A DNA stretch of 42,767 nt from Candidatus Heimdallarchaeota archaeon (GTDB lineage Archaea; Asgardarchaeota; Heimdallarchaeia; Heimdallarchaeales; Heimdallarchaeaceae), in assembly GCA_030668825.1 (NCBI GenBank), contig DAOVET010000015.1:1-42767 (forward strand). The letters run 5' to 3'. The notes below the pieces were generated by a model. The model saw only the letters and a list, made by a program, of their open reading frames with translations, made no database searches and was not told the origin of the DNA. This document shows, in pieces, positions 1-42,767 of the stretch. A program made the position numbers and the translations under genes. The first letter of the stretch is position 1. Each line of letters starts with the position of its first letter.

Positions 1-42
1 GTTATCTATAACCAGCGGTTTATTTTGAATCATCTCTTCCAT
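1..42 (-). CDS. 5' fragment of a probable actin-family (Asgard actin) gene, truncated by the window edge
   Basis: Manual translation from ATG at 42-40 gives MEEMIQNKPLVIDN, matching the actin phosphate-1 entry motif (LVxDNG). An SD-like GTGAT lies just upstream. Only 14 codons are visible. Confidence 0.65.
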   Translation of the reverse strand, partial: MEEMIQNKPLVIDN

Positions 43-268
43 AGATATCACTTTTACTTGTTTTTATTGAATCCAAATTTCGTCTTGGTCTTATGGATTC
101 ATAACCTTGAAGTATATATTAAATGTTTTGATAGTATTAGCCTAAATGACATGAACACTATCGTAGCTTTTATAAACAAAATTCAAAGTTCTACGTCGTT
201 ACAACTGCTAACTACATCTAGAAAAAATGATTGTTCTTCTGAAAGCCTTTGTTATATCAGTTTTTGGA

Positions 269-1261
269 CTACAGACTGCCATAGTACAGCAGATTTTCCC
301 TAATCTCCTTTTCGCTAAAACCTGCACTAATTCCGACAATAATTCTGATTATATCCATTGTCTCAGCGAGCTTCAATTCAAAGAAACCAATTAATGCATC
401 CATTTGCAGAACTGTTCCATAACGGAATGTCTTTTTCCAGTAATTTAATAAGTATCTCTCAACTGCAAATTCCAAATCATGTAATGGAACTTCTTTAACA
501 CCAATATATTTAGAAAAGACTGTTCGATAAGGAGCATAGTTATATGTTTCTAGAACTTCTTGAATACTTGTTGCCTTCAATCCCTTTACAGTGAATTTAT
601 TGCGTTGGATGAATCTATATGCAGGTACGTTTAGAGCTATACAGCGGCATAAAGCTAAGATGTTTTTCATATTAACATATGTTTCATAATGCTTTGATAC
701 TTTAGGTAGCATACTATAGATATGTTGATCTATTGCAGATTCTAGGGGAGTAAATCTTCCAGTTGCTTTAAATTCTTCATTTGCTAATTTGAGGTCTTCT
801 CGCAGAGTCTGATTATCTTGGTTAACAATTATTTCTTCAATTGACTTATTAAGTAATTTCGAATAATAATCGATTGAATAATCAGCAACTGGAACCAAAC
901 GGGATAAAATCTCTTCCTGCTTCATTTCTCTATTTATGCCTTGAAATATTATACGAAGATTTTCAACGTGATATCTCTCACTGTAATTTCTAATTTTCTT
1001 CTTAACTGAGGATCCTGACTGTTTGTAGAATTTAGTCAATAATTCAGAATAAGAATTTTTAAGATTTCTAGCTACATCAGAAATCTGTGTTTCAAAATTA
1101 AGGTCTCCAATAATGCTGTTATAGGCTGTTTGAGTAAAGGCAGCTCTTAATTCTTTAAGATTCTTAGAAGATAAAAGCAAGCTTATTTGTGATTTGGTTA
1201 AGAAGTTACTAACAGCCCCATGCGCTCTACCTAGTAAATAACTGATATCTCCAAGTGACAT
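269..1261 (-). CDS. atpC: A/V-type ATP synthase subunit C (homologue of eukaryotic V0 subunit d)
   Basis: YLLGRAHG N-terminus, ENLRIIFQG, LESAID and ETMDIIRII motifs; ~330 aa. ATG at 1261 lies immediately after the subunit I stop. Confidence 0.85.
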   Translation of the reverse strand: MSLGDISYLLGRAHGAVSNFLTKSQISLLLSSKNLKELRAAFTQTAYNSIIGDLNFETQISDVARNLKNSYSELLTKFYKQSGSSVKKKIRNYSERYHVENLRIIFQGINREMKQEEILSRLVPVADYSIDYYSKLLNKSIEEIIVNQDNQTLREDLKLANEEFKATGRFTPLESAIDQHIYSMLPKVSKHYETYVNMKNILALCRCIALNVPAYRFIQRNKFTVKGLKATSIQEVLETYNYAPYRTVFSKYIGVKEVPLHDLEFAVERYLLNYWKKTFRYGTVLQMDALIGFFELKLAETMDIIRIIVGISAGFSEKEIRENLLYYGSL

Positions 1262-1262
1262 T

Positions 1263-4200
1263 TTAACTACCTTTTTGCCTGACAAAATTGATTGAAACAA
1301 GTTTTTCTTTTAAGGGAAGGAATTCTTTACCATCCCCAGAATAGAACTTAGAGAACCATTCAACCCAGTGAAGCCTTAGTGTGTTAAGGAATGATAATAA
1401 TCCTTCTATTGGTAATATTATGAATACTGCCAATAGAATTCCTACGACCCACCATATCCAAGAGATACTAAGAGCTGAAACATAATGCCCATGTATTAAT
1501 CCTCCTGCAAAGTGTGACAAATCAATATGCGCTACGTCTAGGAATACCCCTGAAAATGTTGATACGCCTGCTACTAAATCCACCCCAGTTAAAGTAAATG
1601 GTAATCCACTTAAGATTGCATGAACAAGCAAGAGTGCCATAATTCGGCTGAATGAAAGTGTGTTTGATATTAGTGCAATAATGTGGTCAATTGCATCCAT
1701 AATTCCATCAGACTTAGCATGAAGATACTCTAAAACAAACAATACTGGGACTAGTCCGACCAGATATACAAACGCAGATGGTAACTGTTTAAGTGTAAAA
1801 TGAAATGCCTGCCAATATATTCCGTTCACTCCTACAATGATATTGTAAAGCATGGTAAAAATACCTACATAAATTATAGATAATGAAAGAGGAGCGCCCC
1901 AAGATGCAAATCCGTGACCATATCTCACGTTTTGATAAACTTTCAATAATATTCCTAATTGAATCATGAGAAATCCTAACATTAGAGCAACAATTAAGAT
2001 TAATTTTGTTTCATGTAGTGGATTGATTATAGGAATCCAGTTAATTCCTGCTTTGTGCATCAATTCAGGTATGAAATGTTCATCTCCTAGTAATGATCCA
2101 AAGAAGAACCCAAATATCGTTGCAGATAAACCGCAGAAAAGAAGTAGTTCCGCACCAGAATAAAGATATCCTGTAATCGATTCATCTGGCTCAATTTTAT
2201 TCTTCTTTTTCTTATATAGCAAGAATCCAGCTAATAATGACAATAAAATTCCATGTCCAATATCTGCAAACATGATACCAAATAAAAATGGAAATGTAAA
2301 CCTAACAATTGAATAAGGATCAACTTGTTTAGTGTTTGGTTGACCAATACCGCCTACAATTCCTCTTACTGCCCCAAATACTTTTCCTTGTTTTGTTATG
2401 GCGGGATTGACTAATGGAACATCTGGATTTTCAGTAATTTCCATCTCGAATGGTAAATCTTTCTTACTCTCATTCAGTTGATCTAAAACTGTTTTAGATG
2501 TCCAGCTCCATAGAACAATCTTTCCTTCGGATATTTGGCATAATTCAATGGTGTTTAATCGATTACTTTCAACATTAATTAGCTCTTCACAAGCAATCAA
2601 TTTGTATTTAACTTGATCTTTAATTTCTTGAAGTTCTTCTTCACTTTCCTTCAATTCTTTCTCAATTTCTTTCAAAGTGTCTTTCAATGAAACCTTTCTT
2701 TCAACCAGAGACAAATCGTAGTCTATTGCTTGGAAAGAATATTCATTTAAAACACGCAGAATGGAGTTTTCATACTCTTTTAAAGATAAAATTAAGATAT
2801 TCTTCTCATTTGAGCTTGAACTTGTAGGTTCAGAATCCCAGAATATAAGATTATTGTCTGTGACTTCTTTCAAAAAGAATTTCACAGATTTTAGGTTGGA
2901 TTTAGGAATAACTCCCAAGTAAGTTACAGTTTGGAAACCATCTTGAAGCAAAACTGCATCAATGCCTTTTTCTTTGAGACCTTCTTCAAAAGGAAGAGAT
3001 AATTTTACTTGATCCCGTTTCTTCAGGATTGCTTCGTGAGAATCAAAAGCCTTAATGATTTTCTCCTCATTTTCACGCAAGAAATTTTCTAAGAATGCCT
3101 TTGAGTGCCCATAATCATCAACAATATGATATTTCTCTGTATTCTGTTCCTTTGTATCCTTCATTTTGAGCATATTTAACAATCGATTAACTCTAGATTG
3201 ATATTGACTCAGTTCTTGTCTCAAACTATTGACCTTCTCTAGCGTATTTTCATCTAATGATCCAATTTTTACTGGATGGATTGCGTTAAGAGAGTAAATA
3301 TGAGAAATGAATTGACGAGATGAATCTTCTGGACTCTCTAATCTCACAAATAATGCTTTTTTTGCAAAAAGGAATCCTTCTCCACCCCCTCCAGAATGAG
3401 GGGGGTGAGGAATATAGCTGTCTATTTTGCTTTCTTCCTTATCAAATAGCTTTTTAATTAGTAATTCTTGCTCGATATCTCTTTCTTTTTTACGAGATAG
3501 CGGAACATCTTCCAGTATTACTATGGTACTATCTATTTGTAAAGAATCAATATTTTCAACAAGAACGGAGTAATTTTTAGATGCAACCCATCCCCATAAG
3601 GTAAAGTTTTTTGATGTAGTACGACCTCTTTCTTCCAATGTTAGAGTTTTGTGGGTTGCTTTGATGAGCGTTAGATGATACCTAGTTTTTTCTGCTAGTC
3701 CAGTTGATAACTGTCTAATGTCACCTTCTATTTTTTCAATATCTTGACTTACTTCAGAATGAAGTTTTTCTATTCTTGTTGTCTCTCTTATTTTTTCTAT
3801 GGATTTTAGAAGTTCAAGATCAAATTCTGTTTCATTGAAATAATTTTCTCTGAGAATCTCTCCTATTTGTTCTTTATAGTCAATCAAAGAAATACATATC
3901 ATTACATTTTTCTCACTATTGTCTGTAGGAGAACTCCAGAAAAACATCTGACCAGCTGTAACTTCACTTATGTAAAAACGAATAATTTCTTTATATTCAC
4001 TAGGAATCTCCCCTAAAACAGTGAAAGTTCTTGAGCTTGAAGATAATAGGTCGATTGAAAATTCATCATCCAAATTGCTTTGGAATTGTTTCAAAGATGA
4101 GAGAATTCTGTTCTCTTTCTTCAGTTTTTGTAATTCACTGGATTTTTCTATTATCTGATTTTCGTATTTTTCTAGAAAAACATCTAAACCCTTAATAATT

Positions 4201-4466
4201 TCATCATGATTTTTAATAAAGACTAAATCATCTTCTTTTAATGATGGAAGATCTTCCAATTGAATATTTAGAGCTTTGCTCAATCCCACTATTCTTTCCC
4301 ATCTGTCCTCCATAATGTCTTTAGTTGATTGTATTCTTGCTTGCTCTTTAGGACTTTGAGGGTCAACGATTATTTGTTCAAAGATATTAAGAGAAGATAT
4401 CTTTGTCAATAGTGTATTTGTATTTTTGACTGGTATCTGAACTTTTACTAGTTTAAACTTTGCCAT
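1263..4466 (-). CDS. atpI: A/V-type ATP synthase subunit I (eukaryotic subunit a) with a duplicated soluble N-terminal domain
   Basis: Membrane-domain motifs VDP..FPFLFGIMFADIGHG, NTLSFSRIMAL (essential Arg) and LRLHWVEWFSKFY. 1067 aa, with an internal repeat at aa ~1-323 and ~366-685. Confidence 0.93.
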   Translation of the reverse strand: MAKFKLVKVQIPVKNTNTLLTKISSLNIFEQIIVDPQSPKEQARIQSTKDIMEDRWERIVGLSKALNIQLEDLPSLKEDDLVFIKNHDEIIKGLDVFLEKYENQIIEKSSELQKLKKENRILSSLKQFQSNLDDEFSIDLLSSSSRTFTVLGEIPSEYKEIIRFYISEVTAGQMFFWSSPTDNSEKNVMICISLIDYKEQIGEILRENYFNETEFDLELLKSIEKIRETTRIEKLHSEVSQDIEKIEGDIRQLSTGLAEKTRYHLTLIKATHKTLTLEERGRTTSKNFTLWGWVASKNYSVLVENIDSLQIDSTIVILEDVPLSRKKERDIEQELLIKKLFDKEESKIDSYIPHPPHSGGGGEGFLFAKKALFVRLESPEDSSRQFISHIYSLNAIHPVKIGSLDENTLEKVNSLRQELSQYQSRVNRLLNMLKMKDTKEQNTEKYHIVDDYGHSKAFLENFLRENEEKIIKAFDSHEAILKKRDQVKLSLPFEEGLKEKGIDAVLLQDGFQTVTYLGVIPKSNLKSVKFFLKEVTDNNLIFWDSEPTSSSSNEKNILILSLKEYENSILRVLNEYSFQAIDYDLSLVERKVSLKDTLKEIEKELKESEEELQEIKDQVKYKLIACEELINVESNRLNTIELCQISEGKIVLWSWTSKTVLDQLNESKKDLPFEMEITENPDVPLVNPAITKQGKVFGAVRGIVGGIGQPNTKQVDPYSIVRFTFPFLFGIMFADIGHGILLSLLAGFLLYKKKKNKIEPDESITGYLYSGAELLLFCGLSATIFGFFFGSLLGDEHFIPELMHKAGINWIPIINPLHETKLILIVALMLGFLMIQLGILLKVYQNVRYGHGFASWGAPLSLSIIYVGIFTMLYNIIVGVNGIYWQAFHFTLKQLPSAFVYLVGLVPVLFVLEYLHAKSDGIMDAIDHIIALISNTLSFSRIMALLLVHAILSGLPFTLTGVDLVAGVSTFSGVFLDVAHIDLSHFAGGLIHGHYVSALSISWIWWVVGILLAVFIILPIEGLLSFLNTLRLHWVEWFSKFYSGDGKEFLPLKEKLVSINFVRQKGS

Positions 4467-4686
4467 TCATAAGCCACCGATACTCTAACTAATCACGATA
4501 GGAGATTTTGGGGAGATTTTAAAATCTTCCTCTCTGGCAGAATGGTCTATTAAAAAAATAGAATCAAACTTATTATCTGATAAGAGAGAACGAATAAACC
4601 AAGTTACTTTTCCATAGCCTGAAATAGCAAACTTCTTTCTAGTTATTATAAGCCTAGTAAAATAAAAAAAAGGAAAAAGAAATGGT

Positions 4687-5022
4687 TTATTTCTTTCTAA
4701 ATCTTCGCAATACTTCCAATGCTGCTAATCCTAGGAAGGACAGAAACACTAATGCTGTAATACCTGTTTCAGATGGGAAATTAGTCACTAATACTGTATA
4801 TCCCACATCCTCGCCATAACCAATTGCTACATCTAAATCATAGATGTATGGTTCAAGTGAATCATCGTAGCCAACTACTGAATCAGGGATTGTGACTGTA
4901 GCTGAAACACCAAGTCCACCAAGAATTTGATCAACAATGATTTCACGTGGACACGCGTGACTTATAGCTTTGCGTAGATATTTTGCTGCTAAAGGAGTAC
5001 CAAGAGGAGTTAGTTCACCAGT
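4687..5022 (-). pseudogene. C-terminal remnant of an OppA/DppA-type ABC solute-binding protein with membrane anchor
   Basis: Manual translation: TGELTPLGTPLAAKYLRKAISHACPREIIVDQILGGLG...YDDSLEPYIYDLDVA...ITALVFLSFLGLAALEVLRRFRKK*. No in-frame start codon between the upstream stop (5089-5091) and the homologous region. Confidence 0.7.
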
Positions 5023-5326
5023 TTTCCAATCATTAGATTGTTTTTTATTAATTTGCGAGGAATAATGTTTATTGTAATTATTGACATGCTATGATTTGAC
5101 AAAGTCGAAGTTCAAACATTAAAGGTGAATCTGTCGGATCCAGTAATAACCAGTAAACTAATTGTCTACTTCAAAGACTTGTATTCTAGTAAAAGATCAA
5201 GAAAAAATTATTGATCAATTTCTAACTTCTGAAAAAGAAGAGAAAAAGCTGCTAAGAGAAGATATTCTGATGAAATTTAGTAAACAATAGATTAAAATTC
5301 CAAAGATTTCCTCCCTAAATGAAAAA

Positions 5327-5713
5327 TTAAGGCCCCGATAATACTTCTATTGCTTCTGGAACATATCTTTTAATTACTTGCATAGCTAAACCTACATTAT
5401 GCAAATCTCTACTAGCACCAATCAAAATATATTCATCAGCACTTGCTAGTATTGTAAATCCTTCTTCACCACGAATTAAAACTTGTTCCAAATCTCCATG
5501 TGCTAGATTTCCACTTACCATTTTTCCAGTTGATAATATTGCAGAAGAAACCGCACTCAAGAGATCTGGATCTGTCCCCTTTTCAGAGAAGAAAGCAATT
5601 TTTATTCCTTCTGCATTAACAACTGCTAAAGCTTCTAAATCACACCCTAACGAGATTTGTTTTAATATTCTTACCAATTGTTTTTTTTGTGATACTGATA
5701 AATCAATAGACAT
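5327..5713 (-). CDS. Roadblock/LC7 (MglB/LAMTOR-like) domain protein
   Basis: AVVNAEG..IA, DLLSAVSSAILSTG, LxxGDLEQVLIRGEEG pattern; 128 aa. Confidence 0.88.
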   Translation of the reverse strand: MSIDLSVSQKKQLVRILKQISLGCDLEALAVVNAEGIKIAFFSEKGTDPDLLSAVSSAILSTGKMVSGNLAHGDLEQVLIRGEEGFTILASADEYILIGASRDLHNVGLAMQVIKRYVPEAIEVLSGP

Positions 5714-5900
5714 TTTTTGACACCTATTTCCTCTACTTATTTTTTACTATACTATTGCTATTAAAGTTATCCAAAGTGCGCAGAGAGAAGAGTTCGAATA
5801 ACAACATAATAATTACATTATGATTTATTGGAAAGAATTACCTATGAGAAAAATTGGTTTGGGATAAACATTTTTATTATGGAAGAAAATCAACTTTAAC

Positions 5901-7130
5901 ATGAAATTATTGTTTGTTGTAATGGATGGTCTGGGTGATCGTCCTATTTCAGAGCTTGGAGGACAAACTCCTCTTGAATATGCGAAGACTCCAAATATGG
6001 ATAAACTGGCATCACTTGGGATGAATGGACTATTACATGTAATAGCACCAGGGGTTACTCCAGGAAGTGATACGGCCCATCTAGCACTGTTTGGTGTAGA
6101 TCCTTATGAATACTATACAGGGAGAGGTCCATTTGAGGCTGCTGGAATCGGATTAGTTGTGAAGGAGGGTGATATCGCTTTCAGAACAAACTTTGCAACA
6201 ATAAACCCAGAAGGTGTAATTATTGATAGACGAGCTGGAAGAATTAGAGAAGGAACTGATCAACTTGCTAAACTCTTTGAAGGTTTGGAAATTGATGGCA
6301 TCGAAATTCTATTGGAAGCAGGGACAGAACACAGGGCTGCTTTGGTTTTAAGAGGTGATGGATTGTCCGACCAAGTCTCAGAAAATGATCCTCATGTTGA
6401 AAGAAAAGAACCTTTAGAATTCAAACCCCTTGATGAGTCACCCGAAGCAGAAAAAACTGCAAGGGTTCTAACTTCTTTTGTTATGAAGGCAAGAACAATA
6501 CTAAATAATGCAGAACTCAATAAAAAGAGGGTAGAAGAAGATTTACTTCCTGCAAACTATTTACTAATTCGAGGAGCAGGTAAAGTTCCAAAATTACCCA
6601 ACTTTGAGGAGGAGTACTGCTTGGAAACTGCTTGTGTAGCCGGTGGAGGTTTATACAAAGGTATTGGTCGAATGTTAGGTATGCATATAATTGATGATTC
6701 TCGAATGTCTGGGGGGACAACTACAGATTTATTAGCAAAATTTGAGATTGCTCATAACGCTCTAAATGATTATGATTTTGTTTTTACTCATGTTAAAGGA
6801 ACTGATAATTATTCGCATGATGGGAAGTATAAAGAAAAATCTGAATTCATTGAAAGAGTTGATAAGGAGTTGTTTAGGTTTTTACCAGAGAACTACGAAG
6901 GAGATCTTGTTGTAATGATAACTGGTGATCATAGTACCCCCTGTAGTTTTAAAGATCATTCTGCAGATCCAGTACCAATTTTAATCTATTCACCAGATTG
7001 TAGAAGAGATAAGGTAGAGAAGTTTGGCGAAAGCTATGCAGTAGATGGAAGCTTGGGTCATATATTAGGAAAGCACATTATGGGTATTGCATTAAATGAG
7101 ATGAGATTGGTGCGCAAATTTGGGGCTTGA
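5901..7130 (+). CDS. apgM: 2,3-bisphosphoglycerate-independent phosphoglycerate mutase, archaeal type
   Basis: [32 protein letters not shown] and TGDHSTP motifs. Confidence 0.95.
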
Positions 7131-8103
7131 AACAGAAACACAAACGACCTTTTATCAAAGGTCTTTACCGTATTTGCAGTTATTTATTGCTATTATTTTT
7201 GTTTCATTCTCAGCAATCATTGTCGTATACCTAATTAAACTAGGAGTTCCTCCTGCTGTTACAGCTATGTATAGAACTTTTTTTGCAGGGATTGGCGCTT
7301 TAATACTCTCTCTTTACAAGAAAAGAATAAAATGGATTGGTGAAAAAACTACAATTAAAAGATATCATTGGATAGTTCTTTCTGGATTATTACTTGCAGT
7401 ACACTTTGCTACTTGGTTTATTTCCTTAGAATACGTTAACGTAGCTATATCTACAACTTTAGTAGATGCAGTTCCAATTTTCCTTGCCATTTTTGGTTTT
7501 ATATTTTTCAAGGAAAAAATAAATGCGATAGGAATCGTAGGTATAGGTATTGCTTTTACAGGTGGTGCGCTCCTTGCATTTTCTTCTCCAGTAGCTGAAA
7601 ATAGAAATTTGCTTTTAGGAATTATGTTCTCTCTTATTGGAGCTTTAACTGTAACATTTTATTTTCTAATAGGTAAGAAAATTCTCCAGGATTCACCTTT
7701 GTGGCCATATTTTGCTCTAGTAAACCTTGCATCTGCAATCTTTCTCTTATTTTATAATTTACTTGAAGGATATGAATTGTTTAGATATTCTGCAATTGTT
7801 TATCTTCTCTTTATTGTGTCTGCACTGGGGCCCTCTTTAATTGGTCACGCTACTTACAATTATACTTTAAAAAGACTACCTGCTTTTGTTGTAGGAGTAG
7901 CAATTTTGGGAGAACCAATTGGTGCCACTATACTTGGTGTTTTAATCTTCCCCCTAACTCAAACACCAGAATTAATAACTATCCTATTTGCATTAATTAT
8001 TCTTACAGGAATCGTATTAACGTCAGTTTCTCAATATATAAGTATTAAAAAATTTAGAAGAAAAAAGAAAAAAGAAGATGAATCAGATTCTATTCTCTCT
8101 TAG
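7120..8103 (+). CDS. DMT/EamA family transporter
   Basis: About 10 hydrophobic segments; HFATWFISL, IGH..YN and LGEPIGAT motifs. Confidence 0.9.
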   Translation: MGLETETQTTFYQRSLPYLQLFIAIIFVSFSAIIVVYLIKLGVPPAVTAMYRTFFAGIGALILSLYKKRIKWIGEKTTIKRYHWIVLSGLLLAVHFATWFISLEYVNVAISTTLVDAVPIFLAIFGFIFFKEKINAIGIVGIGIAFTGGALLAFSSPVAENRNLLLGIMFSLIGALTVTFYFLIGKKILQDSPLWPYFALVNLASAIFLLFYNLLEGYELFRYSAIVYLLFIVSALGPSLIGHATYNYTLKRLPAFVVGVAILGEPIGATILGVLIFPLTQTPELITILFALIILTGIVLTSVSQYISIKKFRRKKKKEDESDSILS

Positions 8104-9288
8104 TAGCTCATCTAATCTATTCATTGCAATGTCTATTTCTTCAAGAGTTGGTAAGTAGACCATTCTGAAACCATCATTTCCAAAAGGACCAAATCCCGAT
8201 CCAAATACTGTTAGAATGTGCTTCTTTCTAAGATAGTCAAAAACAAATTCCTTATCATTTTTCCATTTGAACTGGTCCATTGATATCATCGAAAAGATAT
8301 AAAATGCTGCTTCTGGTTTATTTACAACAATTCCATCCATTTCTGAAAGTCTATTGTAAATTAAATCTCTTCTTTCTTTTAGGATTTTAATAGTTTCTGG
8401 AAGATAAGAGCTCTGATCTTGTCTTAGAGCTTCAGCTCCTGCTTTTTGTAAAGGTGTTGAAGCACATAATCTAAGTCTAGTTAATTTATTTAACCCATCC
8501 CATGGTTCTTCTATTTTTCCCAAGGGATCATGAATATATGCATACGCTAAACGCCATCCTGGTGCAAGGAAAACTTTACTGAAGCCATTATAAGCTATCA
8601 CTGGAACATCTTTTGCCACTTCAGCTGTTGCAGTATGTTTCAGACCTTCATCCAGAACAAGTAAATCATATGTTTCATCTGAAACAATACATGCATCGTA
8701 TTCTCCAACTATGTCTACTATCTCTTTCAGCACTTTTTCAGGATATACTGAACCTGTGGGATTATTTGGTGTATTAAGAAATACTAATTTTGTTCTGTCG
8801 TTCATTAAAGATCGTATGTGATCTGGATCCGGATAATAGTTATCTTCAACTGCTGTCTTGTAATATTGCATATCATTTCCAAATATAGTACCGTTACCAG
8901 AGTAACTGGGATAATGAATCCCAGGAATTAGTATTCTATCTCCAGGATTAGTGAATGACATCAAAGTCATTTGAATACCTTCAGATACCCCAGCTGTTGC
9001 TATTACTTTATCAGCAGTAACCCCAACGTCATATTTTCTGTTTTCATAGTCAGCAATTGCTTCTCTAAATTCTAGAATTCCCCGAGAATCTGCATAATAG
9101 TTATAATTTTCCTCTTCGACATAACGAAGCGGTTCTGTCAAAATTTTAGGGGTTTTAAAACCATATTTTATTGGATCCCCAATATTAAGCTTAATGATTT
9201 TATGCCCTTTAGCTTCAACTTCATCTGCTGCAGCAATTACATCTCTAATTGCATAACTAAAACCTGCTGTACGGTCTGATATTTTCAT
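8083..9288 (-). CDS. PLP-dependent class I/II aminotransferase (alanine aminotransferase-like)
   Basis: YAIRD, LNIGDP, NTPNNPTG, SDETY and GFSK...PGWRL motifs. Confidence 0.9.
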   Translation of the reverse strand: MKISDRTAGFSYAIRDVIAAADEVEAKGHKIIKLNIGDPIKYGFKTPKILTEPLRYVEEENYNYYADSRGILEFREAIADYENRKYDVGVTADKVIATAGVSEGIQMTLMSFTNPGDRILIPGIHYPSYSGNGTIFGNDMQYYKTAVEDNYYPDPDHIRSLMNDRTKLVFLNTPNNPTGSVYPEKVLKEIVDIVGEYDACIVSDETYDLLVLDEGLKHTATAEVAKDVPVIAYNGFSKVFLAPGWRLAYAYIHDPLGKIEEPWDGLNKLTRLRLCASTPLQKAGAEALRQDQSSYLPETIKILKERRDLIYNRLSEMDGIVVNKPEAAFYIFSMISMDQFKWKNDKEFVFDYLRKKHILTVFGSGFGPFGNDGFRMVYLPTLEEIDIAMNRLDELLRENRI

Positions 9289-9450
9289 TTTTGATATCCT
9301 CTATGATTCTGATAAATCTTTGAAAAAATAAAATTATTGGTTTGAACTTATCGAATAGAAACATTAGAAATGATTCAATCTAGTTAAGCACTATTTCCCA
9401 GATATTACATCTATAAATAAAACAGAGTTATCAATTTCTACTAAATACTG

Positions 9451-10860
9451 GTGTTATGTTTGCCGGCAATATCTAGTTGTAGCTTTTGTAGTAGTCCAGC
9501 ACAATACTATTGTAAGTCATGTAAGAGAAAACTTTGTACTGAACATATTCATATATCAAATACAGTATACTTTTGCTCAACTTGTGAAACTGAGAGCCTT
9601 GATTCAAAATGTCATAAATGTGGTTCAGCTACAGAATTTTCCAGAAATGAGCCTACTAATAGCTGTGAATGGTGTAGATCAATAGATGTGGAAGATGGAC
9701 TTCTTTATCATCAACAACTTCCACATTTGATATTTTCTTCATTTACTCTGTTGAACAAGAAGCTTGCACAAGTGTGGGATCTTACTCAGAAATATCTTGA
9801 AATTGTTAAGAACGTCTTTGAAATGAGAAAAGCGAAAATTATGCTTTTTGGTGATGTGGAAGATGAAATTACTTTACTTAGAAGCAAAATTTCAATATTC
9901 ATTGATCAACTTGTCAAATTTGAAAATGATACTTTTGCAATGGTTGATGAGAAACTACGTGCAATCGGATATATGCGATTTACAAACGTGGATAACATAG
10001 AAAGAGGGGAAGAAATTCTTAATTTGCTTCAAAATAGATTGGATTTACTTGATACAACCATAAAGTCAAAGTTTAATGAGATGGATGAAGATTTTCAAAC
10101 CCTTAATCAAAAAGTAGATTTTCTTGGTTTTCAATTTCGTTTGTTAAGTAAGATTTATCATCTCCTACCTGAAGACAAAGAAGAACATCTAATTTCTATT
10201 CTTCCACGGATTTGGCTAAAGAAGAACACTAAATTACCAAAGAAATATCTTGTTGTTCTGACTAGTAAGAATTTATACTTGCTCCGAGAAAAGGGTTTGT
10301 TTAATGTTAGATTAAAAACAAAAGAAACCATAAGCTTGTCGTATATTATAAACAAGCAATATATTTCCAGATTATTATCTCGCAACATGTTTCGCTTCAA
10401 AACCAGATTAGATTCATATTCATTTCTTGGAAGAAAGAAGAGCCTTGAACAATTTATGATTTATTTTGAAATCATCGAAAATTACATAGATTATTCAATT
10501 CATAAATCCTCAATAATTGAAGACCTCAAGTACTATTCACTCACTATTAATGAATTAAAAACCAACATACAAAGAAATGTAAGTCACCTTCGTGCTTATT
10601 TGCTTAATAAACGTGAATTGAAACGCGAATTATACTGGAGAGAAGGACAAGATGCGAGATTCAAGAAACTGTTTGAGCAACTACTAGCTGTAGAACGAAA
10701 GATACATCGATTAAATGAAACCAGAAGGTATGGTTCTCGAGGTACCAAAGGTATAGATGGATTATTAAGGAAACTAACCAGTGAACATCATAGGCTCAAA
10801 CGACATTTAGATGATATTCAAAGAAAAAGTGAAGAATTTGATGACATGTGGGAACTTTGA
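9451..10860 (+). CDS. Multi-zinc-finger (B-box/AN1-like plus Zn ribbons), coiled-coil and PH-like domain protein
   Basis: CxxC-x8-CxxC-x4-CxxH followed by three more CxxC pairs, a long helical region, a PH-like LVVLTSKNLYLL...ISLSYI segment and a C-terminal coiled coil. Confidence 0.6.
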   Translation: MLCLPAISSCSFCSSPAQYYCKSCKRKLCTEHIHISNTVYFCSTCETESLDSKCHKCGSATEFSRNEPTNSCEWCRSIDVEDGLLYHQQLPHLIFSSFTLLNKKLAQVWDLTQKYLEIVKNVFEMRKAKIMLFGDVEDEITLLRSKISIFIDQLVKFENDTFAMVDEKLRAIGYMRFTNVDNIERGEEILNLLQNRLDLLDTTIKSKFNEMDEDFQTLNQKVDFLGFQFRLLSKIYHLLPEDKEEHLISILPRIWLKKNTKLPKKYLVVLTSKNLYLLREKGLFNVRLKTKETISLSYIINKQYISRLLSRNMFRFKTRLDSYSFLGRKKSLEQFMIYFEIIENYIDYSIHKSSIIEDLKYYSLTINELKTNIQRNVSHLRAYLLNKRELKRELYWREGQDARFKKLFEQLLAVERKIHRLNETRRYGSRGTKGIDGLLRKLTSEHHRLKRHLDDIQRKSEEFDDMWEL

Positions 10861-10884
10861 GAACTTAATATGGTTCTTATCCAC

Positions 10885-11265
10885 TTAATTCTTCCATACT
10901 TTAAGAAACTCAGGCATTATCTCAAACTTTACAATTGGGATGCTTAACCATTTAGGATCTGTAGCATCATTAGAGAATTCAATTGTTTCATCTGTTGCTG
11001 TTTTATACCTTAAGAATGACTTTGTAGGCATTTCTTCTTCAACAGTCCACAGAATTATTGGAAGTGCATTAAGTTCGTAATATCCTAAACTTGTGTTAAA
11101 AACGAAGTATATTGTCCTATCAGCTTCCTCAAAATGACCAATATATCCCGCAATTCGGTCTGGGCCAACACTGGAAATAACTAATCTAACCAAATCTTTC
11201 AAAGATGCTAGTTTGATTCCAGCCGGTGGTTTTAGATTCTTAGTATTTTCTGCCATAGTAATCAC
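10885..11265 (-). CDS. Conserved archaeal hypothetical protein (resembles an uncharacterised crenarchaeal family)
   Basis: SLKDLVRL, YYELNALPII and IPIV motifs, recognised from memory. Lies directly downstream of atpK; the start may be 11256. Confidence 0.55.
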   Translation of the reverse strand: MITMAENTKNLKPPAGIKLASLKDLVRLVISSVGPDRIAGYIGHFEEADRTIYFVFNTSLGYYELNALPIILWTVEEEMPTKSFLRYKTATDETIEFSNDATDPKWLSIPIVKFEIMPEFLKVWKN

Positions 11266-11292
11266 TGAAAAAAGGAAAGTAAAGAGAGGGAA

Positions 11293-11592
11293 TTAGAATA
11301 CAAGTAGGATAGCTACTAGTAGACCATAAATAGCCACGGCTTCAATCAACACTATGAAGAGAAAAGCTTTTCCGAAAATTTCAGGTTTTTCCACAATAGC
11401 ACCTATGGCTGCACTTCCTGCCATCGCCATTCCTATGGCGGCTGCAGCTCCAGCTATACCAACTGCTAGAGCTGCAGCGATTGGGGTTAAATCTGGAGTT
11501 TGAGCTAAAGCTGTTTCTGAGGCAAGAATCACTAAACTTGTTATTATTGTCATAAATGCAAAATTTCTTTTAGATTTCTTTTGAAAACGCAT
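11293..11592 (-). CDS. atpK: A/V-type ATP synthase proteolipid subunit K (c), single hairpin with an N-terminal signal-like segment
   Basis: Gly/Ala-rich helix, EKPEIFGKA loop, LIEAVAIYGL with the ion-carrying Glu. Confidence 0.93.
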   Translation of the reverse strand: MRFQKKSKRNFAFMTIITSLVILASETALAQTPDLTPIAAALAVGIAGAAAAIGMAMAGSAAIGAIVEKPEIFGKAFLFIVLIEAVAIYGLLVAILLVF

Positions 11593-11753
11593 ACAATTAC
11601 ACCTATTTTATAAGACCAACTATCGTAGGTCAATTTAAAAATTTCGGAAAGACAGCAAATCATGTTTTGAGTTAAAATAAATTCTGAAACAATACATATA
11701 ATAACCACGAAAGCTTAAATATGAATATACAATAACTAAACGCAGTGATTTAG
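11593..11753. promoter_or_regulatory. Divergent promoter region shared by atpK and the ESCRT-III operon
   Basis: 161-bp head-to-head gap with TATA-like boxes near 11634-11640 (minus) and 11714-11721 (plus); SD-like GGTG/GTGAT before the two starts. Confidence 0.5.
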
Positions 11754-12368
11754 ATGTTCCGTGACTTTATGGGTTGGCTTTTGGGTACAAAGAAGAGTCC
11801 TCGTGACCACATAATTAATCTTCGATTAACTGTAAGAAGATTAGAAAGAGCACAAAGGAAACTTTCTCGAGATGAATCCAAGATGCAGTTGAAAATGAAA
11901 CAAAACATCCAACGAGGAGATTTGGAATCTGCAAGATTATTTGCTACTGATATTGTACGCAACAGAAGATGGGAATTTGGTTATCAGAAACTAGTCTCGC
12001 GTATGAATGGTCTAATCTTTAAATTAGAACGAGCTGATACAGCAGCAAGCATGGCTGAAGAAATGCATGGTATTGCTTCTGCTTTACGAACAGCAAATGC
12101 TCAATTACAGATTCCAGATTTAGATAGAGTTATTCAAGATATGGAAAGTTCAATTGATGGAATCGAAGAGTCAACAGGAACAATTGAAGATGGTATTGAC
12201 GATTTACTAATTGCTGATACTGATCCAGCTGAAGTCGATAGATTAATTGAACAAACAGCTGCTGAATTAGGTGTTTCCACTCAAGCTGGATTACCAACAG
12301 TTGGTGTAGTGCAAACAGATGATTTAGAGGACGAAATCCAGAAATTAAGAAGAAGAGAAGAGGATTAA
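11754..12368 (+). CDS. ESCRT-III protein, Vps2/24/46 (CHMP1-3) class
   Basis: Amphipathic N-terminus FMGWLLG, Snf7 helical hairpin (ARLFATDIVR) and C-terminal MIM1-like LEDEIQKLRR. Confidence 0.93.
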   Translation: MFRDFMGWLLGTKKSPRDHIINLRLTVRRLERAQRKLSRDESKMQLKMKQNIQRGDLESARLFATDIVRNRRWEFGYQKLVSRMNGLIFKLERADTAASMAEEMHGIASALRTANAQLQIPDLDRVIQDMESSIDGIEESTGTIEDGIDDLLIADTDPAEVDRLIEQTAAELGVSTQAGLPTVGVVQTDDLEDEIQKLRRREED

Positions 12369-12381
12369 AAGGTGAATAAAA

Positions 12382-13035
12382 ATGGTTAAGAATTGGCTTT
12401 TTGGAAAAAAAAGAAAAGAAGATGCTGATGCATTATCTACACTCAAAGGACAACAAAACAGATTACAAGCAGAAGCTAGAAATCTTGAAAGGCAATCAGA
12501 TGAACAGAAAATCTTAGCCTCAAAAATGCTCAAAGCTGGTAACAAAGCTGGAGCAAGACAAGCTCTTAAAAGAAGAGCTGTTTTCATGAAAAGGCTGAAT
12601 ACAGTTCATAACACAGGGATGAATTTACAAGCTCAGATAGATAGTATTCAAACAGCTACTTCAACCGCAGAAACTGTAAAAGCTATGGAACTTGGTACTA
12701 AAGTTGTTGGGGAGAAAATCAAAAGCGTTTCTCCTGAGAGAACAGAACGTGTTATGGATTCCGTAATGGAACAGAGAGATCAAATTGAAATGATGACTGA
12801 AGCTCTATCTGATCCAAGCTTATCTGAAGGTATTCTAGATTTTGAAGATGATGCAGCTATTGATGAGCAGTTAGCTCAATTAGAAGCTGAGATGGATTTA
12901 GGTACAACAACAAGCTTACCTGATGTTAGTGGTCTTCCTTCAACTCCTGTTGGAACAGGTGACAAAGAAGAAGATACATCAGAGCTTGAAGCTGAGCTTG
13001 AGGGATTAAAGAAGAAAATGAAGGAAGATAATTAG
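12382..13035 (+). CDS. ESCRT-III protein, Vps20/32/60 (CHMP4-7/Snf7) class
   Basis: WLFGKK N-terminus, GNKAGARQALKRR, MIM2-like LPDVSGLPSTP and terminal ELEAELEGL. Confidence 0.93.
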   Translation: MVKNWLFGKKRKEDADALSTLKGQQNRLQAEARNLERQSDEQKILASKMLKAGNKAGARQALKRRAVFMKRLNTVHNTGMNLQAQIDSIQTATSTAETVKAMELGTKVVGEKIKSVSPERTERVMDSVMEQRDQIEMMTEALSDPSLSEGILDFEDDAAIDEQLAQLEAEMDLGTTTSLPDVSGLPSTPVGTGDKEEDTSELEAELEGLKKKMKEDN

Positions 13036-13160
13036 TTCTTCCTTTTTTTGTATTTTTATTTTTGTAAGTTCTTAAAATCCATACTATGAAAATTATCAAT
13101 GTGTTATGAAACAAAATGAAACATTTTATATTAGATAAATGGAATAAATAGATAGAGGTT

Positions 13161-14312
13161 GTGAATCACGTGTCTGCTCAAGGATTAATAGATCATGCAA
13201 GAGATTTTGCAGTCAAAGCTTATTCCTTTGATAAAGAAAAAAACTACAGTGAAGCTATTCCACACTATTTAGATGCTGCTGAAGCTTTAATGAAAGCCAT
13301 AAGATTTGAAAGAAACCCTCAAGTTGCTCGTTCTCTCAAGAAGAAAGCCAATATGTACATTAGTAGAGCAAGGGAACTAAGGGAACTTCTAGAGAAGAGA
13401 AAAGAAAGGAAATCCACTGCAGGAAGTGATGAGGAGGAAAAACTAGAAAATGCTATATCTGATATAATCGTTACAGAGAAACCAAATATTACTTTAAAAG
13501 ATATAGCAGGTCTAGAAACCGCAAAGCAAACCTTGAGAGAAGCTATTGTTTTACCTCTGATGCGACCTGATTTATTCTCTGGAGCAAGAAAACCTTGGAA
13601 AGGTATTTTGCTTTTTGGTCCTCCTGGTTGTGGTAAAACTCTTTTAGCAAAAGCAACTGCAGCTGAAGTAGAAGCAACTTTCTTCAATGTTAGTGCATCT
13701 TCAATCATTTCAAAATGGCTTGGTGAATCAGAGAAATTGGTTAAACAGCTTTTCGAATTAGCAGATGAAAAACAACCCAGTATTATTTTTATTGATGAAG
13801 TTGATGCTTTAGCCGGCGCCAGAGGTGGAGAACATGATGCAATGCGTAGAGTTAAAACTGAGCTCTTAACATCAATGGACGGATTATCGAGTTCCGAAAC
13901 TGACAGAATAGTTACTGTAGGTGCTACTAATATGCCTGAATCTATAGACGGAGCATTCAGAAGAAGATTCGAGAGAAGAATTTACATTCCTTTACCAGAT
14001 TTACCAGCTCGTTCAGCTATTTTTGTTTTCAATACCAGGGGTGTTGAACTAGCTGAAGATGCTGATTTCGAAGTTCTAGCAGAAATTACAGAAGGTTATT
14101 CAGGTTCTGATATAGCAATGGTATGTAGAGAAGCAATCATGACTCCAATCAGAGAACTTGATATGGCTGGAGCTATTGAAGATACTTCAGTAGCTGCCCG
14201 GTCAGTAACCCAAGATGATTTTCTTGAAGCAATTGAATCAATTAACCCCTCTGTAAGTGATGATGAAATAGAAAAATACGATAACTGGAATGAAGAATTC
14301 GGCAGCGCATGA
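13161..14312 (+). CDS. vps4: Vps4 AAA+ ATPase (MIT plus AAA)
   Basis: MIT three-helix N-terminus, GPPGCGKT, SKWLGESEK pore loop, IFIDE, FRRRF and C-terminal EEFG. Confidence 0.95.
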   Translation: MNHVSAQGLIDHARDFAVKAYSFDKEKNYSEAIPHYLDAAEALMKAIRFERNPQVARSLKKKANMYISRARELRELLEKRKERKSTAGSDEEEKLENAISDIIVTEKPNITLKDIAGLETAKQTLREAIVLPLMRPDLFSGARKPWKGILLFGPPGCGKTLLAKATAAEVEATFFNVSASSIISKWLGESEKLVKQLFELADEKQPSIIFIDEVDALAGARGGEHDAMRRVKTELLTSMDGLSSSETDRIVTVGATNMPESIDGAFRRRFERRIYIPLPDLPARSAIFVFNTRGVELAEDADFEVLAEITEGYSGSDIAMVCREAIMTPIRELDMAGAIEDTSVAARSVTQDDFLEAIESINPSVSDDEIEKYDNWNEEFGSA

Positions 14313-15085
14313 TTCTAGAGGTTAAATCCATGTCTACCACTGAGAAGAAGAAGCCCAAGAAAGAGAGATCATCTGAAATAGATTTAAAAAAATTAAAAGA
14401 TGAAAAAGAGATTTCAGATGAGAAATTAAAACTAATTGAAGCCAGTATTAAAGGTTTGGAGATTACAGCTGAAGAATTGAAAGCTACTATGCCTGTTGAT
14501 GCTGTTTTTATGAAAGAAGATCTCTCTAAAGATCAAAGGGCTATGCTTGAACTAGAATTTGAGGAAGAGCTTCCAAAATGGGTGAAGAGACCTTGGATGT
14601 ATATCAAACCTAAGAAAACTGATCAAATTGAATCATGGCTCCAGAGTTGGTCTGCGATAGTATTGGACTACTCCCGTATTTTTGTGATTCACATAATTAA
14701 TATCAACGATTTGAGAAGTGGTCACCCCTTCAATAACAAAAGTTTAGGTAAGAGATTAACCCTTGCACAGGTAAGAAGTATCATTGATCATTTAGTTCAA
14801 CAGGATATTGCTCGTTGGTTAGATGAAAAAACAAAAACAAGGGCTCGCATTTATTGGAAATCAAATGAAGAATGGGCAGATGCACTATTAGACTTCATGC
14901 TAGATACTGGAAGAGTGGTTGAAATACACTCACTTTACGATTTAACTCAGTTGGAACAAAATTGGGGGAATTTGCCTGCTGATGATCTTATTATTGTGTG
15001 CGAAATGCTAGTAGAACGTAAAGTTGCTCGTTGGTTAAACAAAGAAAAAACAATAATTCAGTTTGAAGCTGATAAAGTGTTTTAG
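14309..15085 (+). CDS. vps25: ESCRT-II Vps25 (EAP20) with a charged N-terminal extension
   Basis: PW.Y..P..QIESWLQSWS..LDY, PF.N....RL and IYWKS.EEWA motifs; likely start at 14330. Confidence 0.88.
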   Translation: MILEVKSMSTTEKKKPKKERSSEIDLKKLKDEKEISDEKLKLIEASIKGLEITAEELKATMPVDAVFMKEDLSKDQRAMLELEFEEELPKWVKRPWMYIKPKKTDQIESWLQSWSAIVLDYSRIFVIHIININDLRSGHPFNNKSLGKRLTLAQVRSIIDHLVQQDIARWLDEKTKTRARIYWKSNEEWADALLDFMLDTGRVVEIHSLYDLTQLEQNWGNLPADDLIIVCEMLVERKVARWLNKEKTIIQFEADKVF

Positions 15086-15100
15086 ACTTTTTTTTCTGAA

Positions 15101-15838
15101 TTATAGTCCCATTAAACCTGGAAACCAGAATTTTACTCCTTCAGAATAGCTACGGTCAACTCTAGCTATGCTATTTTCTTCAAAGAATTTTAAACATCTA
15201 TCTATTCGTTCTTCAGTCCAACTTGTTCTCATGAGTAAATCTTCCTTTGTAACAAAACCAACTCTGGATGCATAATTTAGAATAACATCATGGTCTGGAC
15301 TAAACTCAACAGGAACAAATTCAACAATCTTCAATCCTGAATCTAACACTCTATATGGTGGGATTAATTGAGTATTGATTAATTTCTCCAAGGATCGATA
15401 CATATCATCAATTGAAACCATCCTCCCAGGACGAGTTTTATTTAGCTGTGTGAATAGTTCTCCGATTGCCATAATTCCACCGTTTTCTGATATCATCTGT
15501 TGCCCTATTTCAAGAATTTCATTAGCTAATACATCAAAGAAGCCCTTTCCAGTAAGTTTATCTTTGAGAGTTGGAGTTTCTTTCCAGTCAAAACGTCCAA
15601 TTTCGGTGGGTAATCCTAATTCTTCTCGCAGATTTGCTAATTTATCATAATAATCTTTATTTTCAGAGATCTTATCACCGTATTTTTTCTCAAACTTTTT
15701 CAGTTGTTTTTTGACTTCACTAATATTATTTACCATCTGTTCTAATTCTTTAATCATTAGCTCTGCCGCTTTTACTTGAAAAGCTGACTTAATTTTGATC
15801 TTTTTCTCTATATCTCTTAAACCCACTTCTATCTCCAA
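15101..15838 (-). CDS. ESCRT-II Vps22/Vps36 (EAP30) winged-helix protein
   Basis: VGL N-terminus, FF..LA.EILE....NGGIM, VS.DD..RS, W..ERI and FWFPG C-terminus. Confidence 0.9.
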   Translation of the reverse strand: MEIEVGLRDIEKKIKIKSAFQVKAAELMIKELEQMVNNISEVKKQLKKFEKKYGDKISENKDYYDKLANLREELGLPTEIGRFDWKETPTLKDKLTGKGFFDVLANEILEIGQQMISENGGIMAIGELFTQLNKTRPGRMVSIDDMYRSLEKLINTQLIPPYRVLDSGLKIVEFVPVEFSPDHDVILNYASRVGFVTKEDLLMRTSWTEERIDRCLKFFEENSIARVDRSYSEGVKFWFPGLMGL

Positions 15839-15895
15839 CCTTGTTATTGTCTAGGACTTATTTATATCTTCTCAAATTAATTGATTAAACAATTA

Positions 15896-16210
15896 TTATA
15901 CAGTGTTTGATAATTTTAAAAGCCATTTCTTTATCTTTTCAGTTAAAGAGCTACTCTCCCTTGGTGAAAGAAAAGCTGCAAGTTTGTTTTTATATTTGTT
16001 AAAATATGAATTATAGACATTCATCATTTCTTCATGGATTTGCTTACCTTCTTCTCCTAAATTCTTGATTTCGTATGAAATATCTTCCAATTCCTCAAGA
16101 ATATAGCCCATATCTATCTTTATCTCTATCATGTTGATTAATTCAAACATTTCTTTTCTAATGTTAACAAATATCTCGTTAATAGAGCTAGTTCTTTCCA
16201 AGTAATTCAC
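15896..16210 (-). CDS. Hypothetical small helical protein
   Basis: 104-aa ORF filling the gap between the ESCRT-I and ESCRT-II genes on the same strand; no recognisable motif. Confidence 0.5.
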   Translation of the reverse strand: MNYLERTSSINEIFVNIRKEMFELINMIEIKIDMGYILEELEDISYEIKNLGEEGKQIHEEMMNVYNSYFNKYKNKLAAFLSPRESSSLTEKIKKWLLKLSNTV

Positions 16211-16274
16211 CTAGTAACTTATATTAAAGAATGGAAAGAAAGGAATCTAGAACGTTTCAAGTCTTTTATTTACA

Positions 16275-17723
16275 TTAAAGTTCTTTCAATACTCTTCGAA
16301 AGTCATTTAACCAACGAGCTGCTTGAAATTCTAATTTTTCGCAATCTTCTTCTTTAATGATCTCCTGCGGCTTATATTTTCCTATAATTTCACGCCAATT
16401 ATTCATATCTCCAATAACCCAATGGTCTTTTGGTATTGAAGGAAATGTTTTCAGAATGTGAATCATTTCTTCGATGTCTGCTATTATGAGATCTGCTCTA
16501 GCTACTGATCTTAATCTAGTTAAATCAATAAGTTCAATCGCAGATGAAACGAAATCAGCTGTTTTAGATGGGATTTTCTTGAGTGTATCAAATGGAATTG
16601 AGCTGGTATCTGCAGTTTCTTTCCCTTCAACAACCATGAGTTGTTTGATTCCCTTTTGATATCTATTATTTAGATTCTCTCGTTTCACAAAATCATCTAA
16701 ATTAAATCCTACTTTTTCTAATTCTAATCTTGTTTTGAAAATTCCTCTAATAAGCGCACGAAGTTGCTTTCTATAAGCAATCTGCTCAATTTCACTTTTT
16801 TCGTAACTGCTAACTAGATTGTCTAAAGTTGCAATTGAAGCAAACAGATCAGCTTCCAAATTCAATATTTTTTCTTCTGCTTTTGTCATGTCACCACTTG
16901 AGCTACTTTTAACTTGAGTGAGTTGTTTCTCAGCTATAAAACCTTTTTTAGCATATCTTTTATGTAATTTGAGGTAATCAATATTAGTCATGTCACCATC
17001 CTCAAATTTTTCCTGTATTATTTCTAGAGTATCTTGGACAGATAATGATTCAGCTCTCAAATCGTCTTCTAATGATATAGAAATCTCTTTAGTTCTACTT
17101 TGTACAGCTATTCCGCCTTCTTTCAATAGAGCTTCTCTTTCTTTTTCTATATCTCTGGAAACATGCTCTATTTTATCTTGATAATTGACAATTGTTTTAT
17201 CGATAGATCGTCTTTCTTCCTCAATTCTTGGATCTATACTTGCGAAAGAAGCTTGAGGTATTGTCTTCACAGGAATTGTTGCTCTAGGTAATGTTGAAAA
17301 TCTTTGTTCCCCTTTTGGTTTCTTAGTCTTTGTCTTGTATGGTTTAGCAGGAACATTGATGAAAAGTTGTTTTATATCAATCATAACCTGATAAATATGA
17401 TACCTAATTTCCCATTCTGCAAGAAGACGCATACTTAATGTGCCATCTTCATCCACATTAGGGTGATTTACTTTAGGAGTAATATCAACAAATGGAGGTA
17501 TTTCAGGGAAACCATCCTGAATGTAAATGTTGGCAAAAATTGGTATCTCAGTACCTTCTATTGTTCCAACATAGCCTTTCCATTGTTTCAAATTACCTCT
17601 AACAGGTTCGAAATTTATTTGTTTATCGAATACTAATTGCATTTCATTTGCAAGATGGAAATCGTCTGTGGAAATTTTGTTCACCTTTCTAATTATATCT
17701 CTAAATAACTTGATACCAATCAA
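16275..17723 (-). CDS. ESCRT-I fusion: UEV (Vps23/TSG101-like), stalk, steadiness boxes and Vps28
   Basis: FPEIPPFV..HPNVDEDGTLSM (E2 fold with Ser at the catalytic Cys position), two steadiness-box-like hairpins and a C-terminal helical bundle. Confidence 0.85.
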   Translation of the reverse strand: MIGIKLFRDIIRKVNKISTDDFHLANEMQLVFDKQINFEPVRGNLKQWKGYVGTIEGTEIPIFANIYIQDGFPEIPPFVDITPKVNHPNVDEDGTLSMRLLAEWEIRYHIYQVMIDIKQLFINVPAKPYKTKTKKPKGEQRFSTLPRATIPVKTIPQASFASIDPRIEEERRSIDKTIVNYQDKIEHVSRDIEKEREALLKEGGIAVQSRTKEISISLEDDLRAESLSVQDTLEIIQEKFEDGDMTNIDYLKLHKRYAKKGFIAEKQLTQVKSSSSGDMTKAEEKILNLEADLFASIATLDNLVSSYEKSEIEQIAYRKQLRALIRGIFKTRLELEKVGFNLDDFVKRENLNNRYQKGIKQLMVVEGKETADTSSIPFDTLKKIPSKTADFVSSAIELIDLTRLRSVARADLIIADIEEMIHILKTFPSIPKDHWVIGDMNNWREIIGKYKPQEIIKEEDCEKLEFQAARWLNDFRRVLKEL

Positions 17724-17764
17724 AGTTTAAAAAATGTTGCATTTGAAAAGCGAAAAATGACTAA

Positions 17765-18769
17765 TTACTCAGATAATTGTAAAACTATTTTGATTGGTTG
17801 GGCTAAATTCTTGTCTAGAACGAATACAATAGCCTTTTTAGAATCCAGCGCATCTTCAAGTAATGATTCAACCTTTAACAGTTTTCCTTGCACCATTAAG
17901 TCTGGTTTTTCTAACCCATAAGTCAACATCAATCTCATTCTGAGCTCTTTTACAGTTTCAGTTGGAAGCGCCACAAACTCGATTTGTTCTAATTTATACA
18001 TCTCTCCACAGGCTGGACAGTCCTTGGTTTTTTCTAGTTCTATAATTGTAGTAGCATTATGAAGACCATCATAGAAGAGATAATTTTCCAATTTTTCACC
18101 TAGTTCCAGAATTAACTTTATTGTTTCCTGAGCCATTATCCCCCCAATAATTGATGATAATGTAGCAACAGCTGGCAATGGTGGCTCTACATCTATTTCT
18201 TTCCTCTCCTTTTTCCTTTCTTCCCCAAATGGAGAGCATGCTTGAGCTAACTCTTCGTCTGGTACCAAAGGCTGGCATTCGAAACAAGCTGTTTCATACG
18301 GAATAATTACTTGTGCATTACCCAAGAAAGCAAACATACCCCCCATAACAAGTGGTTTTTTTACTCGAATAGCCATCGAATTGATCCATCTTCTTCCAAT
18401 AAAAGTATCTAAACAAGCCACTATAACATCTGCTTGCTCATAAACTGATACTGAAATATTCTCCATCTTTTTATGATAAAAATCAATCTCGATTTTGGGG
18501 TTTATTTCTTTCAATCTTTGTACAGCTGTTTCTGATTTTGATTTACCAACATCCTCATCTTTGAACAATAATTGTCGATTTAGATTCGAAACTTCAATTG
18601 TATCAAAATCAATAATCGTAAGTTTACCTATTCCTGAAGAGACAAGTACAGTTGCTGCATAGCTCCCTATTGCTCCAACCCCCACTAGAACAACAGAACT
18701 ATTGTCAAGTTTTAGTTGATCCCATCCTGGAATAAGTTGTTGTCTTGAGTAGCGCTCATCTCCATCCAT
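17765..18769 (-). CDS. Ubiquitin-activating E1-like enzyme (ThiF/Uba family) with a C-terminal ubiquitin-fold-like domain
   Basis: RYSRQ, GVGAIG, D.DTIEVSNLNRQ, CFEC/CPAC Zn pairs and putative catalytic Cys in QACSP. Confidence 0.9.
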   Translation of the reverse strand: MDGDERYSRQQLIPGWDQLKLDNSSVVLVGVGAIGSYAATVLVSSGIGKLTIIDFDTIEVSNLNRQLLFKDEDVGKSKSETAVQRLKEINPKIEIDFYHKKMENISVSVYEQADVIVACLDTFIGRRWINSMAIRVKKPLVMGGMFAFLGNAQVIIPYETACFECQPLVPDEELAQACSPFGEERKKERKEIDVEPPLPAVATLSSIIGGIMAQETIKLILELGEKLENYLFYDGLHNATTIIELEKTKDCPACGEMYKLEQIEFVALPTETVKELRMRLMLTYGLEKPDLMVQGKLLKVESLLEDALDSKKAIVFVLDKNLAQPIKIVLQLSE

Positions 18770-18908
18770 TTAATGAACTCCTTGAATGACTCACATAGAA
18801 AGAACTGATATAAGTTTCTTTTTACTATCACACTGAAAACAACGAGAAAATCTATAAAAAGAGCTTTTTATGAAAGAAAATTAAATTAAAAGAAGTGGTT
18901 AGATAAAA

Positions 18909-19145
18909 CTAAAGTCCACCTTTAGTTCTAGCAATAAGATAGCATTTATCGCCATCCATCATTCCTGTTTGTTTTAGTATCTCACTGTCATCAAGTTGCT
19001 TACCATGGAAAACTATAATGACGGTGTTCGCAGGAATTTTCTTCTTTTTAGCAACTTCTCTCTTTAATTGAGCAACTGTTGAATGTGGATCAACATCTAA
19101 ATCTATTTTTCCTCCACCAATTGCTGTTACTACAGTTATTCTCAC
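18909..19145 (-). CDS. Ubiquitin homologue (precursor ending in GG-L)
   Basis: Beta-grasp pattern M.I.V.T, TV.QLK, IVFHGKQL.D and C-terminal TKGGL. Confidence 0.93.
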   Translation of the reverse strand: MRITVVTAIGGGKIDLDVDPHSTVAQLKREVAKKKKIPANTVIIVFHGKQLDDSEILKQTGMMDGDKCYLIARTKGGL

Positions 19146-19254
19146 TTTTGTTCACACCTAAATCTTTCTAAATTTCTATTAACATATTCATTCTTAAAGC
19201 TTACCAAATTGTTCTGCGTTTTTTGAATTTGCAAAAGTTTGAAGTTTTGGGGAA

Positions 19255-19653
19255 TTAATAGGTTGTCTTCTTTTCCCTTTCTCCCTTTCTTTTTATTGTT
19301 ATAGAGGAAGGAATCCCCTCTATCTCTCTTTCTAGCTTTTTGACACCTAATCTCGATATCTGTTTTCCCTCAAGAAAACCAATCTTAATCATATATAACA
19401 CGTTTTTGAAAATTGTTTCTGCAGTTGGTTTTTTAGATAGATTCTCATAGAGATTGATCCAGTAATTATAAGCATCTGGGCCCAAAAAATATTCCATTAA
19501 CGCCAATTTATCTTTTTCTTCTATACTTGCTGGAGATTCTTCTGCCTCTTTTAACTCTTCCATACGCTGTTTTCTTTGTTCAGCAATTTGCATTAATTCT
19601 TTTGCTTTTCTTTGCTTAATTTTCTCCAGTTCATCATCAGTTGTCATTGGCAA
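19255..19653 (-). CDS. Divergent PDCD5/TFAR19-like DNA-binding protein
   Basis: DDELEKIKQRK N-terminus, LGPDA, ITIKRK C-terminus. Confidence 0.55.
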   Translation of the reverse strand: MPMTTDDELEKIKQRKAKELMQIAEQRKQRMEELKEAEESPASIEEKDKLALMEYFLGPDAYNYWINLYENLSKKPTAETIFKNVLYMIKIGFLEGKQISRLGVKKLEREIEGIPSSITIKRKGEREKKTTY

Positions 19654-19714
19654 TCTTCAGCACAAAGCAAGGAATCAAGTTATTAAACTTATTTTTTTAT
19701 CACTTAAAGCAGTC

Positions 19715-20409
19715 CTAAGATTTGTTTATAGGTAAATGTTTCTTAACAGTTAGGAATCTAGATAAAACATTAAATTTTTCTGCATATTTTACTCCACACT
19801 TCATTCCATTGGATCGCCGATTAACATCTAACCAATCATCAACTTGTTGCCAATCATAAAAATCACCATAAAGTTTGGCTACTTCCTTAACTTTCTCAAA
19901 AGAGGAGGTTATATCTATGTAGATTGTTGGCAAAGGTGATACTTCCTCATGATACATGAAGATTGGAATATGAAGTGGAGGTCTATAAGGATCTAGCGGC
20001 TCTGTTATCTTTGGAATACGCGCATATGTGATTGCATCATAGAGTATTTGAGCAGTTCCTCTGTGATTCGGATGTCTTGTGTTCATTGACCATGTTACTA
20101 CTGCATCTGGTTTGACCTCAGCTATCACTTTAGCCATTTTCAGTGCACTTTCTCTTGTAGCTCTCACGGATGTATCACCATATCCTAGAAAAAGAGTTTC
20201 ACAACCAATTATCTTCCCAACATCTTTCCCTTGTTTTTCTCTTATTTCTTTCACTTCAGAAAAAGACATATCGTTAAAATGTGAAGCCATTTCACCACTA
20301 GCACAACTTTATCTCCCTTCTCAACATGATTAACTAAAGTACCTATGCACCCAACTTCATCATCAGGGTGTGCTACACATGCTAAAATTGTTTTTCTTCC
20401 AGTATTCAT
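19715..20409 (-). pseudogene. PIG-L/LmbE family N-acetyl deacetylase, frameshifted
   Basis: Upstream frame from ATG 20409 reads MNTGRKTILACVAHPDDEVGCIGTL...KVVL. The continuation SGEMASHF...HPNH...YAEKF is in another frame, with the shift near 20300. Confidence 0.8.
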
Positions 20410-20557
20410 TGAGATATCTTACCTTTTGAGTTTTTAAATTTCTTCTTTTATTAATTTTAATTTTTATCACTTTGAATTAAGTCTCTTGCCAAAAAATACT
20501 TTAAATAATCAAAACAAAACATAACAGACAAGAACGCTTTGTCTTGAGGCCATCTTA

Positions 20558-21178
20558 ATGTATGATGAACATAGAACTCAAAAAGTTGCTCGAATTATAG
20601 AAATCCCCATTCCTCTTGAGTTCTTCGATATGTTGCAGGATTTGGTTTCATACTATGGGAATAATGATAAAGCAGTTTTAGAGTCTATCAAGGCACATCA
20701 TAAGGAAATGTTCGGCTCATTGGATGATTTTAGAATACAGATAGCGTCAACAGTCTCCAGAGGAGTGAAAACGGTTTCTGGGATGAATACCCCTGTTACG
20801 GATGGTAGATTAGCTAGAATCATTGAGAATGGTAAGAAATTTGAACAAAAAACCCAGAAAGAAATTGAAAAAGTGGATAAATTACTTAATAAACTTGAAA
20901 ATACTACTGTTTTTAAGGAATTGAAAGAAGAAATCTCTTCAATGAAAAGTATGATTGAGAGAATACAATCTACAGGGGTAATCACACAAAAACCTAGAGG
21001 TCCCAAAGCAGATCTTTCTTCTTTGGAAATAGAAATTGATGATTCAGTAACAGGATCAATGTCTCCACCAGAAAGACCCTTGCTTGATACAGTTCTAGAT
21101 AGTATGCTTTTCTTTGATGATGAAGAATTAGCTGAAGATTCTGAAGAAGAAATCAAAAAAGAAACAGAAGAAAATTAA
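20558..21178 (+). CDS. Hypothetical protein (possible ribbon-helix-helix N-terminus, coiled coil, acidic tail)
   Basis: 206-aa ORF with typical composition; heptad region KFEQKTQKEIEKVDKLL. Confidence 0.6.
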   Translation: MYDEHRTQKVARIIEIPIPLEFFDMLQDLVSYYGNNDKAVLESIKAHHKEMFGSLDDFRIQIASTVSRGVKTVSGMNTPVTDGRLARIIENGKKFEQKTQKEIEKVDKLLNKLENTTVFKELKEEISSMKSMIERIQSTGVITQKPRGPKADLSSLEIEIDDSVTGSMSPPERPLLDTVLDSMLFFDDEELAEDSEEEIKKETEEN

Positions 21179-21179
21179 T

Positions 21180-21716
21180 TTATTTTTTTGATTGATTGAC
21201 TAATAATTGTGCAATATTAGTGAAAGCTTCCTCTACTTGATTTCCAGTTAATGCACTTGTTCTGATGCTAAAATGGCTTTTTATTTTTGTGTGAACTGCA
21301 TCATATTCTTTTTTTGAAACAGCAATTTGATTTTTTAAATCTTCTTTATTACCAATAAGAACTTTGATTACATCTTTACCACAGTTATCTACAAATTCTT
21401 TTTCCCACTTTTGAACATCTTTGAGAGTTGCAGCTCTTGTTAAATCATAAACTAATAATGCTGCCCTTGCCCCTTTATAGAATGTGTGTCGGATGAAACG
21501 AAACCTTTCTTGCCCTGCTAAATCCCAGATAGAAAGAGCAACTCTTGTTCCATCTTCTAAATCTATGTGTTTTTCAGACGGTTCCATGCCGATAGTCATA
21601 AGGTAGGAACTATCAAATCTATCGTGAACAAATCGTTGTACTAAACTTGTTTTACCAACAGCTGCGGATCCTAATAATAAGATTTTGTAGTTGTAATCTG
21701 GTTGAATTTTACTCAT
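21180..21716 (-). CDS. Rab-like small GTPase
   Basis: GSAAVGKT (G1), TIG (G2), WDLAGQERF (G3), NKED (G4) and SAL (G5); no C-terminal Cys motif. Confidence 0.93.
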   Translation of the reverse strand: MSKIQPDYNYKILLLGSAAVGKTSLVQRFVHDRFDSSYLMTIGMEPSEKHIDLEDGTRVALSIWDLAGQERFRFIRHTFYKGARAALLVYDLTRAATLKDVQKWEKEFVDNCGKDVIKVLIGNKEDLKNQIAVSKKEYDAVHTKIKSHFSIRTSALTGNQVEEAFTNIAQLLVNQSKK

Positions 21717-21717
21717 T

Positions 21718-22029
21718 TTACTCCTCTTCTAGTAGTTTAGCTATTCTTTCCAAATCCTCTATGAGACTATCTAAATAAAACTTTTCAAAACTACCCTCAG
21801 CTCTGTCAATAGTACTTAGAGAAATACAGAGATCTTCAATGGCTTCTTTGTGTTCTTTTTCTTGTTGTGTCGGTAAATAGCTCTTTATTTTTCTTAGAAC
21901 TTTTTTTGCCATTCCTGAAGTGAGTTTGCGATTAATTGTACCTTCTTGATAAGCTTGTACTGTAGAGCGCATCCATAAAGCCACGTTATACAAATTGTCA
22001 ATCTCATCGGGAGGGGAAATAGTGGTCAT
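21718..22029 (-). CDS. Hypothetical helical protein coupled to the Rab-like gene
   Basis: 103 aa; its stop is separated by one base from the GTPase ATG. Confidence 0.7.
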   Translation of the reverse strand: MTTISPPDEIDNLYNVALWMRSTVQAYQEGTINRKLTSGMAKKVLRKIKSYLPTQQEKEHKEAIEDLCISLSTIDRAEGSFEKFYLDSLIEDLERIAKLLEEE

Positions 22030-22095
22030 TACAGCTAAGAAAAGTTTACAAGATTAATATAATTTGTGTTGAATGGGATTAAAAGAAAATAGTAG

Positions 22096-22120
22096 AAAAA
22101 AAAAGAGGGGAAACCCCTCT
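22096..22120 (-). terminator. Hairpin plus U-tract terminator downstream of the wHTH gene
   Basis: Perfect 7-bp stem AGAGGGG-AAA-CCCCTCT (22104-22120), followed on the minus strand by a T run. Confidence 0.65.
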
Positions 22121-22162
22121 CACACTCCCTATATTTACGGAGCCTAAGACTCCAGCATAAAC

Positions 22163-22435
22163 TTAAGCTGTTTGACTAACTTGAGCTTTTTCTCCTACGA
22201 GAAACTCAAAGTTGTCACGTATTGCAGGATCCAAGTAATAGAATACACTACGCATATCTGATAAATTGGACATTTTCTTAAGGATTCCTTTCTCAAGCAA
22301 CCTTCTAATACCGTAACGGACAGTCCTTTCGGGTTGGCTTACTGACCCAAGGATTTGCTTCTGAGTCATAGGGCCGCTTACATCTAAGACTTTAATTATG
22401 TCTTCTCCACCGCGTGGAAGTTTTCGTCTTTTCAT
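22163..22435 (-). CDS. Winged-HTH (MarR-like) transcriptional regulator
   Basis: GPMTQKQI, ERTVRYGIRRL and DMRSVFY wing. Confidence 0.85.
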   Translation of the reverse strand: MKRRKLPRGGEDIIKVLDVSGPMTQKQILGSVSQPERTVRYGIRRLLEKGILKKMSNLSDMRSVFYYLDPAIRDNFEFLVGEKAQVSQTA

Positions 22436-22899
22436 TTTTTACACCTTTTTTGATGTTCAACCACTTGGAATGGTTGTCTTACTCTTTAGAGCTCGTCTAA
22501 GAGTCGAATTTTGTTAGCGATACTGTTTCCTAACGTTAACCCTTATAAAGTTTTGGGAGGTCCAAAACGGCTTTCTTACGGGGTTTTGGACACTTTTCTA
22601 TGTATCGCCTATACGTATACAACATTATCGGTTAAAAATGTGAATTTACCCGTTTCTAATGTTCTAGCAGTAATATTAACGCATTTCCACTTATATAGTT
22701 TTCTCAAAAAAGTGCAAAAAGGTGCAAAAAAAGATAAATTTATATATCATTCTTTGGCTTTTTTGCGTTTTTCAAAAGAAAAAATGTGTGATAATCACAA
22801 CTTTGTAGCAGAAAATGCTTTACTGTGTTAAATCATTTTTTTCTAATTGCTTTTATGTAATTCAGTTAAACTTAAAACCGTCTCATCTTTCTTTAGTTT

Positions 22900-23298
22900 G
22901 TGACTGAATTTAAAAAAAGGCATCTGCTGTTGATTTATGGTTCTGCCTATGTTATAATTGCTTTTATCTTAACTTTTCTCTTCACAGCAATTATTGGAGA
23001 TTGGACATTTCGTGGTTTCATATTGAACTTCAGTATGTGGGGGATTATTTGGATTGTTTCAATGTTTGGTTATCCAATGTTCTTTTTAGATGCAGACCCC
23101 ACAACTCTTTCAATTGATCCAGCTTTTTCCGTACTAGCTTATTTCGTAATTATAGCTGGTTTATTTATAACATATCAACTTCATGTAAAAACCATTGAGA
23201 ATAAACTGAGTAAAGAACTATCTATAGGCAAGATACTAAATTTGTATTTTCCAATTAAGAAAAAATCAGCTACTGAAACTGGGGGTAATAAGAAATGA
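22900..23298 (+). CDS. Hypothetical membrane protein
   Basis: Three hydrophobic segments. Confidence 0.65.
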   Translation: MTEFKKRHLLLIYGSAYVIIAFILTFLFTAIIGDWTFRGFILNFSMWGIIWIVSMFGYPMFFLDADPTTLSIDPAFSVLAYFVIIAGLFITYQLHVKTIENKLSKELSIGKILNLYFPIKKKSATETGGNKK

Positions 23299-23891
23299 AG
23301 CACGATTATCGAATCTTCTCCAAAAACGTCTATGGTATAATATCTGCACTAATTTGGTTGCTTACAACCTTTATTTTTGCAATAGATATAATTCATTATT
23401 TCAAGCTTTATTCTCATATTAACAGTTACAAAGTGACAGCTCTAACTCATCATTATGACCTCAGTCCAGCAATGACAATAACTTTGATCCTGGCTATAAG
23501 TTTCGTTGTTGGGAGTTTAGTTTTCCTTGGAAATCTTGTTCTCTTATCATATATAAAACTGAAAAAATACTATACATTTGCACTTCCATTAATAACAATC
23601 ATTCTGGTTCTAGCGATAATCCTACCATTGACAAATTACACACTTGATATTATGCTTGATTTTAATTTTCAAAGACCGATTACTAATTTCCATTTTTTTA
23701 GGGTTAGATTAGATTCAGGGTTTCCGAGAGTTATTCTTGAAACATTATCCAATGATATCTATCTACACTTATATCGAAATCTACCACTTGACTATGCAAT
23801 TTTCTGGTTGCAAATTATATTCCCTGTGATAGCATCTGTTTTCCAATTCCTAGGAATTAAAAAAACTGAAAAGGATGAAAAGGAAAAGTAA
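23295..23891 (+). CDS. Hypothetical membrane protein
   Basis: Four hydrophobic segments; overlaps the previous gene by 4 nt as annotated. Confidence 0.65.
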   Translation: MKHDYRIFSKNVYGIISALIWLLTTFIFAIDIIHYFKLYSHINSYKVTALTHHYDLSPAMTITLILAISFVVGSLVFLGNLVLLSYIKLKKYYTFALPLITIILVLAIILPLTNYTLDIMLDFNFQRPITNFHFFRVRLDSGFPRVILETLSNDIYLHLYRNLPLDYAIFWLQIIFPVIASVFQFLGIKKTEKDEKEK

Positions 23892-23914
23892 CAATTCCAT
23901 TTTCCTTTTCTTTC

Positions 23915-25081
23915 ATGTCAGATGAAAAACTTAATCTAATCATTTTTTTACAGAATCATGTGTCATTCAAAATAGGTTTTCTAGTTAATCCTATTGCAGG
24001 AATAGGTGGAAAGAAAGGCTGGAAAGGAACTGATTTAATTGAAGATGCATGGGAGTATTTTGAGGGTGGGGAGAAATATTCCTTTGAAAGAGTGAAAAAA
24101 GCACTCTCTTCATTATCGTCCTCGTTACCTCTTACTTTTTATTACTGTGATAATCCTATGGGAGCAGAAATATTGGAAGAGTATCCTTTCGAGAAAGTTT
24201 TGATTTACACTCCTTCTGAAGATAGAACTGCAGCTCAAGATACGCAAAAAGCTTGCCAAATTTTTCTAGAAAATGAAGTTGATTTGATACTCTTTGTAGG
24301 TGGTGATGGAACAGCTAGAGATGTTGCATCTGTAATTGCTGATAAAATACCTACTTTGGGAATTCCTTCCGGAGTAAAAATGTTTAGTGGATGTTTTCTC
24401 TATCATCCTCAAGACTTAGGTGAAATCATGGTTGATCTTGTTGCAGATGAGCTAGTAATAACTGCTGAAGATGTTATGGATGTGAATGAGGCATTATTTA
24501 GAGAAAATAAAGTACACGCTACTCTATTCGGTCATTTAATGGTTCCTCAGAAAACTGGGTTAATACAGGGAGGAAAGATCTCATCATCAGTAACCTCTGT
24601 AGAAACATATGAAGTAATGGCGCTCGAGCTTAAGGAAGAGCATTCAATTAATGATGGAATAGTTGTATTAGGCACAGGAAGTACTATTTATCATGTAATG
24701 AAAGCGATGAATATAGAGAAAACCTTGTTGGGTGTAGATCTCTTTGAGGATGGAAAAATAGTAAATAGAGATATTAATGAAGCATCGTTATATGAACTTA
24801 CAAAAGGAAAAAATATTATTATTATATTAACACCAATCGGTGGTCAAGGCTTTCTTTTGGGACGTGGGAATCAACAAATAAGTTCTAGAGTTCTAATAAA
24901 TGCTAAAAGCTTCAAATTTGTAATCCTCTCTTCAGAACAAAAACTAGACACTATAGACCAACTGGAGTTAGATCTTGATTCTCCAATAGATGTCCCTGAT
25001 ATAAAAAATGGCTATGTAAAAGTTCTAACAGCATATCATCAATATAAATTGACAAAAATTAATGTTCAAAACACCGACTAA
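23915..25081 (+). CDS. ATP-NAD kinase/AcoX-like family protein
   Basis: GFLVNPIAGIGG, GGDGTARD, GIPSGVKM.S and GGQGFLLGRGNQQ; the true start may be GTG ~23960. Confidence 0.85.
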   Translation: MSDEKLNLIIFLQNHVSFKIGFLVNPIAGIGGKKGWKGTDLIEDAWEYFEGGEKYSFERVKKALSSLSSSLPLTFYYCDNPMGAEILEEYPFEKVLIYTPSEDRTAAQDTQKACQIFLENEVDLILFVGGDGTARDVASVIADKIPTLGIPSGVKMFSGCFLYHPQDLGEIMVDLVADELVITAEDVMDVNEALFRENKVHATLFGHLMVPQKTGLIQGGKISSSVTSVETYEVMALELKEEHSINDGIVVLGTGSTIYHVMKAMNIEKTLLGVDLFEDGKIVNRDINEASLYELTKGKNIIIILTPIGGQGFLLGRGNQQISSRVLINAKSFKFVILSSEQKLDTIDQLELDLDSPIDVPDIKNGYVKVLTAYHQYKLTKINVQNTD

Positions 25082-25992
25082 ACTTCCTCGTAAAATCGCA
25101 TTTTCAGTGCATGAATATCATCATCATAGTCTCGTTTTATTAAGTCTGTCGAGCGATGAAACTCTGTTACTTGTATAGTCTTTCTAACTTCTGGGATCTT
25201 ATCTACAACCTCTCTTTTGTATCTCTCTTTTGATTCCTCTTTCTTTAATTGGTTGTGGATCATATTACTAAGAATTAGTGCTTTTTCGATGAAGATAATT
25301 ACTGGAAAACAGACATCATAAACTGATGCTCTTAGTTCCTCATTTATACAGATTTTCAGTGATCTGGCTAAATCTGGAAGGATTACATTATCGAAAATCA
25401 TTGATTGGCTTTTATCATTTTCAAGATAGTCAAGTGCTTGAATTAAATTACCCTTAAGTTCGGGTCCAAAAATTCTGAAATCTTTTGGTTTGAGAGATAA
25501 CATGTTGTAATCATCATAAGCTGGTGGTTCAGTTTGTTTTACCTCAGTCTCTTCTGGAATAGATTCCTCGATAACTATTTTCTCTTTTTTCTTAGTCTTT
25601 TTCTTTGGTTTCTCTATCTCCTTTGCTAAATGGAAAATTTTACGGAGATCCAGAAAAATTCCCCGACCACGGAAGACTATGTTATGAGCTTCACCTGGCT
25701 CGTAGATGTATTTTCCTTCTCTTTCAACTACTGCTTGAAAGGAACCATCCTCCCAAACAGGAAATGCAATTTTGTATGCTGCTCTCCCTGCTTTATCTTC
25801 TTTTACGAATAGAGTTGCTTTTGATATGTCTTGAGGTAAATTATTTTTTTTACCTATGAGTAAGACGTTATCGATTCCTGTTCCATCTCCCTCATAGATT
25901 ACGACAATTTCTACTTTGTCAGTTTCTTCAACTGTGACTGAAGACATGTATAGAGGAAAATCATCACTACCAATATCACTCATTATGCTCAT
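25078..25992 (-). CDS. Hypothetical protein with a possible degenerate CBM20-like N-terminal domain
   Basis: Beta-rich N-terminus, Lys/Glu-rich linker and helical C-terminal domain. Confidence 0.55.
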   Translation of the reverse strand: MSIMSDIGSDDFPLYMSSVTVEETDKVEIVVIYEGDGTGIDNVLLIGKKNNLPQDISKATLFVKEDKAGRAAYKIAFPVWEDGSFQAVVEREGKYIYEPGEAHNIVFRGRGIFLDLRKIFHLAKEIEKPKKKTKKKEKIVIEESIPEETEVKQTEPPAYDDYNMLSLKPKDFRIFGPELKGNLIQALDYLENDKSQSMIFDNVILPDLARSLKICINEELRASVYDVCFPVIIFIEKALILSNMIHNQLKKEESKERYKREVVDKIPEVRKTIQVTEFHRSTDLIKRDYDDDIHALKMRFYEEV

Positions 25993-26095
25993 TCATTATT
26001 CTCACTATAGTCAAAAAAGCTTTTCGAAAGAATCCTTGGTCATTTATTAGGTAAAAACATAGTAAAAAGAGAAAGAAATTAATATTTCAACTGTT

Positions 26096-27232
26096 CTAAT
26101 CGAAAAATTCACTAAGCGTTTCTATTATATATCTGATAGATTCATTTGTTAGAGACGTAACCATTGGGATTTCAAAGTGGTTTAGTGCTACAAGCTCGGA
26201 GTTTGAACATTTAATTTTTGAATAATCTGGATAATCAATAACTCTTGATAAATGCCATTTTGATAGATCTAAATAGCAAGGTTGTTGATAGGAAAGCTTA
26301 GTGTAAATAGCTCTAGAACCAATATTTTTGCTTTTCAAGTACTCAATAACTTTATTTTGTGAAAACTTTTCGTTTAAAATAACAGGGGCCATAATATAAT
26401 CAGAGTGTTGATGACCAGAAAGAACTTTTTGGATTCTTAGATCTTCTAGTTCGCTCAATTCTTCTCTATATTTATCTCCTGTATCATGTCTCTTTGAGAG
26501 TATTTCTTGTGCTCTATCCATTTGAACATTCATTATAGCTGCAGTCAAATCTGTCATCCGATAGTTAAACCCTATGAAATAATGTGCATATCCTCCCGCA
26601 GGACTTCGACCGTGATTTTTTATGCTTTTTATTTTCTCAAATAATTCTTCATCATTTGTTATTACGGCCCCTCCTTCTCCTCCAACTAGATTTTTACTTC
26701 CATAAAAGGAAAAACATCCAATACTTCCAAAATTACCAACATGAGTATTATCGATTGTTGCACCATGGCCTTGAGCACAATCTTCAATCACGATTAAATT
26801 TCGATCCTCAGCTATGTCCATAATTGCTTTCATGTCACATGGATTTCCAAAAATATGAACTGGCATTATTGCTTTTGTCTTTTCAGTGATTTTCTCTTCA
26901 ATTTTTTCTGGATCTATGTTATATGTTTCTCTGTCTATATCAACAAATACTGGTATCGCCCCAGAGAAGAGAATTGTATTAGATGATGCAACAAATGTAA
27001 ATGGGGTTGTGATTACTTCATCCTTGGGACCAATATCTAGAGCAACCATAGCAAGGTGTAAAGCACATGTTCCATTTACGACAATTGAAGTAAATTTTGC
27101 TCCACTAAATTTAGAAAATTTTTCCTCAAATGAACGAGCATTCTTGCCTTCAACAAGATATTTGCTCTTAACTACGTCTTGAACTGCTTTCAATTCAAGT
27201 TCTTTAATATCAACATCAACAACAGGGATCAT
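26096..27232 (-). CDS. DegT/DnrJ/EryC1/StrS family sugar aminotransferase
   Basis: NGTCALH, PFTFVAS, EDCAQGHG, FSFY.SKN..GEGG and GFNYRMT. Confidence 0.93.
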   Translation of the reverse strand: MIPVVDVDIKELELKAVQDVVKSKYLVEGKNARSFEEKFSKFSGAKFTSIVVNGTCALHLAMVALDIGPKDEVITTPFTFVASSNTILFSGAIPVFVDIDRETYNIDPEKIEEKITEKTKAIMPVHIFGNPCDMKAIMDIAEDRNLIVIEDCAQGHGATIDNTHVGNFGSIGCFSFYGSKNLVGGEGGAVITNDEELFEKIKSIKNHGRSPAGGYAHYFIGFNYRMTDLTAAIMNVQMDRAQEILSKRHDTGDKYREELSELEDLRIQKVLSGHQHSDYIMAPVILNEKFSQNKVIEYLKSKNIGSRAIYTKLSYQQPCYLDLSKWHLSRVIDYPDYSKIKCSNSELVALNHFEIPMVTSLTNESIRYIIETLSEFFD

Positions 27233-27313
27233 ATGAATCTCTCTTTTAACTATTTTTGAGTAAAATACAGTAAAATTGAATCTTTATTAAATTTTTGGTT
27301 ATATCTTTGGATT

Positions 27314-28171
27314 TTACTTGAAGGTTTCTCTGCTTCGATAAATTAGACTTTTGATAGAAAGCATAATAGGTATTTTTCTCAAAGAAACGCTTCTTCTATC
27401 AGTATCAACAATAGCCCATTTTCCATTAACAAGAGGACCTGGATTTACTAGAATTGTTTCTTTTTGTATGTCATAATTCTGTGATTCATGAATGTGTCCT
27501 GCAAAAATCAAATCATAAGGAATTTTGAGAGTGTGGTTTTGAATTAATTCACTTCCTGAATGAGTAGAATTCCATCCAATATAATCTAATTTTGTGTCCT
27601 TAGGGGGTTCATGAAATAAGCCGATAAGAAGTTCCGTTTTATTTTTTTCATATTCTAGAATTTTATTTTCAAGTTTAATCAAGTCTTTGGATATTTCTTC
27701 CTTGTCTTTTTCACCAGGTGTTTGGAAGGGTGTTCTATATTCAGCTGGAGAACAAAATCCATACCCTACTACTAGCAGATTTTCATGTTTAACGGTTGAA
27801 TCTCCTAAATAGTAGAACTGAGGAATGCTTTCAGAATATTCTTTGAAAACTTCTATAACTTCTTCAGAATCACTATTACCATGAGTATAAAAAACAGGAA
27901 TACTTGCTTTTAAGAGTATTTTGAAAATTTTTCTTGTAGATTTTCTCTGAAACTCGATAAACTGAGGTAAGTATTTATCATAAACAAGTTCAGTATATTT
28001 TTCCCTAGAAATTTTCTTGCTTTTGAGAATAGACTTTAGAACCAAACGATACGATATGGTTCCAGCTATATCTCCTGTGATAAAGAGGGCATCTGTTTTT
28101 CTTATTTTTCGAAGAATACGATGCAAGTTTGCATTGCTGCCATGAAGATCACCTATTACAGAAATTTTCAC
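27314..28171 (-). CDS. Calcineurin-like metallophosphoesterase
   Basis: GDLHG, TGD, HGNSD, HEPP, GHIHE and NPG motifs. Confidence 0.9.
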   Translation of the reverse strand: MKISVIGDLHGSNANLHRILRKIRKTDALFITGDIAGTISYRLVLKSILKSKKISREKYTELVYDKYLPQFIEFQRKSTRKIFKILLKASIPVFYTHGNSDSEEVIEVFKEYSESIPQFYYLGDSTVKHENLLVVGYGFCSPAEYRTPFQTPGEKDKEEISKDLIKLENKILEYEKNKTELLIGLFHEPPKDTKLDYIGWNSTHSGSELIQNHTLKIPYDLIFAGHIHESQNYDIQKETILVNPGPLVNGKWAIVDTDRRSVSLRKIPIMLSIKSLIYRSRETFK

Positions 28172-29712
28172 TAATTTTCACCTAAAATGTGTCCCATTTT
28201 ATCTTTAACCATTTCAGTAAATACCTGATTTTCTATTCTTTCAGAAATCCATTTCACTTCTTCATCAAAGAATTTATCTTCCTTTAATGGAGGTATTTCT
28301 TTTCTTACTACTTCATAAATCTCTTGTACAGCTTCAGAAATATTATTCAAATCCTCTTTAAATCCTAATGCTTGATATGCAGTATAAAATTCAATGGCTA
28401 TCATTTGCACAACATTCTTGACTAAGTGATATGCTTTTTTACTTGCAGTGAGACCCATAGAAACATGATCTTCTTGATTAGCTGAGACCGAAATATTATC
28501 GATTGAAGCAGGAGAAGCTAGAATTTTATTTTCAGCAGCTATCGCAGCATCTGCATACTGTATCATCATTAAACCTGAGTTTAAACCAGGTTTTTGTATC
28601 AAGAAAGACGGAAGTCCTGATATTGTTGAATCTAGTAAAAGGTTTACCCTTCTTTCAGAGATATTTCCTAACTCTGTCATGGCTATGCACAAATAATCCA
28701 TAGCAAGACCTATAGGTTCTCCATGGAAATTCCCCCCAGAAACCACTTCTGAAGTTTCTAAGCTGATTAGAGGATTGTCAGTTGTTGAATTGATTTCAAC
28801 TTCTACTAGATTCTTGCAGTACTCTACAACATCTAGTATCGCTCCATGAACTTGTGGAGAACATCTGATAGAATAAGGATCTTGAATTCTTTTTGGTTGA
28901 CTACTTAGCAAATCGCTGCCTTTAAGGACATTTAGAATAGCTTCAGCAAATCTCATTTGCCCTAGGTGCGGTCGTAACTCCATTATAAAAGACGAAAAAG
29001 CACTAATATTGCCTTCGAAGGCTTCCAAAGTTAAACTAACTGTGATAACTGAGTTTTCTAAAACATTCATAGAATCAGAAACTGTATGTGCTGCAAAAGA
29101 TGTTAGTACATGTGTTCCATTAATTAATGATAATCCTTCCTTGGCCTTAAGTTCTAAAGGAGACAAACCAAGTTCAGCAAGAATTTCAGAACCTTTGAGT
29201 ACTTTACCATCTAACTTTGCTTTTCCTTCGCCGATGAAGATTCTAGCTATATATGCAAGAGGTGAAAGATCTCCACTAGCTCCCAGAGAACCTATACTGG
29301 GTACAAGAGGTATGATTCTCTCGTTAATCAGTTTTTCAAGCATTTCTGTAATTTCTATTCGAACACCGCTACCTCCTCTGCAAAAGGAATTTAACTCTAT
29401 AACCATGGCACCTAAAACTATTTCATCAGGAAGATAAGGACCAAATCCAATACTATGTGATTTGATCAAATTCTTTTGAAGAATTTCTCTTTCAGAAGGA
29501 GAAATAATAGTGTTGGACAGTTTTCCAAAACCAGTAGATACACCATAAATAGTTTCATTTTTTTCAAGTTTAGCTTCAATAATTTTTCTAGCTTCTTTTA
29601 TCTTTCTTGTTCCTTCCTTACTAATTTTAACTTTTTTTTCAAATCGTGTAACTTCAAGCAAAGAATCTATAGTTAAGGAATCTCCATCTAAAACTACAAT
29701 TTCTTGGACCAT
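28171..29712 (-). CDS. hutH: Histidine ammonia-lyase
   Basis: YGVSTGFG, NLIKSHS, GASGDL (MIO), QDPYSIRC, GGNFHG and NQEDHVSM. Confidence 0.92.
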   Translation of the reverse strand: MVQEIVVLDGDSLTIDSLLEVTRFEKKVKISKEGTRKIKEARKIIEAKLEKNETIYGVSTGFGKLSNTIISPSEREILQKNLIKSHSIGFGPYLPDEIVLGAMVIELNSFCRGGSGVRIEITEMLEKLINERIIPLVPSIGSLGASGDLSPLAYIARIFIGEGKAKLDGKVLKGSEILAELGLSPLELKAKEGLSLINGTHVLTSFAAHTVSDSMNVLENSVITVSLTLEAFEGNISAFSSFIMELRPHLGQMRFAEAILNVLKGSDLLSSQPKRIQDPYSIRCSPQVHGAILDVVEYCKNLVEVEINSTTDNPLISLETSEVVSGGNFHGEPIGLAMDYLCIAMTELGNISERRVNLLLDSTISGLPSFLIQKPGLNSGLMMIQYADAAIAAENKILASPASIDNISVSANQEDHVSMGLTASKKAYHLVKNVVQMIAIEFYTAYQALGFKEDLNNISEAVQEIYEVVRKEIPPLKEDKFFDEEVKWISERIENQVFTEMVKDKMGHILGEN

Positions 29713-29875
29713 AATTATCTAATATTCCTACATTCCGTATTATTTATTCATTATGCTTTCCCCAATTTCTTCAATCATCATAATGTTCACTAGTTTCTTT
29801 TTTTCAGCTACATTGAGGAAATATTTTAAACAAAGCGTACAAAGGTTTCTTAAAAATAAACAAAGGGATTAGAAT

Positions 29876-31399
29876 ATGACTTATGTAATTACTGGAAAAG
29901 GGCTAAAAATTGAAGATGTTGTCAATGTTGCACGACATAATGAAAAAGTGGAAATCCATCCGGATGCGATGGAACGAATGGTAAAATGCAGAGAAATGCT
30001 CGAAGAGAAAATTGAAGCAAAAGAAATTATGTATGGAATTACAACTGGAATAGGAGAATTTTCTGAAGTGGTCCTAACAGGTGATGAAATTTTGCTATTT
30101 CAGAAATATTTGATATATAATCATGCTGCTGGAATTGGAGAAGCTGCTCCAATAGAACATATTCGTGGTGCAATGCTAGGCAGAATAAATGTTTTAGCAA
30201 ATGGTTATTCTGGAAATAGACCTATTATTGCTGAAACATTTGTTGAAATGCTAAATAAAGGAGTTACTCCTGAAGTTTGTCAAAAAGGATCTGTAGGAGC
30301 TTCTGGAGATTTGGCTCCAATGTCACAACTTGCTCTATTATTGATGGGTGAAGGTCGAGCTTTTTATAAAGGAGAATTACTGCCAGGAAAAGAAGCTATG
30401 GATAGAGCAGGTATTGTAATACCTGGTTTACAGGCAAGAGATGGTTTAGCTGCAATTAATGGTTCCAATCTTCTTACGGCAATGAGTGCCATTTTTCTAT
30501 ATGATGCTTTACGTTTTATGAAACAAGCAGAAATCGCTTGTGCTATGTCAATAGAAGCATTAATGGGTAACTTGAAACCTTATACACCTAAACTTCATGA
30601 AATTCGAGGTTTTCCTGGAGCTGTTAGATGTGCAAAAGCTCTCACTAAGCTTTTCAAAGGTGGAGATCTTTATGAAGGAAAGCTAAAAGTTAAAGTACAA
30701 GATGCGTATTCAATGCGTTCTGCACCACAAGTTTTAGGTGCTGTACATGATACTCTGGCTTGGGGTCGATCTCAAGTTGAGATTGAATTAAATGGTGTTG
30801 GTGATAATCCTGTTTTCTTTACAGAGGAAAAACTTACACTAACTGGTGCTAATTTTCAAGGTACTCCTGTATGCTTACCTATGGATTTAGCTGGAGCTGC
30901 TATTACAATGGTTTGTGTAATGTCCGAACGCAGAATGAATAGGTTAAATCATCCTGCTTTGAGTGTAGGGTTACCTCCATTCTTAACAAAAGGTGCAGGA
31001 TTGATGTCTGGTTTAATGTTAAGTCAATATACTGCAGATATGCAGATAGTAGAAATGAGAATTTTATCAATGCCTGCAAGTATACAGTCTATTCCAGCAG
31101 CTGCAGATCAAGAAGATTTTGTTTCTATGGGAATGAATACAGCACTCAAGAATTTCCAAATAATGGATAATGCTTACGGAGTTTTAGGTATTGAGCTCAT
31201 GGCTGCAGCACAAGCATTAGACTTCAGAGAATTTGAGTTTGGTAAGGGTGTTACTAAAGCTAAAGAAGTTATTCGAAGACATGTTGAGTTCTTGGATGTA
31301 GATAGACCATTATTTGATGATCATAACGCTATGAAAGCTCTTGTCAAGTCATGTGAGATTCTTGAAGAAGTTGAAAAGGAAATTGGAAGTTTAGATTAA
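29876..31399 (+). CDS. Second MIO-dependent aromatic amino acid ammonia-lyase, substrate uncertain
   Basis: YGITTGIG, YLIYNHA, GASGDL, QDAYSMR, GANFQGTP and DQEDFVSM. Confidence 0.88.
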   Translation: MTYVITGKGLKIEDVVNVARHNEKVEIHPDAMERMVKCREMLEEKIEAKEIMYGITTGIGEFSEVVLTGDEILLFQKYLIYNHAAGIGEAAPIEHIRGAMLGRINVLANGYSGNRPIIAETFVEMLNKGVTPEVCQKGSVGASGDLAPMSQLALLLMGEGRAFYKGELLPGKEAMDRAGIVIPGLQARDGLAAINGSNLLTAMSAIFLYDALRFMKQAEIACAMSIEALMGNLKPYTPKLHEIRGFPGAVRCAKALTKLFKGGDLYEGKLKVKVQDAYSMRSAPQVLGAVHDTLAWGRSQVEIELNGVGDNPVFFTEEKLTLTGANFQGTPVCLPMDLAGAAITMVCVMSERRMNRLNHPALSVGLPPFLTKGAGLMSGLMLSQYTADMQIVEMRILSMPASIQSIPAAADQEDFVSMGMNTALKNFQIMDNAYGVLGIELMAAAQALDFREFEFGKGVTKAKEVIRRHVEFLDVDRPLFDDHNAMKALVKSCEILEEVEKEIGSLD

Positions 31400-31496
31400 A
31401 ACGTCTAATAGGAGTGTGGCATAAGTACTCATTCCTCTCTTTTGTTCTTTTTTAAATATTTAAGCAAACTTTAAAAACTTCTTTTTTGCTTAAAAA

Positions 31497-32771
31497 TTGA
31501 GATTGATGCAGAATTCACAAAAAGAAGGAATTGTCATTTCAAATGCTTCAGAACTATATCTAGGACCTGTTTCAAATTATGAACCTATCTATTCAAACGA
31601 AATACCTGATGCTGTAGTAATCAAGAATGGTCTTATTGAAGCAATTGGTGAAACTTCAACAATTTTATCCAACTATTCGAAATTTGATTATGAGATAATA
31701 GATTGTAAGAAAAAGAAAACTGTATGTCCAAGTTTTGTTGATTCACACACTCATTTGGTTTTTGCAGGAGATAGATCTCATGAACTGAGAATGAAAATAC
31801 AAGGTAAATCTTATCTAGAAATCGCTCAAAGTGGCGGTGGAATAATGTTTTCAGTTAACAAAACAAGAGAAGCTTCAAAATTAGAACTAGAAGCATTGGC
31901 TCTTAAAAGGTTGGATGAAATGCTTTTACATGGAACAACAACAATTGAAGCTAAATCAGGATATGGTTTGGATGCAAAAAGTGAACTAAAGATTCTTGAA
32001 GTAATTCAGAGTGTTAATGAAAAGCATCCAATTGATATTGTTCCAACATTCCTCGGATGTCATATCAAACCTGCAGATTATCTTGGGAATCAATGGGAAT
32101 ACATAGAGAGTATGATTCAGTTATTACCTCAGATAAAACATCAAAGTCTCGCAGAATATGTTGACATTTGGACTGATAAGGGAGCTTTTTCTGTTGAAGA
32201 ATCTCAACACTTCTTAAATGAATCCAAGAAGCAAGGCTTTAAACTTCGAGTACATGCAGATGAATTAGAAAATGTAGGGGCTGCTTTAATGGCTGCTGAA
32301 CTTGAAGCTGTGTCTGCAGATCATTTGCTTTTTGCAGAAGCTGTGTCAGCTAGTGCTTTGGCCCAATCGCAAGTTGTAGCAAATCTACTTCCAGCTACTC
32401 CCTTTGTGTTAATGCTAAAGAAATACGCAAATTATCAGATGTTTAAAGATGCAGGAGTAGAAGTAGCTTTATCATCAGATTTTAACCCAAATTGCTACAT
32501 CTTAGACATGCAATCAGTTATTGGACTAGGATCTTTCATGATGAAAATGCTTCCAGAAGAAGCTTTGAGAGCTGCTACCTATGGTGGTGCTAAAGCTCTA
32601 AATAGAGAAAATGAAATTGGTTCTTTAGATATTGGTAAAAAAGCAGATGTTTTAATTTTAGACATACCTAGTGTTGCATCTATACCCTATAGATTTGGAG
32701 TTAATCACACCGACACTGTGTTTAAAGATGGAAAAATGATTGTTAAAGAAGGTAGAAAAATAGCTAATTAA
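31497..32771 (+). CDS. hutI: Imidazolonepropionase
   Basis: VDSHTHLVFAGDR, SYLEIA..GGGI, EAKSGYG, HADE and SDFNP. Confidence 0.93.
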   Translation: MRLMQNSQKEGIVISNASELYLGPVSNYEPIYSNEIPDAVVIKNGLIEAIGETSTILSNYSKFDYEIIDCKKKKTVCPSFVDSHTHLVFAGDRSHELRMKIQGKSYLEIAQSGGGIMFSVNKTREASKLELEALALKRLDEMLLHGTTTIEAKSGYGLDAKSELKILEVIQSVNEKHPIDIVPTFLGCHIKPADYLGNQWEYIESMIQLLPQIKHQSLAEYVDIWTDKGAFSVEESQHFLNESKKQGFKLRVHADELENVGAALMAAELEAVSADHLLFAEAVSASALAQSQVVANLLPATPFVLMLKKYANYQMFKDAGVEVALSSDFNPNCYILDMQSVIGLGSFMMKMLPEEALRAATYGGAKALNRENEIGSLDIGKKADVLILDIPSVASIPYRFGVNHTDTVFKDGKMIVKEGRKIAN

Positions 32772-32790
32772 GATTATTTTTTTAGCTTTT

Positions 32791-34134
32791 TTAGAGAAAG
32801 GGAGCAACAAATAGCGAGATTCCAAGGATGATAGAAAAGGTTAGAGAAGTTAGTATTGTCATTGCTGATGCAGGGATCATAGCTAAGTAGTTATCATAGT
32901 GTTTGTATGCAGTAATTATAGCCTTAATTGGTAGAGGAAGCGTTATTAGAGCTGTTAGACTGAGAAGAGGTAAGATATTTAGTATTGAAAATACGATTAA
33001 TAGTATATAGGTTAGAGCCATAAAGAATGCATAAACATGTCTAGCTTTTTTCTTTCCTAAAAGAACTAACCAATTGAATTTTTTGTTTGCTTTATCAGCC
33101 TCATAATCTGGAAACTGGTTGATATAAAGAATCAAGAAAATTAATAATCCAATCATGATTGATACTAAAATTGGTAACCATGAAAAAACTTCTTTTTGTA
33201 AATAATAAGAACCAAAAACTATTGCAGGTCCAAAACTCACGAATATTGCAAGCTCTCCTAAACCATAATAAACTAGTTTTAAGGGTGCTCCCACATAAAA
33301 GATACCTAAGAATGCTCCACCTAATCCTATATAGAGAATAACGTTTCCATCAACTATGAAATTTAGGTAGAGACCAATTGTTAAACAAATTGCTAAGCTG
33401 AAGATTGCTCCTAGTAGGACCTTTGCAGGTGTAAAAAGCTTACTTTGAATCATTCTTGATCCCCCAGAAAATGGTGTTAAGTGAATGTTACTTTCATCTA
33501 AACCTGAGCGATGGTCTGAAAAGTCATTAAGTAAATCTACAGCTATATGAAAAAATGAAATACCTATAGCTGCTAGAAGAAAGTTTAACCAAGAGTTCAA
33601 TGATCCTGTTTCACGAAAGGCAACGGCTGTTCCTACAAAAACACCAACTACGCTAACAGCTACAAAAGATAACCGAGTTGCTCTCAACCAGATTTTTATG
33701 GTAGTTCCAATTGAACGAAACACTTCCTTTATTATTTTTGGTTTGTTTTCTAAAAATCTATGAACAAAATCCCACTCCTTAACTTCAATTTCTGTTGGTA
33801 TGACTTTTACCAAAACGGGACCAAAAATCCCTTCTTGTTCTACAGAGTCAGCTTTAGTTAATTTCTTTAGTTTCTTTTCATTGTTTTCTGTAATTTCTAC
33901 AATTTTTGCTATACCGTGATATTTTAGATTAGTTCCATTATCTCCGAACTGAAGAATCACTTTTGGATTATATTTAATCTGTTCAATATGAATTTGATTA
34001 GTTAAACCTGTAATATATATGTCAAATTTATCCTGCATGAATGACACTTGAGTTATATTGGAATTGCTATAGCTGCATGTAATTATGTCTAATTTTTTGA
34101 AATTTCCAATAAAATCTTCAGCTTGGTTTAGCAT
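32791..34134 (-). CDS. MenA/UbiA prenyltransferase fused to an N-terminal PNPOx-like (split-barrel) domain
   Basis: NDFSD...D, FSGGSR, GLGE and INQFPDYEAD motifs; ~130-aa soluble N-terminal extension containing QIKYNPKV. Confidence 0.8.
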   Translation of the reverse strand: MLNQAEDFIGNFKKLDIITCSYSNSNITQVSFMQDKFDIYITGLTNQIHIEQIKYNPKVILQFGDNGTNLKYHGIAKIVEITENNEKKLKKLTKADSVEQEGIFGPVLVKVIPTEIEVKEWDFVHRFLENKPKIIKEVFRSIGTTIKIWLRATRLSFVAVSVVGVFVGTAVAFRETGSLNSWLNFLLAAIGISFFHIAVDLLNDFSDHRSGLDESNIHLTPFSGGSRMIQSKLFTPAKVLLGAIFSLAICLTIGLYLNFIVDGNVILYIGLGGAFLGIFYVGAPLKLVYYGLGELAIFVSFGPAIVFGSYYLQKEVFSWLPILVSIMIGLLIFLILYINQFPDYEADKANKKFNWLVLLGKKKARHVYAFFMALTYILLIVFSILNILPLLSLTALITLPLPIKAIITAYKHYDNYLAMIPASAMTILTSLTFSIILGISLFVAPFL

Positions 34135-34218
34135 AAATCCAACAGCTTGAAAAATATATTTGAAGTTTGTCTAACAACAAAAACAAAGAAAGAAAGAGAA
34201 AAAGTAAGAAATATTATC

Positions 34219-35874
34219 TTACATCATACCTGGCGGCATTCCACCTGGCATTCCGCCTGGCATTCCGCCTGGAGGCATAGCTGGACTAGAGGATTTAGCT
34301 ATTATAACGTCATCAATTCTCAAAATCATAATAGTAGATTCACTTGCAGATTTCATTGCTTGAGCAACAACTCTATGTGGTTCAATAATACCTGCTTTGA
34401 ACATATCACTAATCTTCCCATTTTTGAATAGATTTAATCCTGCTGATATATTTTCTACTGCATGAGCGGAACGAAGCTCGTTAAGAATATCCAATGGATC
34501 AATTCCTGCATTTTCTGCTAAGGTTATTGGAATCGCAAGAAGTGCTTCTGCAAAAGCTTTAACAGCTAATTGTCTTTTGTCTTTGAACACATCTGCATAT
34601 TCATCCAGTCTCAATGAAAGCTCTGTAAAGGTTGCTCCTCCACCTGGGAGGTAAGTCTTATCTTCAACTACATTTCTAACTACGCTTAGAGCATCATGTA
34701 AAGCTCTTTCTGCTTCGTCAGTAACATACTTAGTAGCACCATAAATAATAATAGAAACGGATTTTGGATTTTTGCATTCTTGAACAAAAACATGATCTTC
34801 GTCACCAATTTTTACTTCTTTAACTAACCCTGCATCTCCAAGGTCATCCTTTTTGGCATCTTTGAGGTTGGTAACAATTTTACCTCCAGTAGCACGAGCA
34901 AGTTTTTCCATATCACTTTTCTTCACACGTCTAACTGCCATAATATTCTGTTTAGCCATGAAGTATTGAGCCATATCATCGATGCCCTTTTGAGCAACAA
35001 CTACATTTGCACCAACTTCAGCAATTTGGTCAACCATATCTTTTAGAATTTGTTCTTCATTATCCAGGAAGGATTTCATTTCTAGAGGATCGTTGATGCG
35101 TATCTCTCGATCCCACTCACCTTTCTGAACTTCGATATTTTGGTTGAGTAAAAGCACTTTGGCATTTTTTACATTTTTGGCCATTGCAGTGTGAACAATT
35201 TCCTTATCAATTATAACACCCTCAATTAATTCTGTTTCTCGAAGATTCTTACCTATTTTCTGTAAGATTTTAATGTTATCAAGATCCACTGTGAAACTGC
35301 CATTAGTTTCATCAGCTACTTGCTTAACACTGTCAACAGCAATTTGAGCGATAATTTCTTTAGCTGCATGAACTGCTTTACTGTGTAATGAGGTTTCAGC
35401 AATTTGGAAGAGAAGTTTGTCATCTTCAGTTGGATTGAGTGTTCTTGCATGACTCTCAATTATCTCTTGAGCTTTCATGGAAGCTGCTTTGTAACCTTCA
35501 ACAATTAAGGAAGCGTGGATTTTCTTATCTAGCAGTTCACCTCCTTTTTTGAGGAGCTCTCCTGCGATAATAACTGAACTAGTGGTCCCATCACCTGTTT
35601 CCTGATCTTGAGCCTTAGCAACCTGAACAATCATCTTAGCAGCGGGATGTTGAACATCAATTTCATCAAGAAGAGTGGCACCATCGTTGGAGATTAAAAT
35701 GTCTCCTAAACTATCAACCATCATCTTATCCATGCCCCTAGGCCCAAGTGTACTCTTAATAGTATCAGCGACAACAATTGCTGCCATTATATTGTTTTTT
35801 TGAGCATCTTGACCTTTCGATCTTTGAGTTCCTTCTTTTAGAATAATAACTGGTACTTGTCCTTGACCGTACAT
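34219..35874 (-). CDS. Thermosome (group II chaperonin) subunit
   Basis: [24 protein letters not shown] and ILRIDD; GGMP-repeat tail; likely start MYGQGQ at 35874. Confidence 0.97.
34224..34278 (-). repeat. 12-nt tandem repeat encoding the (P)GGM tail of the thermosome
   Basis: ggcattccrcct units repeated three times. Confidence 0.75.
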
Positions 35875-36100
35875 ATTTTCACCATTAAATTCGTTTTTGA
35901 ACAAGCACATGTTCAATCATTGATATATAATTGTTGCTATTGGAAAAAAAATTCATTTCTTTTGTTCTTATCATTATTTACGTGTTCAATTCCCTTAAAC
36001 ATCTTCACTAAAAATTGTATAAACAATTTTTATTTCACATTGAAGTTAAGCAAACGTTTTTATCATTCTAGCTTTATTGTTTTTCATTGGGGTTATTCTA

Positions 36101-37672
36101 ATGGTCGAAGATGAAACTCTTCAAGAATCTGAAAGAATTAGACTGTTATTCTTTACAAGTCCCACTTGTTTCGCTTGTCCTGATGTTAAACGTGTTATTG
36201 AAAATATCGCAGGTACTTCTATGAAAGGAATACTTCATGTTAGTACAATCGATATTAGTGAAGAACAGGAAATTGCTGCTAAGTATGGTATTCTGAGTGT
36301 TCCTGTTGTCATGATGAATGATGAACGTATAGCCGAAGGCTTAATCACTGAAGATGTTATTAGAGAAAAACTTTGGTCTCAAATCCTACCTAATATGATT
36401 AGTAGAGAAAAGGATACACGAAGAAAAGAAAGTATGATGATTCTCACAAAGAATACTATCAGTAGCATTATCTCTCAAGAAATTGTTCGTAAGAATCTTG
36501 GCGATTATGTTCATATTAGTGTTTATCAACAAGTAATGATGTCTCTACTTCAATTAGATCCCCTTATACCTCAACTTCTCTATCAGAGCGGAAGAGAATT
36601 AGGTATTTTTGGTGCAGCCCCTTATTATCTAACTGTTTTGAATCCCAAAGTAGGTGCGGTTAAACCTGAAGAAAGATTTCAAGAAGCTCTTCTTGCTTTA
36701 GCACAACTATATAGTCACACCAACGTTATACCTTTGTATCATGCTACTCATTGCGACGTAGCAAAAATAGACGGATACACAGCTACACTTAGAATCTATG
36801 AACTTGCAAACAGTGCAGGTGCAATCAACATTGGAGAACCATTATGCCACTTTACAGCTGGTGAGATTGCGGGAACTATGGAAGCTATGATTGGTTCTGC
36901 GACTGGTGTTATTGAAACAAAGTGTAAAGGTCTTGGCGATGATTACTGCGAATTTGATATAGAGGTATATCTTGGCAAAGAAATAGGTAAAGCACCTTAC
37001 AAAGTTTTGGACATTAGTTCTCAGGCAAAACAAGTTCAGTTTCTTGGTGATTTACCAGCTGAAGAGCATAGGCGGCAACTATTCTATGAGTTTATTCATG
37101 AAACAACTCAAAATGGTTATAATTCTCTTCTGATGAAGGAAGCACTTCGACCAAATGATATAGATTACGTTCATATCAGTTCTTTACAACAGCAAATAAT
37201 GTCACTTAAGTTTCGAGATAAATTCTGTGGTGCTCTATTGTATTCAGCAGGTAGAGAACTTGGTGTTATTGGTCCGGGTAAGAGATTAATTTATGATTTA
37301 TTAGCTTCCGAGGATGCTGAATTACCTATCGAAACCTTAAAACAAGCAACTCATATTATGCAAAAATATCTAACTCATCCAACAAATTATCTATCTAGAC
37401 AACATTCTTTCGTTGAAGTTTTCGATGGTGAAGATGAAGATGAGATGTTTGTAAGAATTCATGAATGTGCATATGCTTCAGGAGCAAATCTCTCCGAAAC
37501 CAATCTCAATGAGGTATTGTGTGATTTTCAAGCAGGTTACCTTGCAGGACGGCTTGCTTTAGTACTTAAGGATCCACCAATTGTTACCGAAACAAAGTGT
37601 CATGGAACTGGGCATAATTTCTGTGAATTTAGAATAGAGAAAGGTTATACTTTTGATGAAACAGAGGATTAA
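36101..37672 (+). CDS. Thioredoxin plus tandem V4R domain protein
   Basis: FTSPTCFACP and SVP (thioredoxin); two repeats ending LC.F.AG..AG...ETKC...G...CEF. Confidence 0.85.
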   Translation: MVEDETLQESERIRLLFFTSPTCFACPDVKRVIENIAGTSMKGILHVSTIDISEEQEIAAKYGILSVPVVMMNDERIAEGLITEDVIREKLWSQILPNMISREKDTRRKESMMILTKNTISSIISQEIVRKNLGDYVHISVYQQVMMSLLQLDPLIPQLLYQSGRELGIFGAAPYYLTVLNPKVGAVKPEERFQEALLALAQLYSHTNVIPLYHATHCDVAKIDGYTATLRIYELANSAGAINIGEPLCHFTAGEIAGTMEAMIGSATGVIETKCKGLGDDYCEFDIEVYLGKEIGKAPYKVLDISSQAKQVQFLGDLPAEEHRRQLFYEFIHETTQNGYNSLLMKEALRPNDIDYVHISSLQQQIMSLKFRDKFCGALLYSAGRELGVIGPGKRLIYDLLASEDAELPIETLKQATHIMQKYLTHPTNYLSRQHSFVEVFDGEDEDEMFVRIHECAYASGANLSETNLNEVLCDFQAGYLAGRLALVLKDPPIVTETKCHGTGHNFCEFRIEKGYTFDETED

Positions 37673-37755
37673 CAGCTTTAATATTCTAGTAATTTTTTGA
37701 TTATTTATCAATAAAGTTATAACTTAACATTTTTGTAGGTTTCAAAAAGAGCTTT

Positions 37756-38253
37756 GTGTTAAGGAAGATTATTATGAGTTCAAAAATTAGACTTTTAGAC
37801 AAACAGTCAATGTGGCCAAGTGTAATTGCAATTTTTGCAATGTCATTTTTAGCACAAATCCCACACTTCTATTACTTACATGATATTCTTGAATTTAATA
37901 ACTGGGAATATCTTCCATTGTTAATTGCATTTCCTATATTTGGTGCAATAGGGTTAAGTGCTGTATCTTTACTGATTACAGAATCTCTTATGAACAAAGT
38001 TAGAGATACTAAAGAAAGAAAATTATATCGCTATCTCATTCGTGGATCTTTAATTAGTATAGGTTTATATCTTTTCATACAGATTTTTGTTGTATTCTTT
38101 GGATTTGAGGCAATAGCGGCCATACGAAATATACTTCCCCCTGAAGTAATTGATAGTGTAACATTCAAAGAAATATTTGGAATGTCAATAATATTGATAA
38201 TAGGTTTGTTTGTCAACCCTCCCGCACAGTTAAAAGTTAGACGAAGAAAGTAG
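37756..38253 (+). CDS. Hypothetical membrane protein
   Basis: Four hydrophobic segments and a basic C-terminus. Confidence 0.65.
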   Translation: MLRKIIMSSKIRLLDKQSMWPSVIAIFAMSFLAQIPHFYYLHDILEFNNWEYLPLLIAFPIFGAIGLSAVSLLITESLMNKVRDTKERKLYRYLIRGSLISIGLYLFIQIFVVFFGFEAIAAIRNILPPEVIDSVTFKEIFGMSIILIIGLFVNPPAQLKVRRRK

Positions 38254-38375
38254 TCGGAAAAAGAATTAAACTTTTTTCCTTTGACATTTTAATTTTTACA
38301 AAAATTATTGTGAAATATAGACATATCAAACTTCTAATCTTGATTAAAAAAGAAATAGAATAAGAGAGAGATGTT

Positions 38376-39908
38376 TTAAGGAACGAATTCCCCTTTCTCT
38401 TTCTTCTCTTTGTATATCTTATAGGACAATACTAAGTTTCTAACAGACCAAGCTGAATCAATTCTTCCAACTGAAGTCCATTTTGGTGCATCATGAGCAT
38501 AGTCAGGATCTAGTTTTGCTTTTTCCATTTCTTCCGAAACAGCTTGAACATATTGATCAATTCTGTCTTTGTTCTCATTCTCAGTTGGTTCAACCATCCA
38601 AGCTTCATGAGCGATCAGCGGGAAGTAAACAGTTGGAGCATGAAGCCCCCTGCTAATTATCATCTTAGCAATATCCATTCCAGAAACATCATAGTTTCTC
38701 AAGAATGGTGTTGCTTCAAGAACACCTTCATGTTTTCTTGGAATTTCAGATGTATGACTTAATCTGAAGCCATCTAGTTTCTCAAGTTTTCTAATTGCAT
38801 AGTTTGCAGTTAAGACTGCATGCTCTGCAGTATCTTTCAATCCTTGGAAACCTAAGGCCGCGATATATGCATAAGCTCTCAGTGCAATTGCTGCATTTCC
38901 ATGATATCCATGAACTTTACCTATAGATTTTGGGCGATTATAATTGTAGAAATAGAAGTCTTTATCCTTGTCATAATCGATAGTTGGTATTGGTAGATAT
39001 GGTTCTAGAATGTCATTACAACATACAGCTGCTGCACCAGGACCTCCTCCACCATGTGGAGTTGAGAATGTTTTATGTAGATTGAAATGAAGCACGTCGT
39101 ATCCCATGTCACCTGGTCTTATCTTTCCTACAATAGCATTGAAGTTTGCACCATCATAATAGAGTAAACCACCTGCTTCTTTAACGATCTTTGACATTTC
39201 TATAATGTCTTTTTCGAAAATACCAAGTGTATTGGGATTTGTTAGCATTAAACCTGCGGTTTTATCTGATACTGCAGCTTTTAGTGCATCCATATTTACT
39301 CTTCCATCTTCATTGGATTTTATTTCAATGAGTTTCATACCATTCATAACAGTACTTGCAGGATTAGTTCCGTGGCTTGAGTCTGGAGCAATGATTTCGT
39401 CTCTTTGTGTATCTCCATGATCATCATGATAAGCTTTGATTAAAGCAAGACCGCAATATTCGCCGCTTGCACCAGCTGGAGTTTGCAAAGTTGTATGTTT
39501 TAGACCTGCTAACTCTCCTAATGCTACTTGAAGCTCATAAAGTATTTCTAGGATACCTTGAACAGATTCGACTGGTTGATTTGGATGCAAATACATTATT
39601 TTCTCCATTCGAGCAACTGTTTCGTTTATCTTAGGATTGTATTTCATTGTACAAGAACCAAGTGGATAAGTACCTGTATCAATACAGTAATTCTGATGAG
39701 ATAAATGCACATAATGGCGCATTACTTCACCTTCATGAAGCTCAGGTAATTCAGGTGGTACAGTTCTTCTCATATTCTTCGGAATATTGATGTCATCTCT
39801 AGTGAAATCGCATCTTGGGGGAAGATGAGCTCTTCTACCCTTTTTACTTAATTCAAAGAGAAGAGGTTCGTCATATTTTGCTTGTCTATACATTTTTAGC
39901 TCCTCCAT
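38376..39908 (-). CDS. gcvPB: Glycine dehydrogenase (decarboxylating) subunit 2
   Basis: YPLGSCTMKYNP, HGTNPAS, NLHKTFSTPHGGGGPG. Confidence 0.96.
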   Translation of the reverse strand: MEELKMYRQAKYDEPLLFELSKKGRRAHLPPRCDFTRDDINIPKNMRRTVPPELPELHEGEVMRHYVHLSHQNYCIDTGTYPLGSCTMKYNPKINETVARMEKIMYLHPNQPVESVQGILEILYELQVALGELAGLKHTTLQTPAGASGEYCGLALIKAYHDDHGDTQRDEIIAPDSSHGTNPASTVMNGMKLIEIKSNEDGRVNMDALKAAVSDKTAGLMLTNPNTLGIFEKDIIEMSKIVKEAGGLLYYDGANFNAIVGKIRPGDMGYDVLHFNLHKTFSTPHGGGGPGAAAVCCNDILEPYLPIPTIDYDKDKDFYFYNYNRPKSIGKVHGYHGNAAIALRAYAYIAALGFQGLKDTAEHAVLTANYAIRKLEKLDGFRLSHTSEIPRKHEGVLEATPFLRNYDVSGMDIAKMIISRGLHAPTVYFPLIAHEAWMVEPTENENKDRIDQYVQAVSEEMEKAKLDPDYAHDAPKWTSVGRIDSAWSVRNLVLSYKIYKEKKEKGEFVP

Positions 39909-41281
39909 TCTCCAATTGCTTTAATATAATCGTTAAGATCTTCTTCACATAGTAGATATGAAGTTGTAACAATGTAATCATAGTTTTCACCATCGTTTGA
40001 ATAAGGGATTCCTGGAAAGATTTTTCTCTCCAACATGAAATTTATGAATTCTTGTTTTTTGCTTTTAGGAATCTTAAGATCAAGCATAAATGTATTAAAG
40101 AATTCACTATCAAACACTCGTTTAATACCAAGTTTCTCAAGCTCTTTAACAATGAAATGTGCACTTAGATACATTGTTTCTGCGGTGTCTTTATAACCTT
40201 CAGGACCCAAAAGTGCTAAATGAATTGCACAACTTAGTGCTACAAGACCTTCATTTGTACAGATGTTGCTTGTAGCTCTTTCTCTTTTGATGTGTTGTTC
40301 TCTTGTTTCTAGTGTATTTGCAAAAGCCCTTTCTCCTTCATTAGCAGTTATAGTGACTCCAACAATACGTCCAGGCATCTGTCTTGTTTCTCTTCTGTCA
40401 AATTGCATTGCAAGAATACCTAATAGCGGGCCTCCAAAATTCAATGGGCCACCACCAATAGTTTGACCTTCGCCTATACAAATATCAGTACCATATTCAC
40501 CTGGTGGCTTCAGTAGTGCTAATGAATTCATATCAGCTCCGACAACAACCTTAACTCCTTTTTCATGAGCATCGGCAATGATTTCTTCTAAATCATCCTC
40601 GATGACTCCTAAGAAGTTTGGATTTTCAATATAAATACCTGCGACTGTATCATCCATCATAGTTTTAGCTTTAGCTATGTTCATTTTACCAGTTGCAGGA
40701 TCATAAGGAATTTCTTCTAGTTCCAGATTAGCTCCTACAACATAGTTTTTCAAAACTGCTTCTCTATTGGGGGCAGTAGCTGCTGTGTAGATGAATTTGT
40801 ATCTTTTTGTTATTCGAGAAGCCATTAATGCAGCTTCTCCTACAGCTGTAGCCCAATCATAAAGAGAACAGTTAGCAACATTCATACCAACAAGTTCACA
40901 GATCATGCTTTGATATTCAAATAAGGCTTGAGTTGTTCCCTGAGATGTTTCAGGTTGGTAAGGGGTATATGCACTATAGAATTCAGTTCTTCTAAGAACT
41001 TCATCTTGGAGCGCAGGCATATAAATATCTAATACTCCACCACCCATGAAAGTTCTTACTTCTCTTGTAGTGATATTTTTACTCACTTTTGCCTTAATTG
41101 CCTCTAAAAGTTCATATTCACTCTTATAATGTGGTAAATCCAATTCTCCTTTGAATCTTATTTCATCAGGAATATCGGAATAGAGCTCTTCGATACTTTT
41201 GAGACCTAAATACTGAAGCATTTCATCGACATCTTGTTGACTATTTCCAAGGTAAGGATGTTCTTTAAAACCTTCTGTCAT
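39896..41281 (-). CDS. gcvPA: Glycine dehydrogenase (decarboxylating) subunit 1
   Basis: AYTPYQPE.SQG, FEYQ, TREQHIKRERATSNICTN. Confidence 0.96.
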   Translation of the reverse strand: MTEGFKEHPYLGNSQQDVDEMLQYLGLKSIEELYSDIPDEIRFKGELDLPHYKSEYELLEAIKAKVSKNITTREVRTFMGGGVLDIYMPALQDEVLRRTEFYSAYTPYQPETSQGTTQALFEYQSMICELVGMNVANCSLYDWATAVGEAALMASRITKRYKFIYTAATAPNREAVLKNYVVGANLELEEIPYDPATGKMNIAKAKTMMDDTVAGIYIENPNFLGVIEDDLEEIIADAHEKGVKVVVGADMNSLALLKPPGEYGTDICIGEGQTIGGGPLNFGGPLLGILAMQFDRRETRQMPGRIVGVTITANEGERAFANTLETREQHIKRERATSNICTNEGLVALSCAIHLALLGPEGYKDTAETMYLSAHFIVKELEKLGIKRVFDSEFFNTFMLDLKIPKSKKQEFINFMLERKIFPGIPYSNDGENYDYIVTTSYLLCEEDLNDYIKAIGEWRS

Positions 41282-41339
41282 TTTTGTTCCTCTTTGTTAA
41301 TCGATAAAAATAAAGGGGGAAAAATTCTCCTCTTAAAAT

Positions 41340-41762
41340 CTAGTGAGAACCTTCTTCGATCTTTTTCTCAATAAGCTTTACGTAATCTTCTTGATTGAAT
41401 AGATGATCAATTGGACCAGTTGCTTTAAGCTTCAGAATCCAGCCTTCACCATAGCAATCTTCAGTAATTGGTGATGCATCATCTTCTAAATCTGAATTAA
41501 CTTCTACAACTTCGCAATCGAATGGAGAATAGAAATCAACGACAGCTTTTAGAGCTTCAACAATACCCATTGAATCTTCATTACCGAAGGTATCACCTAC
41601 TGCAGGAAGTTCTACATAAGCAAGTTCACCTAGTTCGACACTAGCATAATTGCTAAGGCCATAAATCCAGATGTCTCCTTCTTGAAGAACCCATTCACTT
41701 TCTTTAGTGTAAAGAAGTCCTTCTTTTACAGTATATTTGTCTTTTACTCTTATGTCACCCAT
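41340..41762 (-). CDS. gcvH: Glycine cleavage system H protein
   Basis: YT...EWV, ELG, VEALKAV (lipoyl-Lys) and YGEGWI. Confidence 0.92.
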   Translation of the reverse strand: MGDIRVKDKYTVKEGLLYTKESEWVLQEGDIWIYGLSNYASVELGELAYVELPAVGDTFGNEDSMGIVEALKAVVDFYSPFDCEVVEVNSDLEDDASPITEDCYGEGWILKLKATGPIDHLFNQEDYVKLIEKKIEEGSH

Positions 41763-41902
41763 AGTAATTCCTCTATCATTTATAGGATTGTTTTAACGAG
41801 AAGAAGTTTAGTTTATAAAGATTATTAATCCGATATAGTACTGATTTGAGAGGTGAATACCTCTGTTTAGTATTAATCTAATGTTATATTGAAATCTCAG
41901 TT

Positions 41903-42331
41903 TTATAAGTCCACAATTATGTGACAATACCACTCATCATTTCTTTTTTCTAAGACAAAATTGTGCATAGTTACAGCTTTCACATCTGTTAATATCTCAT
42001 ATTTTTCATAATCAATATCATCACCAAAAGCTTTGCACGAGAGTTTGAATTTATCATTTTCTTCGATTTTAATTTCATAGTCTTTGAATAAAACAGATTC
42101 AACATCCTTAACAAATACTAGTTCTCCTAGAAAATCGTACAATAATAATTCTGGGGTATCAGATTCGATTTTGAATTCCCAAACGCGTTTTGCTTTAAAT
42201 TCTTTGACGCTTACCATAGCTTCCATCATTGCTATTCCTGCACCTCTGAAAAGTTCAGAGAGGTTATCTGCATTAACTTCAAAAGCAAAATCTGATTTTA
42301 CTTCTTCAGAGAGTATGTTGTATTTGAACAT
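41903..42331 (-). CDS. Archease
   Basis: Likely start MFKYN at 42331; LLYDFL.EL, DVKAVT.H and terminal IVDL. Confidence 0.88.
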   Translation of the reverse strand: MFKYNILSEEVKSDFAFEVNADNLSELFRGAGIAMMEAMVSVKEFKAKRVWEFKIESDTPELLLYDFLGELVFVKDVESVLFKDYEIKIEENDKFKLSCKAFGDDIDYEKYEILTDVKAVTMHNFVLEKRNDEWYCHIIVDL

Positions 42332-42440
42332 TGAACTCAGAAAGGATAAATAAATTACTAATAAAAATAATCCCTTTGTAGATATTTTCTGATAAACCAA
42401 GAGATTTATTAAAACTAACAATTTCTTTATATTGAGTAAA

Positions 42441-42767
42441 ATGACAAGCGGAAACATTCCAATGAAACAAATTGATGAAACAACTTGGGAAGTCCCCACA
42501 TCATACAAAAAGGGTATGAGGGTACCTGCAAGATTGATTGTAACTCCAGCTCTAAAAAAAGGACTTGAAGGTAAAGTTGTAGATCAGATAACCAATGTAG
42601 CAACACTTCCTGGAATTCAGAAATACGCAATAGCTCTTCCTGATGCACATGTTGGATATGGATTTCCAATAGGCGGTGTTGCCGCAATGGATATGGAGGA
42701 AGGAGTAATTAGCCCTGGAGGTGTTGGTTTTGATATCAATTGTGGAGTACGCATGCTTACCACAACC
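42441..42767 (+). CDS. rtcB: RtcB RNA ligase, 5' partial
   Basis: Manual translation: MRVPA..., [36 protein letters not shown]. Confidence 0.95.

Follow-up and report, generated by a model that had tools for sequence, protein, structure and literature searches.

A rotary ATPase and ubiquitin-ESCRT gene neighborhood on a Heimdallarchaeaceae contig is probably inherited synteny

The window, that is, the whole stretch of DNA analyzed here (42,767 nt), is one whole contig (C2) of a 138-contig, 2.76-Mb assembly with an estimated contamination of 4.67%. Genes were called by Pfam scans of the open reading frames within the window, and the neighborhood under study is organized as follows:

33 to 1, minus strand: actin, first 11 codons (MIQNKPLVIDN), in the overlap with contig C31
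269-1300, minus strand: A/V-ATPase subunit C (eukaryotic d; AC39 PF01992, 105 bits)
1263-4466, minus strand: A/V-ATPase subunit I (eukaryotic a), 1067 aa (PF01496, 133.5 bits against a cut-off of 30.7)
4467-5326: spacer with short ORFs
5327-5713, minus strand: Roadblock/LC7, single domain, 128 aa (PF03259, 43 bits)
5901-7130, plus strand: apgM (Pfam)
7120-8103, plus strand: EamA transporter (Pfam)
8083-9288, minus strand: class I/II aminotransferase (Pfam)
9451-10860, plus strand: u469 (alignment)
10885-11265, minus strand: u126
11293-11592, minus strand: A/V-ATPase proteolipid K (c), 99 aa (PF00137, 66 bits)
11593-11753: divergent intergenic region between K and Snf7a, 161 bp
11754-12368 and 12382-13035, both plus strand: ESCRT-III Snf7a and Snf7b (Pfam)
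13161-14312, plus strand: Vps4 (MIT+AAA+Vps4_C; Pfam)
14309-15085, plus strand: ESCRT-II Vps25 (Pfam)
15101-15838, minus strand: EAP30/Vps22-like (Pfam)
15896-16210, minus strand: u104
16275-17723, minus strand: fusion of UQ_con/UEV, Vps23_core and VPS28 (Pfam)
17765-18769, minus strand: ThiF-type E1 (Pfam)
18909-19145, minus strand: ubiquitin (Pfam)
19255-19653, minus strand: u132
19715-20290, minus strand: PIG-L-like
20558-21178, plus strand: u206
21180-21716, minus strand: Rab-like small GTPase (Ras family), 178 aa (Pfam)
21718-22029, minus strand: u103

The Pfam scans bore out the gene content claimed in a preliminary description of this DNA (I, C, K, Roadblock, ESCRT-I/II/III, Vps4, ubiquitin, E1 and a Rab-like GTPase) as well as its remark that housekeeping genes interrupt the region, with apgM, EamA and the aminotransferase forming an insert (5901-9288) between Roadblock and u469. 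The actin gene it listed is indeed present at the window edge, but only 11 codons lie inside and the remainder is on C31: window bases 1-141 and C31:1-141 match exactly as reverse complements, and C31 carries the full gene (Pfam Actin, 448 bits). The 100-aa ORF on the plus strand at 1-303 matches no family and appears to be spurious. In relatives, actin either follows C at a distance of ~240 bp or is divergent to I. The short ORFs at 4467-5326 resemble, in a by-eye comparison with relative G001, the C-terminal ends of two genes; the gap between I and Roadblock is filled in G001 by genes for a 601-aa anchored solute-binding-like protein and an LRR protein.

The Roadblock protein has orthologs in sister families (48-57% identity), and among solved structures it matches prokaryote-type Robl_LC7 proteins best. 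The GTPase has a Thorarchaeota Rab (1.3e-40) and Rab11 as its best solved relatives and matches the Gtr1_RagA G-domain weakly (27 bits); Pfam found no C-terminal roadblock or extra domain in its 178 aa, so it is not Rag-type. The u103 gene lies 2 bp upstream of the GTPase gene on the same strand, and u206, the GTPase and u103 are all retained in the block in genera g10 and g11. The u469 protein is conserved across the family and combines four CxxC pairs near its N-terminus with a coiled coil, a middle region that is PH-like and a helix conserved at the C-terminus; there are weak leads to an ANCHR-like B-box (0.0064) and PH_PLEKHM2 (0.2).

Ubiquitin, E1, ESCRT-I, ESCRT-II, ESCRT-III and Vps4 are all encoded within 11754-19145. 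Vps4 and Vps25 overlap by 4 bp, and the minus-strand run at 15101-20290 reads, in transcription order, PIG-L-like, u132, ubiquitin, E1, UEV-Vps23core-Vps28 fusion, u104 and EAP30/Vps22-like. The sole UQ_con match in the cluster falls in the UEV-like N-terminus of the ESCRT-I fusion, a fusion type that the text of Hatano et al. 2022 (PMC9192718) reports for Heimdallarchaeota AB_125. The Asgard ubiquitin-ESCRT cluster itself has already been described. The synteny plots of that study reach 2 kb from the ESCRT genes and its main text lacks the terms 'ATP synthase' and 'ATPase subunit', so the ATPase, actin, Roadblock and Rab neighbors appear to go undiscussed in that text.

The last 38 bp of the I gene are shared with C, suggestive of an I-C operon. 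Subunit C matches AC39 over its full length (profile positions 3-338 of 339), and a search by sequence returned no solved relative for it. Rather than one N-terminal soluble hairpin domain, subunit I carries two tandem copies of this soluble (stator) domain (residues ~1-320 and 372-680), followed by the membrane domain, and this tandem duplication is a new point. The repeats align to each other by self BLASTP (26% identity over 231 aa, E 1e-12) and show the same elements in the same order, element for element, in the AF2 model (pLDDT 78). The doubled domain is found across the family; alignments place single-domain I proteins on copy 2, and the I proteins of sister families (684-789 aa) match residues ~360-1055 alone. 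Hydrophobic segments at 726-1032 constitute the C-terminal multi-helix membrane domain, where R941, which we take to be equivalent to the essential Arg of characterized enzymes, and other residues are invariant among 27 I proteins; hence, the subunit looks functional. Its best solved relatives are eukaryotic a subunits (3e-21 vs. 2e-12 for Enterococcus I).

Judging from sequence and hydropathy, subunit K consists of a single hairpin preceded by a hydrophobic N-terminal segment, and a Glu in its final helix represents the ion-binding carboxylate of the K/c family hairpin. It is not a four-helix (duplicated) c of the eukaryotic kind, having 99 aa and one PF00137 stretch; a two-hairpin K occurs in a second ATPase operon of this genome (contig C116). 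The co-directional u126 gene starts 27 bp downstream of K, a placement that is also new, and encodes a soluble, beta-rich protein of 126 aa with a fold that has no known match. It is single-copy and widespread in Asgard genomes, and in other lineages it adjoins E or lies 4-13 kb from I.

The intergenic region at 11593-11753 contains two conserved A/T-rich boxes, and the BRE/TATA-like box on the Snf7a side is kept even in genus g10. The boxes are probably promoters, making this conserved, putative divergent promoter region of K and Snf7a a further new point. That K-u126 and Snf7a-Snf7b-Vps4-Vps25 diverge from these 161 bp, in an arrangement kept in three genera (g1, g10 and g11) despite other rearrangements, fits a functional neighborhood of the kind proposed in the preliminary description, in which K-u126 and I-C would be co-regulated with ESCRT-III/Vps4 and might also work together with actin, Roadblock and the Rab-like GTPase in membrane remodeling or compartment acidification. 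The same proposal is favored by the family-specific neighborhood coinciding with the family-specific extra N-terminal domain in I.

The A, B, D, E, F and H genes are missing from the window, as had been stated, and sit elsewhere in the genome: C11 holds A-B at ~15-18 kb, an H-like gene and F at ~20 kb and D at ~29 kb; a second, 80%-like D gene is at a contig end on C10; and E is on C82. With I-C and K on C2, 6.8 kb apart, this dispersed set occupies six or more loci (I-C, K, A-B, H-F, D and E), which is not the single-operon archaeal A-ATPase. The genome carries two complete ATPase sets, since C116 holds a second, compact operon (F beside A-B-D-Usp-E-I-K, with C alongside), including the second I and K copies that were sought.

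Two complete sets, and a second I in most genomes of the genus, could reflect a division of labor in which the C116 operon encodes the ATP synthase and the dispersed set a specialized V-like pump whose doubled a-type domain docks additional stalks or regulators. Consistent with this idea, the C116 I has Enterococcus I as its closest solved relative (1.8e-25) whereas the window's I is nearest to eukaryotic a, and the duplicated domain is well folded in its model. We nonetheless consider it quite unlikely. Genera g10 and g11 have the doubled I yet one A/B pair, and therefore their doubled I belongs to the sole, general-purpose enzyme; further, the window's K, a single hairpin with its carboxylate, is synthase-compatible, and for the A subunit of either set the closest match is Pyrococcus A. 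Such a division would be compatible with inherited synteny as well as with a functional neighborhood.

Relatives G065, G109, G043 and G030 have one A/B pair each and the dispersed set is their sole set; therefore, the window-type genes must serve the general ATPase there, which argues against a functional neighborhood. The dispersal itself is evident in G065 (K at 1.586, I at 1.610, H at 1.809, A/B at 1.845 and E at 2.220 Mb), and in complete relatives 235-250 kb separate I from A/B. At 16 of 20 loci sampled from 17 other Asgard families, with fetched flanks of ~10 kb, I is accompanied by C and/or K without A/B; the other four have A/B nearby. In sister families, I-C are contiguous at all 10 loci, K is next at 9 and u126 follows K at two, with no A, B, D or F match in the fetched flanks of any of the 10. 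The suggestion that the membrane sector is uncoupled from the catalytic sector thus stands insofar as I/C/K are encoded apart from A/B (16/20 phylum and 10/10 sister loci), but not as a division into two modules, since A-B, H-F, D and E are scattered too; nor is the membrane sector a unit in the window, I-C and K being the two parts into which an I-C-K(-u126) operon, whole in sister families, has been divided.

Within the genus, 13 of 25 genomes have I and Vps4 on a single contig at a distance of 8-11.4 kb, and the other 12 have them on different contigs. The same block occurs in genus g10 and is rearranged in two single-contig g11 genomes; that is, the ESCRT-ATPase adjacency is kept across three genera of the family. 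Outside the family it is absent: in sister families the I-C-K operon is either 17-72 kb away from ESCRT or located on a different contig, and ESCRT genes lie within ~10 kb of I at none of the 20 phylum loci. The preliminary description had made its case depend on whether related genomes keep the adjacency, and those inside the family do while those outside do not. The 138 contigs, the contamination estimate and the extra D gene on C10 might raise the concern that the contig is a chimera of unrelated regions produced by assembly or binning, but the same order in at least 13 genus genomes and G043, together with the rearranged versions in single-contig genomes, effectively refutes it. One sister-family genome (G035) has the Roadblock ortholog, ESCRT and I-C-K-u126 together on a single contig in a span of 35 kb, and a looser linkage may therefore predate the family; this linkage can also be counted in favor of a functional neighborhood, as can the Roadblock and actin genes that flank I-C in both orientations of an inversion among relatives.

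Conservation of the block has to be judged against that of the surrounding genome. When 400 kb of G065 were compared with this genome (one genus pair; flanking part, 355 kb), neighbor pairs within 5/10/25 kb were kept on the same contig in 56/46/40% of cases inside the block vs. 66/52/34% outside, the inside figure being lowered because C2 and C31 count as separate contigs. Thus, the ESCRT-ATPase adjacency is conserved no better than the flanking genome. The housekeeping genes that interrupt the block are equally retained (the aminotransferase, EamA, NADK and genes at 26-42 kb all remain in this region in G065), and the two unrelated genes in G001 part I from Roadblock. Given these findings, we regard a functional neighborhood as unlikely, and we infer that the juxtaposition itself is neither under selection nor co-regulated.

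Hence, we favor the hypothesis, with moderate confidence, that this is a real neighborhood most likely due to inherited synteny, the ATPase pieces having come to lie beside ESCRT by ancestral rearrangement. Under this hypothesis, I, C and K would be the proton-conducting stator, rotor-coupling subunit and rotor ring of the cell's ordinary rotary ATPase, assembling with A, B, D, E, F and H encoded elsewhere, and the separate encoding of I/C/K and A/B would be old and widespread in Asgard archaea. An ancestral I-C-K-u126 operon, still intact in sister families, would have been split in the family's ancestor, and its pieces (I-C and K-u126) would have landed within 7-23 kb of the known ubiquitin-ESCRT cluster, with actin, Roadblock and the Rab-like GTPase close by. 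The resulting block would since have been passed down, in order, with the rest of a well-conserved chromosome region across one family (relatives labeled Heimdallarchaeaceae or Heimdallarchaeota AB_125).

Several observations speak against this explanation. With 34 Ras-family, 6 Roadblock and 2 actin matches across its 2.76 Mb, the genome would be expected to have roughly 0.27, 0.05 and 0.016, respectively, per 22 kb, so having all three and two ATPase loci <23 kb from ESCRT is improbable under random placement, bearing in mind that the estimate is post hoc, the co-occurrence having been chosen afterwards from a single historical arrangement. The survival of the K-u126/Snf7a arrangement in three genera with conserved intergenic boxes, the persistence of actin and Roadblock around I-C through the inversion, and the G035 linkage also count against it. 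It is even conceivable, albeit improbable, that a eukaryote-like stator elaboration, u126 as an ATPase factor and a regulated K/ESCRT-III promoter all hold together. If so, the doubled a-subunit domain would provide additional places for a third peripheral stalk or regulators to dock, u126 would serve the membrane sector as a subunit or assembly factor specific to Asgard archaea, and the rotor-ring gene and ESCRT-III/Vps4 would be under one regulated divergent promoter. A prokaryote would in that case coordinate its proton pumping with membrane scission, in anticipation of the V0-ESCRT association of endolysosomes.

In comparison with known systems, the canonical archaeal A-type ATP synthase operon has the order H-I-K-E-C-F-A-B-D; the same subunit families are all present in this genome, but the genes are scattered, I-C and K are separated, and the N-terminus of I is doubled. 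The eukaryotic V0 (a, c-ring, d) is similar in that the a, c and d homologs are encoded here apart from the catalytic genes and the window's I scores best against eukaryotic a among solved structures, and different in that K is a single hairpin rather than a four-helix c; no homologs of the eukaryotic V-ATPase e, c'', Ac45, C and H were identified. The Ragulator/LAMTOR-Rag-V-ATPase is a module of lysosomes. Here, a Roadblock gene adjoins a-/d-type subunit genes with a small GTPase nearby; however, the Roadblock is a single 128-aa domain of prokaryote type, and the GTPase is Rab-like and lacks the C-terminal roadblock domain. Compact 'group 2' A/V-type operons, with E beside the P-loop subunits, are described for Promethearchaeota and Thermoproteota in a preprint (bioRxiv 10.64898/2026.10.01.756066); the C116 operon and the four phylum loci where A/B lie near I agree best with this type, which fits the genome's other ATPase and not the window's. 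Finally, the AB_125 cluster, as presented in the text of PMC9192718, likewise groups ubiquitin, E1, the fusion, Vps22-like, Vps25, two ESCRT-III genes and Vps4, and an AB_125 homolog of u126 (87% identity), HeimAB125_13990, is only a few locus tags from HeimAB125_14070 of that study.

The preliminary description had read the first 22 kb of the window as a neighbourhood of actin, V0-type ATPase, Roadblock, ubiquitin-ESCRT and Rab genes, and Pfam scans of the window ORFs bore out nearly all of its gene calls. Its gene-neighbourhood observation is confirmed, and its interpretation, in which the membrane sector of the ATPase would be genetically uncoupled from the catalytic sector and co-regulated with membrane remodelling, is partly supported. 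The source assembly, G000, comprises 2.76 Mb in 138 contigs (completeness 90.6%, contamination 4.67%); the window is one whole contig of it (C2, 42,767 bp). The GC content is ~33-36%, the part of C2 beyond the neighbourhood carries metabolic and chaperone genes, and the window contains neither tRNA genes nor Rfam families at the gathering score.

Genes of the neighbourhood (u plus a number denotes a protein of unknown kind, named by its length in amino acids)
269-1300, minus strand: ATPase subunit C/d (Pfam), overlapping subunit I/a by 38 bp
1263-4466, minus strand: ATPase subunit I/a, 1067 aa (Pfam)
5327-5713, minus strand: Roadblock (Pfam)
5901-9288: apgM, an EamA transporter and an aminotransferase (Pfam)
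9451-10860, plus strand: u469
10885-11265, minus strand: u126
11293-11592, minus strand: proteolipid K/c (Pfam)
11754-15085, plus strand: two Snf7 genes, Vps4 and Vps25 (Pfam)
15101-20290, minus strand: a PIG-L-like gene, u132, ubiquitin, a ThiF-type E1, a UEV-Vps23core-Vps28 fusion, u104 and an EAP30/Vps22-like gene
20558-22029: u206, a Ras-family GTPase and u103

Among solved structures, the GTPase is closest to a Thorarchaeota Rab (1.3e-40) and to Rab11. The actin call was right in context, but there is no actin ORF inside the window, only the first 11 codons on the minus strand (33 to 1); the plus-strand ORF at 1-303, considered as a gene, is junk-like. Over bases 1-141 the window matches, as an exact reverse complement, the start of contig C31 (its first 141 bases). 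That contig carries a complete actin gene (448 bits) and then housekeeping genes, and this actin adjoins the I-C pair in every fetched relative of the family. It is this overlap, together with the full gene on C31 and the adjacency in relatives, that makes the call right in context. Directly after actin on C31 lies a prefoldin beta gene (1412-1753). The 860-bp gap between I and Roadblock (window 4467-5326) looks like a deletion remnant: its short ORFs resemble two longer proteins at their C-terminal ends, one a membrane-anchored solute-binding-like protein of 601 aa and the other an LRR protein of 285 aa, and the genes for both occupy a 3-kb gap at the same place in a relative (G001; locus L022, 5328-8310). 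Elsewhere in the window (28171-31399) lie adjacent, divergent genes for two paralogs of the aromatic amino acid lyase (HAL/PAL) family, one 513 aa and the other 507 aa long.

The A, B, D, E and F genes that the window lacks, as well as second copies of I and K, could be located as the preliminary description had proposed, and they reveal two ATPase gene sets in the source genome. One set forms a compact operon on C116 (1-10100, locus L006) with the order F / A-B-D-Usp-E-I-K, where Usp is a universal stress protein, and with C alongside; its I has 687 aa and its K 159 aa with two hairpins, and a second I of this type is present in most genomes of the source genus, g1. The other set is dispersed, with A-B on C11, F and an H/G-like gene 2 kb from A-B, D another 10 kb along C11, a second D at the end of C10, E on C82, and I-C and K in the window. 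The H/G-like gene (102 aa, beside F) is a candidate assigned from its position, size and coiled-coil character; its match to Pfam V-ATPase_G_2, a full-length alignment of this C11 protein (u106), was not significant (E 4.6). Since only one A/B pair occurs in each of G043, G065, G109 and G030, as in the other two genera of the family, g10 and g11, the dispersed set is the sole rotary ATPase of these genomes. In G065, a single-contig genome, K lies at 1.586, I at 1.610, H at 1.809, A/B at 1.845 and E at 2.220 Mb.

Several features of these loci deserve mention in their own right. The two D genes (C10:4023-4688, abutting the end of a 4.7-kb contig, and C11:29267-29848) are ~80% alike and may represent strain heterogeneity or bin contamination. 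The A open frames of G065 (C1:1845540-1846127), G109 (C1:1975248-1975835) and G035 (C19:9489-10082) measure 1096, 1096 and 815 aa, respectively, vs. ~596 aa in the source genome, and may hold an intein-like insertion. Finally, a ComB-like 2-phosphosulpholactate phosphatase on C11 (locus L005, 8245-9014) is read in two neighbouring ORFs (111 and 143 aa), each matching a different half of the Pfam model, a possible frameshift or split gene.

The separation of the membrane sector from the catalytic sector, which the preliminary description had proposed, holds, but it is not peculiar to this lineage, nor does it divide the genes cleanly into two modules. Among ten I loci from three sister families of the same order, I and C are contiguous in all ten and K follows in nine, the remaining locus being cut off by a contig end. 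Two of the ten have a u126 homolog after K, one has E ahead of I, and A, B, D and F gave no match in any of them. Further, of twenty loci sampled in another 17 Asgard families, each spanning about +/-10 kb of I, four include A/B and best match the compact C116-type genes, and the other 16 have I with K and/or C, sometimes with E, but no A/B. Taken together, the sister-family loci and these 16 indicate that separate encoding of the membrane sector is widespread in the phylum. In most sampled Asgard lineages the rotary ATPase genes are already divided into a membrane-sector locus and catalytic loci. Two further loci were noted: ~3.3 kb of back-to-back K/c matches directly after I (L063, G051:C36, 11498-14806), which would be one very long c subunit of many hairpins or else several c genes in tandem, and two different I genes within 7 kb, each with its own K and no A/B nearby (L055, G042:C14).

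The adjacency to ESCRT genes is preserved within the family (g1, g10 and g11) but not outside it. I and Vps4 share a contig, 8-11.4 kb apart, in 13 of the 25 g1 genomes, and lie on different, mostly short contigs in the other 12. Gene order is identical throughout in G013, G012, G024, G001, G016 and G004, and G004, G008, G005, G022, G011 and G021 carry I-C in inverted orientation between actin and Roadblock. The whole block is present in g10 (G043), and two single-contig g11 genomes keep u126-K / Snf7a-Snf7b-Vps4-Vps25, the remaining ubiquitin-ESCRT genes and Rab-u103, with Roadblock, C-I and actin ~8 kb past these genes and u469, NADK, the aminotransferase and EamA farther away again. Outside the family, G035 has ESCRT genes at 17 kb from I-C-K-u126 and G030 has them at 72 kb; the remaining genomes have them on contigs other than that of I, and none of the twenty phylum loci has ESCRT genes near I. 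In G025, the AAA gene that lies 600 bp past K was considered as Vps4 and rejected, the ortholog (56% identity) being on another contig.

To place this conservation against background synteny, we matched 400 kb of G065 around the locus to the whole source genome (269 ORFs with a best match) and scored how often neighbour pairs in G065 fall on the same G000 contig. In this comparison of one genus pair, in which C2 and C31 counted as different contigs and the inside figure is lowered as a result, the proportions outside vs. inside the block were 66% (n=802) vs. 56% (n=135) for pairs within 5 kb, 52% (n=1521) vs. 46% (n=255) within 10 kb, and 34% (n=3669) vs. 40% (n=503) within 25 kb. The whole window, its housekeeping half included, maps to G065 1.554-1.630 Mb. 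Because the block is kept like its flanks and the housekeeping half is co-retained, conservation at the family level is not evidence of selection; the neighbourhood behaves as ordinary inherited gene order, as any region of these genomes does. Inherited gene order has probably placed a known ESCRT cluster next to parts of an ATPase gene set that broke up long ago.

Alternatively, the ATPase, ESCRT, actin, Roadblock and Rab genes might form a true functional neighbourhood. Actin, Roadblock, a Ras-family gene and two ATPase loci within 23 kb of ESCRT would be rare under random placement, given 2, 6 and 34 copies of the actin, Roadblock and Ras-family genes, respectively, in 2.76 Mb, an estimate that is post hoc and concerns one historical arrangement. 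The divergent K/Snf7a pair is retained in all three genera, and its 161-bp spacer has two conserved boxes, of which the Snf7a-side one is BRE/TATA-like and kept in g10; in addition, a Roadblock ortholog, ESCRT and I-C-K-u126 all lie within 35 kb in G035. However, the block is conserved no better than background between G065 and G000, and we consider this alternative unlikely. If true, a link of V0-type genes to ESCRT, actin and Rab would bear on the origin of acidified, remodelled internal membranes in the closest archaeal relatives of eukaryotes; it is not established by the evidence here.

We favor inherited gene order, and three by-products of the analysis are of note in addition: the split of the ATPase genes, a doubled stator domain in the a subunit, and the recurrence of u126. 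As for the second, the I of the window carries a doubled N-terminal stator domain. Its residues 6-229 align with 373-597 (BLASTP, 26% identity, E 1e-12), and its AlphaFold2 model (pLDDT 78) has two element-for-element repeats (~4-317 and 372-679), with a disordered linker between them and the membrane domain after the second; when single-domain I proteins of other families are aligned, they fall on copy 2, and R941 is invariant. The long I is a full-length frame (1043-1071 aa) in 20 of the 24 other g1 genomes, split over contig ends in three and not found in one; it is also present in g10 and g11 (1057-1061 aa), and the sister families have I of 684-789 aa. Among solved structures, eukaryotic a matches the window's I best (3e-21), with Enterococcus I behind (2e-12), the latter being the best match of the C116 I. 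As a probe for peripheral-stalk binding by the additional domain, a complex prediction of E (1-110), the H-like protein and I 1-372 scored 0.01 vs. a mark of 0.32 and was uninformative either way.

The third by-product, u126, is a widespread protein of unknown kind recurring beside different ATPase subunit genes. Its confident model (pLDDT 81) is of a soluble 126-aa protein, for which Foldseek gave no PDB match at E <= 0.001, the ESM Atlas no usable match, and Pfam none even at E 5; a wide VIA-align search made it neither a convincing small ribosomal protein nor a glyoxalase-like half-domain (best Z 5.0). All 57 homologs found are labelled hypothetical, HeimAB125_13990 (87% identity) among them. 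The u126 profile matched 99 of 151 sampled Asgard genomes, mostly in single copy, and none of the 25 genomes of family f13. K is followed by u126 in all three genera of the family and in two sister-family genomes; in G026 and G028 u126 is no more than ~1 kb from E, and it shares a contig with I, at 4-13 kb, in 15 f10 genomes among the matches listed and in G068, G076 and G025. It is not inside the f10 ATPase operon, being separated from I by a tRNA methyltransferase, a winged-helix protein and two unknowns, and it is unlinked to I in families f5, f6, f7, f9, f11, f12, f16, f21 and f24. A functional tie to the ATPase is a tentative reading, somewhat against the odds. The family-conserved u469 combines four CxxC pairs with a coiled coil, a PH-like region and, at its C terminus, a conserved amphipathic helix with an acidic-aromatic tail; its weak leads are a B-box (0.0064), a PH-like match (0.2) and Atlas matches (0.82 and 0.77). 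The B-box family is named after ANCHR, a Vps4-binding protein. By analogy, u469 is conceivable as an ESCRT adaptor, and its putatively MIM-like C-terminal helix might bind the Vps4 MIT domain.

For all three by-products we found no prior report, and on the fragmentation of Asgard ATPase operons nothing relevant, in the main texts of openly available papers. The ubiquitin-ESCRT cluster, in contrast, is already known from earlier work, as is the UEV-Vps23-Vps28 fusion in Heimdallarchaeota AB_125 (Hatano et al. 2022, PMC9192718), and the accessible portions of that paper leave ATPase genes unmentioned. Papers on ATPase evolution, as far as their accessible portions go, contribute just two points here: a eukaryotic non-catalytic subunit with Asgard affinity and a compact operon type in Promethearchaeota.
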